Source: Schmidtea polychroa | Lineage: Eukaryota | Length of the DNA: 64,000 bases | Direction: 5' to 3' | NCBI GenBank assembly: GCA_044892525.1 | Contig: CM097887.1 | Span: 49,166,001 to 49,230,000, forward strand | Shown: positions 1 to 64,000 of the stretch, piece after piece | Layout of the letters: each line of letters opens with the position of its first letter | Position numbering within the stretch: the stretch's first letter is position 1 | Notes under the pieces: generated by a model | Database searches by the model: none | The model's input: only the letters and a program-made list of their open reading frames with translations | What the model was told of the DNA's origin: nothing | Program-made: the position numbers and the translations under genes

Positions 1-676
1 ACTGACTTTTTTTATTTAAAAATATGTATTGCTGGTGTACATGTTTTCGGTGGTATGTTGAGGTCCCAATATTTGAAACACTCAACTTTGCTGGTTCTTA
101 TATAAATAAAACACAAGTCTCAATATAAATATTTATTAATAATAAAAATTACCTAAAATAAACAATGTAAGTTTCCAAATAAAATCGTATTATCAATTCA
201 AACAATTATTTCTTTTATTCAATTACTTTTGAGCTACTTTAAAATGGTTGCAAATATGTATTTTGTTAATATGCTATGTAATGCGTGCTTATGTAAAAAT
301 TACTGCTTTTTAGAAAATCTGTGAGACAAATTCTGTACTATCTCGGGTTTTAATTATTTCTCCGGATTAACCTTCGAAATCGCTATAACGCTAATTTTTG
401 GCGATTGTTCTAAATATTATTGGGGTATATATAGTATTTTGAAATAAATTATTTTAATTTCCGGCTTATACGCACGGAATATTATTTAATATATTTTACA
501 TGTGTTTTGTAATAAATATTTTACTAATATTTTTTAACTTATAGAACAGCAGATGTTTTTGATTGCCTAGATAATATCGAAAAATATATTCATTTCAGGC
601 TTGTACGCACAGAATATATAATTTTTTTTAATATTGTTAAAACATAATTAAATATATTTTTTTATAATACCCGTGT

Positions 677-805
677 CAGTTTATCCCTTTGCCCTTTCAT
701 TTCCTGCATTTCCCTCGCCATTTTATCCCTTCCCCCCCTTCATTTCCTGCATTTCCCGTATCAGTTTATCCCTTTCCCCCTTCATTTCCTGCATTTCCCT
801 CGCCA
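677..805. repeat. Pyrimidine-rich tandem repeat, about 42-bp unit, 3 copies
   Basis: tttatccctt(t/c)...ttcatttcctgcatttccc recurs at ~680, ~722 and ~765. It produces the spurious ORFs at 673 and 689. Confidence 0.8.
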
Positions 806-1181
806 GAAAAAACCAAATCCTTTTTAAAACAACACCGTCCAAAAAAATTCAAGATTTTTAATCCAAAATTCCAAATCGATCAACAAGAAAACAACAACAT
901 TCACAATTGTCCACGTCTGTGTGCGCACACAAAAAACTCCAAAAACCAGTACAAAGCGCACACAGACGCGAGAATCGACAATTAATCAGTAGTCATACTG
1001 ACATCAGCAACATAGGTTGTCCCAAAATTATTTTTATCTTTCATTTGATTGAATTTATAAGTGTTTATAAACTAAAAACATTTTCAGTGTTGATTAGGTG
1101 TTCGTCAACAGTATTCGTGTTAGGGGTTAGGGTTACTAACGGAATATTTTTTCTGAGATATTTTCAACCTTAAAACAACAA

Positions 1182-2242
1182 TGGCAAAAGATATCCAGTT
1201 AGGCTATATTATGCTTTATGAGTTTCAACTTGAACATAATGTGACAATAGCAATTTAAACATTTGTATTGCAATGAGTAGAGATGCAAATAAATTAAGAA
1301 AGTGTCAAACGTGGCTCAAGAAATTTCGTTCTGGAAATTTTGACATTGAAAATCTACCAAGATCAGGTAAACTTAAAGTGATTGAAAGTGACGATATTAA
1401 GATAACTGTTGAGGCAGATCAAAATTAACAGTGCGGGAGCTAGCACAGAGACTCAATATTCCTCGTACCTCAGTTCATAGATATTTAAAAAATTTGGGAC
1501 AGGTATCAACTTGTGGGATATCGATTCCTCATAAATTGTCTCAATCAAACATTGCGCAGCACATTTCAATATGCCAATCCTTAATGAATTGAGATCAGAA
1601 TGAATCGTTTTGATTCGCGTTATCACTGGAGATGATAAGTTGATTCTTTACTATAACACAACACGCAAGAGGCAGTGGCTGACCGCCAATCAATCCCTAA
1701 TTTATACTCCAAGAAGAGTATGTTATACATTTGGTGGAGTATGAATGGTGTGATCCATTATGAACTATTGAATTATTGACAGACAATTACGATAGACATA
1801 AACACTGTGCCCATCCAGATCGTTTGAAATAGGCTCTGCTTTTAAAAAGACCAAGAAGAATGGTAATTTTACACCAGGACAACGCTTGCCCACAAGTTTC
1901 GAAGTTTAGAAAAAATCATTGGATTTCCTGGGAACTTTTTTTTCATGCACCGTATTCTTCGGACATTGGACCAAGCAACTATCATCTTTATGGATCTTTG
2001 CAACATTTTCTTTGCGGAAAACAATATCAAACAAAGTCAGGTATAAAAACCACATCGGCTTATTTATTGCTTCAAAAAAATAATGTTTTTTCGAATCAGG
2101 TATCAATAAACTAATTGACAGGTAGAGAATGATTGTAGAAAAAGATGGAGAATATATAATGGATTAAAAATATTGGTTGTTTTATTTTTTTAATTATTAA
2201 ACTTGAACACAAAAAAACGCAGACTGATGAGACAACGGAATA
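1182..2242 (+). mobile_element. Degenerate mariner (Tc1/mariner) transposon
   Basis: The broken frames contain mariner motifs: IMLYEFQLEHN (N-terminal HTH), TGDDKLILYYN, LHQDNACPQ and HAPYSSDIGPSNYHLYGSLQHFL (cf. HPPYSPDLAPSDYHLF). Many stops and frameshifts. A right-end-like sequence ends ...gagacaacggaata at ~2242; no left TIR was found. Confidence 0.85.
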
Positions 2243-2690
2243 TTTTAAAATAATTTTCTATTTAAAAACAAAATGATTTAAAAACTCGGAAGATTGTAGC
2301 TTATTTAGTAAATTGTAATTGATGTGTAATTTGAAAATAATAAAAAATCGCAAAAATTAATTTCAAATTAGAATAAAATTAAAATAATTTATTAAATTTT
2401 TACATGTAATTCAAATTATACATCAAAGGATGAAATTTAACAATTTTGTAAGAAATATTTTTATTTACTAATGTTTCATAATGATAATTGTAAGTTTTCT
2501 AATTATTAATATTAAAATTTTAAGTAACTTTTTACAATCAATGCTTGGTATTTATCACATCAACATTTTAGATGATTAATTTTTAAATGAAAAAATCTTT
2601 AATTTAATTGAATAAAAAATTAAAGTGTTTGTTTGTTTAATTTGTTACACTCAAAATTACTATTAGCTATTTTAATTTTTGTTTAGTGTA

Positions 2691-4025
<1,335 letters not shown>

Positions 4026-5058
4026 ATTTATCGTGTATTTTATTAATGGTTATAAATAATATGTAATTAATATTTATTAAAAATTTAAAAATATTTTATA
4101 GTGGTTGTTTTACTATTCTAATTAATATTTTCTTAAGGCGGCAGTAACATTTACTTTGAAAAAATATTTATATTTCAGAGAAGAAATGTATTTCCTTTGC
4201 ATTTAAATTTAAGAAGGAAAAATATTAGAAATGTCTAAACTTGACGAAATTATTAAACACTAAATTTTACTTTGTTTCCGGGGATTGTAAAAGAGTGAGC
4301 GTTGCAAATTAGGTTCTAGAGCAGTTGTTCATTACCTTTTTAGCTACCTTCACCCAAAGGTTTACAAATAAAATTCTCGCACCTCTTATAAAAATGTATG
4401 TATTCGATTTAACCTGTCAATATTTTCGATTCCACTCTTCCCTTCGTAACTATGCATAATTATTTAAAATGGCAGCCAGGAAAAGGTGAGCCTCGCCATA
4501 AAGACTACTATAAAGACTTACCATAGAAGGTATAGTGCCCTCTTTCATTCTGTTCTCACTCTCATTTCTGGTGGGTTACGGGTAATTCACATTTTAACCC
4601 TTTGTGCTGTTTCCAGATAACAAGAATGATGTACCGCTCGATATCCGTCGAAGTATTAACGTTGGAACTGTATCGAGTGAGTAATTGCGAAAATTGAGCG
4701 TACACTATAATCGGCAAGTACTCGGGCGGGTTCGCAGACTGCCATTAGAAGGCCTATGTCCGACTTTCTTTTAGGTCCCTCTATTTGTAATCTGTTAGCT
4801 GAAAGTAACTCTTTATTTGAGTTAAGCTTCTCAAACACTAAAAAAATATCATCAACCTAATTTTATACACTGTTTAGTTAAATTGTATGATGAAATTTTC
4901 TTTTTCTTTAAAATTTTTTATAGCAACACCATTAACTTGTTTATACTACTCATTGTTAAAAAGAAAATCCACATTCGAAGTTGCAAATTCAAGTAATTTA
5001 CGAAATGCAATTTCATTAACTTTCTCATGTTCGATAACATTTTCTTTCCACATCCTTT

Positions 5059-5149
5059 TAATACGCCGATCCCTCGCTTAACGAATTAATTCTTTCCCAA
5101 AAAACTGAATTTAAATCGAAATTTATTTAAGCGAGGGATTGGAGTATTT
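5059..5149. mobile_element. About 90-bp MITE-like element with ~23-bp imperfect TIRs
   Basis: taatacgccgatccctcgcttaa (5059-5081) is nearly the reverse complement of ttaagcgagggattggagtattt (5127-5149). Confidence 0.55.
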
Positions 5150-5480
5150 AAATAAATCAAGACACTTTTGAATAAAATTAGTAATAAAAAAATTACCTCA
5201 AAAATATATCCCACACAACACAAATTGTTTTAATAACAAGGTAATCTAATTTATACAAAATATTAATGTTCTATATATAATATTCTAATAACCACAATAC
5301 AAAATAAAAAATTCGTTTGTTTTATTTTGTATTCTGTTTCTGTATATTCGTACAGTGTGATTTCCCTAATTAAATAAAAAAAAATTCGTAAATCGAATTT
5401 TTTTTCGTAAACAGAAACTGAATTATTTTCTAATTTACGTTTTAGCGAAACTTAGTAAAAAGAGACTTCGTAAAGCGAGT

Positions 5481-5692
5481 ATATATATATATATATAATT
5501 TTATTATTTAATTTAACGCTCGAGAAATGAATATATGATATTTTAATGTAAATAAAGTGAATCCAAATATTTTTTTCACAAAATTAATCAATTTAATAAG
5601 CAAGATAACCTTAAAATGTTTAAATAAAAAATAATCTAGAATATCACGCAGAAATACAAGCAATACAAAATTAAATCATTATTGAAATAAGT
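5481..5692 (+). repeat. Duplicated segment A (second copy at 13705-13903, upstream of the TANGO6-like gene)
   Basis: Near-identical run tatatataattttattattt...aacgctc(g/a)agaaatgaatatatgatatttt...gcaagataaccttaaaatg...atatcacgcagaaatacaagcaatacaaaatt...attgaaataagt at both sites. Confidence 0.9.
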
Positions 5693-6995
5693 TTGGTTAT
5701 TTTATTTTATTTTGGTTTTTATTTTTTGGTTATTTTTTCTGGTGATATTTGACCTCCAAGAAATTGGAAAGCTCTCTTCAGTCGCTTCTTCATCTTGCCT
5801 ATAGAACTTGATCGTTTTATCGCCTTCAACGGTGACCAATCGTTGGCTGGCCCTGTCGATTACTGTCGAACGAGAATCCCAATATCGAGTTTTCTGAATC
5901 GGGACTGCCGGTTGAGAGGGCGATTGGAGCTTCTGGAAATTATATCCGGATTTCCAGTCCCAGAAATAGAGAGTTCCATCGTTGCCACCAAATACAGCGA
6001 CATTATTCTCATTGACGATGACCGCATTGATTATCGTGTTGTGTCCCTTCATGTTCTGCATAAACTGGCCTTTTGGCAGTGAGAATCGCTTGATTCCGTC
6101 CGCTGAGCCCGACATGAAGTGATCGGTAATCGGATGAATGAAAACCGATCGGACGGCTTTTTTGTGATTGATCAATACCGATTGGGTTTTGGTCGGTCGT
6201 AAATCCCACAAACGTACTGTTGCATCATGGGAACCCGATATCATCTCCGCAAGATTTGATTGGCATCTAACTGATGCTACTGCATCTCTAAGGCCGGACA
6301 GAATATGGACATTGATTTTTGTGCGCATATCCCAAATGTGAACGACGCTGTCCTGCCCACCTGTCATTAATAGAATGAGTTCCGGATGCAATAGACGGTA
6401 GAAGTGTGTCCGTGATAGTGACGAATGACTTTATTTTGTTCTAAATCCCAACATTTAACGGTTTTATCTTCACCACAACTGAAGACATTAGGATGGCGAT
6501 GGCTGATCTGGACACCACGAACTCCACTGACATGACCAGTTAGAGATAAACGCAATTTTTCATTTTAAACATTCTATATTTTTAGCATTCGATCATCGGA
6601 TCCAGTGATATAGTACTCATTGTCAGGACTGGATGAAATACATCTCACCCAACATAGTGAGCACTAACAACTTAATTAATAATTTCCAGGGAGCATGCCA
6701 ATCGGGTTTTGGTACAGTTTTAGCTTTTTTACGAACAACTAATTGAGTGTTAAAATCTTGATTAGAATTTTCATCATTATTTATAAAAATAGATTTTGCA
6801 TTAGGTTCTGGAAAAGACATGGCTCGCTTTCTACTTATAGCTAGTTTTCGATTAAAAGTACTTAAATCAGTAGAAGGAACAGTTATGTTTGTATTATTAT
6901 CATTTGTGAGAATACCATATTGATCCAATGATTTGATTTTATTAATAAATTTTGTTTCAGGTTTCTCAGACTCTGGAATTGATCCATGATTTGAC
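5693..6995 (-). pseudogene. PLRG1: Pleiotropic regulator 1 (Prp46) processed pseudogene, 5'-truncated
   Basis: [66 protein letters not shown] and DKTIKFYRQDEEATEES match PLRG1. It has no introns, in-frame stops (KI*NV*NEKL where KIWDLASGKL is expected), at least 4 frameshifts, no start codon, and an A-rich tail at the 3' junction (5693-5740). Confidence 0.88.
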
Positions 6996-7084
6996 TCAAA
7001 TAAATCTAAAACATAAAGTATGGAGAGAGTTAAATATTGTTATTTTAATGAACATACATATTTTTTTAAATCATGATTCCTAAC

Positions 7085-8387
7085 CCTATCAAGCCGTATT
7101 GAACTAAATGATTCACGACGTTCTTGAGCCCAAAATACAACACTCGGGGGTCCATAAAATTGCGACCCGCAATTTTAATTCCATGATCAAGTTCAAATTA
7201 TTTTTCAGAGTGATTGCATTGTATTACAAGTACCTACATGCAATTGGGTCCACGAGCTACAGGGTCGGTACCTCAATACTCACATACATAAAAATTGCTT
7301 TACAAATATACTACATACTACAGATGGGTTTAAAGATGAAGATTGTTTGGTTATTGAGTTGGTGACAATGTTTGTAAATTCAAACCTTTACTCTGACTCC
7401 AAAGTGTGTTTATTAATTCACAATTCAACACTCTCGAACACGATAAGCTTTATTAATATCCACACGGGATTGTACAAATTTCAATTACAACCAATTAACT
7501 ATGAACCAATTTATCACACAGAGCTTATTTCGACACTACGTGAAGAATAGCCCTTTCTGTAATCACAACAATAATCACTAGCCGTCAACTACTCAATTAC
7601 CGGATACGTTGATCGATTGTTCTATTTGTTTGACCACACAATTTATTTACTTCACTTCCACATTATATTCAATTTTACAAAAGATTCTCGTCACTTCTCG
7701 TTTCACTTTGTTTTTGATTCTCATTTTTAAATCTTTTCGTCTCTAATTTTGCTCTACTTTTTGTCTCTAATTTCGTTCTATTTTTGTTCTTAATTTCGTT
7801 CTGTTTTTGTTCTACTTTTTGTTCTGATTTCTCGATCAACTGTTCTGCTTTATACAGTCTGTTTCATTTGTGGCACTGGCGACAGATTCTGTTTTCCATT
7901 TTCCTTTTTCTCTACGTCATCCTTATCTCTGACGGATATCAAGATATTTTTCCATTTTCCTTTTTTGTTAAGCCGCCTTCTCCCTACAATTTCGGTATCT
8001 TTGGCAAGCTGTCAAGATACGGCTTTTTCCCATTTTTTGTTTTTCTGGAATTTGAAATTCCACCACCATTTGTACTTCTTAATTACCAATGAACCTTGTT
8101 TTAATTTCTTGTTTGTTTCGTTTTCTTTGATTTATCTTAATATTTTTAATTTCTTTTTATTTCCGTTTTCTTTTCTGAGTTCACATAGATTGTCCTGTTT
8201 GTCATGGTTATCCCCCCCAGGTAATTTATTTATTTATTATGTTATTTATCATTTAGGTATCCTCAACAAGAGAAATAAGACCGAGGCCGGTCCACATAAA
8301 ATTTAATCAAATTGTATAGATTAGTTCGAATATCAATGTTGTCGAATTATAGTTCAGTATTGACATCTTGAAATCAGAGTTATTTAG
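7085..8387 (-). mobile_element. Relic of an LTR-element-related repeat, interrupted by the gypsy insertion at 8388
   Basis: 7141-7174 matches the 3'-terminal motif of the giant element (35762-35796). 7700-8270 is a diverged copy of 26230-26915 (shared ctggcgacagattctgttttccattttcc, gtcaagatacggctttttcccatttttg, atttaggtatcctcaa). Confidence 0.55.
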
Positions 8388-8622
8388 TATTAGGAGGTTC
8401 ATCCTGTAAAACATTAAAGTCAGTTTTTGTTTCCATAAATTTTATTTCAATAAATATCAAAATCAAATTATGTCTTCCTTAATCTTTCTTATTTAAACAA
8501 ATTTTCTACGAAGATATTTTTAATTAAAATATCTTCTTATTTTGTTTTTTTAAAAATTAATCTAAACTTTAATTTTTAAAATTTTTAATTTAAAAATTTC
8601 TTCATCATAAAACTTCCTCATA
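8388..8622 (-). repeat. 3' LTR of the 4.6-kb gypsy element
   Basis: Direct repeat of 12715-12949. The polypurine tract AAGAAGGGGGA (minus strand, 8623-8633) abuts it. Confidence 0.95.
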
Positions 8623-11600
8623 TCCCCCTTCTTAAGAAATTTTTAAGTTTTTCCACATTTCTTTCGATCCTTTTTCCATCTTCATTTCTTAAGATGTATC
8701 GTCTGTCATGCACTTTCTCTATCACTTTGTACGGACCTTCATACCTGTCCTGGGCTTTGTGGCGTGTTTCTACTTTTACTAATACTTCTTCTCCTACATT
8801 GAATTTTCTCCTTGTTTGTTCTTCTAGTTCTTCCTTTATCGGTATTTCTTTGGACCCGTACCATTTTTCCCTGCTAATCTTTTTTCCAAAAACTATCTCT
8901 GCCGAGCTTTTCCCTGTCATTTTTTGTTTGGTTGCATTTAAAGTGAATTCGACTTCTGGTAATATCTCTGCCCAATCCGTCTTCTTTCTATCCTGTAAAG
9001 TAGCATTTATCAAATCCCGTATTGTCCTGAATTGTCTTTCTATCTGACCGTTTGTTTGGTGATGGTATGGACTCGAAAAACATAATTTAATATCTAGCAT
9101 CTTTGTGAATTCTCTCATCATTCCTGATTCAAACGCTTTTCCGCAATCAACTCGTATCTCCTTTGGGCATCCAAATCTTAAAATCCACTTTTCTAAAATC
9201 GTTTTCTTTATTGTTTCTTCGTCTTGTTTTGTTATCGCTGTCAAGACTTGATACTTACTATACTGATCTATTATGCCCAATATATACTTATTACGTCCTT
9301 TTGTTTCTGTCAACGGTCCACATATATCCACAAATATAATTTCGAACATTTCCTTCGAATCTTGTCTTTTTACTGGTTCTTTCGTTGTTATTGTTAAAGC
9401 CTTGGTTTTTTGACAAATCTCACAACTTCGAACAATCTCCTGAATCTTACTCCACAGGTGTTTTCCAACATATCTATCTTTCATGTAATCAGCTATCTTC
9501 TCGACTCCAGCATGACACAATAGTCTATGTATTTCCTTTATTGTTTCTTGTAACTCATTTTCAGGTATCATCGTTTTCTTTCGTACTTCTTCTACAATTC
9601 CATGTTGGATGTTGCTTCTTCCCTCTTCTCTGATCGAGTCTAGTAATCTTGTTTTTATCTTTCCTTTCTTAGCTTCTTCGTGGGCCATTTGACATTGAAC
9701 ACACGTGTCACATTTAGTTCTCGACACCATGTCTGCATTTTGGTGATTAATACCCTTTCTGTATTCTACTCTTATATCTAAACTGCTCAAATAATTGATC
9801 CATGTTTGGAATTGTGAAGTAATCGGCTTCTTGGTTGTCATCATAAACGTGATTGCCTTGTGGTCTGTCCTGAGCGTGAATCTTCTTCCATAGAGATTGT
9901 GCTTAAAATGAATGCAAAAATAATATACCGCCAATAGTTCCTTTCTTGTAATACAATATCCTTTCTCGTGGCTCGTCATCGAGTGTGATCCATACGCAAT
10001 TACTCTTTCCTTTCCATCTTTATCTCTTTGTGAAAGTACTGCTCCAATGGTATCGAAACTAGCGTCGGTATCTAAAATGAACTCCTTTTTTCAGATCCGG
10101 AAAACATAAGATTGGCACCGTCGTGAGTACTAATTTCAATCCCTCAAACACGCTATTCGTTCCTTCACTCCATTCTAATTTTTTGTTACTTGGTCCGCTA
10201 CATAATTGTTCTAACATCCTTGCCTTCTTTGCATAATCACTGATGAATCTTCTATAATAATTGCAAATACCTAAAAAGCTTCGGAGTTTCTTTACGCAAT
10301 TAGGCTTCCCAAAGTTCTGTATGGCCTGAATTTTAGATGGATCTGTCTGTACTCCTTCCTTGCTGATTATGTGTCCTAAGAATCTGATTTCTTCCTTTAT
10401 TATTTGGCATTTTTCTGGATTAATCCTTAGGCCTGCTTCCTCAATCGCCTTTAACACTTCTCCGAGTATTGTATAGTGTTTCTCTTTACTGCTTGAATAA
10501 ATCAAGATGTCGTCCAAATACACCATTGCTCCCTTTATTTTGCCTAATACTTTTGTCATCATTTCTTGGAACGTACCTGGTGCTGCTGCAATTCCAAACG
10601 GCATTCTGTTGAAACAATATTGTCCGTTCTTTGTTGAGAAAGCTGTTTTCTCCTGTGATTCTTCTTCTAGTTCCACTTGGTAATATGCATTACCTAGATC
10701 GATTGAGCTGAAAAGGACGGATCCTCCTAACAAATCCAACATTTCGTCTATGTTTGGCATTGGAAATGCCTGCCTCTCTGTTACCGCGTTCAGCTGCCTA
10801 AAGTCCAAGCATAGTCTAATATCCTTTTTCTCTTTTTTCCATACACATATTAACGGTGTATTCCATGGAGAGTTACATTTCCGTATAATTCCATTTTCGT
10901 ACAAATTTTGTATTGCTTCTTCAATCTTTGATTCCAAATTTAGTGGTTGGCGATATGGTTTTATGTTTATCGGCTCACCTCTTGTAACTATCTTGCGACC
11001 CACATCCCATTTATCTGCCATAAACACGTTTCCACTGTTTGTTATAATTTCCTTTAATTTGCTATCTTCATTGATCTTTAACTGCTCCAACGCTCGTATC
11101 AATCGTTCTTCATCCTTTATTTTTCTGCCAAATTTTGCTTCAATGTTACAAATATAGTTCTTGTCTTTTTCACTAGCCTCGATATCTTTAATTTTTAACA
11201 GTCTAAATCCAAATGTTTCTTGTAATTCGATTCCTCCAATCACGTCTGGTGTCACTTTCTCCGCCACAATGAATATAACTTCCTTCGAAACATTTCCAAT
11301 GGTTACTTGCACCTTCGTTTTTCCTATTGTCTCGATCGTACTCTCGTTTGCGCATCGTAACTTATCGTCACTTTTCGTCAATTGTTGTCCTTGTAGCTTG
11401 TTGAAACAGTTCACACTCATTACATTGATTCTTGCACCAGTGTCTAATAAACAGTCGAAATTTTCTCCATTCATCCTTACTGTTATACTAGACCTTCCTT
11501 GCATTCTGTTATACAAAATTTCAACAACCTGCTCCGTTTCAATGGTTCCAATTCTTTCCACTTCCTCTTCAAATATTTCTCTCTTTAGGAACCTGTATAC

Positions 11601-11660
11601 TTTCTCGCTTACCCTTCCAACATTCTCCCACTTTTCTGCCCCTTGAGGATATCCCATCAA
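8618..11660 (-). CDS. pol: Gypsy Pol (protease, RT, RNase H, integrase); +1 frameshift in an A6 run at 10086-10091
   Basis: LLDTGA protease and YLDD RT. Removing one A restores PDLKKEFILDTDASFDTIGAVL (RNase H). HHCC zinc finger, D-D35-E core (FVDICG / RVDCG / QIER) and GPY motif. Confidence 0.93.
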
Positions 11661-11668
11661 ATGTTCTG

Positions 11669-12715
11669 TTAGAATATGGCTCCAACCAACTCCTCTACTG
11701 GTGGAGCCCTGTTGTTTGGGTACGTCTTCCTAAAATTATCTTCATTTGTCTCTACACACGATTCCCTTTCTTCTTCTTCCTCGATACCATTTATCCGACT
11801 GTATCTGTTTCCCGTGAATCTTTGTCTCTCCGTCGCTCTCCCGTACCTCATCTTTGTATAACACTCCTCGGATCTATGACCATTTCTGCTACATCTTTCA
11901 CAACGTATTTTCTGACACAATCTTCTTATATGACCTTCTTTCCCACACCCAAAACATCTTGGAGCTTTTTTATCTGGACAGTTTCTACTTATATGTCCGC
12001 TTCTATGACATGTCCAGCATTCTATTTTACCTTTTATTGGACAATCAATTTTCGTGTGTCCTATTTTGTGGCATAACCAGCATTCTGGCATTTCTCTTCG
12101 GATACTTTCTTCTCTCTGTTCTTTCTTCTTGTATTGTACTCTTCCCTGTGGTTCCTGATAGACCACTCTGGCGTAACTTTTCATACTGTTTATCTGCTCT
12201 CTTTGCTTGTCTACTTTGTCCATCAGAGTTAGTGTTTCCTTTATTTCTTCTGTGCTTTTTATCTTCCGTAGTATCACTTCTTTCTCAACTTCTTTATTCT
12301 CCGCACATACGATTAACATCCTTGCTGTTAATTTCTCTTTGGTAAATTCTTTATTTTCGAACAATCTATCAACAAGGTCCTCCACCTTTTTAAAATACGT
12401 TTCTATTTCTTCACCCTTCCGCTTGTAATTCAACAAGTTTTGTAGATCCTTTAAAACATCTCCTTCACGATCGAATGCCAATCGCAACCTAGCCTGGAAT
12501 CCTTCGGCTTTTTTCAGTGTTTTGGCGTACACTTCCAGGAGATCCTCATCAATCTTGCAAGATGTTAATCTTTCCTGGTCTTTCTTCTGCGTGATTCCCT
12601 TGGCGTCGAAATAAATTTCGCATCTTTTAATGAACTTTTCCAAATCGTCCCCTTAGCAGAATACTTTTGGTAGCAATCTTTCGGTGATTGCGTCCTTGTT
12701 TACCGCTGCCACCAT
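11669..12715 (-). CDS. gag: Gypsy Gag with tandem CCHC zinc knuckles; premature TAA at 12653-12655
   Basis: CWLCHKIGHTKIDC, CWTCHRSGHISRNC, CFGCGKEGHIRRLC and CERCSRNGHRSEEC. The in-frame ATG at 12715 gives MVAAVNKDAITERLLPKVFC*GDDLEKFI. Confidence 0.85.
12700..12714 (-). promoter_or_regulatory. Primer-binding site, tRNA-Leu-like
   Basis: TGGTGGCAGCGGT directly follows the 5' LTR. It is complementary to the ...ACCGCUGCCACCA 3' end typical of eukaryotic tRNA-Leu(AAG) (recalled, not searched). Confidence 0.8.
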
Positions 12716-12949
12716 ATTAGGAGGTTCATCCTGTAAAACATTAAAATCAGTTTTTGTTTCCATAAATTTTATTTCAATAAATATCAAAATCAAATTATGT
12801 CTTCCTTAATCTTTCTTATTTAAACAAATTTTCTACGAAGATATTTTTAATTAAAATATCTTCTTACTTTGTTTTTTTAAAAATTAATCTAAACTTTAAT
12901 TTTTAAAATTTTTAATTTAAAAATTTCTTCATCATAAAACTTCCTCATA
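12715..12949 (-). repeat. 5' LTR of the 4.6-kb gypsy element
   Basis: Direct repeat of 8388-8622; ends TATGAGGAAG...CCTCCTAATA. Confidence 0.95.
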
Positions 12950-13950
12950 TTTATAATTAGGATTCAAATCACAAATTGTCTTGTTCAGGATCAATGTCAA
13001 ATAATAGTAAACTCACGGTGCAATTATACACTGATTATTGTCAGATGATGTCAGGATTAACAAAACTCTGTTGTTCCGGATCTCGTCTCGGTGACGGCTC
13101 TGGTTTCGAAGTTTGAAGAAGATTTGAAATAGCTTGGATGGTTTGTTGTTCTGGGTATTGGTTCTTCCATTGGAATGCGAATACTGTTGGATTGTTCCTT
13201 TAGTTTGAGGGTTTAACTGTTTTCAGGACTTTGATTAGGTTTGAGGGCTATCAAGCTCAGTATAGTGATATTCACCATTAGGCTCGCCACTAATAGAATT
13301 AGTACTGTTACAGGTTTGGAGTTTAGGGATTCAGATCGACTTCCTTCTGGTGACTTTTTTTAAATTTTTAACTCTATCTTTTTTCCAACATACTCATTAC
13401 TTCCATCAATTGAACTGTGTCTGTTGATTCATGTTTCTCTTCAAAATTGTTGGATTTGCTCTCTTCATGATCTTGTAAGGTCTTATTGACGGTTGTCATT
13501 ACTCCTTTTTGAATGTTTTTAACATCTTCTTCAGGATATCTTGGTTTGTATGGTTTTCGTTGGAGATGGCTAATCTCTTTTTTATTTCTTTGAGGGTCTT
13601 GATCATTGTCCCATGATTCCTCGGATTTTCATTTACGGTTGTGATAATTTCTTTCTTTATGTATTTTAAGGTTTATATTATTTTATCATGAGTACTAGGA
13701 GTACTATATATATATATAATTTTATTATTTAATATAATTTAACGCTCAAGAAATGAATATATGATATTTTAATGTGAAATATTTTTTCACAAAATTAATT
13801 AATTTAATAAGCAAGATAACCTTAAAATGTTTAAATTAAAAATAATGTAGAATATCACGCAGAAATACAAGCAATACAAAATTAATTCATTATTGAAATA
13901 AGTCTAATTTGTTTAAATATTGTTAATGAACATACAAATTTTTAAAAATC

Positions 13951-16900
13951 ATGATTCCAAATGTCTTAAGCTTATTATTCGAACGAGTAATGCTTTTTAA
14001 AATATTATAATTTTATAGATATTATTAGATAAAACTTCTGCCAAATAATGAAATCATAAATTTAATTGAAAAAGAATCTATATTTACAATTCCTAAATTT
14101 ATTGATATTCTCATAGATTTATCATACAATCCTGAGCTTTCACCAAATTTTAATAATATAGAAGCAGAGCGCATTCTCCATTCAATGGTGAATTCCCAAG
14201 TAAATGAAATAATGCTGAAACATTTATTTGAATTACAAGGACCCATAAACGATGAGAAAGTTAAAACCATTAGGGTAAATAAAAAATTGAAGGAAATTTA
14301 TAATATAAATCTATTATAGGGAAATAAAATAATTAAAGCATTACCTAAATGGAAGCAGGATTGTTATGATTTATTGATTCGTCAAATTACAATTAAACCA
14401 AATGGACTATTTTCTTTAATTAAAACCCTTATTGAATTAATTGGTGGCAATAGAACTCCTGAATTGGCATTTATAATAGCAAAATGCATTTGCAAGCCTC
14501 CTTTGTCTAATCAAGAACAATATTATAAGGAAATTTCAGTCCAAGTTTGTCTGAAAGTTAATGGAGAAATTTGTCATTTTTATTTTTAGATAATAGATTT
14601 AATACAAGCTTCGAAACTCAGTAAAATATTTGATGAAAAATTCAATCAGAAAGAATTGCATCGAGAATATTTGCGCTTCGGTCACTGTGTTGGACTAGAA
14701 TGTGTTCATCTATACAGTTGCATAAATCGAGATTGGGCTTGTCGGTTTCTATTGGATCGGTTGTTTTCGGATGATTTAGTACGGATCTCGGATTTGAGTG
14801 AGATTTTGACGATGACATTTTAATTTCATATTAATTTATATAGATAAATATGTATTAAAAATATTGATTTATTTAAATAGCTTTATTTATTATTTTTCCT
14901 TTCTAATTATTTTTTGTTAACTATTTATATTAATTATTATTAATTAAATTAAATAATAATTATTTTTTATTAATTTTCATTTATTGATAATTGATATAGA
15001 TTATTTGAAATTATTTATTGATTACTAATATTAATTATTATTAATTAATTTTTTACTAATTATTTTATATTTTTTCAATATTAATTATGTTTCAATTATT
15101 AACTTATATTAAAAAAAATAATTATTTTTATTTTATTATTTTTATTAATTTCTATATTATTGATTTTTTTTATTAATTAAAATAGATTGATAATTGACAT
15201 TGATTATTTGAAATTATTTATTGATTACTAATATTAATTATTATTAATTAATTTTTTACTAATTATTTTATAATTTTTCAATATTAATTATGTTTCAATT
15301 AATAACTTATTAAAAAAATAATTATTTTTATTTTTTTTATTAATTTCTATATTATTGATTTTTTTATTAATTAAAAAAGATTGATAATCGACATTGATTT
15401 TTTGAAATTATTTATTGATTGCTAATATGAATTATTGATTAACGATATTAATGAAATGGGGCCCAGGAGAATATGTAAATGCATTAAACGGGCCACTGAA
15501 AATCATTTATGCAGTAGATTGACAATTCAACAACATTTATTCTAGACATCGAATCAAATTTTATGGAGCCGGAAATCGCCGTCGAGTCTCACAGTTTGAT
15601 GGATTGTTTAAATTTGATAAACGCGGTATATAGCTTTTTATATCCCAATATATATATATATATATATCGCAATTTCATAACTATTTCCCACAGCTTTTGA
15701 CCACCCATCAAACCTCACAATTTATCCATCGATGGTTTGCAAATTTTTCTCACATTTTCATCTTGATTTCCGATGCTGCTGACACTAATGAAGATAATAA
15801 ATTCAAGTGTGTTCCTTACATTTCTTTTGGTTGGTCCTTTAATTAATTGTCCGTCTAATAGGAAAGCCGCTAGGGAAATCGTTGTCCGCTTGATTGAATT
15901 GAGTCACAAGTCCGCTCATCACGATACACAGAAGTATATAAAAGCGCTCTGTCACCTGGATTCATTGGACGAGCCCCATTTCCTCCACGATAGACTCGTC
16001 ATTCGAATGAGTCTCGATAGGAGCTGTTTGGAAGTGGCTGTCAATATTGACACCTTTAACAGTAACGCAGTATCAAAGGAAGATAAAGAAATCTTGATCC
16101 TCGAAGAAATAGTTGATATCTTAAACAAATTGTCGGATTCAATCAAGAATGATGTCGTAAGTAGCCTGTGTATTTGGCTATTAGAGGTCTGACTGGGTGA
16201 TTGGTCATTGGCGATTGACATATTATTGGTTTAGCGTCGCATCGTTGCCACTAGCGATCCTGCTGTATTTCAATCGGACCTGTTAATGGGAACCAGAATC
16301 AATGAGCTCGAACAATCACGGAAGCTGCGTGACATCCTACTATCCCTGTTATCGACAAAAATGGAATCTAATTGCTTCACAAAAACGACGCCTATACTGA
16401 AATTTGCCCAAATCGCCATCGACCAATATTCCACGATGCTGACTAATTTGACTTTGGTTGAACCCGATAGTCGGGCTGGAATCAAGGAGAATGTCAATTA
16501 CGCATTGGGAATGATACAATTCGTATTGGAGAATGGAGAAGTAGCAATCGCAATTGAATTTATCGGTTGTTATTGATGAATCCAATTTCAGTTGAATCTC
16601 GATGACCAGGAGATCTGCAAACATTTGTTCCCGGTTCTGACGAATCTCATTGCGATTTATCCCAATGATCCTTTCACCGACGTCATCACTGACATATGTA
16701 CTGTCATCGCTACCAAAGGCTATGTTAATCCACTACTCGCGAAAAAGTCTCTTCTAATCGAAGAAATCGATGAAGTTGTTGATCCTGTTTTGGTGGAAGC
16801 ATTTGAGGCCGTGGAAGATCCGGAAATATCGTACAAGGCAGCAGGGTTAGCGAAACTGCATTTTTTACTCAAACAGAAAAACGAGTCCGCCATCCGGAAT

Positions 16901-18318
16901 AGGGTGAAAATCTATAACATTTTCTCTCACTATCTATTCCATTCCGATTCATTTATCTATGTGCGAGCAATCAAAGGCCTGGCGTTGCTAGTTGACCAAT
17001 TCACTGATAAATTGCTCCCGGTCATCGCCAGGAAGCTCACAAATTCAAGGGGCATTTTGCAAGTCGACCAATGGCTCACTCTTAGTGAGGTTTACATGCA
17101 GATCATCAGCAATCTCGGTAAGTCGCAATCATTATACATTTTTATAATTCCACATACAAATATTAAATTCTATTGAATAAATTAATGATAAAATAAATTA
17201 ATATCAAATTCTATTGAATCAATTAATGATAAAATAAATTAATATCAAATTCTATTGAATCAATTAATGATAAAATTAATTAATATCAAATATTAAATTC
17301 TATTGAATAAATTAATGATAAAATAAATTAATATCAAATTCTATTGAATCAATTAATGATAAAATTAATTAATATCAAATATTAAATTCTATTGAATCAA
17401 TTAATGATAAAATTAATTAATATCAAATATTAAATTCTATTGAATCAATTAATGATAAAATTAATTAATATCAAATATTAAATTCTATTGAATCAATTAA
17501 TGATAAAATTAATTAATATCAAATATTAAATTCTATTGAATAAATTAATGATAAAATTAATTAATATCAAATATTAAATTCTATTGAATAAATTAATGAT
17601 AAAATTAATTAATATTAAATATTAATTTCTATTGAATTAATTAATGAAAAAATTATTAGCAATTAATGGTGGCCGGAGAAAATATCACCGGACAAAATGT
17701 CATGGTATAAATGTTGAGGGTGATCAGTAACTTTGCGACCAATACACACAGGAGGACAAAATATTTTGTCGGATAAACTCTGAGTATGTATTCTATCATG
17801 CAATATATTCAGGCCAGTTAGCACCAGCTTATCGGGATCTAATTTTGAATTCCATTCTGCCACATTTGAGCGACAATGACGAGTTGATTAGGACCTCAGC
17901 TGTGACAAATCTTGGCGAGTTGTGTTGCCAATTGGAATACGCATTCAGTCCTGTGATGCATGAAATTGTCAGCGGGGTTTGCCGAATCCTGGAGAGCGAT
18001 TCTAGTGTTACGGTGAAGGTCGCATGTTCAATAATGATTCGCAAGCTGCTATTGGGCAAGATGGACAATGCGACTGGTGGGCCTCGACCGGAAATTGTTC
18101 AACTGTCTTCGGTTTTGACATTGATCCGAGAATCATTGATTCGTGTTTGTCGCGATGAAACCGATGAGCTCGTGCTGGACCATGTCTCAGTTGCAAATCG
18201 CGCTTTGGTTGATGCTATCAAATCGGTGCCCTTCTATGCAGCTTCTAGTCAATATGAGCGGACTATTCGAGTAGGAAATTTAGACGTGTCGTACAATTAT
18301 AGGAAATTGAACATGTGA
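13951..18318 (+). CDS. TANGO6: Transport and Golgi organization 6 / Rtp1-like ARM-repeat protein; probable exons 13951-13986, 14029-14274, 14320-14544, 14590-14797, 15546-15625, 15694-15806, 15862-16156 (or -16186), 16235-16540, 16592-17117, 17813-18318
   Basis: PKWKQDCYDLLIRQITIKPNGL...QYYKEISVQ, FLHDRL, DSFIYVRAIKGLALL and DELIRTSAVTNLGELC resemble TANGO6/Rtp1 blocks. The listed GT-AG introns are phase-compatible. Exon boundaries between 14797 and 15694 are less certain. Confidence 0.75.
17150..17650. repeat. Intronic AT-rich minisatellite, ~38-47-bp unit, about 11 copies
   Basis: Repeated aatatcaaat(attaaat)tctattgaat(c/a)aattaatgataaaa(t/a)taatt. Confidence 0.9.
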
Positions 18319-18553
18319 AAGATTTGATAAATAAATATATTACCAGATTTTTTGCTTTGTTTTGATATTTCATGTTATTTGGCTTTTGGAGTGAAATTTT
18401 TAAGTAATTTGTTTAAATGAAGTGAATTTTGCAATTTTTATTTAATCAATTTAAATAAATCAAATAAGATATTTTGTTTAACCTTTTTTGAACCATACAT
18501 AAATTAAAATACTAATTCAAATTTAATTTTTATTTTTATAAAACAAATAATTT

Positions 18554-18832
18554 TGTTTCAATTATTAACTTATATTAAAAAAAATAATTATTTTTATTTT
18601 TTATTAATTTTTATATTGAATTTTTATTAATTTATTAATTAAAAATGATTGATAATCGACATTGATTTTTTGAAATTATTTATTGATTACTACTATTAAC
18701 TATTGATTAACGATATTAATGAAATGGGGGCCAGGAGAATATGTAAATACACTAAATTTTATGGAGCCGGAAATCGTCGTCGAGTCTCACAGTTTGATGG
18801 ATTGTTAAAATTTGATAAACGCCGAATATACC
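18554..18832 (+). repeat. Partial duplicate of TANGO6 intron plus exon sequence (15291-15624)
   Basis: Shares tgtttcaatt...gattgataatcgacattgatttttt...aatgaaatgggg(c/g)ccaggagaatatgtaaat...ttttatggagccggaaatcg(c/t)cgtcgagtctcacagtttgatggattg. This copy has an internal deletion of ~70 bp. Confidence 0.85.
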
Positions 18833-19019
18833 TTCGAATTTTTTCAAAGTTTCTAAAATAACGTTTTTTCGAAAAATAAAACAAAATAACAAAACGGACA
18901 GATGAGTCCGAATTTCTCATTTTATTTTATTTTGTCATTTTATGTAAAAAAATATTTATGAAGTATAAACAAATTAAGAAAATGACTCTTACAGTGTTGC
19001 TATAAATATGAATAGAGGT

Positions 19020-19330
19020 TTGAATGAGGAACAAATTCGTCCTGCAATTGAAGTAGAATCAGATTTAGAAATGAACATTCTATTGCAGAAGAAAATTCTG
19101 ATGTGGATTCGGTATCAGATAGAGAAGCAAAAAAGGTATTAGTGCTGCTCATTTGCCAGTTATAAATGAAGTATCACAAAACACTAACGAAGAAAACTGC
19201 GAAGAAACGACGTCGACATTGATAGATCAACGAAAGAAGAAACGTTTTTACATATGCCCGAATGCAATTGGCCGTAGATCCAAGCAGTATTGCGTCATTT
19301 GAAACAGGAATGTATGCAAAGAACATTCAC
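19020..19330 (+). mobile_element. piggyBac-like transposase relic (acidic N-terminal piece and C-terminal Cys-rich domain)
   Basis: KRFYICPNAIGRRSKQYCVI*NRNVCKEHS resembles the piggyBac C-terminal cysteine-rich domain. The catalytic core is absent. Confidence 0.45.
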
Positions 19331-21516
19331 AAAATACAGTTCTTTGCAAAAATTGCTTTAAAAAATAATAATTTGTGTTGTATGTATTTTTTGTATTTGA
19401 TAAGTTCAATGTTCCTGTTTTTATGAATTAATTAAAAAAATGTTTAACCCCAAAGCTGTGCAGTCGGAATCTTAAAAATCTGACTGACTCCTACTGTCGT
19501 TATTTTCTTTAATGAATAATGTTAAGGTATTTATCAAAGCGATAAAACCAATGTAAAATCATCCAATATAAAATCGATAAATAATCAAATTAATGTTAAA
19601 AAATAGTTAAATATACACAAGAGATATGACAAGATCACACGAAGTTTTAGATAGTTAATTCTGTAGAAGTGACTGACTGATTTTGGTTGTACGATCCATC
19701 TGAATTATTCAATTGACTAGCTTGGGGTCTTCTGATTAGCTCTTTCGCTATATACATTCACCCTAAATTTGTTTGGGCCAGTCCTATAGTCACTTGTTAG
19801 GACAAATGTATTAATGGGCTTGCCCTTGTCATCTAAAATTTCAATGAATGCTATTACACCAAACACCACTGAGATACATTCTCTATAGTGGTGGTTGGCG
19901 TGTAAAGCAATTCACTCACTGTATTTACCGATTGGCTATATTTACCAATTAATCATCATCAATTTGAATATGAATTTGATGTTTTTTGGAAATTTATTTT
20001 AGCCATTTTAGAAATGGCTTTCAGGTAAGATATTTAATTTTAAGTAAAGTTTAAGTCTTGAATTTTGATCCATATAGATATGAGATCATTATTCAAGTTC
20101 TTAAATATTACTTTTAATCAACAATATAATTATAAATTATTTTTAATTAATTTTCAGGCTTTTTAGGAATTTTATGTCTTTTACTAAAGTATTTTGGAAT
20201 TATTTCGAAAAAATGTGAGTCCAATATATTTTTAATTATAATTAATTAAATAAATCAATCAATGTATTTTTTTAAAACATTTTGGGAAAAATCGCTGATT
20301 AGAATAATTTTTGTAATTTTTTTTCTGAGCTCAATATGAGGGGATTCTTAAAGGAAATCAAATCTGGAGTAAAAAGATTTTGAACCAAATTCATCTGCTC
20401 TTGATATTTTCATTAAAAATATAATTTAAAAAATTTTCAACGATCTTTTTTTTCTAAAAATTGTCTAAAATAGAATTATTATAGAAACGTATCTCATCGT
20501 TACAATTTTACGAATCAAAAGTTTGTATGTATTTTTTATTATGTGTTGTGCTTGTGTGCATTTTTTAATTTTCCTTCCACTTTTCAGATTTCTATAATAT
20601 AAGATGTATCTCATTGAGCTATAAATGAGAACATCAACGTGAAATCAAAGTAAGTATGTATGTTTCTATAATGTAAGATTATTGATTTTTTTGTTATATT
20701 ATAGGAAATGCATCTCAGTGGTGTTTGGTGTATGAATGCTATTATGTTGCGTGTGTACTTGTATGCATGTTTATATATTTCTATTTTTGTATGCGTAAGG
20801 AAATCTGTAGTACCTAGCAGTGTCACCTCTAAAAATTGTGTCGGGACAGCTAGGGTGAATGTATGTATTACCACAAATAACAACAATAATAATTAATATA
20901 ACTTTTATTAAGATAACAAAGAAAATAATACGCACATTAGACACAACTAATAGAATATCTCTCGTCTATGAAGTTCCTCCATTTGTTAATCAAACAATAA
21001 TTTCAACCTGGGGAACGATTATTCTGTAATTCCCCAATCTCTAACTTGAGTATGGCTTATTCTTTTTTAATCAGGAAACGGTAAATTGTTGTTAGGTTTT
21101 ATAAATTTTGCTTTCCCTTCTATTACTTTCCTTTAGTCTTTCCTGTATTCTTACCTGTCACTTTATTTAATTTATTCAATTTAGTTTCTTTTGCTTTATT
21201 AATAAGACTTCTTTTATCCTTTTGGTGATATTGATTTTTTTTAATTTAAAATATTTTAAAATTCTCTATAGTAATAGTTTACTATAGAGAATTAACTATA
21301 TAGTTTGTTATTTCTGTTCGATAGATCTCGAACAAGAAAACGTTAACAGACCACAACCTATATTTACAGTTTCGTGGAAAATAATAAAAATAAACATATC
21401 AACACACTACAAATGGATTAGATTCAGAATTCTGGAAAGGCATTATGTGGAACAATTTTTCGTAAGCAGTATCATTTATTTTGCTTACATATAACAATGA
21501 TTCCTTTTCTTGTTAC

Positions 21517-22209
21517 GGTATAAGTATACAATAGGGGGGCCNNNNNNNNNNNNNNNNNNNNNNNNNNNNNNNNNNNNNNNNNNNNNNNNNNNNNNNNNNN
21601 NNNNNNNNNNNNNNNNNNNNNNNNNNNNNNNNNNNNNNNNNNNNNNNNNNNNNNNNNNNNNNNNNNNNNNNNNNNNNNNNNNNNNNNNNNNNNNNNNNNN
21701 NNNNNNNNNNNNNNNNNNNNNNNNNNNNTTGTGAGGCCATGAATTTAAAGCAAATATATGAACTTTCAAGAGACACACTGTCTTTGATAAGACATTGCCA
21801 AAGTGTAGGTTTGTTACGAGCCGATCCAACCTGCGCGAGATGCGGGCGTATGTACACCAGTGGGTGAATCACTCGGAACACTTTATTGATCCCCTAACCG
21901 GCGTTAACACCAATGGAATAGAAGGTTCGTGGGCCTTATGTAAAAGGAAATTTAAGTATATGTTTGGGACTAGATGTAGCTTCATTCCTTCGTACTTAGA
22001 TGAATTCATGTGGAGAAGAAGATTTTGTCGAAATGAGCGTGCGTTTGATGTATTAATCAATCAAATACGTGAAAAATATGATTTTGGTGGTGTGTAATAC
22101 CAAGTAAATATAAACGTAACTATGTTTTAATTACTTTAATATATTTAAATATTTATATCTATATATCTTTATTTATAAAAAAGTGGCCCCCCTATTGTAT
22201 ACTTATACC
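21517..22209 (+). mobile_element. Merlin (IS1016/ISXO2-like) DNA transposon; spans a 187-N gap
   Basis: Perfect 25-bp TIRs GGTATAAGTATACAATAGGGGGGCC (21517-21541 and 22185-22209) and a perfect 8-bp TSD CTTGTTAC. Transposase C-terminus VNHSEHFIDPLTGVNTNGIEGSW...SYLDEFMWR. Confidence 0.93.
21542..21728. other. Assembly gap (187 N)
   Basis: Run of N. Confidence 1.
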
Positions 22210-22626
22210 CTTGTTACTTCTTCATTCATCGTTTGGTGGATGCGTTTGAGTGTTTTGTGGTCACAAAATATTATATAACTTCTGTGATAATGGTGGAAAT
22301 TGCAATGATTAAATTTACGTTTTTTAATTAATTAAAAATATTAATTTTATTATTTTATCGGATTTAATTTTGTCTAGTGAATTTAAAAATTGAGGACCCT
22401 CCTTATGAATATAAATGAGAAATCTGTGGTGAAAAATTTCTGTTTATTCGGAAAAGAAGCCAACAAGAAAAGTAGATCATCAAATATGAAAGTCACCTGC
22501 AAGCCATCACTGTAGTTTGTTGAAAATATATATCACTTTTTTTATAATAAAAGTAAGACTTTGGAATAATCATGAAAAATCTTTCCTTGTCCAAACAACT
22601 TTGATATCTTTCTTCCAACGTCTTCA

Positions 22627-23973
22627 TTATGCTCTATTTATGTTTATTTCGTGACATACTTCTTGCTCTTGTTATTTATTTTTATGTTTTATCACTGGTG
22701 ATTCTTTGCGTATTCTGATGGAATCCTTTTTCTGTTTTTCGTTGTAGTGGTCTGGATTCTCTGAAAACCACTCTAGATGACTGAAGAAAGTGTATATTTG
22801 CTTATATTGCACCCTAGATTTTTAAAAAGAGAGCATGTTTTTCCAAAATTCATCATAATTATCAGCTCTATAATTTCCCAATAAATTCTTCAACACTGCT
22901 ACATTACAGTGCCAGGAGGAAGCCATATCAACATTCATGGAAGTGATGAAACTGGTATCACTGATGAGCTTGGAAATTTGAGGATCTTCGAATACTCCTG
23001 CTTTCAATTTTTCATTTCAAAGTCCAGGCAGTGCTTTACACAAGTATTTGAAGTATTTTTTCAAGACCTACTTTAACTGTTTAAACAAACCAAGTTTGAT
23101 GAAAAGCGGTGGCAAACTGAGTGGTTCGTGGATGATGTTAACTGTTATGACACTCATGTTTTCTCTTTCTTTGAACTATATGCATATAAAACCAGGATAC
23201 TTGGTATATCATTTTGTTCTCCAAATAGAAAGTTCATCATCTTCAAATTTACATAAAAGAAGGAGTGTTCATGATAAGAAAGTTTTTACAATATCATTTT
23301 GATATTTTGATACTCTTCTTTTAGTAAGGCTGAATGAAAAAGTGAGGTAGATGTGTATTAACTACTATTGTGGAGTAAGACATACTTTAAACTCCTGGTG
23401 GATCAGTCAGTGAATAGTCACCAATTATTCTTTTTGACTGAAATATCGTAGAAACTTCTGTTATCTGATTCGATAGGTTGTTAACCAGTTATGAAATAGT
23501 TCATCTCAAAATTGTTTCCATATTCGCCTCAATTCGCACTGTCTGAGCTCTACGTCTTACTCTTGCATTTCTTCTGTATCTATGAAGTCAGGTAATGAAG
23601 TAGATACATGGATGGTAACGCTGATATATAATTGATATACTTCATCTTGACGTTCTTAAATCGATTATAGTCTTTAACGTCGACAAAATAAAAATAGAAA
23701 TTGTCATGGTGATTTTGCTGCTTCTTCATACCATAAGAACGCCAAACTTTTATTGGACAAAACTGATGTTGACCAAGAGTAAATAGAAATATTTGATCAA
23801 AATGGAAGGAAAATAGCATGCATTCACAACTTTAAATGGGTATAAAATTTAAACACGCAAAAAATCATCAAATAACCACGAAAACGAAAAAACATAATAT
23901 CAAAATGATAAAACATAAAAATAAATAACAAGACCAAGAAGTATATCACGAAATAAACATAAATAGATCATAA
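22627..23973 (-). mobile_element. Degenerate DNA transposon with ~65-bp inverted repeats; superfamily not assigned
   Basis: 22627-22693 is the inverted counterpart of 23906-23973. Internal relics QNHHDNFYFYFVDVKDYNRFK and KAGVFEDPQISKLI...KNLLGNYRADNY resemble a widespread invertebrate transposase family (NHxDDCYFC, GVFxGPQI). Confidence 0.6.
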
Positions 23974-26229
23974 ATAAATAACATGAATAACACAAATTCG
24001 AATTCAAGTCGATGAAGGAAAATAGAAGTTAAAAATAAAATATTATTGGAAAATAATACAAAAAATAAATGAAAATTATATGGATAAAACGATTAAAATT
24101 GATAAAAGTATCGAGAAAATGGCAAAATCCAAAATCGCACCGAAACCAAATAAACAACTTAATGAAATAAAAAAGTTTAGAAAAATTATTTATCAAAAAA
24201 TAATATAAATAATAGGAATTAAAATTAATGAAAATTTATACGCAAAACTATTAAAAGAATATAGAATATTCTAAAAAATGGCTATATCCGTCATCGCGTA
24301 GAAAATAATAAATATTAGATAAAATATAAAAATTATGAAATAAATTAAATAATAAAAAAATTTCGAATTTGTTTTACTGCATCAAAAATGCACACATACT
24401 CGCACAATGAATTCAGGGTATTTAAGCAAGCGCATCTTATTCAGAATTTAATTAAATTTTGAACGAAAATTTTGTAATAAGTTGAAGTAGACGAGTTTTG
24501 TTATATTAAGTAGTTTTTGTACTACGTGATGTAGAATTAATGTAATACTATTAAATTTGTTTTGGTTTTAGGATTTTGTTTTCTATTACGAGGAATCATT
24601 GTCGAAAACTTAAACTAACCTACAGTTATTACAAACATTTTTGGCCCACAGCCTAACACAAGCAAACTAGGAAACTTACTTACACATTTGACTCAGGAAG
24701 TGGGATAGTTTAATTGTTGCAGATCACATGGTAAAGTCTTGTGACACAATGGTCGAAGGCAAAATGAAGGATGGAAAGTTTACTAGTGAAATGCCGGGTT
24801 ATGCTATAACACTTGCATTCAGGTAAGTCGAGCAATTTTGTAACATTAACATTCAAGTTTAACTTATACAGGAAGATCTGGACATCGCGGCTAGTCTTTA
24901 GGTTTGTCCGTGCTTACCAAAGTCTTAATATAGAACACTATGAGCTATGTGAGTTGAGCAATTTAAAATTAAAAAAACTTAAAATCTTAACAATTTATGG
25001 TACAATGATACAGAAAGTAATAAATTTATAAATTAGGTTTTGTAAAATCGAAAAACAAATTTAAATTGCATGAATTAATTGAATTATATTGCCAGTTGCG
25101 ATACTCAATCGCGATACTCAGATATAAATTCCAGTTACAGAATTAAAAGTAACGACCAAATCTACGCTTCTAGAATCGAGCAGGAACCGACATATAAGCG
25201 ATAAATTATACATTCAGATTCAAGAAGATGCATAATAGAATTTTAGGCACTAACGAGTAATAGAATAATAGAGAATCTAGGAAATTGTTATAAAACACCG
25301 TACTGGGGAAAGTAATAGCTGACTTCAATTTGTAACAATTGTAATAAAATAAATAATAAAACTAGAGCAAAATTCATAGATGACTGAGTCACACGAACGA
25401 CATATTTAAAACACAAAACGGCAGTTCATAACACCAATCTATCACAAATCAAGGACTGAATAACAAACCGAGAAAAATCATAAAGTAACGTACTCAGTGG
25501 ATATCATAATCGACCTGTTCAGTAGGACGTCAAATCCACGATTCGAGATGATTGATATGATGATATTCGTATTAGCACGCTTGACGATTGTACCACCAAA
25601 ATAGCTCAGAAATCATGATAATGCAAAGTAGGCCTAGAGTCGCCAATAATTGTTTAGCACGATTTAAAAAAAGCGATTACGAGTCAATCATAAATAATAC
25701 AATCAATAATCTTGAAGATCTTGTGCCAGGAAGCCAGGATGAATAATTACAGCATATACACTTCAGTAAGAAATACATCAGTAACACAATTTTTCCAGTT
25801 AGCAGTAAGATAGTCGAACACACAGTGGGATAGAGAATTTTCCGGTGGCTAACTAGCGCAGATCGAGAAGTAATAATAGAATTCGAGTGCCAACTGTTGT
25901 AGATATAAAATAGATATAATTTAGTAAAACCATATACTTTTTACACTGAATTTAATAATTATCATGGACCTAAAATGAAGCGGACAATTACCTTCTATCG
26001 GTGGTCCGTGAACCCGCTCGGGTACTTGCCGATTATTGTGCACTAATTAATTAACGTAATTAACGAACTAGACTGATATATAACCAATAAAAATGCATTT
26101 TAATAAATACCATGTCACTTTAAATAGACAAATTGTTATTAGACTCAGTGAGGAATAGCACTTGCGTATAACACCGAATTGAAAGATCACTAATTACTGA
26201 TTGGTTTATCAACTGGGACTTTGAGCTGT

Positions 26230-26915
26230 TTGTTTTCTTTGATATTCTTCACAAATACTCAAGTAACTTCTTTTCGTTTAATTTTCACCAAATTCTTTTC
26301 TCAAATCTTCTCCAATAATAATTCTTCACAATTATTTTCTTTACAATTCTTTTTCACAAATCGTTTCTCCAATAACGTTTCATCCAACGTTGTCTAATTT
26401 TTCCTATAATTTTCTCCCGAATTGTCTCTTAAATTGTCTTTCGAATTGTCTCTCGAATTATCTCCCAAATTGTCTGAATTTGTGGCCACCAGTTTCCCTT
26501 TATGTAGTTATTTTATTTGTGGTACTGGCGACAGATTCTGTTTTCCATTTTCCTTTTCCTCTACGCCAGCCGTATCTCTGACGGATATCAAGATATTTTT
26601 CCATTTTACTTTTTTTCTTAAGCCGCCTTCTCCCGACAATTTCGCTATCTTTGACAAGTTGTCAAGATACGGCTTTTTCCCATTTTTTGTTTTTCTGGAA
26701 TTTGAAATTCCACCTTCATTTGCACTTCTTAATTGATAATGACATTTGTTTTAATTTCTTGTTTGTTTTCTTTTCTTTGATTTATCTTTTTCATTTTTAA
26801 TTTCTTTTTACTTCCATTTTCTTTTCTGAGTTCCCATAGATCGTCCCGTTTGACATGGCAGGTAATTTATGTAATTTATTTATTTATTATGTTATTTTTC
26901 ATTTAGGTATCCTCA
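26230..26915. repeat. Dispersed repeat, diverged copy of 7700-8270
   Basis: Long shared blocks visible by eye (see the 7085-8387 feature). Confidence 0.8.
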
Positions 26916-27113
26916 ATAGATGTTTGACACCAGTTTTTTTTAAATTTATTTATTCATTATAATTTATATATTGTCTAGATTTTTCGATTGTTTTTATTAT
27001 TATTAAACGAAAGACGGAGAGAGCCAGACATTTATGCTAAATAAAAACAACTTACTTATGTGTTAGGGCAATAATTAATTAAATGCATTTGAAAAAAAAT
27101 TAAACTTATTATT

Positions 27114-27314
27114 CTATTTAAACAAAGTTAATCTAAACCATTTAATCCTAGTACCATTTTGTCCGTACCATTTCGTCCATACCATTTTGTCCGTACCATT
27201 TTGTCCAACACCATTTTGTCCTAGAACCCTCCTGTTTTGTCCAAGAGTATATTCTCCATATAAGTAACAAAATGAATACGGATAATTTAAGCAGGATCTT
27301 CCCGATGATTCCAC
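27114..27314 (-). mobile_element. N-terminal fragment of the same unassigned transposase family, with an internal tandem repeat
   Basis: RSCLNYPYSFCYLYGEYT (cf. CxNxPxxFCYICGEYT). (gt)accattttgtcc occurs 4 times at 27151-27222. Confidence 0.5.
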
Positions 27315-28780
27315 TTAGCATCATCAATCATTGAAAAGATTTTGAATTGCTACCAACTAAACAGGTAAATAAATGTACTAAATTATAATTATTTTTTCTA
27401 AACAACCCTCTGTGAAAGTTTTATATTCTATAAAATAAAGAATAATCTATACAATATAATTTTTCCCTGGGGTCAATTATTTCATTAACCCATTATAATA
27501 TGATTTTAGTAGAATAAAAGAATTGTAAATTATTGCATGTGTAATGCTGGTATCAATAAATTTATAAATTGTAGGGAGTTTGTCATTGTGATACTCGGTT
27601 GTCAATAACAACGGTTGTAATAATGATAATCGATAATAATAACCTTATTTTCCTGCATATAGTCTGTGTTGTAGGGTTTGAAAGTGTGTATTTAGGTATT
27701 TGTGTGACGTGTGATGATATGTGATAAGAAGTTTGAAGAGTCCGATAGAGTCACCGATAAAAATATGTGCTGGGACAATCGGGGTGTATGTGTGTACGTT
27801 TACAAAATATTACAAAATAACAGATATATAAAATTACAAATTTATTAATAAAGAAAATGATACTGTCGAGATACTGTCACGGTAATAGGGTTGTGTATGG
27901 ATTGATTCTTGAGTAATGCTTCGGTTATATTTCTATTATAATTTCAAGTTGTTTCTTTTAATAATAATATTTGAGGTGATTAGTTCTTGGACCAAATTTA
28001 GTAACTTTTTTTAGTATCTTGTCCGATTTTTCACTTTTTTTTCTTTCGTTCTAGGATTATTTAATCCTTTAATTTAACTTCTTAGGATCGTTCTTAGGAT
28101 TGAAATTTATAGTCGTTCTCAATCAGCCTCTGGACCTCGTTCCTTTTCTCCTGTAATTCTATCCTATCTCTCCCTCTTTCTTTGATGATAGTTTGATGAA
28201 TGATTTTTAATATATCCTCAATATAGTTTCGATTATATCTTCAGTTAATTTTGCCTCGTTAATTTTTAGCTTTCTGTTAATTTTTTAACTCTTAATTCTG
28301 TTTATAGATATTTTTTGATTTTTTACCATAGCGATTATTTACTAGAGGCGATTTACTATATGCTATATAGTTTTTTAAAATGTCTTTCGCCCGACGCTAC
28401 GGGGACGAGAAAGACCAAAAGAAAACAAAGCCTAATTGAAATAACTTTGAAAACCACAATGATGGTTAAAAAAAAAACTATCTATTACAGTCTGCATACG
28501 CAGATAACCCTTGGGTTTTTAAGTTTTGTGAAAAATTAACCAATATAACCCTGCGGGGTATGTAAAATTCGGAATAACCTGCTGGTTATATGTGGGAAAA
28601 TACGGTAATAATTGATTGAAATAAAATTAGATCAGAGGGTCAAATTAGTTTCTTAGTAATAAATGATGCCGAATACAAAGAGAGCAGTTAGCCTTGATCG
28701 AATTTATTATTTATTAAAAATAAATATTATTTCAAATAATTCAATATTGAACATTCGAATATTCGAATAATATTAAAATA

Positions 28781-30067
28781 ATGATTCAAAATGGAGATCC
28801 GAATGATTCAGAAAATGGTAACTTAGAGTTGACGGACAACATTATTAAATTGCCGAATGCCTTAGAAATAAATGACACGGAAATTGCAATTTTCAGAGAA
28901 AAATATGATGAAAATTGCAAAAAATTAGATTCATTCTCATTAAACCATCAGAAGATTATAGATGAGTTAGAGGACATGGATAAAGAAATAAAGGAATTAG
29001 AGATGAGGGTGACATCTCTAACGAATAGTAAAGTAAGAGCTTTAAAATTTCGTATTTATAATAAATGAAAATGAAACATGCTTAGTATATTCAGGATTGC
29101 CTGGGTGACGCAAAGGTACCCTGCCGGCCTCCAAATATTAACTAATAAAAATTCCTTGAAGCAATTCCAAAAATCTACGGATTGAAATACAATATTGTAT
29201 GATATTTGTATTTTTGTCAGGGTACATTTAAAAAACAAATTATATATTATAATTTTGTGTAGCACAAAAAGTACAAATGAAATTCTAAATTCTACACATA
29301 TAAAATTTTATTAAAAATAGAGCTTGAAGACTATAAATCAGTAATATATCGATGTTTTGATACTCATAAATTTTCGGCACTGCCTTTTTAAAGTGAATTT
29401 CATTCACGAATTCACTTGAAAAAGGCAGTGCCAAAAATTCGTGAGTATCAAAAAACATCGATATATTACTGATTTATGGTCTTCAAACTATCTTTTTAAT
29501 AAATTCAATGGAAAAAAATCAGCAGTGAAATCGAAAAAAAAGTTCTTATAATAATATACACTTTTATTTATTAATTATTTATTAATTTGCTTATGTATTA
29601 GGCCTAGATATGCCTTTGTTATTTATATTCAGGATGAAATGGAAAACGAATTGGAAGTATTGTTTACGAACATATTAGAGACTCGACATGTTGGGAATCT
29701 AAGGAAAAGCAATCCAGAAATGCTATTCAATCATACCTATCATGATTTAAAAGAATATGAGAACACATTTGATTTAGACATTAAGCCATATTTTAACAAG
29801 CAAGGCATAAAGATTATCCTTAATGATGTTAAGGGGTCAGAAAACGGCTGTATACAGTCCAGTGAAGAACCTGTGAACCCTTCCAATGAATTGTTAAAAA
29901 ATCCTCTCAAATGTTGGATTGACATCTATATTCAAGATTCAATTTTTATTTTAAAATCCTCATCTCATGAAATTGACATTGAATCCATTTTAAAAGATTT
30001 AAATGCTACTGGAGATCTGAGGTCGTTTTTAATTCTTTTAAAGAAAAAATTCATAGCAATTATTTGA
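28781..30067 (+). CDS. Coiled-coil plus RWD-like protein, probable kinetochore SPC25; join(28781..29032,29633..30067), 228 aa
   Basis: Donor AAA|GTAAGA and acceptor TTCAG|GAT are both phase 0. N-terminal heptads. C-terminal YENTFDLDIK...GIKIILNDV...ILKDLNATGDLRSFLILLKKKF resembles the Spc25 pattern (LGLEI...FIFTNID...TNNFSAFLANVRKAF), and the length is similar. Confidence 0.5.
29307..29503. mobile_element. Fold-back MITE inside the SPC25-like intron
   Basis: Arms ttgaagactataaatcagtaatatatcgatg...ggcactgccttttt-aagtgaatt and its near-perfect complement, around a 9-nt loop (29400-29408). Confidence 0.8.
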
Positions 30068-32294
30068 TTATTTATTGTTACTGATTCAAGGAATGATTCA
30101 TACCCTTTAAATGATTGAAGAATAGATTCATGAAATATAATCTTTATAATTTGTTCGCTTTATTATTTGTTAAATACCTTGAACTAGCAGGATGCCATCT
30201 AGCCAAGGGAGTTAGGAAGAAATAAATTATGTCAAGAAATTTTCATAGTAAAACATAAAACGAAAGACTGAACCAGGGGTATGGAACTAAAACATTCAAG
30301 TGTAGCTGAGATTATTATGATATTTTTACATATACGGAGTAGGATTTTTGTATAGACAAAAGAAAACAATCGTCTCATTCCCCTTTCAAAAGGCGTAACA
30401 TATAGTTGCCATTGTACGTATTTCACAAACGTCCGTAAATCTTGTTGGCATTGGCATAGTTATGTATATTATTATAATTTCAGAAACACTCTTGTATAGT
30501 GGAAGGTTGTAGGTAACTGACGTTTTACCTTCCATACAATGTATCGTTACCACTCGACACCAATTGTGTGAAAAACTACCGCTCTGACGTCCTCCCTCAC
30601 CTGTTCTAGTGGCTCTAAGCTTTAATCGCTGCCACCAGAGCCTGTCAAAACAGATTTACTTCGGGCTCACTTTTGACTTCCACCATGAGCAGCTCATGGT
30701 CGTCCAATTTGGGACCCCTATTATTGATGGAGCCTGGTAGTTGCATGAAAACCCTGATTCCACAATCTTACGCAGAATCCCGACCACATTTATTTATTCA
30801 CATGGATTCTTCGGGAACCATTTCGACGAGTTTATTCCACAGGACGTCATTATATGTTCGCGCCTCATCATGTTTATTAGATCTATTCTGAACACGAGCA
30901 TTCGTTTAGCATTCCCTTGCGATTTGTTTGTATCATCGCAGTTGATCTGTGAACGATTACTCGCTGACAAGCCTCATTTATCAATTATCATGCCATCTTG
31001 ACTTTTACATTTGATTGGTAAACTATAGATCTAGCTCATAGTTTACGAATGTCAGGACGAATTTCAAGAACGCCTTGTCTTCATAAGTTAGTTGTGATTG
31101 AGTCATGCACTTAAAGCTATGATTTCAAATTGCATGCTTGTGTTGAGGAGTGGTTAATTACTCCTAACTATCTACCGAAAACCCAATAACGATATATTGC
31201 TATCTCTATATGTGATGAGTGAAGCCTCGTTTTCATTACCTCCAAGTGGCGCTATTCCTCCATTCTATTTATAGGATCAGTGTTGGTCTTATTATAGTCC
31301 TCCATACAGAGTGATAAACGACCAATTTCCGTATTAGTCTGTTACAATCGAAGAAATAATACCTTTTAACTGCATTGGTTAGCTCCTTATGCAGGGCCTT
31401 ACTGTCTCCCAGCATTTATGGAAATGGAAAGAATCTTCTCTACCTGGAGTGTGTTCGATTTCTATTCTTTTTACCCCCACTGTCGTTGAGGTGCTTCGAT
31501 TTATCATTTCGTCTTCTGTTGGTGTAATGTAGTCATTACCCGTTCGCTGAACTGTCTACCGTGGAGTTTGTTGAACATATCATCTGTTTCACCCGCAAGT
31601 TGACAGTTCAGATGATTATCATACGCACCGCCTATATCAGTTTCTCAGTTCCTGTTACTGGATGTCCAACGATATTTCGCTCAGGAGGCATGCCACCAAA
31701 GGTTGTTTATGGTACATCTTTAATATACTGTTGGCGGGTAGCTACTCGGATGACCTTCTTTAGTACCGCTTTTAGTCTAGAGGATGAATGCCCACATCAA
31801 TTACACTCGTCTTTATCCCGGTCATCGCTGAGCAGGGCCCGTACATAACTTATACTTCAACATAGCACCCGTGAATCGCTTCACGTTGGAACTGTGCTAT
31901 GTCGGCGAGACGCCAGTAAGCAGGTGAGCCATCTCCTTCGGACTACTCCTTACTGAGGCCTCGACTTCCTAACCCTGACTGCCGATAGAAGGACTTACGT
32001 CTTTTCATCCCGTCACCCATCGCCATGTTTCTAACTGGGATTGCCAATTGACTAATGCTCCCCATGTTCTGAGACTCTCAATGCTATCTACCAATTTCAT
32101 ATTATTTTCTTAAGAAATACAAAAAAAACACATACATAAACGAGAAAATTTTATTATTAGGATTACTGTACAAATATAGCGAGAACTTCTACAGTGAAAA
32201 TTTACAAGAACGGAATAAACACCAAGATAGAAGATGATATTAGAAAATTGTTCAGGTATCTATGAAGAGAGAGGCCATTTTTCGGGGAAAATCC

Positions 32295-33038
32295 TCATTT
32301 TTCCCACTCCGAGTCGGCGAGTAACTCGTCTAGATTAAAGAATTCGGCAGCGTTTTCTTCCCACGCCACTCCGGCGGCGGAGATGACTCGCCCGGAGATC
32401 CCGGTCGTTAGATCAACTACGGTTGAATTGATGTTGCTATCTACTGGGGTACCGGTTGATTGTACGTTTTGTTTGGTAGACGCCCGCTCGCGTTGCTTTC
32501 GTTTGCGTTCGGCGCGCGACAGCTGCCGACGTTTAGGTTTTGGAGCTGCGGCCGTTTGCGCTGTTGACGAAGACGCGATGCTTGGCTGGACCTTGCTAGT
32601 CCCGGTACATACAATATCTGGGCCTCTGGGAGAAAGCTCGGACTCCACGCACACACGGCAAGACTTCTTGAGTGGGGATGAAGACCTGACGAAGGTCTCG
32701 TGGTGCGCTGGGAAGAGATTGCTGGCTTCACTAATTGGGATCTTCGCTATGTTTCTAGTAGTTGCTGCTTGGATATATAACTTATGTAGCGCTTCTGACT
32801 GCTCTTTTATTAGGCTCCTCTGTGCCCGACTCTCGGAAATTAGAGCATCACGACAGTGCTCGCTTCGGTATAGTTTCTTCTGAGTCTCCTTCATCTGCGA
32901 GGGACTAAACCATGTCCCCTCCAACTCATCTATTTTTCTTTTGTACTTTCCAATTTGAGCCTGTAGGTCTTTGATAATTGAATTCTTGTCTGAACAAGAA
33001 AAGCAAGGTTTGAGGATGGTTTTGGCATTGGAAGTCAT
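32295..33038 (-). CDS. Orphan intronless ORF (247 aa from ATG 33038): CxxC, coiled coil, basic helix, acidic-hydrophobic tail
   Basis: Open and relatively GC-rich frame. Strong acceptor ttctcttcacag 9 nt before the ATG. Motifs CFSC, CRVC, KPKRRQLSRAERKRKQRER and EFFNLDELLADSEWEK. Confidence 0.6.
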   Translation of the reverse strand: MTSNAKTILKPCFSCSDKNSIIKDLQAQIGKYKRKIDELEGTWFSPSQMKETQKKLYRSEHCRDALISESRAQRSLIKEQSEALHKLYIQAATTRNIAKIPISEASNLFPAHHETFVRSSSPLKKSCRVCVESELSPRGPDIVCTGTSKVQPSIASSSTAQTAAAPKPKRRQLSRAERKRKQRERASTKQNVQSTGTPVDSNINSTVVDLTTGISGRVISAAGVAWEENAAEFFNLDELLADSEWEK

Positions 33039-35339
33039 CTTGAATAGCTGTGAAGAGAAGGCACAAATAAAAATTAAACTAAGGCAAATTAGAGACGTCA
33101 TTATCTAGTCGCAATCCTACTGTTCTGATCATTTTATAATTGCCCATACAAAACGGGTTTCTTAGCCTGAAGAGATCTCTCTACCCTACAGATCTTGTAT
33201 ACTTTGGGTCCTTATTTGTACGAGAATAGGTCATTCATACAAAATCTTGCTAAGGGAAAATTATTAATTAACGAAATTATGATTTAGTTAGGTTACTTAG
33301 AATCAATACCTATCATTTGAGAAGAATTTAAATTAAAATTACCGATTTATTCTAAACTATTAATTTTACTGTGTCGATCTTACAGGTAAATAGGTCGATG
33401 TGGTTTAAATGACCTAATTATACGAATGAGGGTTTTGTCAGTTTACTTTAACTGGTATATTCATAATAAAAGGATTTTAATCAACTACAATTATTTAATT
33501 GGGGCAGACTAGAACTTTGTCATCTCATTGGCAATTATTGATTGATTATTTATGATAACAGGAATTTAATTAAGTTGTAACTATCTAGTTGTGACAAATA
33601 AGAATTCTGTCATTTTATTTACAATTATCGATTTATGTTAAATAAGAACTTTGTTAATTCATTTGTGATCAGTGATGTACGCACAACCAAAATTTTCCAA
33701 GATTAAGTGAACACACAAGTCTAACCAGGCGAGCTCAAACTGACTATTTGACTGCCGTCTATCGCACTTGATCGGTGGGGAGTCTAGTGATTATCAGTAG
33801 TTGAATTTGCGAAGTAACAATTTTAGCTGGCGCGTTATGTCTAATTCTCGGCGATCGGTGTAAATCTGCACATTGCGCTTAACCTCTGTGATGTTCCTAT
33901 AACGGGCGACGCATGAGAATTTGCTCTCTCAATCGTAATCACTGACTGGTGTGCTCAGTCTGGAGTTTACCTGCTGTGTCTAAGTATGTATGCAGATGTG
34001 TTCTCTCTATGGAATGTAATGCTAACTGACAAGCTGCGTACATACCCAAATTCTACTCCTCATGGCCTAGACCTGCTGTTTCGCATGAGGATTTTTTGGA
34101 AAAATGCGATTTGGTGCCTCGCTATCGTTGGATGAGATTTACTTCGATGACGGATTACGCAACCATTCGGATACCATTTATCAACTCAACTCATGATCCT
34201 TCACTACGGTCATCCATTCCTGTCGATTTTGGAAATTCATTGTTAGATTTTCAGCTCGACGATATGCAGGTATTAATATTCAATCTGTAAGCATTATCAG
34301 GATAAATGGTTTTTCGAAATACATTTTTCTTAATTAGATTTGTTTATAATTTTTCATTTAAAAATTGTCTATAACCACTCGTTTTATGTAATTCCACACA
34401 GACACTTTTGAGAGACCCTAAACTGATGCAAATAGTAGTTATGAAAGATCATAAGCGGAAAATTCGCAGGAATGAATTCTGAGTAGAATCCTGATCACCG
34501 ATGTCACCTATAGTACTACTAAGATCTGGACGGAGCTGACGAAAATTGTATAGATAACTTTGAGCTTGGCAAAACGACATTAAGACCCGATAGTGCGATA
34601 CTCTCAATCACTGCGTGAATGCTCAGAAATCTTCCTATTCATTTATCTACACATCTATTATTTTCGGTCACTGTCTGGCTATTCATTTCTAACATAATTT
34701 TTCTAAAAATTTCAGTCGCACCTTCAGCGACGGACCCGTGAGGAAGCCCCCACATTACGGCCCGAATCAGCTGCGTGATTGAAAAACCCCATGTCCACCG
34801 GCTGAGCTCCCGAAGGCACCTCACACCATGACAATGGAGTTTCTCAACGCCACGTTCCTCGAGAATTCGAATAGCATAAAATGATAATTCATAGAAATCA
34901 ACAAATCATAAGCATCGACTTTATCGTAAACCATTTATTGGTAAATAACTAAATCATTAAATTAAGTAAAATCAAACGAAAAGAAAACCAATTCTTTAAA
35001 TATTTTGAAAATATATGATTAGTTTATATGCATTACGTAAAAATTCCAAATACAAAATCAAAAGTTTCCTTACCGAGTGTTCAGGCTGAGTCGAAAAGTA
35101 CTGGGTTCAAATTAATTAATGCTCAAATATAGATTTAACTGGAGGTTCCTAAATACTAGAATAGTCCTCGTATGAATTCAACTGAAATCTTCTGGAATAT
35201 TAGAATAGTCCTTGAAGCTGCTAGGAGTCGGTTTTCTAACTGTGAGTGCTAGTTTCGCCTGTAAGAGTTGTTGAGTTAACGGTCTTGTCGAGTACCTGTA
35301 ATTGGTTTGGTTTTAACATTGCATTACTTAATACTATTT

Positions 35340-35427
35340 CTTACCTGTAATTGGTTTGGTTTTAACATTGACTATAGGGAATTTTCTGTTTACTTATATA
35401 GGTATTTTTTCGTTTATGCGGACCAAT
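35340..35427 (-). promoter_or_regulatory. Putative LTR promoter: CCAAT box, TATA box, Inr and splice donor
   Basis: CCAAT (35423-35427, plus strand), TATATAA (35400-35394), TCAAT initiator-like site 31 nt downstream (~35369), then CAG|GTAAG at 35344. Confidence 0.5.
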
Positions 35428-35575
35428 CAGAATTGAGTACCGCCTTATTTTATTAATTTAATTTATTTTTCTTGTTTTTGAGTTATTTTTTCCTATTTTC
35501 TTTATTTTTATTGTGTTTTTTATTTATTTTCTCTAATTTCTTTATTATCTACTACATTTTACGTTATTTTCTGTC

Positions 35576-35758
35576 ATTCTATTGTCCTATTTTAATTGTT
35601 CTTATTTTTATATTTTTTGTTTTAATTCTTATTTTCTAATTTATTATTTTCCTTATATCCTATTCTATTTTATTCTTAAATTTGTTTTTGTTTTATTTTT
35701 ATTTTAATTTAATTATATTTCACCTAATTTCTTGGATACCCTTCGATTCAGCCCAACA
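35576..35758 (-). repeat. Start of the 3' LTR (183-bp block shared with 56434-56616)
   Basis: Identical by eye to 56434-56616. The A-rich composition continues leftward, so the LTR is probably longer. Confidence 0.85.
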
Positions 35759-35998
35759 AATCACTCGGGGACCCATCAAAATTGCGTCCCGCAATTACAT
35801 ACTTACTTCATTCATTCATAAAAAGAAATAAAATAAACACGACATCATATACAATAAATTTATTAATAAGATAAAGGTCAAAATAGAACCAAGCAGGTAT
35901 CACTTATGGTGATAGGATATATACACAGAAGTTCACGCTAGATAATGTTTTACAGTTCACACTAGATAATGTTTTAAATCAGTACTGGCATTGTTTTA

Positions 35999-36625
35999 TT
36001 ACTCTGAGGACTTTGACTGGGGTTGTTGGTACGTTTTAGGCTCGATGTTGTAGTAGGCCGGACGACTGGTTGATGGTTTGGGAGATTCTTGGTTGGTTAA
36101 TCTGAGTGGACTTGTGTTTTGAGTAATGTTGGGGATTTCGACCGAATTTTGCTGGGTGGCTTTGGATTTCGGTTGTTGGCATTTTTTCTTGAATTCGAGG
36201 ATTTCCAGGAAGGTTATTAGACATAATAGGCTTGTTTCGGCGATCACCACATATAGAAGGTAGTGGGTGTCGCTTTGTCCTGAGGACTTCTCGATCTTTT
36301 CAGGTTCGGAATTTTCCTGTCGTATTTGCACTTCTAGTTGATCCAGGTGATGGATTTGTTCTATCATCACTTTATTTATTTTTCTACACAGGAGGTTTCC
36401 TTGGCACATTATTCGGATATTGTCGATGTAGGTTCGGGTTGAACGGATGTTGTCTATGATTTTGCTCTTCACCAAGGTATGGCATATCGGTTTAGGTGAT
36501 TCGGATTGGGTTTTCGAGTTCTTTCTTCGGTGATCTCGGAGGCTATCTATTTGGGGATTACTCTGTGGCTCGCTCATTAGATTGTTGGCCAATATTATCA
36601 AGGTGATTGTCACTCCCCACCGCAT
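35999..36625 (-). CDS. Accessory ORF-E: small type I membrane protein (~208 aa)
   Basis: Signal-like MRWGVTITLIILA, single hydrophobic segment YLLYVVIAETSLLCLITFLEIL, and a Ser/Thr/Pro/Gln-rich tail. Confidence 0.65.
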   Translation of the reverse strand: MRWGVTITLIILANNLMSEPQSNPQIDSLRDHRRKNSKTQSESPKPICHTLVKSKIIDNIRSTRTYIDNIRIMCQGNLLCRKINKVMIEQIHHLDQLEVQIRQENSEPEKIEKSSGQSDTHYLLYVVIAETSLLCLITFLEILEFKKKCQQPKSKATQQNSVEIPNITQNTSPLRLTNQESPKPSTSRPAYYNIEPKTYQQPQSKSSE

Positions 36626-36680
36626 TATACTGTTATACATCAAACATTTAATTTATTTACAATTGTCGACGGTTTTTTGT

Positions 36681-37361
36681 TTAATCGTCTTTCTTTTGGG
36701 GATTGTTTTCGGTGATTCTCATTAGGGTGGTCTCTGCCTTAATGACCCTATATCTCAACTCTGGTAGCATTGCTAACTGTCGGTCCTTTTCTCGGGCCTC
36801 TCTCTTTAAATGTCTAATTTCTTTTTCCAATCGTCTAATCTCTTCCCTTTTCTTTTCCAGGTTTCTTTTTAGCTCAATTTGTAGGAAGTAATTTTGTTGT
36901 TGATGTTTTCCTTCTATCTCTCTATATTTGCGGATCCACTTCTTCATTCCTTCACTTTCTTGTTGACTTTCTTGCAATTGTTTCTCCAGTTCCTCTATGG
37001 TTGCTTGCCGTTCTCGCGCCTCAGTCTTCCAATAATCGTTAATCACTTCGTTTGCCTTTCTACTGGCCCTTTCTTGCCATAATTCTTCCTCAATCTTCTC
37101 CCAATTTCTCCCTCGTTTTCGTTGTTCTTGCAGCCATTCGTTTTCCTCTTCTGTTTCTCTTTTTACTTCCCCTAGCACTCTACATTCTTTCTTTAGTATC
37201 TTTATTATTTTTCGATCTTCTATGTATTTGTTTACCAGTCTCTCGTTTTCACACTTCTCTGCTCGCAACTCTGCTTCTAGCGTTTGTGTTTCAGTTGTTT
37301 CTGTTACAATTTCTCCTTCTTCCACGTCACTCGTGATTTCTATCATTTCTTCGATTTTCAT
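36681..37361 (-). CDS. Accessory ORF-D: coiled-coil protein (~226 aa; frame open from 37415)
   Basis: Intact frame, E/K/R-rich heptads throughout. Confidence 0.65.
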   Translation of the reverse strand: MKIEEMIEITSDVEEGEIVTETTETQTLEAELRAEKCENERLVNKYIEDRKIIKILKKECRVLGEVKRETEEENEWLQEQRKRGRNWEKIEEELWQERASRKANEVINDYWKTEARERQATIEELEKQLQESQQESEGMKKWIRKYREIEGKHQQQNYFLQIELKRNLEKKREEIRRLEKEIRHLKREAREKDRQLAMLPELRYRVIKAETTLMRITENNPQKKDD

Positions 37362-37543
37362 ATCTATAATATGTACAGTTAATGGTGCGCTATAGTGCGA
37401 CTTATACATATACATTTATATAAAATTTAATAGTTTGGGTTACAATCCCTTGAATACTTTTACAATACTTTAATTTTTTTTTGTTTGGGATATACGTCCC
37501 GTTTTTTTTTTTTTTTTTTTTGTTTTTATCTTTTTGTTCGCCG

Positions 37544-38599
37544 TTATACGAAGGTCTCCTCCTGTCCCACATACCCTTCATCACTATCGACCGCTGGATG
37601 CAACTGTATCGCAATAGGGTCATAAGGTAGGTAGTATTGGGGAATTTGAGCTCTCAATTCATTAACTTCGTCTCTTAGGGCTCGAGTGATGTTCAGCTCT
37701 TCGTCGAGCAGGTAGGTGAGATACCTTGTCTCTTCGTCTTTCATCTCTATTTGTCTATCTAGAGCCTTGATTTTCTCGTCGCCCTTCCATTTTTCAATTT
37801 CTATTTCCAAGTTTTTGATATTTTCGGCATACATTTTCCTCTCGTTTTCTAATTTTTTGTTTTTTCCAGCTAGGACCATATTTCTTTGTTCTAGTGATCC
37901 CTGTAATCCATTGAGGTCTCGTTTCATCTCTGCGACCTGATTTACTAATTCCACAACCCGTCCTGCTTGTTGGGTTATCATCTCCTCCATTGCGGCATTC
38001 TCGTGCTCTCTTATGTCGCATTTTATTGCCAAATGTCGCTCGAACTCCATGGCCTTCATCTGCCATGTTTAGCTTCGGGCGGCGACCTTTCTCAACCGTT
38101 TCAGTTCTTCCTTTATTATTAAATTTTCCTCCCATTTACCCTGTTCGTTTTCATATCCGAGTCTCATGGGCAATTCTTTCATCTCTTTTTTCATTTCATT
38201 ATTTTGTCTTTTCCATTTTCTGGCCTCTGCTTATAAATGCATCAATTTCCTTCCTTCTATTTGCTTTTCCGCTTCGCGTTTTGCGTTTTCGTCAGTGAGC
38301 CTCTTTCTCGCTTCCTGCACTAGCTGCTTTAAGTAGTGGCTGTGCGCTTCTTGGCGGGTATTTTCTAATGATGCCCATTTTGATGCCCTTTTACAAGCTT
38401 CTGCTTCCTCTCTTAAATTGTGGATTAGCCATTGATATTTACTGTTCTCATCTTCTCTGGCTTCTTCGATGTAGTTTCGGGTGAGGTTAGTTAGTTGGAA
38501 CATTACTTTGTTCCATTTTTCGTTGTATTCTCGGGGAATTTGTGTTTTGTGGGTATTGGTTGGGGCTATCGTAGTTTCGGTTATTCTCTCTTGTGTCAT
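37544..38599 (-). pseudogene. Accessory ORF-C: ~351-aa coiled-coil protein with two in-frame TAA (38231-38233, 38069-38071)
   Basis: Track ORFs 38231..38599 and 37544..38059 are in the same frame. The segment between them reads AEARKWKRQNNEMKKEMKELPMRLGYENEQGKWEENLIIKEELKRLRKVAARS. Confidence 0.7.
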
Positions 38600-38797
38600 T
38601 TCTAAATCATTGATATAGATTAATCTTTTTATTATGGAGAAAAAAATTTTTTATTCATTAGTTACTGGTTCTTCGGAAATTTTCGCATCATTTTTGGGTT
38701 TTCGTATTTAGGGTTTTTCATACTATTATTATATAATATTTTATTGGTTATATACGCCGATATATACAGGTTATTATATACAACATTATTCGATGGA

Positions 38798-40186
38798 TTA
38801 CTCCGTTCTACCCTTCCCTTCCCTTCTCACTGTCATTTTTATATATATTGTGTCGTTTTTTGTCATCTCTTCCATCTTCTGCTGTAAGATGAACGTGGGT
38901 GCTCCTGATGCTGCTCCTTCCTCATCAGTAGGTCGTCGGTAACACAGCTGGGTTCCCGTTGTTTTGAAGCTTTGTTCGTGGATGCTTTGGTCATTCATCA
39001 TTGTGATATCGATTTTTGCCTGGAATGGCCATTCTATTACCTCGTCATATTCCCCTTTACATAATAGGAAAAATATTGAAAAATGTGTATTCAATCCGGC
39101 TCCATCTCCGTTGGGATATATCCTCATTTTCATCTTGTACCCATTTTTCCAAGAATGGAATGCAGGACTTGTTATTCTTGTCTCTTCCCCAGTTTTGGCT
39201 TTCCGTATTCTTTCTTTCACTCCCGTTATCTTCCATATATAAGGTGCTGTTGGGGTTATCTCATTTAGATTTATTTCCTGTATTTTCCGATGTAGCTCCT
39301 TGGCCTGATTATTACTGATTTCTATACGATTTATTTGCATCTTTATGTTAGCTCGGGCTTCTTCGAACGCTTCTCTTTCTTATAGTAGTTCTTTGACTAA
39401 CGCTTTCAACGATGTTATTTCTATCTCCATTTGTTTTACTTTCTCTTCACTTTCTTGTAACGCAGTCGACCACATTTCTGCGTGGGTTGAAGCATTTTCT
39501 ACTAAATGATGTGGTAATTCTCCTCGGTGTAGTAGTTTCTGACAGCCCCATTTTCCGAGTACACATGTCATTCTTTTCCTTTCGCATTCCTTTAGGTGTT
39601 GGGCTATTTTTATTGTTCTCCCTTCCTCGCATCAGTTCGGGCATTCCCCACTGAACTCCGCGCATACCTTTTCCTCTTGGACATTGTGATGTTTGCTGGT
39701 GAGATTTTTCCACGTATCTATTTCTCCACAATGTTTGCATCTTTCTAGTCTCTCTTCACACTGGCTTTGATGCTCTTTTTCTTCGCTTGCTCGAATGGTT
39801 TTATGGCACCTTTCACACTGGCTGATTCTGTACATACATTCCCCCATATGTTGCACTACTTTCCATATTACTCCCTTCCATTCGCATGGGGTATTTTTAC
39901 ATCCCAGATTGGTGTTTACCATGTCTTTCACTGCGGCTTTATCCTCGTTAGTGTCTTCTAAACTCGATATTAGTGTCTCTTTACACACCGGGCACCACTG
40001 TGGTCTATTCTTTATTGCTTCACTGATACATTCCTTACATAATCTGCATCCACATTGGGTTTGGTGAGGTTCCTTTAACAACTTTTCACATATTCCGCAC
40101 ATAACATGTTTGTGTATTCTGATCGTTGTAGATTTTCGGACTTGTTCGACAATCTCTCTGAACTCTTCTCTTTGTCGTTTATCCAT
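38798..40186 (-). pseudogene. Accessory ORF-B: intronless full-length TRAF (RING, TRAF zinc fingers, coiled coil, MATH), 462 codons, two in-frame stops
   Basis: RING CGICEKLLKEPHQTQCGCRLCKECI...CPVC; zinc fingers CKNTPCEWKG...HMGEC and CPN*C...HLKEC; MATH YIWKI...SPAFHS...GYKMKMRIYPNGDGAG...HFSIFF...GEYDEVIEWPF. The track ORFs starting at 40186, 39571 and 39340 share one frame, broken by TGA 39632-39634 and TAA 39380-39382. Confidence 0.92.
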
Positions 40187-40271
40187 TCTATAATTATATA
40201 TACATATAGTTCTTATCGATACAGGTTCGATATTTTATTTACAATTATTTACATTTTAAGCTAGGTTTGGT

Positions 40272-40631
40272 TTATGGTTCGGAAGAGTCGGCTTCGTGTC
40301 CGCCCTCCTCTCTATTCATTAGCCATTCTGACCAGTCTTCTATTTCTGTCTGTTCTGCTTCCTCCATCATTCTGTCCAATTCGATTTCCTGTCTTCGGCT
40401 ATATTGGGTTATCCTCTCTATTTCTCTTTGCATTTGTTCGATTTTTAACCTCTGGTCTTCAATTATCTTCAAATAACTAAATCCTCTGTTCATACTCTCG
40501 ATTAGGTTCTTTTGCATCGTCAATCCTTGTTCTTGCAAATTAGACACTAATTGTGCTAATACGGCACATTGTTGCTTCCATAATTCTTCGGTTACTGTGT
40601 TGTGGTTCATTTCGTTATTTCCTTGCTCCAT
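40272..40631 (-). CDS. Accessory ORF-A: small acidic coiled-coil protein (~119 aa)
   Basis: Intact frame with heptads LKIEQMQREIERI...IELDRMMEE. Confidence 0.55.
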   Translation of the reverse strand: MEQGNNEMNHNTVTEELWKQQCAVLAQLVSNLQEQGLTMQKNLIESMNRGFSYLKIIEDQRLKIEQMQREIERITQYSRRQEIELDRMMEEAEQTEIEDWSEWLMNREEGGHEADSSEP

Positions 40632-40791
40632 TCTTAATTTATATACACTTTTCAACTCTTATCTAAATTTAATTTTATTTTATGATTCCCGTTATTGTAT
40701 AATATTGATACCGCGCTTATATAACGATATAGTACTGTTATATACATAAGATATACTTACTTTTTACAATTATATACAGTCATATTCCTTT

Positions 40792-43700
40792 CTATATACG
40801 GGGTTTTGGAGGGCGCTGGGCGTTCCAGGCCTCCACCCACTGTTCTTGTTTGACATCACTTGGTCGTTTCACTCGATGTTGGAAATTTCTGATTCGGGTC
40901 ATCTCTAGTTCTCCGCGATGTCGTTTATCTTTAATTATTTTTATTGTTCCCCCCGTTATGATTAGGAATGCCCCTGTTATTATTATCCCACTGATCCACA
41001 TCATCTGCTTTACGCTTATACTCTCTGGTTTTTCCTTGTTTATTAATGTTGATATCGCTTCTGTACTTTTCTCGTTTCCTCTTTTGCCATTTCCTTTCAT
41101 CATCTCTCGTATTCTTGCTATTTCCTCGTTCATACCCTCCTTTGCCATCTTTTGTATTTTTTCCATCTCTTCCTCCGAAACATAGTTGTCCTGAGCTTCC
41201 TCGCCGGTTTTCTTGTGCTTTCCTCCTTCGTCTTTTTCGTCGTTGTTTTTTCTTTTCTTCCCTCTTTTCCCCGGGTATCGTCGACATTCCCTTTTTGATT
41301 CGTTCCTCCAGATACAAACTGTGTATTCCTTTGGGGGCTGCTGCTGCGTCACATATTGATGGCATCTCTCACCTGGTCCTAATCTTGAAATACAGACTTT
41401 GTGTTCTTTTCTTGGTTGAAGTGGCGTTATTACTACTTCACCTCCTTTTCCTAGGTGCACCTCTTTTCCCTTCACGTTCGTTATTCTTTTCCCGTCTCGA
41501 TTTCGGTATGCTTCTTGTATTCTTACCTCTGTTATTGGTTCTGTGTCCTCATTTATCAGTACTAATCTCTGATACGCTCTAGACATACATCTTCCTAGTA
41601 TGCACCTTTCCTTTAGGCCCCATTCTTCCTTTAAGTCCCACTGCTGTTCTTGTGCTTGCTTTTTCTTTTCTTGTTTTAGTTCTTCCTCTTTGCTATCTTG
41701 ATTCTCCGCTTCTTTGGTTTCTTTTATCGTTCTCGTCCCTCCATGAGCTGTTACTAACTCTATCAAGGTTAGCATGATTATCATTAAGATCATATTTGTT
41801 TCCATTTCTTTGTTAGTGAAAGGTAGGCATACCCTCTGTTTTCCATTATTCGGTTTTTCCTCCTCTTTGGTCTTGGTTCCCGGGCTGTTTCCCTCTCTTC
41901 TTGTACCCGAATCCTTGTTTTCCGGTTTATCCTCTTCCGGTTCTCTTTTCCCTTTATCCTCCTTTCGGCCTTTTCCGTCATTGTCATCGTGTTTATCTCC
42001 CCCGCTGTTGTTTAAAATGTCGTCCTCGACATTTATATCGTTCAGTAATCTGCGATATGCTGTTAACACTCTGTTCCTTGCTAACTTTGCTTCGAATTCA
42101 AACTCTTTTCTACCCGTTGCAGCATGTCTCTTTCTATTCCATTCTTTGACTAATTCTCTCAATTGAATACGACGATGTTTTCCAATTCGTTGTTGCTCGT
42201 TTTGATTTTGCGTGAATTTGAGGTCTTCTCTATTTAATACTATTAAGATAATTTTAGGCGTCCCCCCTTTAGTTAGGGTATTCTTTACCATCGCGTTTTC
42301 TCCGTTTTCGTAAAATTCGTTTATATTTATCGCATATTTATTATTTTGTGGTACTCTCCATGTCAATAATAATTTCATTGCTTCTAGATTTTTCCGTACC
42401 GTATTCCACTGAAATTGTGATGTGTTTTTGCATATATTTTCAACTTCCTCTTTTGTCGCATTTTTGCAAATAAATCTGATCATTTCCAAGTTTGGCTGTA
42501 TGGTTGCCCAGTCCAATGTGGAGTTCCCTTCGTTTGATTTTTCGTCTAGTCTCGATCCTGATTGATGTAGGATGTGGAGTGTTTTTGGGTGTATTTTCGT
42601 TATAGCTGCATACATCATGGCGGTTTCGCCTTGTTCATTTTTCGTGTTGGTTTCCTCGCCCATATCTCTAAGGATTCTCATGATCGTTATTGCTCTATTT
42701 TCTTTCGCTGCTAGTATTGCTTGTTGTAGTGGTGTTCTGGAATCCTTCGTTACCATCGTAAATGCTCGGGGCAAGAAGGTTTTAATTTTACCGATGTCCA
42801 AATTCGTTGTTTGATCTCTTGCATATGTATGCACGGTTTTTATTATTTCTGATAATATTATTTCATCTGGTAGCTCTAGCATTTCCTCAAAGAACACTTC
42901 TTTCGCTTTGCATATTATTGCTCTTTGATCTATATTCATTGATTTTGTTTCGATGAAGTTATTTGCGATTTTATGGTTCGTTTGCGCCATTGGTTCTCTT
43001 GATGTCTCATGCCTTATTTTCATTTTCTTTCCGGTTGGATTATTGATTCGTTCCTCTGCGGTAAGTATTTGAATAATATCTAGATAATTCTCGCGGATGT
43101 TGTTCATCGTGTCCATCATGTATAATACACTTACCGTTTCCCAATGTTTATTTCGTACCTGAGTGATGAATTGGAATATTGATTTTTCGAATGTGTCAAT
43201 TCGCTTTTTTAATAACTGCTCATCCTTATGATTTGTGAATGTTATTCCTCGTTCTAGTAATTGATTCGGGATTTCGAATAAATGATGTCCTCTCATAGCT
43301 TCTCTCATCAGTGTGTTTTCTCCTCTCGTGAATGCTTCGTTTACGTTGATCATATAATTATTTTTAATTGGGTTTCTCCAAGTGATTAATACTCCGGTAA
43401 TTGTTGTCAGTTTCTCTTTGATCGCTGTTAATAATCCCTCATACATGTTTCCGACTTCTCGATTGTCCTCGTATGATAGTAGCTCCATCAACGACGTAAA
43501 CGCTTCGGTACTTTTCCCTTCGATAGCATGATGTAGTGCGTTTTTCCGATCGTGGTCTTGTGTAGTTATTTTTGATCCTGTATCAAGTAATGCGGTTATT
43601 ATGTCTTTTGTTTTGCCTCTGTTTGCTGCTATCATTAATGGTGTGTAACCTTGGTTATTTTCTTGTTCTGTTGATCGCTTGCAGTCGTGAAATGCTTCTA

Positions 43701-44960
43701 TTGTTTCTAGTATTTGCTCATTGTTACCTACTTTCATGAGTTTGTGTAATGGTGTGTCTCCATAATGATCTGTTATTGTAAATAATATTGGCCATTGACT
43801 TTTAACTACTCGTAATAACGGATGTGTTCTCTCTCTGTTTGCATAGTTTTCGATCATCGTCAATAATCCTCCTAATATTTCGAAATCTAATCGATCTTTT
43901 GCCCATCCGGGTAATTTTATCTTTACCTCTCGTACGATTTTTTCAGCTTCCGATGGTTGTATGCCCAATCGTCCAGTGGTAGGTTCTGCGAGTTGTTGCA
44001 TCATGTTCATTCTGTAGGTTTGCGAACGTGTGGTTAATGTACGGCCTTCTGGTTGACTGGTGGCTGTTTTTGGAATTGATTTGCATCGTGCCACGTTTAC
44101 GTATATTGGCCTGGTGAATGGATTATTTACCAATTTCACTCTTACATTGGTTTCGCCTACGAACAAGATCTCATATGGCCCTTTTCCGTTCCATTGTAAC
44201 TTTCTTGTGGTTCCGGGAATTAATTCTGGGGTCTCGATCATCACCCAATCGCCTGTTCGAAACGTATGTTGCTTCACGTTTTTCTTTCGATCGTGTAAAT
44301 CTTTATAACTTTCCTGGTAGAACTTGATATTTAATCCCGCAGTTTCCCAAATCTCCTGCATTCTTTCTTTGAATTTCGTAACATAATCATCTATCTCCAT
44401 GTATTGCGATATCGGTGGTTGGTATTCCAGGTCCATTGGCATGTTGCATTCTCTTCCGTACATTAATTTAAATGGGCTCATTTTTGTTGATGCGTGAATC
44501 GACATTCCGTAAGCCATAAGACATAGATTTATGTATTCATCCCAATCTCGTTGGTGGCGATCGACGTAGTTTGATAACATTTGTATGAGTGTTCCATTAA
44601 ATCTTTCCGTCATCCCATTGGTTTGAGGGTGATATGGGGATGTTCTTAGTTTTGCGATTTTGAAATAGTTTGTTACTTCGCTCATTATCTCACTCATGAA
44701 ATTAGTTCCTTGATCAGTTAGTATTTGTTTCGGTGTTCCATAACGGCAACATATCTCTTCTACCAGTATCTTTGCAATTGTTTTGGCTTTTTGGTCTGGC
44801 ATCGCGAATGCTTCTGGGAATTTCGTGAGAAAGTCGGTAATCACTAAAATATAAACATTTCCTTTATCCGATTCTGGTAATGGACCAACTACATCCATTG
44901 ATATCATCGTCATCGGCTCTATTGGTACTGGCATTGGCGTTTCGATCCAGTGTTTTTCCT
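40792..44960 (-). CDS. Polyprotein C-terminal part: integrase core + GPY, two ankyrin clusters, internal signal peptide, small ectodomain, transmembrane anchor
   Basis: ISMDVVGPLP / ILTDQG / GMTERFNG (D-D35-E) and GKGPY. ANK motifs GDTPLH, GYTPLMIAA, RKNALHHA, SRTPLQ and GETAMMYAA. Hydrophobic MILMIIMLTLIELVTA (~41750-41800) and MWISGIIITGAFLIITGG (~40950-41005). Confidence 0.9.
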
Positions 44961-47900
44961 TGTTGCACAGGTTAGGCAGTTTTTCACCCATTCGGTTACG
45001 TCTTCCGTTAGGGTTGGCCAAAAATATTTCTGTTTCATTCTTGCTAACGTCTTTTTTGATGACATATGTCCTCCCAATCTCCCATCGTGATATTGCGTTA
45101 GTAACTCTTTTCGTCGGTTTTCCGGTATACACATTAATCGTTTTTCCCCATCCATTATCAGCAACCAATCTTTCTCCATAATATATCGGTGTCGGTGTTT
45201 ATCCATATGTTCTTTTAATTTTTGATCTTTCGCATATACCTCCGTCTTTCCGGTTTTTACATAATCGATAATTTGTTTTAATTCCGCGTCCTCTTGTTGG
45301 TCCTTTCGCAATTGACAGAAATCTAAATCTTCCGCTACTATTAAGCATATGCGTTGCATTTCTGGATCTACCAAATCTGGAAAAATAAACCTTGACATAC
45401 AGTCGGCGTTTGCATTCGCTCTTCCCGCTTTGAATTTTATGAACGGTGAATACTCTTGTAGCTGCATTGCCCATCTCATTAGTCTACTGGACGCTTCTTT
45501 ATGTTGCCCTAACCACACTAATGGTTGATGATCTGTGGTTATACATATCTCATGTCCCCATAGTAAATATCGGAAGTGTTTGATAGCTTGTATTATAGCC
45601 AATGCTTCTCGTTCTGTTACCGAATAGTTCTTCTCGTGCTTTTTGAATATTCGACTGTAATACCCGATTACTCTCTCTTTTCCTTCATCGTCTAATTGTC
45701 CCAGAATCGCGCCTGCCGCGTACCCGCTTGCATCCGTCGCCAATAGAAATGGCTTCTTGAAATCTGGGTGTACGAGGATAGGTGCTTCGATTAGCTTGTC
45801 TCTCAGCGTTTCAAACGCCTCTTGTTGTTCCTTTCCCCAAATGAACGAAATATCCTTCTTTACTAATTCCTGGATTGGTTTTGCAATTCCTGCATAATTT
45901 TTGATAAATTTGCGATAGTATCCGCATAATCCTAGAAATTCCTGAACTTGGGTGACAGTTTTCGGTGCTGGACATGTTTTTATTTTCTCAATGTTTCTTG
46001 GATCTGGCTCCTTTCCTTTAGCTGACACTATGTGTCCCAAAAACGTGACTTTTTCCTTTGCCCAATCACATTTTGAGGGTTTGAGCTTGAGTTTCCATTG
46101 TCTTAATCGAATAAATACATTTCGGATATCCTCCAGATGTTGTTCGAATGTCGCTGAATAGATTAACAAATCGTCAATATATACCATACATTGTTTGATT
46201 CCATGAGTGACGAAGTTCATACACCTTTGAAATGATGCTGGTGCGTTGGTCAGTCCGAATGGCATTTTTCTGAACTGATATAGATCTCGTCCCAACGTGA
46301 AAGCCGTTTTCTCTTTGTCCTCATCTTTGACTTTGATTTGCCAGTATCCACTTTTTAAATCTAAAGAAGTAAAATATGCTGCCCCTTGCAACATGAGTAA
46401 CATTTCATTGATGTCTGGCAATGGATAGGTATCTCTCTTGGTTACTGCGTTTAATTTTCGATAATCGATACAGAATCGTTGGGTGCCATCTTTCTTTTTT
46501 ACCATGACCACTGGGAATTGCCAAGGTGAGCAACTTGGTTCGATCACTTTTGCGTCTAACATTTTTTGTACTTCTGCTTCGGCTATTTCTTTTTGCATTT
46601 CTGCTAGCTTGTATGGTCTCAATGCAATTCGGGTTTCGTCTATGAGTGGTATTGCATGTAGGGTAACATCGCATGTACCCAAATCTAGGTCCGAGATGGC
46701 GAATATATCTTTATATTCTACTAATAATCGGTGCAATTTTTTCTTTTCATCATTCGTCAACAACATACTATCTATGGTCCATAATTCATCATCTTTGATC
46801 ATCTCGTTGGTCACTTTCGGTAATTCTATGTCCATCATTGGGGTCAATCTTCCCAATTTTTCATTCTCATAGATGATTTTGTCTTCCTCTTCAAAATTTG
46901 TGATGTTGATCGGTATCACTCCTTCTGGGTTTATTGTTATTATTTCTCTGGCGAGGGGTAACTCTCGTCGTTTTTCGAATGATTTGCTTGGTTCAAAGAT
47001 AACTTCTCCTTCCATCCCCGTATCCACCTTTATCTGACAAATCATCTGTGATTTTGCTGGTACCACAATTTTCTCTGGACATCTGATTATGGCATTCATT
47101 TTGCATATTCTGCCTGTTCTGTCTTTTAGGCACATGGTTGTTAAGTCAATTACCACTTCTTTTAATAATTCTGGCATCAAATCCGTTCCGATTATGCATG
47201 GTACGCTAAGTTTTGGTATTACTGCCAAATACGTTTCAATTTCGTTGTCCTGGTATCTCAATGTAGTCCACCATCTTCCGACCACATCTACTGTTTCTTT
47301 ACTACATGCTATGATATGAATGGTTGTTGATTCGATATCCTTCCAGTACTTACTGGGAATCTGATTGATTGCTATCGCTGATACGTTAGCTCCGGTGTCT
47401 ATCATAGCATTGGTTTCCTTACCATTGATTTGAATCATAACTGTGACTGCTGGACCTCCAGGTGAATTCATTGCTGCTATTGTTCTTACGTCATCTGCTT
47501 GATCTACACTTTTGGTACGTCGCGTTGGCATATAAAGCATCCCGGGTTGACTTGGTAATTGCGGATACATATTCTGTGTCATGGTCAAAGCGGCTTGTGG
47601 TCCCACGATATCCGGTGGTATATAGCTTCCGTTGGCGATCCAGGTGTTTGTCTTTTCCTTTTCCCAATACGGTGCTGTTTCCATCGGTTTTTCGTTTGGG
47701 TTTCTGTTTGGATATAGACATTTATCGTTCCCGTTATCGTCGTCGTCACTATCGCTGTTTGATGATTGACTTCTGAATCGGTCCAAAAATTTTGGTTTAT
47801 TCTTTTTCAATTGTCGTCTTGTTGCTTCGTCGTACATTACCTTCCGGAATCGTCTGCCTACTTCTTCGTCGGTTCCTTTAATCTTTGTTAATATTTTAAT

Positions 47901-50024
47901 TAATCGTTTTATTCGATGAATGTCTTTTGAGTGACCATGTAATACCATGGTTTTAGCTAAAAATGGTAGAAAGCCTACTATCATTTTCCAGTTAACTTTC
48001 TTTTCCCGCTTGTATATATCAAAACAAGCTAACATTTGTGTTAGTATTACTCTGACGATCTGAATTATGAGTATGATCCCCAATATTCCGGCCATCATTT
48101 GTCCGAAAACTAAGAATCTTCCCCACATTGCTTTCATCATATTTGAGGTTGCTTGTTGGAAATGGTCTGGCGATAATAGCAGTTCGTAATTCGGGCCTGA
48201 TTGATAATTTGTTCCCCCAGTTATTGTAACCATATTTGACAAAATGGATTCTCGTCTGGCTGGGAAGAGTACGTTAAGTCGTGATGTTTCTAGATCTTCT
48301 GGGGAATACATACCACCGTTTGACACGTCTATAGGTTTGAAATCCAGCTCTGTGGCGAGTTCTATTAATCCAAATTTCTTGGGCTCCTCGGATATGGTTT
48401 TTCCCGGTAACATCATCCATTTCCCATCGGGTCTTTCATACAATGGTCCGTACGCATTAGAACAGTTAAAGAGATTTGGATAGAAACCCACTGGATTCAT
48501 AATTCTAGTGACTGGTTGGACGAATCGATTTTGTCCTTTATAACGGATTTCTAATTCATTTGCACATCTCTTTTCGGGTAGTATGGATTTTTCGGGCATT
48601 CGTGCATACGTCTTGGTACACTGGTAGGTGTACATCACTTCTCCTACCATTCTACCAAAATGTCCGTCTGGTAATGGGAGTGATGGCATCGTGTTATCTG
48701 GGTGCGTTATCGCAATAGCTAGCTTTGTTTTCAGTATTTCTTTATTCAATGAACAATCGTTTTGTATGAGATCGTAATATACTTTCTGTAGGGTCGTTTG
48801 TCCACGATGAAATAAAAAATCCATTTTATTATTTGCATATAAGTATAGTTTTACGTCCTCCGTTGCTATCTTTCCCACTGCTCTATCGATTATTTGTCTT
48901 GACATATAGATACCAGCGTAATTGGTTTTATATACTATACTGTCGCATTTGGTGGTTTCTTTCTCTTTGATAAATCTCATACCTAGATCTGGATCGTCGG
49001 TAATTAATGCTGTTGGTGTTTTCTGCGTCGAGAGTCTTTTTTCTCTGGGAGATGGTGGCATTGGTTTTCCATTTCGCATTCTCACTCTTTCGTTTCCATC
49101 TTCGTCGTTTTCGTTCTCATAAATTTCTCCCTTTACTTCATTGAACAAAGCACTTTTTAACAGTTGGAGTCGGCATTTTTGCGTGTTAGCTTCATAGATT
49201 ATAGTTGATACTCCTGTCCTGCATACGTTTTCTGTAGCTCTACATGCTGGGTTGGTCTTCATTTGATAATTATTTGCGTCAAATTGTGCTTCGTATTCTT
49301 TTAATTCGACCGTATAAGACTCGATCACTACTACTCCCGATATTACCTCGCCTCGGATCGTATACGTACCTCCGTTACATGACCCATCTGATGACTTTAC
49401 TTTTCCGGATACGTAAACACTTTCGGTTTTAATCATTCCAGTTTGTCCGTGTATCGTCACTCCGTTATGCATTTTTAGAGCTCCGGTTCTAAATAGCTCT
49501 TTACAGTCTTCTCTTTGTATTTGTACGATTTCTTTATCTAGACCGGGTAGTATGAGGGTTGAATACGAATATTGTCCGCAATAATACGCGAGTACCTTTT
49601 TTGATACAACGCATTCTCTTGCTTGCGTTCTGATGAAATCTGATTCTTGATATACATGGTAGGTAACTTTTGTTTTTACTATGTCCAATCTGTTGGGTGA
49701 TGCTTGCCTGCATTCTTCTATATCTCTCAATGAGTATTTATCTCTCATTATCATATTATCACAATCGTAGATGGTAAAACCCGTTGCTCCACTTGTGCAC
49801 AACATCCATATCATCATAGTCATCATTAACGAATTTATCGATGCTTTTCGGCTTGCTGGGTCTTTCATGGGTAGTTCCCATTCTAGTTCATTTAACAGCT
49901 TTTTCAATCTAACTTGCATCGACCTTTCTTGCTCATTTTTTCGTGGCGCTTGTATAAGTCTTTTCCATCCTCCGGCACTGATAATATGGGGTTCAATAGT
50001 GTCTTCTATGATTGACACGGTCAT
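44919..50024 (-). CDS. Polyprotein: envelope glycoprotein (48020-49840) fused in frame to protease, RT, RNase H and the integrase zinc finger
   Basis: A single 1701-aa open frame. Signal-like LMMTMMIWMLCTSGATG, Cys-rich ectodomain and TM FLVFGQMMAGILGIILIIQIV, then MIDTGA (47399-47391), YIDD (46181-46170), ATDASG and H-x6-H...C-x2-C. A -1 shift near 44955 leads into the integrase core. Confidence 0.93.
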   Translation of the reverse strand: MTVSIIEDTIEPHIISAGGWKRLIQAPRKNEQERSMQVRLKKLLNELEWELPMKDPASRKASINSLMMTMMIWMLCTSGATGFTIYDCDNMIMRDKYSLRDIEECRQASPNRLDIVKTKVTYHVYQESDFIRTQARECVVSKKVLAYYCGQYSYSTLILPGLDKEIVQIQREDCKELFRTGALKMHNGVTIHGQTGMIKTESVYVSGKVKSSDGSCNGGTYTIRGEVISGVVVIESYTVELKEYEAQFDANNYQMKTNPACRATENVCRTGVSTIIYEANTQKCRLQLLKSALFNEVKGEIYENENDEDGNERVRMRNGKPMPPSPREKRLSTQKTPTALITDDPDLGMRFIKEKETTKCDSIVYKTNYAGIYMSRQIIDRAVGKIATEDVKLYLYANNKMDFLFHRGQTTLQKVYYDLIQNDCSLNKEILKTKLAIAITHPDNTMPSLPLPDGHFGRMVGEVMYTYQCTKTYARMPEKSILPEKRCANELEIRYKGQNRFVQPVTRIMNPVGFYPNLFNCSNAYGPLYERPDGKWMMLPGKTISEEPKKFGLIELATELDFKPIDVSNGGMYSPEDLETSRLNVLFPARRESILSNMVTITGGTNYQSGPNYELLLSPDHFQQATSNMMKAMWGRFLVFGQMMAGILGIILIIQIVRVILTQMLACFDIYKREKKVNWKMIVGFLPFLAKTMVLHGHSKDIHRIKRLIKILTKIKGTDEEVGRRFRKVMYDEATRRQLKKNKPKFLDRFRSQSSNSDSDDDDNGNDKCLYPNRNPNEKPMETAPYWEKEKTNTWIANGSYIPPDIVGPQAALTMTQNMYPQLPSQPGMLYMPTRRTKSVDQADDVRTIAAMNSPGGPAVTVMIQINGKETNAMIDTGANVSAIAINQIPSKYWKDIESTTIHIIACSKETVDVVGRWWTTLRYQDNEIETYLAVIPKLSVPCIIGTDLMPELLKEVVIDLTTMCLKDRTGRICKMNAIIRCPEKIVVPAKSQMICQIKVDTGMEGEVIFEPSKSFEKRRELPLAREIITINPEGVIPINITNFEEEDKIIYENEKLGRLTPMMDIELPKVTNEMIKDDELWTIDSMLLTNDEKKKLHRLLVEYKDIFAISDLDLGTCDVTLHAIPLIDETRIALRPYKLAEMQKEIAEAEVQKMLDAKVIEPSCSPWQFPVVMVKKKDGTQRFCIDYRKLNAVTKRDTYPLPDINEMLLMLQGAAYFTSLDLKSGYWQIKVKDEDKEKTAFTLGRDLYQFRKMPFGLTNAPASFQRCMNFVTHGIKQCMVYIDDLLIYSATFEQHLEDIRNVFIRLRQWKLKLKPSKCDWAKEKVTFLGHIVSAKGKEPDPRNIEKIKTCPAPKTVTQVQEFLGLCGYYRKFIKNYAGIAKPIQELVKKDISFIWGKEQQEAFETLRDKLIEAPILVHPDFKKPFLLATDASGYAAGAILGQLDDEGKERVIGYYSRIFKKHEKNYSVTEREALAIIQAIKHFRYLLWGHEICITTDHQPLVWLGQHKEASSRLMRWAMQLQEYSPFIKFKAGRANANADCMSRFIFPDLVDPEMQRICLIVAEDLDFCQLRKDQQEDAELKQIIDYVKTGKTEVYAKDQKLKEHMDKHRHRYIMEKDWLLIMDGEKRLMCIPENRRKELLTQYHDGRLGGHMSSKKTLARMKQKYFWPTLTEDVTEWVKNCLTCATRKNTGSKRQCQYQ

Positions 50025-50042
50025 TTCTACGTGATTTGCGAA

Positions 50043-53000
50043 CTATTTATTGGGTATTTTCCTTGCAGCTAATCCCATCAAATTATACATCAAATAAGTC
50101 ATTACCACTAGATGATGTTCGTCGTCATTTGCATTTGTCGTGAGCTGTTCAATCACTCTCTTGGTTTCATCCCAATCCGTTTTGGTAGTTTTCGTTTTTT
50201 CTTTGATTAGCTTTGGGATTATCCCCGATACGATGTGCCATAATTGTCTAGCTTCTACACTGGCTACTTTCCGTTGCCACAAGCGTCTAAGTTGTGGGTT
50301 TGTTATTATCAACATATCTTTTATCAATTCTCGTATCCATTTTTCTCCTCTTTCAATCGTTGGTTGGGCTTCCTTTAGTTCTCATACTATTTTGTCTAAC
50401 TTTTCCAATCGAACTTGCCCTTGTCCTTGTTTTACTTGTTCCTTGGTTTTGAACTCAGATTTCTCTCCTTGTTTCTTAGGTCTTCCTTTTGCCCGTTTTT
50501 CCATCATCGTTCCAGCTTCTCTGGTATTTTCGTAGTTCGGATTTCTTTCGTTATCCGTTCTGGGTAATGAGCTATCGTTATTTCTCAGCCACTCATTCCA
50601 TTCATCTATTATTTTATCAGTTTGACCTTCCGATGTTATTTTTGTTGGTTCTCTTTGCTTCTGGAATTGTTCATCCGTTTCGGTTTCCGTAGTATTGTCG
50701 ACGATTTCCTTGATGTTCAGTTTCGTTGGTTGTTGATAACTTGTTGATGGTTGGTTGTTGGTCCATATTTCGGCTCCGGTTGGCCATCTCACTAATAGCG
50801 GTGATCTTTCTCCTGGTTCCTCGTCACTATCTTCGAGGATAATCTCTTCGACTTCTTCAGTTTCATTAGATTTACTTGGTGCTTTGTTCGGACTCGGAGT
50901 ACTCAAACTACCTTTTGTTGGTTTATTGATTTTGCTTTTCCTTTTCAACGGTTTTCCCAACATTTCCGCCATTGTTAACACATTAGTCTCTTCTAGTCTC
51001 ATGGGTGTTATTCCGACGTCTGCATTATCGTCTAGTGATTTTCCTTGCAGTTGTAGATGGAATGGAGTTTCGTATGCTAATTTCTTTTTTAATTCCCTGA
51101 TTTTGGTGGTTGGGTGTACTTCTACTTCTTCAACATTCTTATCTGGGTATTTAATTCGGATTCGATATCTTTCTTGGGTATCTTGTGACCACTCGTGGTT
51201 TCGCCACTTCCCGATAATTTGTTCCAGTTGTTCAGGGTACCATTCGTTGTATTGCCGGTATTCTTCTATAGTTTTTACTATCTCTCTCAGACAATGGATA
51301 TTATCCGATATTTTTAAAATGAAGTTAGCCAATGCTATTACCTGTCGTTTTTGATTTTTCGCTCCCTTTATCAGGATGTCGCCTAATTGTTTATATCTTT
51401 CTCTCTCTTCTCGTTCTCTTGCTTCCGTCGCTTCCTCGCCGTCTATATCGGCATATTCTCGTTCCTTTTTCCGCATTGCATGAATATGTCTCGCCTCATT
51501 TTCGCTTTCTGACGTGACGTCCGTCTCGCTTTCGTCATCTGATGTCTGTCCCCTTGCTTCCTCTTCATATTCTGGAGGTTCCTCTTCTTCTTTCTCCGAT
51601 TCACTTTCTGTCTCACCAATGTCTGTTTCTACGAAGATTCCTTTCCGGATTTCCCATTCCTTATTTTCTATATTCCACACTCTTTCCCATGGGGTTCGTC
51701 TGCAGGATCTGGTACTTAGTTTCGTGATTTTTCCTTGTAGTTCCTTTTCTTTTAACCATTGTTGGTGAATTTCAATTATTTCTGTAGATTTTTGATATAA
51801 CGTTTTCATCCGGTCTCGTATTTCTTTTTGATATGTTACGTCTCTTGTTCGAAATTCATCCATTGGTACTATCCTGATTATTTGGTGATCGTCCCACATA
51901 CCCATTTCACTCAACGAGGTGTCGTCCTCCGCTCGTAATATTATTTTATCGTACATCATGACTACATCATTTACCATACCATCACTACTTTCGCTACGTA
52001 CCTTTTCCGTTATCTCTTGGTTTATCTTTGATACCAAATCATCCACTGTACTCTGATTGCTCATTTTTATTCGTCGTTTCTCTTCGTTCGGTAACCATAT
52101 GGTTATTTCCAACCTCTGCGGCTGGGTTTCTTTTAACCTTCCATATTTGTGAATCAAATTTATGGTTCTCCAATCACTCATTCGGAGCAATTCTGTATCT
52201 CGTAACCGGCTCATTAGTTCGTACATGGCTGGGGCTCGTCTGGTGATGAGTAAATCCCAGTTGTCTTCCACTTGTTCTTGAATTTGTTTGATCAGCTTGT
52301 CCAGGTTTCGTCTCAGAGTACATTTTTTTATTTGTTCTAATTTCAATTTGATATTAAAATCATATTCCGCCTTGGCATCTTTAGCCCAATCGTACAGGTT
52401 AGCTGGTTGTTTTTCTTTGTGCAACTTCAGTATTTGCGTTTCTCCTGGCCATATTAGTGCATCCACTAAGTGCATATCTTGTTTGACTTGCTCTCCTTGA
52501 TATTGGTATAGGTACTCCTTTTTCCTCGAGCTACCTAAGTGTTCCCGTATCCAATCGAAAAGTTCGTCGGTGACTGTGTTTTTAATCCATATTCTCTCAA
52601 GTCCTTTACTCGTTCCGATTTTTATTACATATCGAGTGGTATCGACCTGCTTCATTTTTTCCATATATTTTTTTATAATTGATTTTTCCTCGTTTGGTAT
52701 TAAATCTTTCTCGTTTCTTTCCAATTTCATCACTTTTTGCACGAATCGTCTGAATGGTATTATATCGATGAACTCTTGGTTCCTCACTACTACTGGGAGT
52801 ATTTCAGCTACTTGTCTTATCGCTTCCTCCCTCGCTTTTCTCAACTTTATTTCGATATCCTCGTCTTCACTTTCGCTGGTTATCTCGCTTTCGTCTTCTT
52901 CCTCTTCGATTTCCCCTTTTGGAGGTTCGCTTATTTCATTTAGCTGTAGTATTTCTCCACCCAAACTGCTCACATAGTCTTCGTCTGAGGACGACGTACC

Positions 53001-53888
53001 TTTTGTCCTTTTCATCATGTTGATTCGCAAATTTCTCATCCTAGGTACTCTCTTTAGTTTTCTATTTTCGAATATCGTTGTTTCTTCTGATTCCGATTCT
53101 TGTAGCATTTGGGGGTTTAACTGACTGATTTGCTCCTTGTTTTGGTTGTTTCCCTCTTTTATTCTTATTTCCGTTTCTTCATGTTTCTTTTCTATTTTAT
53201 CTTTTATCTTTTTCCAGAATATTTTCTGAATTCTCTGGTTCCCTTTCAAGATCGTGGTTGAATTCTCTGTTTTCATTTTCGTTGTCGTTTCTTTTAACTT
53301 TTCTGGTTCAGTCATGGGTACTACCCCTGGGTTTTTCCCGTAATTGTAGCAGTACTGGCTTTTCATGTCTTTTACTAATTTCATCATATTTATTCGCAAT
53401 GGTTGTTCTTGTCGTTGTTGGTTGCGTTCTTGTTTTATCCTCTCTTCCTCGGCCTGTAGTCTTTGCCATTCTTGTACATGTTGATGTACTTCATAACTGT
53501 TGAGATTTTCGGTACTCCTCATCATACGTATATTCTGGGTTTGTTGTGGTGCTGGTTCTTGTCTTGGTCTCATCATTTGTTGCATCATCTGTTTCATTTG
53601 GGAAATTTCCTGCATAACGTTCATTTGTTTTCCTTCACTAGGGTTACTTTGTCGTTGCGGATTCGACATGTAATTAGTATTTCGTTGTGGTGGTCGTTGT
53701 GGTTGACCCCTTTCTCGGCAATCTCTGGAGATGTGACCTGGCTGACAACAGTTAAAACAACCTCTCAACTGGCATCTATTTTCCGTATGTCCGCGCCGTC
53801 CGCAACGATTACAATTTGCGTTTCTATAACAATCTCTGTCCCAGTGTCCTGGTCTACCACATGTTCGGCACTGCTTGTTATCGTTCAT
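50043..53888 (-). CDS. Gag C-terminal part: three CCHC knuckles, Q-rich and acidic linkers, three ubiquitin-like domains; in-frame TGA at 50382-50384
   Basis: CRTCGRPGHWDRDC, CNRCGRRGHTENRC and CFNCCQPGHISRDC. The track ORFs starting at 53888, 50327 and 50024 are all in the same frame. Confidence 0.85.
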
Positions 53889-54940
53889 ATTTCGTTATTG
53901 AAATTGTTCTCATTATTCAGGTTGTTACGATTACCATTATTCCCATTTGATCGTCCTTGTGGTGGTTTGAAGATTTGATGCGCTCCTGGTATAAATTGAT
54001 TCATTTTCGGTTCCTGATTGTTGTTATCTCCGTTATCCGCTTTCGCTATTGCTGTCGCTATCCTCCCATCCTCTTGCATAATATTCATTTGAGCTGGAAG
54101 GTGGAGCTCGCATCTTGTAGCCCAGTCTATGGCTTCCTCTAACGTTTTGCACATTTGACAACCTACTGAGGCTCTTACCTCCTCTCGGCGTAATCCCTCT
54201 ATGAAATAGCCGATCAGATTTTCCTCGGGTAATTTCCCATTCATTGCTTTCTTCGCTAATCTTCGTAATTCACTGGCATATAATGTTATCGATTCGTTCG
54301 CTCTTTGTTTCCTATTTGCTAGTTCGCCCAACGCCTGGTTGATTGGCTTACTGGCTCCGAAGGTTTTCTTCAAGAATGTTTTGATATCTTCCCACTTCTC
54401 TAATTTCGTATCTCTCTCTTTAGCTTCTAAATATACTTCTAATGCGCTATCGCACAAAAACAACGGCATCCTTTTGCTAATTGCTTCGGGTGTCCATCCA
54501 CACACAGTGATATAAACTTCAAAATTAGTTATAAACGTTGCTAACTTGTTTGCATTTCCATTGAACGGTTCTCCTCTGAACTTCTCTTTATACTCGTCGG
54601 TTTTTACGACATTCGTCATGATTGGTGTTCTAGATTCGTCTGTTTCTTTTAAATTGTCTAACGATGTGACTAAACTCTGGGCTGATAATTCTTCGGTTGA
54701 CGTTGCTAAACTATTAGTGATGTCGGACAAACTTTCTCTGCTTCGAGATCGACTAGGGGTGTATCCGAGATTTTCTTGGTCAAATATGGGTACTTGATTG
54801 GTTCTTCTTGCTCCTTGTGATATTCCTCTTTGATGTTTAATAGATCGTCCTCTTTTGAGTTGTTGTAGTTCGTCTCCTGAAAATAATACGTCTCCTGGCT
54901 TACTTGAAGATCTAAGATTTGGTTTATCCGTGATTCTTTC
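53885..54940 (-). CDS. gag: Gag capsid domain (no ATG start in this copy)
   Basis: FNGN...FITNFE...W...LFLCDSALEVY...WEDIKTFLKKTF...RKQRANESITLYASELRRLAKKA...FIEGLR...TLEEAI is a retrotransposon capsid pattern. The frame is open from 54940. Confidence 0.85.
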   Translation of the reverse strand, partial: ERITDKPNLRSSSKPGDVLFSGDELQQLKRGRSIKHQRGISQGARRTNQVPIFDQENLGYTPSRSRSRESLSDITNSLATSTEELSAQSLVTSLDNLKETDESRTPIMTNVVKTDEYKEKFRGEPFNGNANKLATFITNFEVYITVCGWTPEAISKRMPLFLCDSALEVYLEAKERDTKLEKWEDIKTFLKKTFGASKPINQALGELANRKQRANESITLYASELRRLAKKAMNGKLPEENLIGYFIEGLRREEVRASVGCQMCKTLEEAIDWATRCELHLPAQMNIMQEDGRIATAIAKADNGDNNNQEPKMNQFIPGAHQIFKPPQGRSNGNNGNRNNLNNENNFNNEI

Positions 54941-55982
54941 CTACGCTTCCTTGTAATTAGCGGCTACCGACTTGGGTGGATTGGTTTCTGGTGAAGTTTC
55001 CTTCGTAAATTATTCGGTATGAGTCTGCTACTGCGATTCTGAGGAGATTTACTAGTCCTTGACAGATGGCTGCTAATACTATGAGGCTGAATATATCGGT
55101 GATTTGTTCGAAGTTGGAGATGTCGCTCTCTGTATCTTCTTCCGTTCTGGAGTCTTCCGGTTGCTGGGTTTCTTGGTGCGGGTTCTGAATGGATTTATTC
55201 TTGGTCGATTGTTGATTTCTTCGAATTTCTTTTGTGCAGGTTCTGGGTTGGCTTGATTGGCTGGCTTGATTTGATATCTAAAATGAAAAAATGATCTCGT
55301 GTTTCATCTGCTTACACGACTTCATCATTCTTTCTGCAACATTCAAACACAGACACCTTTTAGGTTTCTGTTTGTGTTTCCCCCATCTTTTGTGAAATCC
55401 TTTCCGCGGGTTATAATTTCCCATCAGCCCGTATTTTTCGTCGATTTTAAATTATCTATATGCGGTAGTAACAATTATCTATAGAGTCGTAATAATTATC
55501 TATTCGCTATCAATTATAATATAAATAGGTCGTTGTCGGTCTCTACTTATTACCCCCCTTCGTTTTCCTAATCCCTTTGCGCCATGTCGCTATTTTACTT
55601 TTCGTATTTACTATTATTCCACTCGGTTCTACTCTGGAACCAATAAAATATATTTTCCCGCTTCACCCAAAAAAATTATTCCGTAGAGTTTCTCTATTTC
55701 ACTGGGATCCCTTTAATTAGTTAGTTACTTTCCTCTTCTACTCGTTATCATCATTTCACCTATTCTTTATTTTCCATTATCTTTTAATTCATTTCCTTCT
55801 TCCCCTTCCTTTTCCATTATAATCTTATTATCTTTTCCACGAGCTCGTTTATTTCCTCTCTAAACTCAAATTTTCGTAATTACATTCAATTTGTTTCTAG
55901 CTAGCTTTAGTATTCCATTTCACTATTAATCTAAATATTATCTCATTGTAGCTTAACTGCTATCTATCGCTTTTCTAGGCCT

Positions 55983-56278
55983 TTACGACTGGCTGGCACT
56001 ATTCAACAGCTCAATCTTCTTCCTTCTGATCGGTTGGACTATTCGACAACTCGATCTTACGACTGGCTGGCACTATTCAACAGCTCAATCTTCCTCCTTC
56101 TGATCGGTTGGACTATTCAACAACTCGATCTTACGACTGGCTGGCACTATTCAACAGCTCAATCTTCCTCCTTCTGATCGGTTGGACTATTCAACAACTC
56201 GATCTTACGACTGGCTGGCACTATTCAACAGCTCAATCTTCCTCCTTCTGATCGGTTGGACTATTCAACAACTCGATC
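55983..56278. repeat. Four near-identical 74-bp tandem repeats in the 5' leader of the giant element
   Basis: Units start at 55983, 56057, 56131 and 56205. Each is a dimer of ~37-bp half units (ggcactattcaacagctcaatctt / ggactattcaacaactcgatctt). Confidence 0.95.
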
Positions 56279-56433
56279 TTAATATTCCCCACTCTGCATG
56301 CTGCTACTTCTCTTTTCCTCTTTTACCCCGAATTATCATTTTCTCTGTCTCTACTTTTAATTTGTCGACTTGATCTTTACCGCTTGAGAGTGTTTCCCCT
56401 TTCCCCCCTTGCTCAAAACGCACGACGATCGCG

Positions 56434-56616
56434 ATTCTATTGTCCTATTTTAATTGTTCTTATTTTTATATTTTTTGTTTTAATTCTTATTTTCTAATTT
56501 ATTATTTTCCTTATATCCTATTCTATTTTATTCTTAAATTTGTTTTTGTTTTATTTTTATTTTAATTTAATTATATTTCACCTAATTTCTTGGATACCCT
56601 TCGATTCAGCCCAACA
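56434..56616 (-). repeat. Start of the 5' LTR (183-bp block)
   Basis: Identical to 35576-35758. The sequence switches abruptly to unrelated GC-richer DNA at 56433. Confidence 0.85.
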
Positions 56617-57446
56617 ATACTAATATATTTGGGTCAGAATCATGTTTTGCCCAACAATAGCTAAGCTGCAAATTAACATTATCATACCAATTGTTATTAT
56701 AAATATATAAATTATGTCAGTACATTGCATGATTTTTCGCGGGTTAAGTCTAATTATCATATATTTAATAAATATATTATGCTCTCCCCCATTTCTGTAC
56801 TCGAGTTCTAGATTGCTGTGGACTCAATTCCTATTCATATCTCATTTTATAAATATTAAATCATAACAAACTCTTTCATTTTAATTTGGTTTTAAGAAAT
56901 AATGACATTTAATGTCCATCGCAACAATTTGATCATTGTGGGGTAATGACTGTCACGCTATTTCAGTTTGAATGGCTACCATGATGTTGCCGAGTTGCTA
57001 GCCTTATATTCATGAAAGGGATGAAATCTGGATATGGAGCGAAAATTTTAGAAAAATTGTTGTTAGATTATCAGATTCAAATTTGTTATTTTGAGACTGT
57101 TTCCCATCGTTTCAGCCACCTTTAACCACCTTGTTAATTAGATAAGTTGATGTGTTTGATTAATTGTGAATTTAATAATATAAATTTTGTTTTATAATTT
57201 TAGAACAAAAAAACACCGATATCTTTACTGATTCATAGTCACAAATTTCTAATAAATACAATGTCAATTGAAAATAAGCCACAGGTGAAAATTGAAAAAA
57301 GTTCTTATAATATATATAGTGCAAATCCCAATAGTAGGTTTACGGATGTACTTGTAAACAGTTTCTGTGTATGATGGTGTCTCCAGGGGCGAATATGATT
57401 TTTCATACGCCATGTTTACAAGTTTACAAATTTTCTGTGACCAAGC

Positions 57447-59600
57447 TAGGGTTTGGAATCCCGGGATTTGACTTTTTAAGCCTAAAAGGAAAAATACCTT
57501 ACAGTTTCCTTAAAAATTCTTTAAAACAATCGTTTTTGGTTGAACATTTTCAAATTTAAATTTTTTCGGTTGAGATTTGAATTTTGTCATATAGAAAATA
57601 CTTGGAATTTTTTTTGCATTCAAATTCTTAAAATATATAAATTTTAAAAATCGAAATTCTTGGAACTTTTTTTTTCAATATTCAATTTGTAATTATATTC
57701 TTAAAATTTTTTGTTGGCGCTCAGACGTAATTAGTATATAATTGTTTTCACGTGTTATTGTTTTTGATTATTTTAAAGTGTAGATTTAATTAAATTATCA
57801 TTCGCACTATTTGAACAACAAATTTTAAAAATATAATGGCTTCTTACATAGACCATGAAAAGAAAAGTAATTTTGCTGTTTGGAAACATTTTTTACGAGA
57901 AGAAAAAGGACAGACAGCGATGTGTAAGTATACCGACTGCAAAAAAATTCTAAAAATTGGGGGTGGGTCAACGAAAGGTCTCTATACGCATCTACTTTCC
58001 GTCCATAAAATTAACATCACAACAGCTACTACTTCGGCTAACACATCAGATGAACCACCAACAAAAAAATCGAAAACGTTAACCAAGTATTTTCCGATGC
58101 TGGAACGAGAAGAAAAATCACTTCCTGCTACACTTGCAAGGTTAACCGCACTTGATGGGATTTCATTTAACGTTATATGCCGTTCTTCTGATTTACGTGC
58201 AGGTCTTATAGCAACAGGATTCAAAAGTTTACCTACAACAGTCAACACAGTGCGCAAAATAGTTGTAGATTACAGCAAAAAAATTAAGAATTCATTAATT
58301 ACGGAAATAGATGGCAAAAAAACCCACAATTCGGTGTTGGTGAGAGATTTTCCTTATCGTTTGATGAATGGACATCACTCCGTAACCGTCGGTACATGAA
58401 TATTAATTTACATGCTCAAAATTGTCAGTTCTGGAGCTTAGGCTTAATTCGAATAACAGGATCAATGCCTGCAGATAAATATATTGAGCTCCTAGAACAA
58501 AAGCTCGCAGAATATGGACTTGATTTGCGAAAAGATATCGTCGGAATTATGACTGACGGAGCAAGTGTAATGAAAAAGTTGGGAGATTATTACCTGTAAA
58601 TCAACAATTATGTTTTGCCCATGGTGTGCAACTGGCCGTAATTGAAGTACTATATCAAAAGCAAAAATTAGAAACAGATCAGCAATTCGACGAAGACGAA
58701 CAATCAGAAGTAGAACACGATTTTTCGGAGAGTAACGACGATGAAATTTTTTCTGACAACGAAGAATTGGTTGATCTCGATTCTGGTCATAGGCATGGAG
58801 GAAACCAAAGTGATGTTACTGAGATAAATTCCTCTCCAGTGATCAAAAAGGTACGAAAATTGATAGTAATGTTCAGACGATCGCCAACAAAAAACGATAT
58901 CTTGCAGAAATATGTTGCGGCTGAATTTGGGAAGCAAATAACTCTAATAAAAGATTGCAAGACTAGGTGGAACAGCCTTTTGTCAATGCTTGAACGTATC
59001 TATTTATTAAAAAATTGTATTCAAAAGGCATTGATAGACATAAGTCTACCTGAAGGTGAATCATTTGCTTTATCTAATGATGAGCTTAAAATGATATCTT
59101 CTATCATTAGTGCTCTAGTACCAGTAAAAGCAACAGTCGAGGCCCTTTGTCGTCGGGATGCTAGTCTGTTTACAGCCGATGTTGCTATAACTTTTATGTT
59201 AAAAAAACTTAAAGATTCTAACAACGTTATATGTCAAAAATTGCATTCAGCTCTCATTCTTCGCATTCAACAAAGGCGGACAGATATCAGTGGTGTACTT
59301 CAGTATTTACATAATGGTAGGACAAACGTTCAGTCCGAATCTGAAATAGCGCTCGTAACAGTTCCATCTGCCGCAAAATGTCGCAAAATAATAGTTGAGT
59401 TACTCGAAAGATTAGATGCTGCAAATCCAGCTACAGCACTAACAGCTCATGAGTCCGAAGTTGAATCTTCTGTTTCAAATGAGGCACCTATCGAAATTGT
59501 TTCAGATTCTTCTGATTCTCCATCTGAATCTCTTTCCTTTTCTCTTGAACAACCTTTAACTATTGCAGACGAGCTCAATAAAGTGTTGGGCTAGAACTGA
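57447..59600 (+). mobile_element. hAT DNA transposon, frameshifted and 3'-truncated
   Basis: End-like TAGGGTTTGGAATCCCGGGA at 57447. BED finger VWKHF...C...C...H...H, then FSLSFDEWTS, IMTDGAS, LCFAHGVQL (CxxH) and CKTRWNSLL. Two frameshifts (~58345, ~58580); the C-terminal dimerisation domain is missing. Confidence 0.9.
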
Positions 59601-59620
59601 TTTCTAGACCCAAACTTCTA

Positions 59621-60257
59621 ATTATGACCGAAATGTGTAGGTACACAGCAAGTAAAAAAGCACAAAGTATAGTTAAATATTAAAATTACATCAAATAAAC
59701 AATAGTAATTAAAGGAAAAACAACAAAAACCTAAAACACAGAAATTAAATAAAATTATACAAAAGCAAGAAGTGATGCAAAAATAGAACTCAAAAACAAC
59801 CAAATAAACACAGATAAGCATAAAACAGACTCGAACAACTTAAAAGACGATAAAAACCGAAAAAATTCCAGAAAAACCCAGAACATTCCATTAAAATGGC
59901 GATGACAATCACAAAAGCCAGCTAGAACAAAAAAAGTTGGAGAAAATAAATAAATTAGTATTAAAAATAATAAATCTTAAAAAGAAATTCACAAAACATC
60001 AGTTAAAAAAAAATTAAATTAAAAGTACAATAGAATGTTCTGGAACCGTTCCAAATCCATCATGGACGGCAAATTAACGAAAAATAATTAAAAATATAAA
60101 AACAAAAACAAAAATTATGGCACAAAAATTGCCATTAAAAATAGCAAAATCACTAAATAGAAAATTCTGGAATAAAAAGAATTCGAGTTTGTTTTACTGT
60201 ATCAATACATACACGTGTACAAAATAGGTATATATACCGACACGTTTCGGGCATAAT
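59621..60257. mobile_element. A-rich non-autonomous element with ~23-bp imperfect inverted ends, next to the truncated hAT
   Basis: attatgaccgaaatgtgtaggta versus the reverse complement attatgcccgaaacgtgtcggta. 59880-60230 is loosely similar to 24260-24410. Confidence 0.45.
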
Positions 60258-62130
60258 TTAGTCATTTTATGCCAAAATTTTTTGTCGACCAAATTTTGAA
60301 GGAAACTGATAGTAGGTATTTTTTGATTGCATTGTTTTTATGTTAACCATGTATGTAACTATTTTAATGAACACCATTCTATAATTAAATTATTCTTACT
60401 AAATTCGTTGTTATTTAGATAAATATGACTGATCAGCGGCGTCACTGTGCGTCGCTATTCCGTCCTGCATTTGAAGATATCGAATAAAATTTTTATGCAA
60501 CCTACCAACATGCATTATTCGTACTATATTGATCGATACTATATGATTTCTTTTGTTCGGGTCCTTCGGAGGTCGAACTACTTCGTGGTTCTGCCACGGA
60601 GTTAGGTCGAGGAAACCCTCCGTCTGACTCTTTGTATTTATGTAAGGTCGACCGTAAATGGTTGACTCAACACTCAACACTAAGGTTTGTGGAAGTGGTC
60701 ACAGTGGGGCCATGGAAGCAATATTCTTCCCGACTTTGTACGTAATACAAATTTAAAATCAACATTAAAAATCAATGTCAAATATCTTTACAATAAGGTC
60801 TTAATCTGAGTAGAACTCATACCTAACCTTACACAATTCTGCAATCACCTTAATGAAGTCGGTTGATCAATAATAGCCATTCCAGTTGTACTTAGACATA
60901 TGCCGAATCCGATTTTGGTAATAAAAATTTGTAGTAACTCAAGTAATAGAAATGATAAAGTGTCCGGCATATGTGTGGGTATAACCTCATCTAGTTGGGA
61001 CTTCGAGATTAATTACTATGTGGATAAATTCAACCTACCTATAGATATTACAAATTTAACCGACTAAATTACAGATCTATTAATTCAAGCGCCCATCTTA
61101 AATATTTATAAAGATATAAGTACTTATTATAAAATTTACTAATTATAATCAAAATGCAAGGTATAGATAATTATGAGATTTTAGATATAAATTATATCGA
61201 CCCTGAAATTATAAATTGATAATGGAGAAGTCTTGATAATAAGTTTTAGATGGGGATAGTAATAAATAAATTTTAGCATAAGGATCAATTAACTTAGACC
61301 TAGTTATGTATAGACTGTAGACTCGTCAATATTCTGAAATTATACCCTAATAGTACCAAGAAATCTGCAAATAATTTTAGAAGACAATGTTGATCAAAAA
61401 GGATACTCATAAAGAAGTATACGAGTCGACTATAAAATTATAAATCCTGAATTATGAAATGACGAGTGGTGAAGTAATAAAATGATAACTTGTAGAACCT
61501 AGAATTACTATTTATAAAGCATAAAATTACGGATTATAAAATATAAATTTATAGATTACAAACTACGAAATTGTAAATAGAAAACGTAAAATTTCAAAGT
61601 ACAAACTCATAAATTGAAAAATATAAAATTAGAAAAGATAAAATTAGAATTTATAGGATATAAACTTATAAATTAAAAAAAAAATTAAAAACTATAAATT
61701 ATAAAATGTAAAATTGGCAATTATAAAATATAAATTTATAAACTACAAAATATAAAATTATAAATGGTAAAATAAAATTATAAATTATAAAATATACAGT
61801 TATAAATTATAATTAGTTATATATAAAATATTTAGGAATATAAATTATAAATAAGTATAAGTTCTAACTATAAGAGTAGGGAATACGAATAATTTGAGGT
61901 AAAGTCGTATTATAAAATATAATTTGTACCTAGGTATAACTACAAAGTATAAATGTAGAAATGAATTATAACTAGCTATAACCAAATTTTGACCATGAAG
62001 ATATAAAGTACAAGTAGCTACCATAGCTTACATCGAAGCATTCGACGTTAAAATTAGAAATGTAAATTAGTTTTGTTAAAATTATAAAGTATGAATTGAA
62101 AGTGATTATATTTCCAGTTATCATTCTAAA

Positions 62131-62530
62131 TTATTATTNNNNNNNNNNNNNNNNNNNNNNNNNNNNNNNNNNNNNNNNNNNNNNNNNNNNNNNNNNNNNN
62201 NNNNNNNNNNNNNNNNNNNNNNNNNNNNNNNNNNNNNNNNNNNNNNNNNNNNNNNNNNNNNNNNNNNNTCATTATCATTATGATTATTATTATTATTATT
62301 ATCATTATTACCATTAATATTATCACTAATATTATTATTATTATTACTATTATTATTATTATTATCATTATTATCATCATTACTACCATTAATATTACTA
62401 TTAATATTGCTATTATTATTATTATTATTATTATTAATCTTATTATTATTATTATTACCATTATTATTATTATTATCATTATTACTATTATTATTATTAT
62501 TGTCGTTATTATCATCGCTAATACTATCAT
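62131..62530. repeat. (ATT)n microsatellite with a 130-N gap (62139-62268)
   Basis: Visible trinucleotide repeat; source of the poly-Asn and poly-Ile pseudo-ORFs. Confidence 0.97.
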
Positions 62531-62659
62531 TGTCCCTATTCATAAGTTGTAGTTCACAAAAATAAAAATCTAAATCAAATATTGATTTAGGATTTCCCCC
62601 CGGAGTTAAATTTGGAATCAACCTTTTTGAACTAATAGGAATGACTGAAATACTAGAAA

Positions 62660-62687
62660 GTTATTTTTAGCAACACCCCTCCCCCTA
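62660..62687 (-). promoter_or_regulatory. Candidate PPT and 3' LTR start of another minus-strand LTR element extending beyond the window
   Basis: The minus strand reads AGGGGGAGGGG immediately followed by TGTTGCTAAAAATAAC (TG at 62675). Confidence 0.45.
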
Positions 62688-63609
62688 GAAAATGTTAGCA
62701 CCATCTAGGTTAGCTGAGGATATGGGTGGGAGTACCTGATCCAACATATAAACTACCCCCCTTTAATCCTGAATGAATGGCAAATATATAACTTTGTTTA
62801 TTAGAAGATTAAATTACTATTAATAAAAACATAAGATTTTTCTTTTATTATGAACAACAAATCATATTACCAAGCCACTAAGAATCAAAAATTATGAATC
62901 GTATGATGATCTCCCAAAACTAGGCTCATCCATCTCCAACCAGGAAAAGTTATCATCCAACATTCCTGGAAATCAAAATTTACGGTAAATAAATGAATTA
63001 CCTCAAATGCATGAAAGTCGACTGTACCACTCATGACGAACACAACCAAGGGAGAGGTAAGCAAACGAGAAACTAAGCTCGTCACTAATACCTATCACCC
63101 CGGCGTGCCCGAATTCAGTAGTAATTCGATAATTTCCAGAAAATGGCAAAGAATTGACATAAGAATTTTTAAATTACCAACTAGTGGTAAATCACTTTTG
63201 GTGAATAAAATAATGATTTAAAACAAAGTGACTTTTGGAGAATTATCGATCGGGGCATAAACTTTCTAGTATTAATACTCAACATTAAAAAAAAACTTTT
63301 CTTTCATTTGATTAATTAAAGGATGAGAAAATCTTTCTTTCAATTAGTTAGTTAACAGGATACCCAATAAATTAAATCGGAAATTTCCGGTTAAATGTAT
63401 ATATATTAATTATGATAGCTTTGATGATTAATTATTAAATGTATAGGCATTGATTGGGATAACTTTGGTGATTAATTGTTGAATATATATACATATTAAT
63501 AAATTTGGTGATTAATGCACTATTTGTGTACAATGTTGTATATTTTATCGTACTTTAAATTTATAAGTCACACGGGCTATACACGGGTCTTAATATTTTT
63601 ATTACAGAC

Positions 63610-63979
63610 ATGTCGCAATCTAGCTCTAGCAGTGACGAGGGTACTGACCAGCAGACGATCACCCGTCTCCGGACCCGGTACATACATCTGGTACCATATA
63701 CATCGGTGGGGTCAGGGAAGGGACCTGGATTGCGCAGCTCGAGTAATCCGGACGGGCCCCGAAGCGGATGCCCCGGCATGGGTGAAGGTGGAGCCGGAGA
63801 ATAACCGGTTGCAGGAGGCTCGAAATCAAGCGGCCTGGGACCTGGAAGCCGCACAGATTCGACTAAAGAATATAGAGGCCCAAATCCGGGCCAAGCGAGA
63901 AGGAGTGTCCCTGGAGGAACTCGAAGAAGCCGAAGCAACTCCCCGAAAGAGAGGGAGGCCCCGCAAACATCGGTCGTGA
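63610..63979 (+). CDS. GC-rich orphan ORF with coiled coil and C-terminal AT-hook; probably frameshifted
   Basis: Acceptor ttattacag 2 nt before ATG 63610 (MSQSSSSSDEG). The overlapping frame continues WVKVEPENNRLQEARNQAAWDLEAAQIRLKNIEAQIRAK...TPRKRGRPRKHRS. Confidence 0.5.
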
Positions 63980-64000
63980 TTATTGGAGGACAATTAACAT

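What the first reader, a model, noticed from the sequence alone, without database searches (positions are those of the whole stretch)
35576..56616. Giant complex-retrovirus-like gypsy element: gag-Ubl / env-pol-ankyrin-membrane protein / five accessory genes including TRAF
Seen: ~21 kb between identical LTR-start blocks, all ORFs co-oriented, with gypsy PR-RT-RH-IN plus at least four kinds of captured modules (viral-type glycoprotein, ubiquitin-like folds, ankyrins, TRAF). Established: typical Ty3/gypsy elements are ~5-10 kb with gag, pol and at most a 3' env. Giant gypsy elements (Burro) are described from the planarian Schmidtea mediterranea, so this could be a relative. Inference: this is an endogenous enveloped retrovirus-like lineage with accessory genes. 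I know no description of this particular architecture.
Basis: partly seen in the sequence, partly recalled or inferred. Interest (0 to 1): 0.95.

Follow-up and report, generated by a model that had tools for sequence, protein, structure and literature searches.

The report
Giant Burro-like enveloped gypsy retroelement
This is a real 21-kb virus-like retrotransposon in a flatworm genome that carries a viral envelope gene and captured host-type genes, but it belongs to the already published "Burro" kind of giant planarian elements, and this copy is broken.

Summary
Confirmed: a 21,042-nt unit (35576-56617, minus strand) lies between two identical 184-nt repeats. It holds gag, two zinc knuckles and a ~1,100-aa poorly conserved region with a weak ubiquitin-like signal. 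A complete viral fusion glycoprotein (Pfam PF24664, E 4.5e-70) follows, in the same uninterrupted frame as PR-RT-RNase H. Then come integrase, two ankyrin modules and six small co-oriented genes, one a full RING/zinc-finger/MATH TRAF. Pol is Ty3/gypsy (Ty3 Gag-Pol, E 2e-103). Flanking host genes are flatworm-like.

The architecture is not new. Burro/GYPSM1 giant gypsy elements of planarians were published with these same oddities: env in frame between gag and pol, Ubl, TRAF-MATH, ankyrin, accessory ORFs. Gag-env-pol gypsy elements are also catalogued in Platyhelminthes. Relatives found here carry gag-knuckles-central region, or env-PR-RT-RH-IN, in single proteins. Two carry TRAF parts inside the polyprotein, so these parts belong together.

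This copy is defective: 2 frameshifts and 2 in-frame stops in the polyprotein, and 2 in-frame stops in TRAF.

Still open: only 184 nt of terminal repeat, no target-site duplication, no recognisable PBS/PPT, and five orphan small ORFs.

Verdict: real, a new member (possibly an already catalogued family) of a known kind; moderate interest.

The parts
56434..56617 (-). 5' terminal repeat block (184 nt, starts with TG in element orientation)
   Evidence: 100% identical to 35576-35759. The two copies share nothing beyond these 184 nt.
55983..56281 (-). 74-nt tandem array, 4 copies, in the 1.7-kb leader between the 5' block and gag
   Evidence: Tandem Repeats Finder: period 74, 4.0 copies, 99% matches. 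Tandem repeats are drawn in published Burro maps.
40792..54730 (-). gag-env-pol-ankyrin polyprotein gene. It is broken in this copy (2 frameshifts, 2 in-frame stops) and is listed as one part.
   Evidence: ORFs and Pfam domains. Relatives carry the corresponding parts in single proteins.
54185..54469 (-). gag capsid domain (Retrotrans_gag / Ty3_capsid)
   Evidence: Pfam 1e-11. It is 52-53% identical to the gag part of relatives P0124 and P0273.
53769..53873 (-). two CCHC zinc knuckles (nucleocapsid)
   Evidence: Pfam zf-CCHC 4.7e-08, two stretches. PDB matches to retroviral Gag/nucleocapsid proteins.
50934..51164 (-). ubiquitin-like region (weak signal)
   Evidence: Sub-threshold Pfam hits, all starting at the same residue: Rad60-SLD 0.039, ubiquitin 0.073, OTU1_UBXL 0.034. 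The single-sequence model has beta-beta-alpha-beta-beta order but pLDDT 53. Nearly all of the listed Foldseek matches are ubiquitin/SUMO/ISG15/NEDD8, but none reaches E 0.001. The region aligns weakly with the same region of P0001.
48009..49838 (-). env: viral fusion glycoprotein with an internal signal-like hydrophobic segment, ectodomain and transmembrane anchor
   Evidence: PF24664 at 4.5e-70 covers profile positions 3-579 of 653. The hydrophobic start and the TM anchor are seen. Twelve of 16 cysteines are invariant in five relatives, and a furin-like site lies in the variable loop. Identity to P0001, P0002, P0275 and P0276 is 32-39%.
47166..47441 (-). retropepsin (PR), DTG motif present
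   Evidence: Pfam RVP 1.9e-10; motif check.
46026..46502 (-). reverse transcriptase, YIDD motif present
   Evidence: Pfam RVT_1 6e-36. Best solved structures are Ty3 Gag-Pol 7q5b (2.1e-103) and Ty3 RT 4ol8 (6.8e-93). Motif check.
45450..45839 (-). RNase H
   Evidence: Pfam RT_RNaseH 1.7e-38 and RT_RNaseH_2 6.1e-37.
44080..45128 (-). integrase (zinc-binding, catalytic core with D,D,E, C-terminal part)
   Evidence: Pfam Integrase_H2C2 5.9e-21 and rve 4.8e-13. 48% identical to the integrase of P0002. Motif check.
43216..43878 (-). ankyrin-repeat module 1 (fused after integrase)
   Evidence: Pfam Ank_2 1.1e-17. PDB ankyrin-repeat proteins down to 3e-15. It is an internal duplicate of module 2 (E 8e-13).
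42193..42858 (-). ankyrin-repeat module 2
   Evidence: Pfam Ank_4/Ank_2; PDB; internal duplication.
40795..42192 (-). highly charged tail of the polyprotein with two moderately hydrophobic segments
   Evidence: Composition and hydropathy. No Pfam or PDB family.
40272..40655 (-). accessory ORF 1 (127 aa), orphan
   Evidence: ORF. No Pfam match. Codon log-odds are positive only in its own frame.
38798..40186 (-). TRAF-like gene (RING, TRAF zinc fingers, coiled part, MATH/TRAF-C). It is broken in this copy (2 in-frame stops) and is listed as one part.
   Evidence: Pfam RING and TRAF MATH 1.4e-27. PDB TRAF6/TRAF5 RING-zinc-finger 1e-14 and TRAF3/1/2 TRAF-C 1.4e-28. The middle piece has a weak zf-TRAF signal. 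All pieces lie in one frame, with stop counts.
38231..38599 (-). accessory ORF (122 aa), orphan
37544..38059 (-). accessory ORF (171 aa), coiled-coil-like, orphan
36681..37415 (-). accessory ORF (244 aa), orphan
35999..36643 (-). accessory ORF (214 aa) with one hydrophobic segment, orphan
35576..35759 (-). 3' terminal repeat block (184 nt)
   Evidence: Identical to the 5' block. It is followed by an A-rich tract that the 5' copy lacks.
29639..30067 (+). neighbour: host Spc25-like exon
   Evidence: Pfam Spindle_Spc25 3.6e-06.
57836..58399 (+). neighbour: zf-BED ORF
   Evidence: Pfam zf-BED 4.6e-08.

Best explanation
This is one inserted copy of a Burro-like giant Ty3/gypsy (Metaviridae-type) retroelement in a flatworm genome, most likely a planarian.

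Shown:
- The gene order, in element orientation, is: terminal repeat, 1.7-kb leader with a 74-nt tandem array, gag capsid, two zinc knuckles, a long poorly conserved region with a probable ubiquitin-like domain, a complete viral fusion glycoprotein, PR, RT, RNase H, integrase, two ankyrin modules and a charged tail.
- Six small genes follow, one of them a full RING/zinc-finger/MATH TRAF homologue, and then the second terminal repeat.

Inferred mechanism for an intact family member:
- A genome-length RNA is transcribed from the 5' repeat and translated into a giant polyprotein.
- The hydrophobic segment in front of the glycoprotein acts as an internal signal and puts the ectodomain into the ER lumen. 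The downstream transmembrane helix brings the chain back, so PR-RT-IN stay cytosolic.
- Host signal peptidase, a furin-type protease and the element's own PR cut the chain.
- Gag and nucleocapsid package the RNA. RT/RNase H and integrase make and insert the DNA copy. The glycoprotein would allow passage between cells.
- The ubiquitin-like, TRAF and ankyrin parts are host-derived modules that most plausibly tamper with host ubiquitin, TRAF/NF-kB-type and cell-death signalling.
- The small 3' genes would need subgenomic or spliced RNAs.

Shown for this copy: it cannot do this on its own. The polyprotein gene has 2 frameshifts and 2 in-frame stops, and the TRAF gene has 2 in-frame stops.
For: Pol is Ty3/gypsy:
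- Ty3 Gag-Pol (7q5b) matches at 2.1e-103 and 350 bits. Retroviral RTs reach at most 116 bits.
- The order is PR-RT-RH-IN, with the DTG, YIDD, HHCC and D,D,E motifs present.

Env:
- PF24664 matches at 4.5e-70 over nearly the whole profile.
- It lies in the same uninterrupted frame as PR, RT and RNase H.
- It is flanked by a signal-like segment and a TM helix.

The parts belong together:
- GC and AT skew are uniform over the whole 21 kb and differ from the flanks.
- All genes are co-oriented and tightly packed.
- All small ORFs score as coding only in their own frame.

Independent relatives show the same joins:
- P0001 carries gag-knuckle-Ubl-env-PR in one 2,099-aa protein.
- P0002 carries env-PR-RT-RH-IN in one 2,627-aa protein.
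- P0273 carries gag, knuckles and the central region in one protein.
- P0123 has a TRAF MATH domain inside the central region, and P0133 has TRAF-type zinc fingers there.

Literature:
- The same set of unusual features is published for Burro/GYPSM1 (PMC6431247).
- Gag-env-pol gypsy elements are catalogued in Platyhelminthes (PMC13524379).
- BURRO1 is transcribed and under PIWI control in planarians (PMC8532177).

Host: the PSMC4 exon in the window is most similar (92-93%) to platyhelminth proteins. The flanks are about 70% A+T, as reported for Schmidtea.
Against: - Only 184 nt of terminal repeat are shared, whereas published Burro elements exceed 30 kb in total with an internal region of up to 25 kb, which implies kb-sized LTRs.
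- I found no target-site duplication, no TGG-type primer-binding site after the 5' block and no purine tract before the 3' block.
- BCL2-like, BIR, dUTPase, Smc and AIR1 motifs reported for Burro were not found here by Pfam.
- Protein identity to the relatives I could reach is only 30-66%.
- The catalogued Burro sequences could not be compared.
- Five of the six accessory ORFs have no relative anywhere I could look. Their membership rests on composition, orientation and packing only.
- The host species is not identified.
Confidence: 0.85

Rival explanations
1. The copy is intact and uses recoding. On this reading the frame changes and in-frame stops are programmed events (ribosomal frameshifting and stop read-through, as in retroviral gag-pol expression), not damage.
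For: - The first frame change is in the -1 direction, the usual retroviral direction (my frame arithmetic from the ORF coordinates).
- The stops inside the polyprotein are one TGA and one TAG, kinds that can be read through.
- The terminal blocks are identical, so the insertion is young.
- The two frameshifts could also be homopolymer errors of a long-read assembly.
Against: - Relative P0273 reads through capsid, knuckles, the central region and the next piece without any interruption. P0001 and P0002 do the same for their parts.
- I saw no slippery-heptamer-like run at the first junction.
- A programmed shift inside integrase is not known for any retroelement family (my knowledge).
- The TRAF gene, which has no reason to be recoded, also has two in-frame stops, TGA and TAA.
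Confidence: 0.08
2. It is a composite or chimera. On this reading the 3' block of small genes (TRAF and the five orphans), and perhaps the ankyrin tail, are not part of the element. They would be host DNA, a nested insertion or a mis-join that happens to lie before a stray partial repeat.
For: - The two terminal blocks agree for 184 nt only and then share nothing.
- There is no target-site duplication.
- The five orphan ORFs have no relatives among the proteins held and no Pfam or PDB family.
- P0002 has no ankyrin repeats after its integrase.
Against: - Composition and strand skew are uniform through the 3' block and change only at the repeats.
- There is no second pair of repeats and no other transposon signature inside.
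- The TRAF gene is intron-less and co-oriented.
- TRAF parts are physically inside the polyprotein of two relatives.
- Ankyrin repeats and accessory ORFs are published features of Burro.
- The ankyrin modules are in the same open frame as the integrase core.
Confidence: 0.07

Closest known systems
Burro / GYPSM1 giant gypsy-like LTR retroelements of dugesiid planarians (Jurka 2007; Grohme et al. 2018; Arkhipova and Yushenova 2019, PMC6431247)
   Same: - Giant size.
- Gag with CCHC knuckles at the start of a huge polyprotein.
- A ubiquitin/SUMO-like domain upstream of env.
- An env-like fusion glycoprotein in frame between gag and PR, related to mononegavirus-type glycoproteins.
- PR-RT-RH-IN followed by ankyrin repeats.
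- A TRAF MATH module.
- Tandem repeats in the non-coding part.
- Accessory ORFs that can alternatively be polyprotein subdomains.
   Different: - Here TRAF is a complete stand-alone gene (RING, zinc fingers, MATH) downstream of the polyprotein. In Burro1 it is inside the polyprotein, and in the D. tigrina element it is in an upstream ORF.
- This copy has two knuckles.
- No BCL2-like, BIR, dUTPase, Smc or AIR1 motif was detected.
- Five further orphan ORFs lie at the 3' end.
- The terminal repeats are only 184 nt and the unit is 21 kb rather than more than 30 kb.
- Sequence identity to the catalogued Burro families could not be measured.
Gag-env-pol Ty3/gypsy 'errantiviruses' with HSV gB-type (class III) ENV in Platyhelminthes, Nematoda and Bryozoa (PMC13524379)
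   Same: - Gypsy pol with env placed between gag and pol.
- Ectodomain flanked by a signal peptide or TM helix and a TM helix.
- Many conserved cysteines.
- A furin-type site that is not always present.
- Flatworm hosts.
   Different: - That survey searched for three-ORF elements of ordinary size.
- Here env is fused in frame to pol, the element is about 21 kb, and it carries host-type modules.
- I could not confirm the class III fold for this env: the model failed (pLDDT 37.7) and there is no sequence match in the PDB.
Mosquito BEL/Pao elements that captured a Chuviridae-like glycoprotein (Dezordi et al. 2020, as cited in PMC13524379)
   Same: An LTR retroelement that acquired a glycoprotein of the negative-strand RNA virus (Monjiviricetes) type.
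   Different: - It belongs to a different retroelement superfamily.
- Env is a separate ORF, the size is ordinary, and there are no host-type accessory modules.
Complex retroviruses, including the large foamy-like fish endogenous retroviruses with accessory ORFs (as reviewed in PMC6431247)
   Same: - A cluster of small accessory genes at the 3' end before the terminal repeat.
- Gag with zinc knuckles, PR, RT, IN and an envelope gene.
   Different: - RT and IN are Ty3/gypsy, not retroviral (350 versus at most 116 bits).
- Env lies upstream of pol and in its frame.
- The size is larger.
- The resemblance is in layout, not descent.

Membership tests
Ty3/gypsy (Metaviridae-type) LTR retroelement | pol order PR-RT-RNase H-IN, with RT closest to Ty3/gypsy | tested here: met
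   Ty3 Gag-Pol 7q5b matches at 2.1e-103 and Ty3 RT 4ol8 at 6.8e-93. A caulimovirus enzyme matches at 2.4e-61 and retroviral RTs at about 1e-32.
Ty3/gypsy (Metaviridae-type) LTR retroelement | gag with capsid domain and CCHC nucleocapsid knuckles | tested here: met
   Retrotrans_gag 1e-11, Ty3_capsid 4.7e-06 and two zf-CCHC hits.
Ty3/gypsy (Metaviridae-type) LTR retroelement | full long terminal repeats (TG...CA) flanked by a target-site duplication | tested here: inconclusive
   The identical 184-nt direct repeats start with TG. There is no CA end, no target duplication, and no similarity beyond 184 nt.
Ty3/gypsy (Metaviridae-type) LTR retroelement | primer-binding site after the 5' LTR and polypurine tract before the 3' LTR | tested here: inconclusive
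   Neither was seen next to the blocks. No tRNA gene in the window was available to test complementarity.
Burro/GYPSM1-like giant gypsy of planarians | internal region of 20 kb or more | tested here: met
   20.7 kb lie between the repeat blocks.
Burro/GYPSM1-like giant gypsy of planarians | env-like fusion glycoprotein in frame between gag and PR | tested here: met
   PF24664 (4.5e-70) lies in the same uninterrupted frame as PR, RT and RNase H. The same join is seen in P0001 and P0002.
Burro/GYPSM1-like giant gypsy of planarians | ubiquitin/SUMO-like domain between gag and env | tested here: inconclusive
   Pfam hits are sub-threshold (0.03-0.08). The model is of low confidence, with beta-grasp strand order. 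Foldseek tops are ubiquitin-like proteins, but with E near 1.
Burro/GYPSM1-like giant gypsy of planarians | ankyrin repeats in the polyprotein after integrase | tested here: met
   Ank_2 1.1e-17, two duplicated modules.
Burro/GYPSM1-like giant gypsy of planarians | MATH_TRAF module in the polyprotein or in an accessory ORF | tested here: met
   It is present as a downstream accessory gene. It sits inside the polyprotein in relatives P0123 and P0133.
Burro/GYPSM1-like giant gypsy of planarians | BCL2-like, BIR, dUTPase, Smc/AIR1 motifs reported for Burro-1 to -4 | tested here: not met
   No such Pfam hit appeared in any piece, even at E up to 1-10. These motifs vary between published family members, so this lowers identity with Burro1, not kinship.
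Burro/GYPSM1-like giant gypsy of planarians | kb-sized LTRs (total length above 30 kb) | tested here: not met
   Only 184 nt are repeated and the unit is 21,042 nt.
Burro/GYPSM1-like giant gypsy of planarians | host is a dugesiid planarian | tested here: inconclusive
   The host PSMC4 exon is most similar to platyhelminth proteins (92-93%). The flanks are about 70% A+T. The species is not identified.
Burro/GYPSM1-like giant gypsy of planarians | sequence identity to a catalogued Burro/GYPSM family (Repbase, Dfam) | not testable with these tools
   Those libraries are not on hand. The unnamed UniParc relatives reached here are 30-66% identical in protein.
Gag-env-pol gypsy elements with gB-type ENV (PMC13524379) | gene order gag, env, pol | tested here: met
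Gag-env-pol gypsy elements with gB-type ENV (PMC13524379) | ectodomain flanked by a signal peptide or TM helix and a TM helix | tested here: met
   A hydrophobic segment lies before the ectodomain and a TM helix after it. Both are conserved in P0001 and P0002.
Gag-env-pol gypsy elements with gB-type ENV (PMC13524379) | class III (gB-like) fold of the ectodomain | tested here: inconclusive
   The AlphaFold model from a 5-sequence alignment has pLDDT 37.7 and is unusable. No solved structure matches by sequence.
Retroviridae (complex retroviruses) | RT/IN of the retroviral lineage and env as a separate gene after pol | tested here: not met
   Ty3 scores 350 bits against at most 116 bits for retroviral RTs. 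Env lies before pol and in its frame.

The most novel reading that the evidence does not exclude
This element represents a separate lineage within the Burro-like group. In it the TRAF module has left the polyprotein and become a complete RING-TRAF gene, inside a 3' cluster with five otherwise unknown genes. That would be a 'complex' metavirus genome, with subgenomic or spliced RNAs for env and the accessory genes, convergent on complex retroviruses and not yet catalogued.
Probability: 0.3. Interest if true: 0.65.

Novelty: new member of a known kind. Interest (0 to 1): 0.42.

Why it matters
Burro-like elements are the largest known LTR retroelements. They are the only ones described with an envelope glycoprotein translated in the same frame as gag and pol, and they are abundant, transcribed and under PIWI control in a leading regeneration model.

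This copy adds one concrete observation. The same host-derived TRAF module sits inside the polyprotein in some family members and is a free-standing complete gene in this one, next to five unknown small genes. That documents how such elements shuffle captured immune and ubiquitin modules, and it gives defined targets for expression and proteomic checks.

For the scan, the finding is real but the kind is already published, so it should not be ranked as a new class.

Tried and rejected
- Searched for the rest of an LTR. blastn of the two ends against each other, and of the 5' leader and the whole element against the window, found only the 184-nt blocks and the internal 74-nt array.
- Looked for a target-site duplication, PBS and PPT by eye at both blocks. 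The tRNA scan found none in the window. The scan for the inverted form of the block's first bases found nothing useful, only a 12-nt copy just outside the 5' block.
- The bacterial promoter/terminator scan of the leader is irrelevant for a eukaryote and I ignored it.
- Rfam over the whole window gave no match.
- The exact look-up of the TRAF-C ORF in public assemblies found nothing on record.
- Word-based protein searches with env found only four unnamed relatives and no named virus protein.
- An exhaustive search with the 1,168-aa central piece found only two proteins matching beyond the zinc knuckles.
- PDB sequence searches with env, alone or as a profile, found nothing for env. The last two accessory ORFs also gave nothing.
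- The AlphaFold model of env from five sequences reached pLDDT 37.7. I did not send it to a fold search, because the matches would be meaningless.
- The idea that the small ORFs are paralogues of each other or of parts of the relatives is rejected: no hits.
- The idea that the neighbouring gypsy copy (8618-12643) is related is rejected: its RT is only 34% identical.

Full report
OBSERVATION. The window holds two 100% identical 184-nt direct repeats at 35576-35759 and 56434-56617, 20,858 nt apart. The bounded unit is 35576-56617, 21,042 nt. Every ORF with a domain match between the repeats is on the minus strand. The unit also stands out by composition. GC is 0.37-0.40 and AT skew -0.26 to -0.45 from 36 to 56 kb, against GC 0.27-0.33 and skew near zero outside.

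ANATOMY, in element (minus-strand) orientation.
- The 5' repeat block is followed by a 1.7-kb leader with four copies of a 74-nt tandem unit.
- Next is a gag capsid domain (Retrotrans_gag 1e-11) and two CCHC knuckles.
- About 1,100 residues follow with almost no relatives. Among 1.84 billion representative proteins, only two matched anything beyond the knuckles.
- Within that region there is a weak ubiquitin-like signal. Four Ubl-type Pfam families align from the same residue at E 0.03-0.08. A low-confidence single-sequence model has beta-grasp strand order. Its Foldseek matches are nearly all ubiquitin, SUMO, ISG15 or NEDD8, but with E near 1.
- A complete viral fusion glycoprotein comes next. 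Pfam PF24664 (Monjiviricetes_fusion) matches at E 4.5e-70 and covers profile positions 3-579 of 653.
- The glycoprotein is preceded by a hydrophobic signal-like segment and followed by a strong transmembrane helix. Twelve of its 16 cysteines are invariant in five relatives, and a furin-like site lies in the variable loop.
- In the same uninterrupted frame come retropepsin, RT and RNase H. Integrase follows.
- The catalytic motifs DTG, YIDD, HHCC and D,D,E are all present.
- The best solved-structure matches of pol are Ty3 Gag-Pol (2.1e-103, 350 bits) and Ty3 RT (6.8e-93). Retroviral RTs reach at most 116 bits. Pol is therefore Ty3/gypsy.
- The integrase frame runs on for about 1,100 residues. 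These hold two ankyrin modules that are duplicates of each other and a highly charged tail with two moderately hydrophobic segments.
- Six small co-oriented genes follow. One is a full TRAF homologue, made of a RING plus TRAF zinc fingers (TRAF6/TRAF5, 1e-14), a weak further TRAF finger and a TRAF-C/MATH domain (TRAF3/1/2, 1.4e-28; Pfam 1.4e-27).
- The other five genes (127, 122, 171, 244 and 214 aa) have no Pfam or PDB family. Each scores as coding only in its own frame under the codon usage of the large ORFs.
- The unit ends with the 3' repeat block.

STATE OF THIS COPY. The gag-env-pol-ankyrin gene is in pieces, with two frameshifts and two in-frame stops (one TGA, one TAG). The TRAF gene has two in-frame stops (TGA, TAA). 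No nested insertion was seen.

I read these as damage, or in part as assembly error for the frameshifts, and not as programmed recoding, for three reasons.
- Relatives read through the corresponding points.
- The open stretches between the stops are far longer than the 4-10% stop density of non-coding frames would allow by chance.
- The first junction shows no slippery run.

ENDS. The two repeat blocks begin with TG and are identical, but they share nothing after 184 nt. I found no target-site duplication, no TGG-type primer-binding site after the 5' block, and no purine tract before the 3' block. There is no tRNA in the window to test against. The A-rich skew of the element continues roughly 150-250 nt past the 3' block. 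Three readings remain possible: short non-canonical LTRs, one rearranged or truncated LTR, or an assembly problem. The window alone cannot settle this.

RELATIVES.
- P0001 (2,099 aa, ENA) has gag, a knuckle, the Ubl-like region, env and PR in one protein. Its env is 33-39% identical to the window's.
- P0002 (2,627 aa, GenBank HBK71150.1) is filed under a Flavobacteriaceae MAG and is clearly mis-binned. It has env-PR-RT-RH-IN in one protein, with 32% identity in env, 40% across PR to the integrase zinc-binding domain, and 48% in the integrase core.
- P0273 (UniParc) has gag, two knuckles and the central region in one protein.
- P0123 has a TRAF MATH domain (3e-28) embedded in the central region. 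P0133 has TRAF zinc fingers at the same place.

So env is part of the polyprotein in independent family members. TRAF parts also belong to the family, but they sit in a different position in the window's element.

HOST AND NEIGHBOURS. The window carries a PSMC4/Rpt3 exon whose most similar proteins (92-93% identity) are from Schistosoma, Hymenolepis and Paragonimus. Other host exons are present (WD40, RTP1-like, Spc25-like). There is also an ordinary gypsy copy with only 34% RT identity and a zf-BED ORF. The flanks are about 70% A+T, as reported for Schmidtea genomes. The host is a flatworm, probably a planarian, but the species is not identified.

LITERATURE.
- Arkhipova and Yushenova 2019 (PMC6431247) summarise Jurka 2007 and Grohme et al. 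2018 and add their own annotation.
  - Burro/GYPSM1 of S. mediterranea has an internal region of up to 25 kb. Its 4,873-aa ORF1 carries gag, three knuckles, MATH_TRAF_C, a Ubi2/SUMO-like domain, a BCL2-like motif, env with hits to mononegavirus fusion glycoproteins, PR, dUTPase, RT, RH, IN, BIR and ankyrin repeats.
  - They call the env the first case of in-frame localisation between gag and pol.
  - A Dugesia tigrina relative has two knuckles and its MATH_TRAF_C in a separate ORF.
  - They note that accessory ORFs may alternatively exist as subdomains of the polyprotein.
- A 2026 survey (PMC13524379) catalogues gag-env-pol gypsy elements with gB-type ENV in Platyhelminthes, Nematoda and Bryozoa.
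- BURRO1 is described as highly abundant and active, and it is de-repressed when SMEDWI-2 is lost (PMC8532177).

MECHANISM. The gene content and order are shown. The rest is inferred.
- An intact member would be transcribed from the 5' repeat and translated into a polytopic polyprotein.
- The internal signal-like segment would put the glycoprotein ectodomain into the ER lumen. The TM helix would return the chain, so gag and PR-RT-IN stay cytosolic.
- Signal peptidase, a furin-type protease and the element's own PR would separate the parts.
- Particles built from gag would carry the RNA, and env would allow cell-to-cell passage.
- The TRAF, Ubl and ankyrin modules most plausibly interfere with host ubiquitin, TRAF-type signalling and cell death, as Arkhipova and Yushenova also suggest.
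- The 3' genes would need subgenomic or spliced RNAs.
- The copy in the window is defective and could at most be carried along by intact relatives.

COMPARISON AND NOVELTY. The element works like, and by most defining features is a member of, the Burro-like group. It differs from published Burro1 in five ways:
- TRAF is a free-standing complete gene at the 3' end.
- Five orphan 3' ORFs are present.
- No BCL2, BIR or dUTPase motif is detectable.
- The unit is 21 kb.
- The terminal repeats are 184 nt.

I could not compare it with the catalogued Burro-1 to -4 sequences, so it may even be one of them. I file it as a new member of a known kind. It is not a retrovirus by descent, and its likeness to complex retroviruses is one of layout only. 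Interest is moderate: the thing is real and unusual among retroelements, but a specialist would recognise it at once.

Noticed in passing
window 8618-12643 (-): An ordinary-sized Ty3/gypsy copy in three ORFs: gag with a CCHC knuckle, PR-RT, and RH-IN. Its RT is only 34% identical to the giant element's, so it is a different family.
   Followed up: partly
window 2970-4025 (+), 5702-6391 (-), 16592-17176 (+), 29639-30067 (+): Host exons: proteasome ATPase PSMC4/Rpt3 (most similar to platyhelminth proteins, 92-93%), a WD40 protein, an RTP1/TANGO6-like protein and an Spc25-like kinetochore protein.
   Followed up: partly
window 57836-58399 (+) and 58626-59594 (+): A zf-BED ORF followed by a 322-aa ORF without any Pfam match. 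This may be a remnant of a hAT-type transposase or a domesticated BED gene.
   Followed up: no
window 56646-56657 (-): A 12-nt copy of the first bases of the terminal repeat block lies 40 nt outside the 5' block. Its meaning is unknown.
   Followed up: no
window 35440-35575 (-): An A-rich tract with 21- and 40-nt tandem units follows the 3' repeat block and has no counterpart after the 5' block. The element's strand skew continues through it.
   Followed up: partly
window 35930-35976: Two copies of a 24-nt direct repeat lie between the last accessory ORF and the 3' repeat block.
   Followed up: no
window 61481-61827 and 62252-62574: An AT-rich array of roughly 22-nt units, and a 9/12-nt periodic array that abuts an N run.
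   Followed up: no
protein P0002 (GenBank HBK71150.1): This protein is filed under a Flavobacteriaceae metagenome-assembled genome, but it is an env-PR-RT-RH-IN polyprotein of this retroelement family. The 9-kb contig is eukaryotic DNA mis-binned into a bacterial MAG.
   Followed up: partly
polyprotein central region versus P0123 and P0133: The stand-alone TRAF MATH domain is about as similar to the MATH embedded in relative P0123 (36%, 112 bits) as to human TRAF3 (103.5 bits). A single capture followed by relocation cannot be told from independent captures.
   Followed up: partly

Follow-up and report, generated by a model that had tools for sequence, protein, structure and literature searches.

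The window, a 64,000-nt stretch of Schmidtea polychroa DNA, carries on its minus strand a 21.6-kb stretch which appears from its sequence to be a decayed Burro-like element of the Ty3/gypsy group, and this element has five additional genes 3' of its main protein frame (Table 1). The Pfam analysis of the window revealed the order protease, reverse transcriptase (RT), RNase H and integrase, together with a Gag capsid and a zinc knuckle, which is the Ty3/gypsy arrangement. The ankyrin and MATH matches were strong. The Bcl-2-like match (E 0.079) and the ubiquitin-like match were weak in the window, while the relatives P0007 and L002 gave E values of 0.00096 and 0.018 for these domains, respectively. 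Neither BIR nor dUTPase had a Pfam match in the window element, and Rfam gave no match in the window or in the loci of the relatives. The 5' end is incomplete, and no target-site duplication was recognised at the element. The two LTR copies share only 184 nt (56617-56434 and 35759-35576), and the 5' LTR remnant of this copy is without a promoter, donors or a primer-binding site. A small inverted repeat at 35795, in the 3' untranslated stretch, is found again at position 7173 of the window.

Table 1. Features of the element in window coordinates
Feature	Position	Strand	Remarks
5' LTR remnant, first 184 nt only	56434..56617	-	100% identical to 35576-35759
74-nt tandem repeat, leader region	55909..56352	-	repeat family D3
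Strong acceptor-like site with T run, CATTTTAG	55278..55291	-	absent from the first-pass annotation
Gag capsid part	53885..54619	-	PF03732, E 8e-12; frame open from 54940
Zinc knuckles, ubiquitin-like, Bcl-2-like, gB-type Env, protease, RT, RNase H, integrase zinc finger	44919..53894	-	one frame
TAG-AA-ATG of the first-pass annotation	50022..50029	-	internal Met of polyprotein frame, probably no start
Integrase core and ankyrin repeats, polyprotein continuation	40792..45198	-	PF00665, PF12796
Spacer 1	40632..40791	-	three UGUAHAUA; GTAAGTA at 40760; acceptor-like AAG 40635-40633, the weakest of the window's five
Accessory ORF A, 119 aa	40272..40631	-	without Pfam match
Spacer 2	40187..40271	-	three UGUAHAUA; AATAAA; acceptor-like TAG 40190-40188
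Accessory ORF B, TRAF-like (RING, zinc fingers, MATH), 462 codons	38798..40186	-	two in-frame stops in this copy
Spacer 3	38600..38797	-	two UGUAHAUA; three AATAAA; acceptor-like TAG 38604-38602
Accessory ORF C, 351 codons	37544..38599	-	coiled-coil-like (composition); two in-frame stops in this copy
Spacer 4	37362..37543	-	A run; one UGUAHAUA; acceptor-like TAG 37366-37364
Accessory ORF D, 226 aa from the ATG after the acceptor	36681..37361	-	frame open from 37415
Spacer 5	36626..36680	-	TGTAAATAAA; acceptor-like CAG 36632-36630, the sole AG there
Accessory ORF E, 208 aa	35999..36625	-	by eye, N-terminus signal-peptide-like and a single hydrophobic segment
3' untranslated stretch	35760..35998	-	one UGUAHAUA; AATAAA; GTAAGTA at 35806
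3' LTR, inner end approximate	35014..35759	-	depth about twice interior in X2 contigs
TATA-like site of 3' LTR	35401-35393	-	
Inr-like site of 3' LTR	about 35374	-	
Donor-like sites of 3' LTR	35344, 35073	-	
49-nt tandem duplication in 3' LTR	35347/35298	-	

An open frame without ATG (55277-54957) starts immediately 3' of the acceptor-like site of the leader region. The polyprotein of this copy contains two frame changes, one after the Gag capsid part at about 53890 and the second within the integrase. Between them, the frame running from 53894 to 44921 holds env in frame between gag and pol and is interrupted by two single stops only, at 50384 and 50045. Homologues of ORFs D and E were not found in a search at similar lengths, and the protein atlas gave only unnamed or low-recognition matches for them.

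The first-pass annotation had proposed a splice-acceptor-like AG just upstream of six ORF starts. All six AG-ATG contexts are found in the sequence as written, and five of them (40631, 40186, 38599, 37361 and 36625) stand at real accessory ORFs, while the sixth, at 50024, is probably not a start. At 37361 and 36625 the AG is present but precedes a later ATG, as the first ATGs (37415 and 36640) have no AG within 4 nt. Within the element, [ACT]AG lies 0-4 nt upstream of 156 of the 510 minus-strand ATGs (31%), and YAG upstream of 76. The product of the shuffle probabilities for the six quoted sites was 2.5e-4, without a correction for the choice of ATG or of the distance window. The signal in the window alone is thus modest and suggestive, and the pattern owes its significance to the relatives.

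Two distant relatives, L001 and L002, are 38-43% and 33-42% identical to the window Env-Pol, and their polyprotein frames of 3426 and 3703 codons, respectively, are followed by same-strand accessory ORFs. YAG stands 0, 0, 0, 2 or 3 nt before the ATG of all five of these ORFs, and 6-10 of the 14 nt upstream are T. The shuffle probabilities multiply to about 4e-5 for these sites, which are not fully independent because the two loci come from one data set and have an exonuclease gene in common. No similarity was found between the accessory proteins of L001 or L002 and those of the window, so the pattern is not due to gene homology. An acceptor-like AG therefore precedes each accessory ORF both in the window (5/5, one of them AAG) and in the relatives (5/5), and all 10 ORFs have kept their own ATG. 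Searches of viral contigs and genome contigs gave no result, nor did a DNA motif search of metagenome contigs. The likeness to host acceptors was borne out, with TTATAG ending two window sites and two host acceptor-like sites. Judging from these patterns, splicing at the accessory acceptor-like sites is likely. The acceptor-like sites that the first-pass annotation saw in front of the 3' accessory ORFs are thus supported, but not its proposal that Env-Pol has an mRNA of its own.

The 13 spacers of the window and the relatives are 55-334 nt long, and for this reason termination-reinitiation was set aside. A new observation of this analysis is the Pumilio-type word UGUAHAUA, which occurs in the spacers 11 times in the window (0.6 expected) and five times in the relatives (0.4 expected), and lies 14-20 nt after the stop in seven of the 13. 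UGUA was also considered as a generic poly(A) element. S. mediterranea is described as having no UGUA upstream of its poly(A) signal (PMC5068929), and for a planarian host this would speak for the PUF reading.

As the best explanation of the whole we tentatively favour accessory mRNAs that are spliced, most likely to a 5' LTR leader, next to a single polyprotein. Each 3' accessory gene would be translated from its own mRNA, for which the acceptor-like site 1-4 nt upstream of the ATG would serve as 3' splice site. The partner would be a short 5' LTR leader exon with its donor behind the TATA box, and this cis assignment, taken by itself, falls somewhat short of probable. PUF proteins would bind UGUAHAUA directly 3' of each stop and set the stability or translation of the message, and U1-type sites close to the first and the last spacer may guard the full-length RNA against early polyadenylation. 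Env would be freed from the polyprotein by signal peptidase at an internal signal sequence, and Pol by the protease of the element.

The donor CAG/GTAAG that had been reported at 35344 is present, 28-30 nt 3' of the TATA/Inr-like site (about 29 nt after the Inr-like site), and the donor at 35073 adds to the cis case. Spliced messages are the typical means by which LTR elements express a third ORF (PMC5408684). In this copy the quoted donor is found only within the 3' LTR and, since the 5' LTR matches the 3' LTR for 184 nt only, it lies downstream of every ORF. Also counted against cis splicing were an acceptor-like CAG 49 nt downstream of the 35344 donor, which possibly absorbs it, the length of the introns, which would span 14-19 kb, the AAG at one window site and the need for a later ATG at two sites. 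GTRAG is absent in the 2 kb after the last ORF of L002, where the LTR region is expected. Donor motifs inside the polyprotein were not clearly depleted; depletion is expected under either splicing model, cis or trans.

Contigs from four of the 12 listed sequencing runs, none recorded as RNA, were compared over 35000-54999 and contain many copies of the element with 5-10% divergence. No joint at an acceptor was seen among the 15 of 45 joints listed from these contigs, which weighs neither for nor against splicing. An X2 joint leaves out roughly one repeat unit of the tandem duplication in the LTR and is possibly a DNA variant. Of the 1355 loose contig ends, 24 were listed. One contig from X1, which may be DNA, ends exactly at 38602, the final base of the acceptor; this may reflect a leader ending in G but not in AG or, equally, a copy difference at 38603.

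It is possible, but doubtful, that the 3' end instead behaves as a eukaryotic operon, in which the long precursor is cleaved and polyadenylated after every ORF, with trans-splicing of a host spliced leader to each acceptor. The distance of 0-4 nt between AG and ATG at all 10 sites fits this reading, as do spacer lengths near the published operon distances (median 99 bp in S. mansoni, PMC12582326; peak at about 100 bp in M. lignano, PMC8629364). The start of the host Rpt3 gene has the same context, with a T-rich TAG 4 nt before the ATG, and SL1 trans-splicing of the Cer1 mRNA offers a precedent (PMC3315495). AWTAAA is present in 12 of the 13 spacers and TGTAAATAAA occurs five times against 0.04 expected; however, AWTAAA is not enriched over shuffles (19 vs 14, p 0.10), nor was enrichment of AATAAA found in the spacers. 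Flatworm spliced leaders are reported to end in an ATG (PMC12582326), and at all five window sites this ATG would not share the frame of the accessory start, which was counted for cis splicing, although it would be in frame at four of the five sites of the relatives. Flatworm acceptors are often common to both processes, so that cis and trans splicing may both occur (PMC12582326). GTAAGT donors lie 5' of the first acceptor in two of the three elements, which would favour cis use. In nematodes, a donor upstream of an acceptor favours cis splicing. An extended form of the operon reading, which we regard as unlikely, is that the 3' end of Burro-like elements is a trans-spliced operon of swappable acceptor-ORF-Pumilio cassettes, using the host spliced leader and tuned by stem-cell PUF proteins. 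If true, no new promoters would be needed for the element to gather genes that manipulate the host and are unrelated to one another (TRAF, exonuclease, membrane proteins).

Accessory mRNAs driven by a promoter inside the element, comparable to the internal promoter of foamy viruses and situated close to the polyprotein end or within the spacers, are improbable, whether with a short leader spliced from the first-spacer donor or with very short unspliced 5' ends. Foamy viruses do have an internal promoter (PMC7828637), TATA-like words number 14 in the window spacers (7.4 expected), and GTAAGTA occurs five times in the 13 spacers (0.3 expected), at +32 after the polyprotein stop in the window and at +29 in L001. 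However, the first spacer of L002 is without GTRAG, the TATA-like word at 40776 lies just 16 nt upstream of the donor, and most TATA-like words overlap UGUAUAUA, non-TATA variants of which are equally frequent. The U1 sites may instead suppress early polyadenylation, as in EVD (PMC5580714).

It is very improbable that no splicing takes place at the AGs and that they are a by-product of A-rich sequence around the starts and of the AT-richness of the spacers, or remains of gene capture. The frequency of such AGs among the ATGs of the element would agree with this, as would the two starts picked after the fact and the site at 50024, which proved to be chance. On the other side stand the five sites of the relatives, which had not been used in framing the pattern, and the T-rich tracts on an A-rich strand. 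Moreover, YAG precedes only 41 of the 347 internal in-frame Met codons (12%) but nine of the 10 accessory starts (90%), so the A-rich Kozak context, offered earlier as a partial explanation, is not sufficient alone.

A further proposal of the first-pass annotation, that Env-Pol is translated from 50024 on a spliced mRNA of its own in the manner of foamy-virus Pol, is extremely improbable: although TAG-AA-ATG exists there, with only 4 T in the upstream 14 nt, this ATG shares its frame with the upstream Gag-side ORF, from which it is separated by lone stops, lies 7 codons after the second of them (50045), within the weak Bcl-2-like match that spans both stop and Met, and five relatives (P0003, P0007, P0018, L001 and L002) can be aligned through it and have residues other than Met at this position. 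Among 16 relatives, nine have an Env-bearing ORF without detectable Gag, to which breaks or contig ends may contribute, and seven have Gag and Env in one ORF. Gag, Env and Pol form one unbroken ORF in L002, as in the published Burro elements, whose env shares one frame with the gag and pol on either side of it (PMC6431247). Synthesis as one polyprotein is thus likely for Gag, Env and Pol.

Burro/GYPSM1, the planarian giant gypsy, has the same polyprotein composition, with Gag, CCHC knuckles and ubiquitin-like, Bcl-2-like and ankyrin domains, in about 4600-4800 codons with a mononegavirus-like env, and likewise has a TRAF/MATH gene, accessory ORFs, tandem repeats and many copies (PMC6431247). 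Burro exceeds 30 kb, whereas the window element, with part of its 5' end missing, does not, and it differs further in that TRAF is a downstream accessory ORF and BIR and dUTPase are unmatched. The expression of the accessory ORFs is not discussed in the available part of PMC6431247. The GAG-ENV-POL 'ancient errantiviruses', whose env is of the HSV/gB type and which are reported from flatworms, nematodes and bryozoans, have the same gene order and env family (PF24664) but differ from the window element by its five additional 3' ORFs, and splicing is never mentioned in the main text (PMC13524379). Complex retroviruses and foamy viruses also place accessory genes 3' of the core, and subgenomic spliced mRNAs are probably a shared feature; the element is not a retrovirus and differs in its Ty3/gypsy Pol, its gB-type env upstream of pol, a Pol that likely has no spliced mRNA to itself, and ORFs set apart by UTR-like spacers (PMC7828637). 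Cer1 of C. elegans likewise belongs to Ty3/gypsy, carries one long ORF on its unspliced RNA and has a subgenomic mRNA that is spliced and able to receive SL1, but this is one product overlapping the main ORF and not a row of separate genes (PMC3315495). Flatworm spliced-leader operons share same-strand genes about 100 nt apart with an acceptor at each 5' end (PMC12582326, PMC8629364), whereas the present case lies inside a mobile element that needs one full-length RNA, and trans-splicing there is putative.

The available parts of the Burro and errantivirus descriptions (PMC6431247, PMC13524379) do not deal with how such an element expresses several extra genes and still makes one full-length RNA. 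The acceptor-ORF-UGUAHAUA layout, seen in three distant elements with different cargo, yields exact testable junctions. It suggests a general route by which giant retroelements acquire and regulate host-type genes, possibly via host trans-splicing and stem-cell RNA-binding proteins.

The Pfam domains of the element comprise Gag capsid, zinc knuckles, protease, RT, RNase H, integrase, ankyrin, RING and MATH, together with a gB-type viral fusion protein (PF24664). Their content and order are the same as in planarian Burro elements (PMC6431247) and GAG-ENV-POL elements (PMC13524379), as far as the consulted parts of those papers describe them. Two copies of the LTR's initial 184 nt are present, 100% identical (56617-56434 and 35759-35576), and the 5' copy ends there, so the TATA-like, Inr-like and donor-like sites are found only in the 3' LTR. 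In the contigs of four sequencing runs, copies of the element were numerous and 5-10% diverged from that in the window. The apparent ORF count is inflated because this copy is decayed: the TRAF-like gene (ORF B, 40186-38798, minus) and ORF C (38599-37544, minus) each carry two in-frame stops, one TRAF stop being read otherwise by most contigs in all four runs. Five ORFs remain as real 3' accessory genes: A, TRAF-like, C, D and E.

Features of the element, its surroundings and the related loci L001 and L002 (window positions unless a locus is named)
Feature	Position	Strand	Basis or remark
LTR retroelement	56617 to about 35014	minus	LTR repeat and domains
TATA-like site	35401	minus	3' LTR
Inr-like site	about 35374	minus	3' LTR
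Donor-like sites	35344, 35073	minus	3' LTR
GT..AG interval, host-intron-sized	35344-35296	minus	LTR; 49-nt tandem duplication of CAG/GT; removal would delete one duplicate, possible duplication-born intron
Inverted repeat with CCCCGAGTG motif	35795-35765	minus	just before LTR; possibly cis element for plus-strand priming; no clear purine tract seen nearby
Inverted repeat with CCCCGAGTG motif	7173-7140	minus	in relic at 7.1 kb
Possible 38-nt intron	55315-55278	minus	GTAAGC at 55315 with strong acceptor 55278; upstream of gag
Polyprotein C-terminus	41830-40930	minus	second signal-like segment and a hydrophobic segment, read by eye; suggests second membrane protein released there
Long A run	37543-37500	minus	directly after ORF C stop; resembles captured-mRNA tail
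268-aa ORF, family unknown	32295-33101	minus	downstream of element; pyrimidine-rich strong acceptor 9 nt before second ATG
T-rich TAG of host proteasome gene Rpt3	2686-2691		4 nt before the ATG; candidate trans-splice or 5' UTR acceptor
Second gypsy element	8388-12950		env-less, 236-nt repeats, pol frame change
L001 accessory ORFs			exonuclease (PF00929), coiled-coil-like ORF
L002 accessory ORFs			coiled-coil-like ORF, exonuclease, 87-aa ORF
Exonuclease genes	L001 10617-12107; L002 12169-13473		DEDDh-type, 37% identical

The first-pass annotation had listed six AG-ATG contexts on the minus strand (50024, 40631, 40186, 38599, 37361 and 36625) as ORF starts. Their sequences are as quoted, but probably not all six are true starts. 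An AG lies 1-4 nt before an ATG in all five accessory ORFs, in D and E only with a later ATG. On the minus strand of the element, [ACT]AG is found 0-4 nt upstream of 156 of 510 ATGs and YAG upstream of 76, and the pattern is suggestive from the window alone, not compelling. Host introns in the window, read by eye, are of small size, with AT-rich TAG or CAG at their 3' ends; the first intron of Rpt3 appears to begin with GC. Upstream of gag, an additional strong acceptor (55278) has an ATG-less frame in phase after it, and within the short LTR leader an ATG stands eight codons ahead of the donor; the start of the ATG-less frame may be supplied by splicing or may have been lost in this copy.

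A profile of 12 env sequences, searched against metagenome contigs, yielded 87 candidate stretches, two of which are the related loci L001 and L002. In both, a long polyprotein frame is followed by same-strand accessory ORFs, whose proteins showed no resemblance to the window accessory proteins; the exonuclease and the coiled-coil ORF stand in different relative order. In all five accessory ORFs, the first in-frame ATG has a YAG ahead of it at a distance of 0, 0, 0, 2 or 3 nt, with 6-10 T within 14 nt upstream. The shuffle probability per site is 0.12-0.15 and the product about 4e-5 (3e-4 without the 87-aa ORF), for loci that come from one data set, have the exonuclease in common and so cannot count as two fully independent cases. 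Two L002 ORFs of at least 50 aa were excluded, one nested in the exonuclease gene and lacking an AG, the other situated some 600 nt past the final accessory ORF, its ATG directly preceded by GAG. YAG precedes 9/10 accessory starts, against 41 of the 347 in-frame Mets inside the three polyproteins. Because of this difference and the five of five in the relatives, the sites before the accessory ORFs are likely to be real 3' splice sites. An acceptor-like AG before each ORF, as originally proposed, stands for the accessory ORFs of the window and the relatives, and fails at 50024.

Positions 53894-44921 (minus) form a single frame interrupted by two lone stops, and the ATG at 50024 lies seven codons after the stop at 50045, in the same frame as all upstream sequence. 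A weak Pfam Bcl-2 match (E 0.079, stop read as X) covers both the stop and this Met. Three of the best relatives (P0003, P0007 and P0018), as well as L001 and L002, align across 50024 but carry other residues where this Met stands. Gag features and Env share an ORF in 7 of the 16 relatives examined; in the remaining nine the ORF starts past Gag, perhaps owing to breaks or contig ends. A single 3703-codon frame of L002 encodes capsid, knuckles, Env and Pol, and env is in frame between gag and pol in published Burro elements (PMC6431247, in part). The idea that Env-Pol has its own spliced mRNA from 50024 is thus not supported, and a foamy-type Pol mRNA (cf. the part consulted of PMC7828637) is unlikely for this element. 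Two or more protease-like domains were seen in the related polyproteins P0153 (seven stretches, Pfam), P0001, P0006 and P0003.

A second signal, missed in the first-pass annotation, is the motif TGTA[ACT]ATA, which corresponds to UGUAHAUA, bound by PUF proteins (PMC5580656, in part). In the six window spacers (919 nt) it occurs 11 times, dinucleotide shuffles giving 0.6; it is found nowhere else on the element sense strand, and 5 times in seven spacers of relatives (0.37 expected). In 7/13 spacers its start falls 14-20 nt past the stop codon, a range chosen after looking. Fused to AATAAA it forms TGTAAATAAA, found five times (0.04 expected), while AWTAAA alone is not enriched in the spacers (19 vs 14); S. 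mediterranea is described as being without a UGUA poly(A) element (PMC5068929, in part). GTAAGTA occurs 5 times (0.3 expected); after the polyprotein stop it stands at +32 in the window and at +29 in L001, and is absent there in L002. For the plant element EVD, a U1 site is described that keeps the full-length RNA from being polyadenylated early (PMC5580714, in part). Judged from the acceptors and the motifs behind the stops, each accessory gene looks like a cassette of acceptor, ATG, ORF, stop and 3' UTR motif. At 40728 and 39277, contigs of three runs depart behind the polyprotein stop into other sequence, with high depth in run X1, and copies may bear another first accessory gene.

As the 5' partner of the accessory acceptors we tentatively favour an LTR leader, because the presumed start is followed after about 29 nt by a strong donor, because LTR elements as a rule express third ORFs by splicing (PMC5408684, in part), and because the ORFs have kept start codons of their own even though the leaders of flatworms themselves terminate in ATG. 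The donor CAG/GTAAG at 35344, noted earlier near the TATA/Inr, is present, but this copy has it in the 3' LTR alone. Several points count against splicing in cis: this donor has a possible partner in an acceptor-like CAG 49 nt further on, the introns would span 14-19 kb and donors are not clearly depleted inside them, and GTRAG is missing after the final L002 ORF. A spliced leader joined in trans is somewhat less likely; it fits the close spacing of AG and ATG, the operon-like spacers, the same start context at host Rpt3 and the precedent of Cer1. Cis and trans splicing are not mutually exclusive in flatworms, according to the part of the literature consulted. No joints at the acceptors were seen among the 15 listed of 45, in contigs of four runs, none on record as RNA. 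An internal promoter driving the accessory mRNAs is improbable, and a chance origin of the AG-ATG contexts still more so.

The literature surveyed, in the parts consulted, yielded no account of splicing or PUF motifs in Burro-like accessory genes; the element type is already known, and the cassette layout appears undescribed there. From the full-length RNA, a single Gag-Env-Pol-ankyrin polyprotein would be made and then processed by signal peptidase and by the protease of the element. Splicing would put each accessory ORF first on its own mRNA, and PUF binding just behind each stop may regulate these mRNAs.

What the first reader, a model, noticed from the sequence alone, without database searches (positions are those of the whole stretch)
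38798..40186. A retroelement carrying its own full-length TRAF gene
Seen: an intronless RING-ZF-coiled coil-MATH frame of 462 codons inside the element, broken only by two nonsense codons. Established: TRAFs are TNFR/TLR signalling adaptors and E3 ligases acting in NF-kB/JNK pathways, and the family is expanded in planarians. Inference: a captured host gene used to modulate innate-immune or death signalling. Together with the ankyrin (IkB-like) and Ubl modules it may form an NF-kB/ubiquitin-interference kit. If such elements are numerous, part of a host TRAF expansion could be transposon-borne.
Basis: partly seen in the sequence, partly recalled or inferred. Interest (0 to 1): 0.87.

Follow-up and report, generated by a model that had tools for sequence, protein, structure and literature searches.

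The report
TRAF pseudogene inside a giant flatworm retroelement
A 21-kb virus-like retrotransposon in a flatworm genome carries a complete but recently broken copy of a TRAF signalling-adaptor gene; this cargo is already described for the planarian "Burro" elements, so this is a new arrangement of a known thing.

Summary
Window 38798-40186 (minus strand) is a 462-codon frame with two internal nonsense codons and no frameshift. It is colinear with full-length cellular TRAFs: RING, five TRAF zinc fingers, coiled coil, MATH.

It lies inside a 21.0-kb LTR element (35576-56617, identical 184-nt LTRs). The element's order is gag, zinc knuckles, weak Ubl, env-like glycoprotein, PR-RT-RH-IN, ankyrin repeats, then six small 3' ORFs. 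The TRAF is the second of these.

- **Not a retrocopy:** no poly(A) tail or target-site duplication surrounds it.
- **Part of the element:** its base composition and intergenic motifs match the rest of the element.
- **Recently inactivated:** all 25 conserved zinc-ligand columns are kept and the MATH fold is intact.

The concept is published. Planarian Burro/GYPSM1 giant gypsy-like elements were reported to carry RING, MATH_TRAF_C, Ubl, ankyrin and an in-frame env (PMC6431247). What differs here is a stand-alone TRAF ORF downstream of integrase, a smaller element and short LTRs.

Interference with TNFR/NF-kB or death signalling is plausible by analogy but untested. "IkB-like" ankyrins are not supported. 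No other copy could be retrieved, so selection across copies and a transposon-borne share of the host TRAF expansion remain open.

The parts
56434..56617 (-). 5' LTR (184 nt, A-rich)
   Evidence: It is 100% identical to 35576-35759. No target-site duplication was seen at the outer edges, and the termini are not the canonical TG...CA.
55909..56352 (-). 74-nt tandem repeat array in the 5' leader
   Evidence: Family D3, five copies. Tandem repeats are also drawn in published Burro elements (figure legend in PMC6431247).
40792..54730 (-). gag-to-integrase-ankyrin coding region, given as one part. Domain bounds: capsid 54185-54469; CCHC knuckles 53769-53873; weak Ubl-like 51018-51164; env-like fusion glycoprotein 48009-49832; protease 47166-47441; RT 46026-46502; RNase H 45450-45839; integrase 44626-45128; ankyrin blocks 43444-43776 and 42361-42789.
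   Evidence: Pfam matches: Retrotrans_gag 1e-11, zf-CCHC 4.7e-8, Monjiviricetes_fusion 4.5e-70, RVP 1.9e-10, RVT_1 6e-36, RT_RNaseH 1.7e-38, Integrase_H2C2 5.9e-21, rve 4.8e-13, Ank_2 1.1e-17. If read as one polyprotein, as in published Burro elements, it is interrupted four times: two changes of frame and two in-frame stops (counts). Some of these may be native ORF boundaries.
40272..40631 (-). Accessory ORF 1 (about 119 aa from its ATG; coiled-coil-like, no family match)
   Evidence: Its ATG context resembles that of the TRAF ORF (family D1).
38798..40186 (-). TRAF gene (the finding): 462 codons, broken by two nonsense codons, no frameshift. Domain bounds: RING 39983-40099; TRAF zinc-finger region about 39509-39901; coiled coil about 39266-39493; MATH/TRAF-C 38822-39241.
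38231..38599 (-). Accessory ORF 3 (122 aa, no family match)
37544..38059 (-). Accessory ORF 4 (171 aa, coiled-coil-like)
   Evidence: only sub-threshold coiled-coil family matches.
36681..37415 (-). Accessory ORF 5 (244 aa, coiled-coil-like)
35999..36643 (-). Accessory ORF 6 (up to 214 aa, start uncertain, with a hydrophobic segment)
35576..35759 (-). 3' LTR (184 nt)

Best explanation
The frame is an accessory gene of a Burro-like giant Ty3/gypsy (endogenous-retrovirus-like) LTR element of a flatworm. It is a complete TRAF: RING E3 module, five TRAF zinc fingers, trimerising coiled coil and a receptor-binding MATH domain. The element lineage took it from a host TRAF long ago and has carried it since as its own 3' ORF.

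**Shown**
- The domain architecture.
- Its position inside the LTR pair, on the coding strand.
- The absence of retrocopy hallmarks.
- A composition and flanking motifs shared with the rest of the element.
- Retention of the zinc ligands and the MATH core.
- Two nonsense codons in this copy.

**Inferred**
- In intact copies the protein probably acts as a virus-encoded TRAF. It would either dock on TNFR/TLR-pathway partners through its MATH crevice and ubiquitinate or sequester them, or poison host TRAF trimers through its coiled coil. The effect would be to bias NF-kB/JNK or death signalling in cells that express the element.
- It is probably translated from a spliced or otherwise processed subgenomic RNA, as are the accessory genes of complex retroviruses.
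- In this copy the gene is a young pseudogene. Given the identical LTRs, at least one of the two stops was probably already present in the source copy, so the TRAF may not be needed in cis for transposition.
For: **Architecture and integrity**
- Domain matches and fold.
- All 25 columns in which at least 80% of 15 full-length TRAFs have Cys or His are kept.
- 27 of 32 MATH columns that are at least 90% conserved in 68 cellular TRAFs are kept.

**Inside the element**
- Identical 184-nt LTRs lie 20.9 kb apart.
- GC of about 0.39 and a strong strand-specific A excess run continuously from about 36 to 56 kb, against GC of about 0.30 in the flanks.
- TRAF composition (A 0.41, GC3 0.39, A3 0.45) matches gag-pol.
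- There is no poly(A), no target-site duplication and no flanking repeat.
- TGTANATA octamers cluster on the sense strand in the spacers on both sides of the TRAF and of the other 3' ORFs, and are absent from the sense strand of gag-pol.
- The TRAF and the ORF before it share an ATG context.

**Lineage**
- An env-like glycoprotein in frame between gag and protease, CCHC knuckles, ankyrin repeats and a weak Rad60-SLD signal match the description of planarian Burro/GYPSM1. That family is reported to carry RING (AIR1), Smc and MATH_TRAF_C, and in D. tigrina the MATH_TRAF_C lies in a separate accessory ORF (PMC6431247).
- The host is a flatworm, and the nearest named TRAFs are from triclads.

**Precedent for a viral TRAF**
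- The best matches in the viral fold library are iridovirus/megalocytivirus TRAF homologues.
- ISKNV ORF111L binds TRADD and induces caspase-8-dependent apoptosis (PMC3352826).

**Timing of the stops**
With 0 differences in 184 nt of LTR, the chance of two new stops arising in the TRAF since insertion is at most about 0.15, and lower for younger insertions.
Against: - Only one copy could be examined, so retention and selection across copies were not measured.
- This copy cannot make a full-length protein.
- No RNA evidence shows how, or whether, the ORF is expressed.
- The MATH domain is more divergent than usual: it keeps 84% of the highly conserved columns, against a median of 98.5% for cellular TRAFs. 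This could reflect relaxed constraint as well as adaptation.
- The element differs from published Burro elements: 21 kb rather than more than 30 kb, 184-nt LTRs, and no BIR or Bcl-2 match. Its identity to Burro1-4 could not be checked.
- More distant relatives with the same env-in-pol layout have no TRAF (L001, L004, L005).
- No target-site duplication was found for the element itself.
Confidence: 0.7

Rival explanations
1. Secondary retrocopy. A processed host TRAF mRNA was reverse-transcribed into this one element copy, so the TRAF is not part of the family.
For: The frame is intronless. A single A20 run lies 1.3 kb downstream, at 37502-37521. More distant relatives of the element have no TRAF.
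Against: - There is no poly(A) tract after the TRAF stop, and no target-site duplication of 8 nt or more for either the ORF or the block ending at the A20 run.
- Composition is identical to gag-pol.
- The same TGTANATA spacer motifs lie inside and outside the candidate block.
- The ATG context is shared with the neighbouring ORF.
- The best identity to any protein in a 1.84-billion-representative library is only 46% in MATH, so the capture cannot be recent.
- The literature reports TRAF modules in this lineage.
Confidence: 0.07
2. Passenger without function. The TRAF is integral to the family but is neutral or decaying cargo that does nothing for the element, even where it is uninterrupted.
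For: - There are two nonsense codons in a copy whose LTRs are identical.
- Stops are denser in the TRAF than in gag-pol if only stops are counted (P 0.042).
- At least one stop was probably inherited from the source copy.
- The MATH domain is more divergent than cellular TRAFs.
Against: - There is no frameshift or indel over 462 codons.
- All 25 zinc-ligand columns are intact.
- The MATH model has high confidence.
- With all interruptions counted, the density is not significantly different from gag-pol (P 0.093).
- TRAF modules persist in elements of two planarian genera in different positions. This is hard to reconcile with long neutral drift.
Confidence: 0.18
3. The frame is a host TRAF gene that merely lies between fragments of unrelated elements, or the region is an assembly chimera.
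For: No target-site duplication was found for the element, and its LTR termini are non-canonical. Flatworm-like contigs elsewhere carry intronless TRAF-like genes with no element genes nearby (L002, L003).
Against: - The coding strand, compact spacing, GC and A-skew are continuous from the 5' LTR through the TRAF to the 3' LTR.
- There are no N runs inside the element.
- Spacer motifs are shared with the other ORFs.
- The LTR pair is perfect.
Confidence: 0.03

Closest known systems
[quoted passage not shown] 2018; reviewed in PMC6431247)
   Same: Ty3/gypsy backbone. Gag with CCHC knuckles. An env-like fusion glycoprotein in frame between gag and protease. Ankyrin repeats and a Ubl/SUMO-like motif. 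A RING plus coiled-coil (Smc) plus MATH_TRAF_C module. Tandem repeats. A flatworm host.
   Different: In Burro1 the TRAF-like module is embedded in the giant ORF1 polyprotein upstream of env. Here it is a stand-alone ORF downstream of integrase-ankyrin, and nothing TRAF-like lies upstream of env. The element is 21 kb with 184-nt LTRs, against more than 30 kb. BIR, Bcl-2-like and dUTPase motifs were not detected. Sequence identity to Burro1-4 could not be measured, because no sequences were available to the tools.
Burro-like element of Dugesia (Girardia) tigrina described in PMC6431247
   Same: The MATH_TRAF_C domain is encoded by a separate accessory ORF rather than within the polyprotein.
   Different: There the accessory ORF is upstream of ORF1; here it is in the 3' accessory region. 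That description mentions only the MATH_TRAF_C domain; here the full RING-ZF-CC-MATH architecture is shown.
Viral TRAF homologues of fish megalocytiviruses (ISKNV ORF111L and relatives)
   Same: A TRAF-domain protein encoded by a virus or virus-like genome. These are the best fold matches in the viral library, with E 1e-16 to 6e-14. They are a functional precedent: ORF111L binds TRADD and drives caspase-8-dependent apoptosis (PMC3352826).
   Different: They belong to a large dsDNA virus of vertebrates, not a retroelement, and represent an independent capture. Identity is only 22-30%. No function was tested here, and this copy is broken.
Cellular TRAF2/TRAF3/TRAF5-type adaptors, including triclad TRAFs (D. 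japonica TRAF-2-like A, Dendrocoelum lacteum TRAF-4)
   Same: The same domain order and length. The three pieces are colinear with a 469-aa TRAF. The TRAF-C is closest to TRAF1/2/3/5 and the RING-ZF to TRAF6/5/2. The named nearest relatives are from triclads.
   Different: It is encoded inside a mobile element. Identity is 35% over the full length and at most 46% in MATH. It is interrupted by two stops.

Membership tests
TRAF family (TNF receptor-associated factors) | N-terminal RING finger | tested here: met
   zf-C3HC4 E 3.8e-5, covering the full profile. TRAF6, TRAF5 and TRAF2 RING-ZnF chains, E 1e-14 to 2.5e-10. All 18 conserved Cys/His columns of the first piece are kept.
TRAF family (TNF receptor-associated factors) | TRAF-type zinc fingers after the RING | tested here: met
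   PDB matches extend through the zinc fingers of TRAF6 and TRAF5. zf-TRAF_2 is weak, E 0.0031. 7 of 7 conserved Cys/His columns of the middle piece are kept. The pieces are colinear with 469-aa P0154.
TRAF family (TNF receptor-associated factors) | Coiled-coil TRAF-N | tested here: met
   The model has one continuous helix over residues 2-38 of the last piece, at high pLDDT. The alignment to TRAF2 constructs includes their coiled coil. Trimerisation itself was not tested.
TRAF family (TNF receptor-associated factors) | C-terminal TRAF-C / MATH beta sandwich | tested here: met
   TRAF-mep_MATH 1.9e-27. TRAF1/2/3 at E about 1e-28. Foldseek TM about 0.75 to TRAF2/3/1. 27 of 32 highly conserved columns are kept.
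TRAF family (TNF receptor-associated factors) | Uninterrupted reading frame able to give the full protein | tested here: not met
   Two internal nonsense codons. In this copy it is a TRAF pseudogene.
TRAF family (TNF receptor-associated factors) | Binding of receptor or adaptor peptides, and E3 ligase activity | not testable with these tools
   The only evidence is conserved residues in the alignments to TRAF1 and TRAF3. My reading of which residues form the peptide crevice rests on memory of the TRAF2 structures.
Burro / GYPSM1-like giant planarian Ty3/gypsy elements | Ty3/gypsy gene order PR-RT-RH-IN, with Gag and CCHC knuckles | tested here: met
Burro / GYPSM1-like giant planarian Ty3/gypsy elements | Env-like fusion glycoprotein located between gag and protease in the same frame as pol | tested here: met
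   Monjiviricetes_fusion 4.5e-70, covering profile positions 3-579 upstream of RVP in the same ORF. This is the feature singled out as unique to Burro in PMC6431247. Smaller relatives L001, L004 and L005 also have it.
Burro / GYPSM1-like giant planarian Ty3/gypsy elements | Host-like accessory modules (RING/MATH-TRAF, Ubl, ankyrin, BIR, Bcl-2-like) | tested here: inconclusive
   TRAF and ankyrin are clear. Ubl is only sub-threshold. BIR, Bcl-2-like and dUTPase were not detected.
Burro / GYPSM1-like giant planarian Ty3/gypsy elements | Total size above 30 kb with long LTRs | tested here: not met
   21,042 nt from LTR edge to LTR edge, with LTRs of 184 nt.
Burro / GYPSM1-like giant planarian Ty3/gypsy elements | Sequence similarity to Burro1-4 / GYPSM1 reference sequences | not testable with these tools
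   No Burro sequence is held by any tool. The nearest pol in the 5.8-billion-protein set is 56% identical over the integrase only.
Burro / GYPSM1-like giant planarian Ty3/gypsy elements | Host is a dugesiid planarian | tested here: inconclusive
   A flanking PSMC4 exon is closest (93%) to flatworm orthologues. The flanks are AT-rich. The nearest named TRAFs are from triclads. The species was not identified.
Processed retrocopy of a host mRNA | 3' poly(A) tract and flanking target-site duplication | tested here: not met

The most novel reading that the evidence does not exclude
The TRAF module is a mobile cassette within the Burro-like lineage. It occurs embedded in the polyprotein, as an upstream ORF, and here as a downstream ORF. 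Copies of such elements could account for a substantial share of the 121-282 MATH/TRAF transcripts counted as a planarian 'TRAF expansion' (PMC6109357, PMC7586133). Part of that expansion would then be retroelement cargo, some of it possibly co-opted, rather than host gene duplication.
Probability: 0.3. Interest if true: 0.6.

Novelty: new member of a known kind. Interest (0 to 1): 0.35.

Why it matters
It adds a clean, fully resolved example of a complete TRAF (RING to MATH) carried as a separate gene by an endogenous-retrovirus-like element of a flatworm. Compared with published Burro elements, it shows that the TRAF module occupies different positions in related elements.

It also raises a concrete question that can be answered by counting. 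Studies of planarian immunity, wound response and regeneration treat the large MATH/TRAF transcript family as host genes. If many of these are element-borne, then expression changes ascribed to TRAF signalling may partly report transposon activity. Burro1, for example, is highly expressed in intestine when PIWI is depleted (PMC8532177).

As a discovery of principle it is not new.

Tried and rejected
**Looking for other copies of the element or of its TRAF. All searches came back empty.**
- A protein word search with the integrase-ankyrin ORF gave at best 56% identity, over the integrase only.
- An exhaustive representative search with the MATH piece gave at best 46% identity.
- Degenerate-pattern scans of metagenome and viral contigs found nothing.
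- An exact look-up of the first TRAF piece found nothing.

**Other negative results**
- There is no second TRAF in the window or in relatives L001, L004 and L005.
- No divergent TRAF-like stretch lies upstream of env, where Burro1 has one.
- Of 80 TRAF-bearing metagenome loci (410 kb), none has retroelement genes nearby, so the linkage is not generic.
- The retrocopy reading was rejected.
- The IkB-like reading of the ankyrins was rejected as unsupported.
- A shared longer gene-start motif was searched for with mismatches, but the two instances differ by indels and the pattern search was uninformative.
- A splice-donor-like octamer (GTAAGTAT) occurs twice in the 3' region but is not significantly enriched, so the splicing model stays an inference.
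- The Grohme et al. 2018 paper is not held, and the supplements of PMC6109357 hold no MATH lists.
- I did not build a tree. The library is clustered at 50% identity, mostly unnamed and lacks the host's own TRAFs, so it could not identify a donor gene.

Full report
**Observation.** On the minus strand, window 38798-40186 is a 1389-nt frame of 462 codons plus a terminal stop. It has two internal stop codons and no shift of frame.

- The first piece matches RING zf-C3HC4 in Pfam. In the PDB it matches the RING-plus-zinc-finger regions of TRAF6, TRAF5 and TRAF2, with E from 1e-14 to 2.5e-10.
- The middle piece gives a weak TRAF zinc-finger match.
- The last piece matches TRAF-mep_MATH at 1.9e-27 and the TRAF domains of TRAF1, 2, 3 and 5 at about 1e-28.

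The three pieces align consecutively along a 469-aa cellular TRAF (P0154) at about 35% identity. The gene is therefore full length and intronless, and is damaged only by the two nonsense codons.

Several measures show that the domains are intact.
- All 25 columns in which at least 80% of 15 full-length TRAFs carry Cys or His are kept.
- Of 32 MATH-region columns that are at least 90% conserved among 68 cellular TRAFs, 27 are kept. The median cellular TRAF keeps 98.5%.
- An AlphaFold2 model of the C-terminal piece has mean pLDDT 94.2 and shows a 37-residue helix followed by a beta sandwich.
- The best PDB fold matches for that model are TRAF3, TRAF2 and TRAF1.

**Context.** Two perfect 184-nt direct repeats, at 35576-35759 and 56434-56617, bound a 21.0-kb unit. 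The only N runs in the window lie outside it.

Between the repeats everything is on the minus strand. The unit has GC of about 0.39 and a strong A excess, against about 0.30 GC in the flanks. The order of features is:
- a leader with a 74-nt tandem array;
- Gag capsid and CCHC knuckles;
- about 870 residues with no family match;
- a sub-threshold ubiquitin-like signal (Rad60-SLD E 0.039);
- a full-length Monjiviricetes-type fusion glycoprotein (E 4.5e-70);
- protease, RT, RNase H and integrase;
- two ankyrin blocks and a long C-terminal tail;
- six small ORFs, of which the TRAF is the second.

Read as one polyprotein, as in published Burro elements, the gag-to-ankyrin region carries two changes of frame and two in-frame stops. 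Some of these may be native boundaries (counts).

**Is the TRAF part of the element?** The evidence says yes.
- There is no poly(A) tract after its stop. No target-site duplication or flanking repeat surrounds it, nor the block ending at the single A20 run further downstream.
- Its base and third-position composition equals that of gag-pol.
- TGTANATA octamers (TGTATATA, TGTAAATA) are over-represented in the window: 28 observed against 15.9 expected, and no shuffle reached 28. Eleven of them lie on the sense strand of the 5-kb 3' region, ten of those in the spacers, including both sides of the TRAF. None lies on the sense strand of the 15.6-kb gag-pol part.
- The TRAF ATG and the ATG of the preceding ORF share a similar context that ends in AG just before the start codon.

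These points argue that the gene is wired into the element's own layout.

**Timing of the damage.** With no difference in 184 nt of LTR, the per-copy divergence since insertion is at most about 0.8% (95% bound). At that bound the chance of two new stops in the TRAF is about 0.15, and it is below 0.05 at 0.4% divergence. At least one stop was therefore probably inherited from the source copy. That would mean a TRAF-defective element could still be copied.

The density of interruptions in the TRAF is not clearly higher than in gag-pol. The test gives P 0.093 with all interruptions counted and P 0.042 with stops only. The intact zinc ligands and the absence of indels mean the inactivation is recent on the scale of the gene's history.

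**Relatives.** No close copy of the element or of its TRAF exists in any collection the tools reach.
- The nearest pol relatives, at no more than 46% identity in RT, share the env-in-pol layout but have no TRAF or ankyrin in the DNA held (L001, L004, L005).
- The nearest TRAFs are 37-46% identical in MATH. The named ones include Dugesia japonica TRAF-2-like A and Dendrocoelum lacteum TRAF-4, alongside molluscan, nemertean, cnidarian and vertebrate TRAF2/3-like proteins.
- A flanking proteasome ATPase exon is closest (93%) to flatworm orthologues.
- Of 80 TRAF-bearing metagenome loci, none has retroelement genes nearby.

**What is known.** Arkhipova and Yushenova (PMC6431247) summarise Jurka (2007) and Grohme et al. 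(2018).
- The giant gypsy-like Burro/GYPSM1 elements of Schmidtea mediterranea carry AIR1 (RING), Smc, MATH_TRAF_C, BIR, ankyrin, Bcl-2-like and Ubi2/SUMO-like motifs.
- They carry an env homologue in frame between gag and pol.
- In a Burro-like element of D. tigrina, the MATH_TRAF_C domain is encoded by a separate upstream accessory ORF.
- The authors already suggest that the elements meddle with apoptosis and ubiquitination.

The present element shares the diagnostic env-in-pol layout, the knuckles, the ankyrins, the weak Ubl and the tandem repeats. It differs in four ways:
- its size (21 kb against more than 30 kb);
- its short LTRs;
- the absence of detectable BIR and Bcl-2 motifs;
- the TRAF being a complete stand-alone gene downstream of integrase, with nothing TRAF-like upstream of env.

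I therefore file it as a new member or arrangement of a known kind, not as a new principle.

**Mechanism (inferred).** By analogy with cellular TRAF2/3/5 and with the viral TRAF of ISKNV, an intact element TRAF would trimerise through its coiled coil and bind receptor or adaptor tails through MATH. ISKNV ORF111L binds TRADD and triggers caspase-8-dependent apoptosis (PMC3352826), and iridovirus TRAFs are the best viral fold matches. The element TRAF would then either ubiquitinate its targets through the RING or titrate host partners. Which direction it pushes, pro-survival or pro-death, cannot be told from sequence.

The ankyrin block gives only generic matches and no IkB, so an "NF-kB kit" is not supported beyond the TRAF itself.

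**Open idea.** Planarian studies count 121-282 MATH/TRAF transcripts, many of them partial (PMC6109357; PMC7586133), and do not mention transposons. Burro elements are present in thousands of copies and are expressed (PMC8532177). A transposon-borne share of that expansion is therefore plausible and easy to count, but I could not test it.

Noticed in passing
window 35918-40778, minus strand: TGTANATA octamers are packed into the spacers between the element's 3' accessory ORFs: 10 in about 1.1 kb of spacer. They resemble Pumilio/PUF response elements, or UGUA plus AAUAAA poly(A) signals. None lies on the sense strand of gag-pol. They may be gene-end or gene-start signals, or regulatory signals.
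   Followed up: partly
window 40166-40203 and 40611-40648: The TRAF ATG and the ATG of the preceding small ORF share a similar upstream context: a TGTATATA-containing, AT-rich stretch ending in AG just before ATGG. This could be a splice acceptor or a start signal.
   Followed up: partly
window 37502-37521: This is the only long A run (20 nt) inside the element, in the spacer after the fourth accessory ORF. No target-site duplication is associated with it, and its origin is unexplained.
   Followed up: partly
window 56380-56640 and 35560-35830: The LTRs lack canonical TG...CA ends and no target-site duplication is visible. A purine-rich tract lies just inside the 5' LTR, where a primer-binding site is expected. 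A partial copy of the LTR start lies about 30 nt upstream of the 5' LTR.
   Followed up: partly
window 40795-42360, minus strand: The integrase-ankyrin ORF continues for about 500 residues after the second ankyrin block. This tail has lysine/glutamate-rich stretches and at least two hydrophobic, membrane-span-like segments, and matches no family.
   Followed up: no
window 8388-12950, minus strand: A second, compact Ty3/gypsy element of about 4.6 kb has 236-nt LTRs that are 99% identical. It has gag with a CCHC knuckle, protease-RT, and RNase H-integrase ORFs, and no accessory genes.
   Followed up: partly
window 2970-4025 (+), 5702-6391 (-), 16592-17176 (+), 57836-58399 (+): Likely host exons or genes: proteasome ATPase PSMC4/Rpt3 (93% to flatworm orthologues), a WD40 protein, and an RTP1-domain protein. 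There is also a BED zinc-finger ORF next to the element.
   Followed up: partly
L006:10001-11659: A 552-aa protein with a TRAF-type MATH domain, 46% identical to the window's MATH, sits in a 515-kb contig among plainly bacterial genes (ribosomal proteins L13/S9, the cytochrome bc1 operon, SspB). It looks like a bacterial TRAF-like protein.
   Followed up: no
L002:2826-3989 and 10001-11353; L003:2916-4268: AT-rich (GC 0.30) metagenome contigs from one JGI sample carry intronless 387-450-aa coiled-coil-MATH genes, two of them on one contig. No retroelement genes lie within 10 kb.
   Followed up: partly
window 17154-17713; 7848-8266 versus 26498-26916; 29307-29503: Other repeats in the window: a 48-nt tandem array, a dispersed 420-nt repeat (88% identical), and a 197-nt palindromic repeat.
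   Followed up: no

What the first reader, a model, noticed from the sequence alone, without database searches (positions are those of the whole stretch)
48020..50024. Chuvirus/class III-like fusion glycoprotein placed between gag and protease, in frame with Pol
Seen: an uninterrupted frame runs leader, signal-like segment, ~570-aa Cys-rich ectodomain with a furin site REKR (49046-49035), TM helix, cytosolic linker, then DTG protease. The motifs TIYDC...SLRDIEEC, YYCGQYS, SDGSCNG, NNKMDF, GEVMYTYQC, PVTRIM, GGMYSPEDL and LFPARR line up, from memory, with Chuviridae-type glycoproteins. Established: such glycoproteins have been captured by BEL/Pao retrotransposons, and env normally lies 3' of pol as a separate ORF. 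Inference: signal peptidase would release Env into the ER while PR-RT-IN stays cytosolic and membrane-tethered until autoproteolysis. That is a flavi/alphavirus-like polyprotein topology, new for an LTR element.
Basis: partly seen in the sequence, partly recalled or inferred. Interest (0 to 1): 0.93.

Follow-up and report, generated by a model that had tools for sequence, protein, structure and literature searches.

The report
Giant gypsy element, envelope inside polyprotein

Summary
ORF 50024..44919 (minus strand, 1701 codons) reads: leader, signal-like segment, 553-aa ectodomain, one TM helix, linker, protease, RT, RNase H, integrase zinc domain.

The ectodomain is a class III fusogen. It hits Pfam PF24664 at E 4.5e-70. 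Its AlphaFold model (pLDDT 85.7) matches chu-related virus glycoproteins (E 1e-38) and herpesvirus gB (E 1e-13).

The host element is Ty3/gypsy, not BEL/Pao. It spans 35576-56617, is 21,042 bp long and has identical 184-nt LTRs. It also carries ankyrin, RING and TRAF-MATH cargo.

Ten relatives from four metagenome assemblies and one NCBI record, all in clusters distinct from the window's protein, keep Env and protease in one ORF. One (P0017) has Gag, Env and Pol in a single 2146-aa ORF. So the fusion is a family trait.

The novelty claim fails. Arkhipova and Yushenova (2019) reported in-frame env between gag and pol in planarian Burro elements. Chary and Hayashi (2026) reported GAG-ENV-POL gypsy elements in three phyla.

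The REKR motif is unique to this copy. This copy also has frame changes and two in-frame stops.

The membrane topology model is plausible and fits the conserved layout, but it is untested.

The parts
35576..56617 (-). Whole LTR element, 21,042 bp, a giant Ty3/gypsy-type (Burro-like) provirus-like element
   Evidence: Bounded by 184-nt direct repeats that are 100% identical and 20,858 nt apart. GC is about 0.39 and A-rich coding-strand skew runs continuously from 36-56 kb, against about 0.30 GC in the flanks.
56434..56617 (-). 5' LTR (184 nt)
   Evidence: No clear target-site duplication and no TGG-type primer-binding site were recognised.
35576..35759 (-). 3' LTR (184 nt)
55909..56352 (-). Array of 74-nt tandem repeats in the long 5' leader
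   Evidence: family D3. The relative L001 also has tandem arrays upstream of gag. Burro elements are drawn with tandem repeats.
53709..54730 (-). gag: capsid ORF (54730..53885) plus three CCHC zinc knuckles that open ORF2. One frame change separates capsid and nucleocapsid in this copy.
   Evidence: Retrotrans_gag E 1e-11 and Ty3_capsid. Three CCHC knuckles are visible in the ORF2 translation. The relative L005 has capsid and knuckle in one ORF.
50382..53888 (-). ORF2, 1168 aa: three zinc knuckles, then about 1100 aa of charged sequence of unknown function
   Evidence: zf-CCHC only at normal thresholds. Sub-threshold ubiquitin-like hints: PF00240 E 0.006 and PI3K_rbd E 0.003. No homology to relatives. 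The single-sequence AlphaFold model is unusable, pLDDT 35.8.
50025..50381 (-). Spacer between ORF2 and ORF3, in the same frame as both. It looks coding but is interrupted.
   Evidence: There are 2 stops (counting the ORF2 terminator) in 120 codons of the shared frame, against 18 and 8 in the other frames. Homology to the pre-Env leader of P0004 extends upstream of the ORF3 ATG (E 5e-7).
44919..50024 (-). ORF3, 1701 aa: leader, Env, TM, linker, PR, RT, RNase H, IN zinc domain, without interruption
49779..49829 (-). Signal-like hydrophobic segment (aa 66-82), preceded by a 65-aa leader (49830-50024)
   Evidence: 11-aa Kyte-Doolittle score 2.05 just before the ectodomain. An equivalent segment is present in all 11 relatives that could be scored, including those where it lies 130-1344 aa into the ORF.
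48120..49778 (-). Env ectodomain (aa 83-635), a class III, chuvirus-like fusion glycoprotein
   Evidence: PF24664 E 4.5e-70. AlphaFold2 pLDDT 85.7. Chu-related virus glycoproteins E 1.6e-38, TM-score up to 0.62. The top 50 PDB matches are all herpesvirus gB, E 1.8e-13. 13 of 14 Cys lie in conserved columns.
49035..49046 (-). REKR motif (aa 327-330) in a low-confidence surface loop
   Evidence: Found only in this sequence among 56 aligned.
48021..48119 (-). Transmembrane helix (aa 636-668)
   Evidence: 19-aa Kyte-Doolittle score 2.53. A TM-like segment directly after the ectodomain is seen in the 11 relatives whose sequence continues past it.
47460..48020 (-). Linker from TM to protease (aa 669-855). 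It is poorly conserved and contains YPQL at aa 820-823 (47556-47567).
   Evidence: No BLAST similarity to relatives. A Tyr-Pro dipeptide lies 20-100 aa upstream of the first D[TS]G in 9 of 11 proteins (mean shuffle probability 0.24, binomial about 1e-4; a post hoc test).
47145..47459 (-). Retropepsin (aa 856-960), active site D-T-G-A
   Evidence: RVP E 1.9e-10
45450..46502 (-). Reverse transcriptase (46026-46502) and RNase H (45450-45839)
   Evidence: RVT_1 E 6e-36 and RT_RNaseH E 1.7e-38. The best solved-structure match is Ty3 RT 4ol8, E 3.4e-89.
44056..45128 (-). Integrase (H2C2 zinc domain, catalytic core and following part), broken once by a frameshift in this copy
   Evidence: Integrase_H2C2 lies in ORF3 and rve in ORF4. 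Relatives have both in one ORF.
40792..45168 (-). ORF4, 1458 aa: integrase core, then ankyrin repeats (about 42472-43722) and an unknown C-terminal part
   Evidence: rve E 4.8e-13 and Ank_2 E 1.1e-17
38798..40186 (-). Cargo in the 3' part of the element: RING-finger ORF (39632..40186) and TRAF-type MATH ORF (38798..39340), in the same frame but separated by non-coding sequence
   Evidence: zf-C3HC4 E 3.8e-5 and TRAF-mep_MATH E 1.4e-27. There are 71 stops in that frame across the 5-kb 3' region, so these are islands and not one ORF.

Best explanation
**What it is (shown).** This is a young copy of a giant Ty3/gypsy-type endogenous retrovirus-like element. It is the same kind of element as the planarian Burro elements.

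Its envelope gene is a chuvirus-like class III (gB-fold) fusion glycoprotein. That gene is not a separate 3' ORF. It is a module inside the Gag-Pol coding frame, upstream of the protease.

**How it most likely works (inferred).**
1. The ribosome translates the leader, and the hydrophobic segment before the ectodomain targets the nascent chain to the ER.
2. The ectodomain is threaded into the lumen, and the single TM helix stops transfer.
3. PR-RT-RNase H-IN is then made in the cytosol as a very long cytoplasmic tail of a type I membrane protein.
4. The retropepsin frees Pol from the Env tail. A recurrent Tyr-Pro site 30-90 residues upstream of the active site is the candidate N-terminal cut.
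5. Host signal peptidase may separate Env from whatever is upstream.

In relatives where Gag is in the same ORF, the one polyprotein would be divided by a luminal host protease and a cytosolic viral protease. That division of labour resembles flavivirus polyproteins.

**This copy.** It is probably not autonomous as it stands. Besides the capsid/nucleocapsid frame change, it has two in-frame stops ahead of the Env leader and one frameshift in the integrase.

**Confidence.** About 0.9 for the identity statement and about 0.5 for the mechanism; the single figure given is a compromise.
For: **Identity of Env.**
- PF24664 E 4.5e-70.
- AlphaFold2 model with pLDDT 85.7.
- The best viral structural matches are chu-related virus glycoproteins, E 1.6e-38, TM-score up to 0.62.
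- The top 50 PDB matches are all herpesvirus gB, E about 1e-13, probability 1.0.
- All conserved cysteines are retained.

**Carrier.**
- Identical 184-nt LTRs.
- Retrotrans_gag/Ty3_capsid, three CCHC knuckles, and the order PR-RT-RH-IN.
- The RT is closest to Ty3 (E 3.4e-89).

**The fusion is a conserved trait.**
- Env and at least one protease lie in one ORF in P0001, P0003, P0004, P0005, P0006, P0012, P0013, P0014, P0017 and P0153, at 25-36% identity to the window where measured. They come from four ENA assemblies and one NCBI record.
- P0017 holds Gag capsid, Env, PR, RT, RH and IN in one 2146-aa ORF.
- P0010, P0013 and P0018 hold Gag and Env in one ORF. P0005 holds a zinc knuckle, Env and PR in one ORF.

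**Topology elements.** Every relative that could be scored has a hydrophobic segment just before the ectodomain. Every one whose sequence continues past the ectodomain has a TM-like segment just after it. Where a D[TS]G follows, the first lies 107-214 aa after the TM.

**Candidate processing site.** Tyr-Pro upstream of the protease in 9 of 11 proteins.

**Spacer.** The ORF2-ORF3 spacer looks coding in the shared frame and is homologous to a relative's leader.

**Literature.** The same layout and cargo (three CCHC knuckles, RING, MATH_TRAF, ankyrin, tandem repeats, in-frame env with hits to mononegavirus fusion glycoproteins) are described for Burro (PMC6431247).
Against: - No transcript, ribosome or protein data exist for this locus. 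Translation through the TM-PR junction is inferred only from the absence of stops.
- A 1:1 Env:Pol ratio (and 1:1:1 with Gag in single-ORF relatives) is unusual for retroelements.
- The signal-like segment of the window copy is the weakest of the set (Kyte-Doolittle 2.05) and is not N-terminal.
- Signal-peptidase cleavage could not be predicted with a dedicated tool.
- The Tyr-Pro motif was noticed post hoc. It could equally be a YPxL budding motif or nothing.
- REKR is not conserved.
- This copy has frame changes and in-frame stops. I could not tell real mutations from assembly errors.
- No sibling copies from the same genome were reachable.
- The Burro-type domains BCL2-like, BIR and dUTPase-like were not detected, and the LTRs are short. 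This may therefore be a separate family.
- The host was not identified.
Confidence: 0.6

Rival explanations
1. Env and Pol are made from different spliced mRNAs. A subgenomic mRNA starts Env at an internal Met (for example the one 13 residues before the hydrophobic segment, which would give a canonical N-terminal signal peptide). A second splice removes env so that Gag-Pol is made in the usual way. Under this reading the in-frame continuity has no role in translation.
For: Met53 followed by a basic stretch and the hydrophobic segment would make a textbook signal peptide. Retroviruses express env from spliced mRNA (established knowledge). The host is a eukaryote with introns. Two in-frame stops separate ORF2 from ORF3 in this copy.
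Against: A separately expressed Env needs a stop after its cytoplasmic tail. None is present here or in ten relatives in other protein clusters. If env were an intron of the pol mRNA, nothing would keep it in frame with both flanks, yet P0017 keeps Gag, Env and Pol in one frame. The linker is poorly conserved but never interrupted.
Confidence: 0.2
2. The fusion is a relic in a dead copy. The element is a decaying insertion, and its long ORFs merely have not yet been hit. Nothing is expressed from it, so the layout carries no mechanism.
For: This copy has one frame change between capsid and nucleocapsid, two in-frame stops before the Env leader and one frameshift in the integrase. Its 3' 5 kb is a patchwork of short ORFs. 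No target-site duplication or primer-binding site was recognised.
Against: The LTRs are 100% identical. ORFs of 1168, 1701 and 1458 codons are intact in DNA whose other frames have 4-10 stops per 100 codons. All conserved Env cysteines and the PR/RT motifs are kept. The layout recurs in intact form in relatives. Death of this copy would not change the family-level reading.
Confidence: 0.15
3. The region is an assembly chimera, or a chuvirus-derived endogenous viral fragment that landed inside a gypsy element by chance.
For: Chuvirus glycoprotein fragments are common in invertebrate genomes (PMC7642597 and PMC10084718, listed).
Against: The frame is continuous on both sides. The same order recurs in ten relatives from five sources. 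Base composition does not change across the junctions.
Confidence: 0.02

Closest known systems
Burro / GYPSM1 giant gypsy-like LTR retrotransposons of planarians (Grohme et al. 2018; Jurka 2007; analysed in Arkhipova and Yushenova 2019, PMC6431247)
   Same: Both are giant Ty3/gypsy elements over 20 kb long. Both have Gag with retrotrans_gag plus three CCHC knuckles and tandem repeats. Both carry RING, MATH_TRAF and ankyrin cargo. Both have env in frame between gag and protease, with similarity to mononegavirus fusion glycoproteins. The paper states this is the first such case. The window's AT-rich flanks (about 30% GC) fit a planarian host, but that is only a resemblance.
   Different: LTRs here are 184 nt and the whole element is 21 kb, against more than 30 kb with long LTRs for Burro. 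RING and MATH lie downstream of the integrase, not upstream of Env. BCL2-like, BIR and dUTPase-like motifs were not detected. The coding region here is split into four ORFs, where Burro has one 4,873-aa ORF1. No Burro sequence was available to compare, so membership rests on architecture alone.
GAG-ENV-POL Ty3/gypsy 'errantiviruses' with HSV/gB-type ENV in Nematoda, Bryozoa and Platyhelminthes (Chary and Hayashi 2026, PMC13524379), and the nematode ERVs of Sacco et al. 2022 (J Gen Virol 103:001739; not readable here)
   Same: Ty3/gypsy pol, a class III gB-type Env, the order gag-env-pol, and an ectodomain flanked by a signal peptide or a TM segment and by a TM segment.
   Different: The readable text treats ENV and POL as separate ORFs. 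It does not discuss frame, polyprotein or topology: the terms 'fused', 'polyprotein' and 'frameshift' each have 0 occurrences. That search was limited to regions of 10 kb or less. Whether Sacco et al. discuss an in-frame fusion could not be checked.
Anakin-type mosquito BEL/Pao elements with a captured Chuviridae glycoprotein (Dezordi et al. 2020, PMC7642597)
   Same: A chuvirus-like glycoprotein carried by an LTR retroelement.
   Different: A different superfamily: the RT here is closest to Ty3 and gag is Ty3-type. Env here is upstream of pol and in frame with it. The usual place for env, as the finding notes, is a separate ORF 3' of pol.
Flavivirus, pestivirus and alphavirus structural polyproteins (an analogy of mechanism only; own knowledge)
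   Same: Membrane glycoproteins are embedded in a longer polyprotein. They are delimited by internal signal and stop-transfer segments. Host signal peptidase works on the luminal side and a viral protease on the cytosolic side.
   Different: There is no sequence or fold relation to those polyproteins. No cleavage has been shown here. The fusogen class differs: class III here, class II there.
Foamy virus Env leader peptide and Gag-independent Pol (an analogy only; own knowledge)
   Same: A long cytosolic leader precedes the Env membrane segment. In this copy Pol is not fused to capsid.
   Different: Foamy virus Pol comes from its own spliced mRNA and is not fused to Env. No similarity was tested or found.

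Membership tests
Ty3/gypsy (Metaviridae) LTR retroelement | Long terminal direct repeats bounding the element | tested here: met
   184-nt repeats, 100% identical, 20,858 nt apart
Ty3/gypsy (Metaviridae) LTR retroelement | Gag with a Ty3-type capsid and CCHC nucleocapsid | tested here: met
   Retrotrans_gag E 1e-11, Ty3_capsid E 4.7e-6 and zf-CCHC. Three knuckles are visible. Capsid and knuckles are in different frames in this copy.
Ty3/gypsy (Metaviridae) LTR retroelement | Pol order PR-RT-RNase H-IN, with RT closest to Ty3/gypsy | tested here: met
   Domain order. Best solved structures are Ty3 RT 4ol8 (E 3.4e-89) and Ty3 Gag-Pol 7q5b.
Ty3/gypsy (Metaviridae) LTR retroelement | Target-site duplication, tRNA primer-binding site, polypurine tract | tested here: inconclusive
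   No matching flanks and no TGG-type site next to the 5' LTR were recognised
Class III viral fusion glycoprotein (Pfam PF24664, chuvirus-like G; gB fold) | Profile match above the curated threshold | tested here: met
   236.8 bits against a cut-off of 27, E 4.5e-70
Class III viral fusion glycoprotein (Pfam PF24664, chuvirus-like G; gB fold) | Fold shared with solved class III fusogens | tested here: met
   Model pLDDT 85.7. The top 50 PDB hits are all herpesvirus gB, E 1.8e-13, probability 1.0, about 630-680 aligned columns, TM-score about 0.37. Chu-related virus G: E 1.6e-38, TM-score up to 0.62. No PDB hit by sequence alone.
Class III viral fusion glycoprotein (Pfam PF24664, chuvirus-like G; gB fold) | Type I layout: signal sequence, ectodomain with conserved disulfide cysteines, single C-terminal TM | tested here: met
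   The signal-like segment follows a 65-aa leader.
Class III viral fusion glycoprotein (Pfam PF24664, chuvirus-like G; gB fold) | Trimer with internal fusion loops; membrane-fusion activity | not testable with these tools
   Only a monomer model was made, and no activity data exist
Burro-like giant planarian gypsy elements | Element over 20 kb, Gag plus three CCHC knuckles, env in frame between gag and protease | tested here: met
   compared with the description in PMC6431247
Burro-like giant planarian gypsy elements | Cargo domains: ankyrin, RING, MATH_TRAF | tested here: met
   Ank_2 E 1.1e-17; zf-C3HC4 E 3.8e-5 and TRAF-mep_MATH E 1.4e-27. RING and MATH lie after the integrase, a position different from the one described for Burro1.
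Burro-like giant planarian gypsy elements | BCL2-like, BIR, Ubi2/SUMO-like and dUTPase-like motifs | tested here: not met
   None reached E 0.01. There were only sub-threshold ubiquitin-like hints. A profile of the PR-RT spacer matches foamy virus and caulimovirus PR-RT sequences and not dUTPase. The published motifs came from HHpred, which is more sensitive than these searches.
Burro-like giant planarian gypsy elements | Sequence relatedness to Burro1-4; planarian host | not testable with these tools
   No Burro sequence and no host identification were available
GAG-ENV-POL gypsy 'errantiviruses' (Chary and Hayashi 2026) | Ty3/gypsy pol, gB-type ENV, order gag-env-pol | tested here: met
   compared
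BEL/Pao elements with chuvirus glycoprotein (Anakin type) | BEL/Pao-type protease, RT and gag | tested here: not met
   All Pfam hits are Ty3/gypsy or retroviral types and none is BEL/Pao-specific. The RT is closest to Ty3.
Flavi/alphavirus-like polyprotein topology (works like; not membership) | Internal signal and stop-transfer segments bracketing the glycoprotein inside a longer ORF | tested here: met
   Seen in 11 relatives, with the signal-like segment 130-1344 aa into the ORF. One ORF holds Gag, Env and Pol in P0017.
Flavi/alphavirus-like polyprotein topology (works like; not membership) | Actual cleavage by signal peptidase and by the element's protease | not testable with these tools
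   There is only a candidate Tyr-Pro site

The most novel reading that the evidence does not exclude
In a widespread clade of giant gypsy-type elements, the fusogen is an obligatory internal module of the Gag-Pol polyprotein. The replication enzymes are synthesised as the cytoplasmic tail of a class III glycoprotein, so they are membrane-anchored at the site of assembly. They are then released at a conserved Tyr-Pro site. Pol would thus be recruited through Env and not, or not only, through Gag. The clade reaches well beyond planarians, given relatives in four unrelated metagenome assemblies.
Probability: 0.4. Interest if true: 0.7.

Novelty: new member of a known kind. Interest (0 to 1): 0.4.

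Why it matters
The gene order and the in-frame position of env are already published, so this is not a discovery of a new kind.

It still matters as a clean, young example of a layout whose mechanism nobody has worked out. The open question is how a type I membrane fusogen is produced from the middle of a retroelement polyprotein, and how Pol then reaches the particle.

This work adds three things.
- A confident structural assignment of this Env to the chuvirus/gB class III fold.
- Evidence that the Env-protease fusion, the flanking hydrophobic segments and a Tyr-Pro motif are kept in ten relatives in other protein clusters, including one single-ORF Gag-Env-Pol.
- The observation that such elements are common in metagenome assemblies, and that at least one is mislabelled as bacterial.

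With these, the question can be tested using transcript, ribosome-profiling and proteomic data from planarians or related hosts.

Tried and rejected
- **PDB by sequence.** A search with Env gave no hit. Only the fold search worked.
- **Word-based protein search.** It found only two relatives. The exhaustive representative search was needed.
- **Sibling copies.** None from the same genome could be reached, so I made no copy census and no dN/dS estimate.
- **Host.** Rfam and tRNA scans of the window found nothing. The host was not identified.
- **ORF2.** There was no homology to relatives. The single-sequence AlphaFold model was unusable, pLDDT 35.8, so I ran no fold search on it.
- **Furin site.** Rejected as a family feature: 1 of 56 sequences.
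- **Late-domain motifs in the linker.** PTAP and PPxY are at chance level. Only YPxL / Tyr-Pro stands out.
- **dUTPase between PR and RT.** Not found.
- **3' region.** A single long decayed ORF in the 3' 5 kb is rejected, because there are 71 stops in the RING/MATH frame.
- **Sacco et al. 2022.** Not held in the library.
- **BEL/Pao assignment.** Rejected.
- **LTR ends.** Target-site duplication and primer-binding site were not recognised.

- The script printed alignment bounds in two frames that bracket the integrase frame change.

Full report
**1. What is in the sequence**

On the minus strand an ATG-to-stop ORF runs from 50024 to 44919, 1701 codons with no internal stop. The other two frames of the same DNA have 4-10 stops per 100 codons, so the ORF is not a chance feature.

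Pfam places six domains along it:
- a viral fusion glycoprotein (PF24664 Monjiviricetes_fusion, E 4.5e-70);
- a retroviral aspartyl protease (aa 862-953);
- reverse transcriptase (aa 1175-1333);
- RNase H (aa 1396-1525);
- the integrase zinc domain (aa 1633-1691).

A hydropathy scan finds one strong helix at aa 636-668 and a weaker hydrophobic segment at aa 66-82. It also finds 14 cysteines and a single N-glycosylation sequon in the 553-aa ectodomain, and REKR at aa 327-330, which is nt 49046-49035.

**2. The element around it**

Two 184-nt direct repeats, 100% identical, lie at 35576-35759 and 56434-56617. They bound a 21,042-bp unit whose GC content and strand skew differ from the flanks.

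Reading 5' to 3' on the minus strand, the element contains:
- a 1.7-kb leader with a 74-nt tandem array;
- a capsid ORF 54730..53885 (Retrotrans_gag, Ty3_capsid);
- ORF2 53888..50382, with three CCHC knuckles followed by about 1100 aa of unknown sequence;
- ORF3, the subject of the finding;
- ORF4 45168..40792, with the integrase core followed by ankyrin repeats;
- a 5-kb 3' part with islands of coding sequence, including a RING finger and a TRAF-type MATH domain.

The RT-RNase H region is closest to Ty3 among solved structures (E 3.4e-89). The element is a Ty3/gypsy type, not BEL/Pao.

**3. Interruptions in this copy (counts only)**

- Capsid and nucleocapsid are in different frames: one frame change.
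- ORF2 and ORF3 share a frame but are separated by two in-frame stops, one of which is the ORF2 terminator.
- The integrase is split by one frameshift. Relatives have it in one ORF.

The 120-codon spacer between ORF2 and ORF3 has 2 stops in the shared frame, against 18 and 8 in the other frames. The leader of relative P0004 aligns to it upstream of the ORF3 ATG (E 5e-7). The spacer therefore looks like coding sequence that is, or recently was, continuous with Env.

I cannot tell real mutations from assembly errors, or from programmed recoding.

**4. What the glycoprotein is**

A sequence search of PDB found nothing.

I built a 56-sequence alignment of relatives. All invariant and nearly invariant cysteines are present in the window protein. 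The alignment gave an AlphaFold2 model with mean pLDDT 85.7.

Foldseek results were as follows.
- Against predicted viral structures, chu-related virus glycoproteins come first (E 1.6e-38 to 1e-35, TM-score up to 0.62). They include Tacheng tick virus 4 and Wenling crustacean virus 14. Other mononegavirus glycoproteins and herpesvirus gB follow.
- Against PDB, the top 50 matches are all herpesvirus gB (E 1.8e-13 and weaker, probability 1.0, about 630-680 aligned columns).

The protein is a class III, chuvirus-like fusogen.

REKR lies in a low-confidence loop of the model. It is present in only 1 of the 56 aligned sequences, so furin processing is not a family feature.

**5. Is the fusion an accident of this copy?**

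No. An exhaustive search of 1.84 billion cluster representatives, using Env plus linker plus protease as the query, gave 1042 hits. The best are long polyproteins.

Pfam and local domain mapping show Env followed by one to four protease domains in the same ORF in ten relatives. In many the ORF continues with RT, RNase H and integrase. The ten are P0001, P0003, P0004, P0005, P0006, P0012, P0013, P0014, P0017 and P0153.

- P0017 contains Gag capsid, Env, protease, RT, RNase H and integrase in one 2146-aa ORF.
- P0010, P0013 and P0018 have Gag and Env in one ORF.
- P0005 has a zinc knuckle, Env and proteases in one ORF.

These proteins come from four different ENA assemblies and one NCBI record. 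The loci translate to the proteins as called.

In every relative that could be scored, a hydrophobic segment lies just before the ectodomain, even when that point is 130-1344 residues into the ORF. Where the sequence continues, a TM-like segment lies just after the ectodomain. Where a D[TS]G follows, the first lies 107-214 residues beyond the TM.

Relative L005 is bounded by LTRs of about 650 nt, 98% identical and 20.15 kb apart. It carries other cargo, an RNase_T exonuclease and prolyl-hydroxylase fragments. Giant size and a cargo-rich 3' part are therefore family traits.

**6. How it most likely works**

*Shown:* the domain order, the absence of stops, the conserved hydrophobic brackets and the fold.

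*Inferred:*
1. The segment before the ectodomain acts as a signal or signal-anchor.
2. The ectodomain enters the ER lumen, and the TM helix stops transfer. A basic stretch follows it, as expected for a cytosolic flank.
3. Protease-RT-RNase H-integrase stays cytosolic, as the tail of a type I membrane protein, until the protease cuts it off.

A Tyr-Pro dipeptide in the context hydrophobic-Y-P-x-L/A lies 20-100 residues upstream of the first protease active site in 9 of 11 proteins. The mean shuffle probability is 0.24 and the binomial tail about 1e-4. Retroviral proteases are known to cut Tyr/Phe-Pro bonds (established knowledge). This is therefore a candidate site for the release of Pol. A YPxL budding motif is the alternative reading. 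The test was post hoc and should be treated as a lead.

I give about 0.9 to the identity statement and about 0.5 to the translation-through and membrane-tether mechanism.

**7. Rivals**

- *Separate spliced mRNAs for Env and for Gag-Pol.* These would explain the internal Met that makes a canonical signal peptide. They would not explain why no relative has a stop after the Env tail, nor why env stays in frame with both neighbours.
- *A dead relic.* This fits the interruptions of this copy. It does not fit the identical LTRs, the three very long ORFs or the intact relatives.
- *A chimera or chance insertion.* This is excluded by recurrence.

**8. Comparison with what is known**

Arkhipova and Yushenova (2019, PMC6431247) analysed the giant Burro/GYPSM1 gypsy elements of *Schmidtea mediterranea*. 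They reported:
- Gag with three CCHC knuckles;
- RING, MATH_TRAF_C, ankyrin and other apoptosis or ubiquitin-related motifs;
- tandem repeats;
- an env region between BCL2-like and protease, with hits to fusion glycoproteins of arthropod and fish mononegaviruses.

Chary and Hayashi (2026, PMC13524379) report GAG-ENV-POL gypsy elements with gB-type Env in Nematoda, Bryozoa and Platyhelminthes. They cite Sacco et al. 2022 for nematodes. Their readable text does not discuss frame or topology.

The window element shares the Burro hallmarks. It differs in four ways:
- its LTRs are short and its total length smaller;
- RING and MATH lie after the integrase;
- BCL2-like, BIR and dUTPase-like motifs are undetected;
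- its coding region is split.

I file it as a new member of a known kind. Direct sequence comparison with Burro and identification of the host were not possible with these tools.

**9. Verdict**

Identity, position and frame are right. The topology is plausible. The novelty claim, the BEL/Pao context and the furin site are not supported.
- Interest is moderate. The mechanism of an envelope protein embedded in a Gag-Pol polyprotein is still open, and this locus plus its relatives make it testable with descriptive data.

**10. Slips**

- The script output shows alignment bounds that bracket the integrase frame change. They are not repeated here.

Noticed in passing
window 8388-12950 (minus strand): A second, ordinary-sized Ty3/gypsy element with 236-nt LTRs at 99% identity. 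Its ORFs 8618..9979, 10059..11660 and 11669..12643 match the RT, RNase H, integrase and zinc knuckle of the giant element at 27-35% identity. It has no Env.
   Followed up: partly
window 7862-8158 and 26511-26808: Another pair of direct repeats of about 300 nt, 86-93% identical and 18.65 kb apart, flanking the small gypsy element and much else. They could be the old LTRs of another large element or a segmental duplication.
   Followed up: no
window 38798-40186 (minus strand): A RING-finger ORF and a TRAF-type MATH ORF lie inside the LTR-bounded element, in one frame but separated by non-coding sequence. This looks like a captured TRAF-like gene, either in pieces or with introns.
   Followed up: partly
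window 42472-43722 (minus strand): Ankyrin repeats are fused downstream of the integrase in ORF4. In relative L001 ankyrin repeats sit between Env-protease and the next protease, so the cargo is shared but its position is not.
   Followed up: partly
P0001, P0003, P0004, P0005, P0013 (loci L001-L004): These relatives carry two to four tandem retropepsin domains in one polyprotein. The window element has one.
   Followed up: partly
L001 6669-23731: The six successive called ORFs of this relative each step by +1 in reading frame (0,1,2,0,1,2). That pattern is unlikely for random decay and remains unexplained.
   Followed up: no
P0006 (NCBI HBK71150.1): A 2627-aa Env-PR-RT-RH-IN polyprotein of this family is deposited as a hypothetical protein of a Flavobacteriaceae metagenome-assembled genome. 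It is almost certainly a mis-binned eukaryotic contig.
   Followed up: no
L002 9547-11622; L005 16542-17882 and 20304-21005: Relatives carry an RNase_T-type exonuclease ORF after pol. L005 also has prolyl 4-hydroxylase N-terminal fragments inside its LTRs.
   Followed up: no
window 56380-56433 (minus strand): Directly after the 5' LTR there is no TGG-type primer-binding site, but a purine-rich run lies about 25 nt in. No target-site duplication was seen at the element ends.
   Followed up: partly
window 51000-52100 (ORF2 aa about 586-632 and 910-957): There are sub-threshold matches to ubiquitin-fold families (PI3K_rbd E 0.003, ubiquitin E 0.006). They recall the Ubi2/SUMO-like motif reported in Burro.
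   Followed up: partly
window 2970-4025 (+), 5702-6391 (-), 16592-17176 (+), 57836-58399 (+): Host-type coding pieces: a proteasomal AAA ATPase, a WD40 protein, an RTP1 C-terminal domain and a BED zinc finger. They show the window is eukaryotic nuclear DNA.
   Followed up: no
window 17193-17713; 62252-62574; 61481-61784: Tandem arrays with periods of 48 nt, 9-12 nt and 22 nt. The 9-12-nt array abuts the N run at 62139-62268.
   Followed up: no
window 30000-34000: A block with GC 0.40 containing an ORF of 268 aa (32295..33101, minus strand) with no Pfam match. Its nature is unknown.
   Followed up: no

Follow-up and report, generated by a model that had tools for sequence, protein, structure and literature searches.

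The 64,000-nt window of Schmidtea polychroa contig CM097887.1 carries on its minus strand a giant Gag-Env-Pol retroelement of about 21 kb. It is bounded by identical 184-nt direct repeats with a spacing of 20,858 nt. The coding order is Gag capsid, zinc knuckles with a long extension, Env, protease, reverse transcriptase (RT), RNase H, integrase, ankyrin repeats and a TRAF gene. Env (PF24664, E 4.6e-70) lies between the Gag extension and the protease (RVP), shares one frame with the latter and is thus in frame with Pol. The capsid, which is split off by a frameshift here, is continuous with the knuckle/extension part in the relative P0001. Further breaks were evident: beside the frameshifts near 53,890 and 45,000, stops occur at about 50,380, 50,043, 39,630 and 39,380. 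Therefore, this copy is unable to make the polyprotein on its own. In the host the family is abundant: all four runs covered 30 of 30 bins of positions 49900-54000, each contributing between 484 and 5,541 contig pieces.

Table 1. Features of the retroelement and of its Gag extension (positions in the window).
Feature	Position	Strand	Remarks
Terminal direct repeat, upstream copy	56434..56617	.	184 nt, 100% identical to 35576-35759
Gag capsid frame	53885..54940	-	Retrotrans_gag E 1.5e-11; a frameshift splits the capsid from the next frame in this copy
Zinc knuckle and Gag extension frame	50382..53894	-	1,170 aa; zf-CCHC E 4.7e-8
Candidate element-protease site upstream of units 1-2	53010..53024	-	aa 291; P0001, P0003 and P0004 have it at the corresponding place
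Helical segment A, before unit 1	52641..52841	-	models; weak in-register alignment with helix D and the start of unit 3
Unit 1, candidate ubiquitin-like domain	52419..52640	-	aa 419-492
Helical segment B, units 1 to 2	52116..52418	-	model; 35% / 25% identical to P0001 / P0004
Unit 2, predicted beta-grasp ubiquitin-like domain	51858..52115	-	aa 594-679; long helix 1 and inserted loop
Helical segment C, after unit 2	51639..51857	-	TRAF cargo directly after segment C in relatives
Candidate element-protease site, unit 2 to helix D/unit 3	51471..51485	-	aa 804; similar motif in P0003 at the matching place and in P0004 before helix D
Helical segment D, before unit 3	51171..51419	-	model; P0004 46% identical over 52 aa
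Unit 3, degenerate ubiquitin-like segment	50955..51170	-	aa 909-980
Weak BCL2-like segment	49965..50180	-	Pfam Bcl-2 E 0.093 (below Pfam cut-off); with an internal stop codon
Env (Monjiviricetes-type fusion protein), protease, RT, RNase H, integrase zinc domain	44919..50042	-	Pfam scan
Integrase core, then ankyrin repeats	40792..45198	-	rve E 4.7e-13, Ank_2 E 2.1e-19
Captured TRAF gene (RING, zf-TRAF, MATH)	38798..40234	-	interrupted by two in-frame stops
Terminal direct repeat, downstream copy	35576..35759	.	184 nt

Several peculiarities of the element were noted in passing. Its terminal repeats are 100% identical despite six breaks in the coding region. By eye, a promoter-like sequence continues from the downstream repeat copy and is missing at the upstream one, thus the LTRs may be asymmetric or truncated. 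The 5' leader contains a 74-nt tandem repeat in five copies (55909-56352), the central ones 99-100% alike. The frame continues for about 1,200 aa after the integrase core, with the ankyrin repeats and with hydrophobic stretches near its end. The TRAF gene is whole and intronless and sits downstream of the integrase; relatives instead have TRAF pieces inside the Gag extension. Between it and the downstream repeat (35999-38650, minus strand) are four mostly coiled-coil-like accessory ORFs of 139-244 aa, for which Pfam returned no match above cut-off.

The element is likely of the Burro kind of planarian giant retroelement. Burro is described with Gag, knuckles, a MATH_TRAF_C domain, Env before the protease and ankyrin repeats (PMC6431247). 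Burro/GYPSM1 giant gypsy-like LTR elements share with ours a CCHC Gag with a long extension, Env between Gag and protease, a length of over 20 kb, ankyrin repeats and MATH/TRAF cargo. They differ in that the present copy has TRAF as a separate gene after the integrase. Because a BIR/IAP match was absent, the element was classed as Burro-like and not as Burro1; in the 14 element frames scanned neither BIR nor dUTPase was detected. Gene order and Env class are also those of the GAG-ENV-POL errantiviruses with an HSV gB-type Env reported from Platyhelminthes, Nematoda and Bryozoa (PMC13524379), and by eye the Env resembles the Smed_errantivirus_1 row of that work. Its main text contains no occurrence of ubiquitin, ankyrin or TRAF.

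The preliminary description had proposed three ubiquitin-like (UBL), non-conjugatable domains in the Gag extension. All three segments were located in the single 1,170-aa minus-strand frame (53894-50382) at the positions given there (aa 419-492, 594-679 and 909-977), and models and frames bore out the helical and acidic linkers between them. A C-terminal Gly-Gly after the last strand, the hallmark of conjugatable ubiquitin-like modifiers, is absent as claimed: no unit ends in di-Gly, the sole Gly-Gly of the frame is at aa 312, and in an alignment with natural ubiquitins positions 75-76 were Gly-Gly in none of seven unit sequences.

The fold was then assessed unit by unit. The predicted model of unit 2 has the beta-beta-alpha-beta-beta-beta topology and superposes on ubiquitin-like domains with an rmsd of 2-3 Å and identities of 8-22%, among many others on those of Dsk2, BAG6 and Ddi1. 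On these grounds a beta-grasp ubiquitin-like fold is well supported for the unit. Unit 3 was modelled at a pLDDT under 50. Its sequence matched Pfam ubiquitin with E 3.7e-4 (20.7 bits, below the 25.4 cut-off) and Rad60-SLD (PF11976) with E 0.01, again below cut-off, and in the PDB it matched a designed ubiquitin over its full length (E 0.026). None of 40 shuffles scored as high as unit 3 against natural ubiquitins. We consider it moderately supported, from sequence, as a ubiquitin-like domain. The case for unit 1 is weak. Two models agreed on a beta-beta-alpha start at a pLDDT of 31-54, and the best PDB match of a three-sequence profile was a redesigned ubiquitin (E 0.036); the tight segment had no ubiquitin-clan match in Pfam. 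Thus the beta-grasp assignment, originally made for all three, stood for unit 2 as a prediction, was backed for unit 3 at the level of sequence and only weakly for unit 1, and the claim of integral, non-conjugatable UBL domains is correspondingly strong, moderate and weak. Integral UBLs such as Dsk2, BAG6, Ddi1, Rad60 SLD and UBX resemble unit 2 in the predicted beta-grasp, and like the units they are not conjugated. The differences are the low identity mentioned above, a longer helix 1 with an inserted loop and the lack of the canonical hydrophobic patch. In tandem ISG15/FAT10 the domains pack head-to-tail, whereas here helical spacers of about 100 residues separate them.

Conservation was examined in five relatives. 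P0001-P0003, drawn from 7,999 scored candidates, form one cluster with about 42% identity over the searched region; P0004 (31%) and P0005 were retrieved when 1.84 billion entries were searched with a profile. Units 1 and 2 are 51 and 50% identical to P0001 vs 35-41% in the flanking helices, and 38 and 37% identical to P0004 vs 25-30% in the helices. No other stretch of the extension is as well conserved as these two units. In P0004 helix C comes after unit 2, then a MATH domain (E 3e-28) and a segment homologous to helix D; the sequence ends just before the position of unit 3. In P0005, helix C is followed by zinc fingers of the TRAF/Sina type. As different TRAF parts occupy one place in these two relatives, the polyprotein may have a hotspot for cargo insertion there.

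Possibly the units are decayed relics of captured host UBL genes, persisting as folded spacers or free of selection. Ubiquitin scores near background are consistent with this (those of units 1 and 2 were each reached by 6 of 40 shuffles), as is the lack of unit 3, together with helix D, in P0001-P0003 (none of 69 unit 3 residues aligned to P0001). However, junction patterns suggest that the predicted gene models of P0001-P0003 skip this region, so the absence is not evidence of a loss of unit 3. In DNA, one contig of 316 nt (about 83% identical) covers the whole of unit 3 without a gap and differs at 54 positions. As units 1 and 2 are also kept above their linkers in the comparison with the distant P0004, we regard relics as improbable. 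Minority variants in run X1 fell on third codon positions in 11 of 13 cases vs 5 of the other 21 sites, a count of 34 sites inside the frame that derives from a selected and biased subset (40 of 1,097 shown); the excess fits purifying selection among active lineages.

Did the three units arise from each other? Single-sequence comparisons were no better than chance (p 0.80, 0.80 and 0.12). Comparing profiles, unit 2 matched unit 3 with E 6e-4 (0 of 40 shuffles). When the preceding helix was included, modules 1 and 3 aligned in register from helix to strand 1 over 54 columns and modules 2 and 3 over 46 (0 of 25 shuffles each). Modules 1 and 2 gave no in-register alignment and a score reached by 1 of 25 shuffles, and hhalign probabilities between modules were 5-28%. 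Units 1 and 2 have in common a Trp at ubiquitin position 62 (six of six sequences). It may be that a helix-plus-UBL cassette was triplicated internally long ago, which would account for these alignments; we take this as a lead and not as a result. It is conceivable, yet unlikely, that such a triplication gave rise to a multi-UBL effector with a surface of its own that acts as a scaffold for the TRAF/BCL2-like cargo or takes over an E3 or a deubiquitinase of the host. The literature searched contained no counterpart of such a multi-UBL signalling adaptor encoded by a retroelement.

The preliminary description further suggested proteasome/ESCRT adaptors or ubiquitin decoys that aid budding or stability. 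Some features are compatible with ubiquitin mimicry: the superposition of unit 2 on, among many others, the UBLs of Dsk2, BAG6 and Ddi1, the presence of an Env, Gly47-Lys48 retained in unit 3, and an aromatic residue near position 44 in units 1 and 2 (Tyr at about position 44, depending on the alignment register). Yet the recognition patch of ubiquitin, Leu8, Ile44, His68 and Val70 (PMC5264512), was not found. These residues are invariant in 80 of 80 natural ubiquitins and none is kept in any of the seven unit sequences, with a register uncertain by about one residue. At position 44 unit 3 is gapped in the ubiquitin alignment and has Gln in the PDB-match alignment. By the definitions of late-domain motifs used in our scan, the frame contains one PPxY, at aa 773, which is missing in all three relatives scanned (P0001, P0003 and P0004), and no PT/SAP; no conserved late-domain motif was found. 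Pfam scans of element frames and relatives detected no UBA or UIM either. In addition, cuts at a candidate protease motif (below) would detach the units from capsid and nucleocapsid. A role as adaptor or decoy is therefore rather improbable and this proposal was not upheld. Overall, the preliminary description is partly confirmed: the observation was real and the fold call largely right, whereas the budding/decoy role lacks sequence hallmarks.

Another thought is that the units mark sites at which deubiquitinases or SUMO proteases of the host process the polyprotein, by analogy to the ubiquitin inserts of cytopathic pestiviruses. Cleavage by these enzymes needs a C-terminal glycine. Here no Gly-Gly follows any unit, and this argues against such a function; we consider it highly improbable even though BVDV inserts were among the fold matches and a viral polyprotein is known to carry inserts of ubiquitin and of ubiquitin-like proteins (PMC13517609).

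A candidate motif for the element's own protease occurs six times in the frame vs 0.69 times in shuffles (p 0.001; the pattern was chosen post hoc). It brackets units 1 and 2 (aa 291-804), apart from unit 3, and cleavage at these sites would free the units from capsid and nucleocapsid. The lost patch residues, the lack of a conserved late-domain motif and this bracketing lead us to a tentative proposal: the units may be docking modules of accessory proteins that are released and then target ubiquitin or apoptosis signalling of the host. The protease would cut near aa 291 and 804 and yield one product with units 1 and 2 and another with unit 3. These would bind partners in the host pathways via an element-specific surface, in units 1 and 2 possibly formed by the Tyr near position 44 and the Trp at 62, and would help the expressing cell to survive. 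The predicted fold of unit 2, the sequence matches of units 1 and 3, the conservation of units 1 and 2 above the helices and the in-register helix-plus-UBL alignments favour this, as does the company the units keep: P0004 and P0005 carry TRAF cargo directly behind unit 2 and helix C, and the present copy has cargo of the TRAF, ankyrin and BCL2-like kinds. Further, Burro cargo has been proposed to meddle with apoptosis and ubiquitination (PMC6431247), and the captured IAP of Burro1 is reported, second-hand, to protect planarian stem cells (PMC13465017). Against docking, a shared fold by itself shows no function.

Alternatively, the units could be structural modules internal to the element which bind its own Gag/nucleocapsid, RNA or the neighbouring helices and aid assembly or packaging. 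Coronavirus nsp3 offers an analogy, and no more than that, in its non-conjugatable ubiquitin folds Ubl1 and Ubl2 within a viral polyprotein; Ubl1 binds the nucleocapsid protein (PMC9938351; PMC8769549). The absent recognition patch and the conservation of units 1 and 2, which stay while TRAF cargo moves around them, would agree with an internal role. On the other hand, the predicted cleavage would part the units from capsid and nucleocapsid, and the captured cargo around them is of a host-signalling kind. An internal role is thus possible but somewhat doubtful. We rank docking first, followed by the internal structural role, adaptors or decoys, relics and, last, host-protease processing signals.

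How much of this was known? The Burro text of PMC6431247 names one Ubi2/SUMO-like domain (PF11976), located between MATH and BCL2, a publication which the preliminary description had omitted. Here the same order, Ubi2/SUMO-like then BCL2-like before Env, is seen with both matches below Pfam cut-offs (E 0.01 and 0.093); the latter was obtained on a read-through translation with X at stops, and the segment had no match in the PDB. Because unit 3 matches PF11976, precedes the BCL2-like segment and follows the post-MATH helix of P0004, it probably is the published domain. Units 1 and 2, both upstream of the P0004 MATH position, are additional candidates not named in that Burro text. Beyond that text, our literature searches returned no publication that treats UBL domains of such elements; Jurka 2007, Grohme 2018, Lee 2026 and Sacco 2022 may annotate them. 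With the element type and, probably, one of three domains already in print, the finding extends a known annotation and establishes no new element class. About half of the Burro polyprotein was previously unannotated. The two further putative UBL domains, conserved across elements about 31% identical, are the most stable part of this region, and, being small, they lend themselves to tests of which pathway of the host is manipulated by these elements.

The remainder of the window contains a second gypsy-type element of ordinary size (8388-12950) with 236-nt repeats that are 99% identical, and broken ORFs which by eye look like a hAT-type transposase (57815-59594, plus strand). An uninterrupted ORF at 2904-4025 (plus strand) resembles, by eye, a 26S proteasome ATPase subunit, and a WD40-like ORF lies at 5702-6430 on the minus strand.
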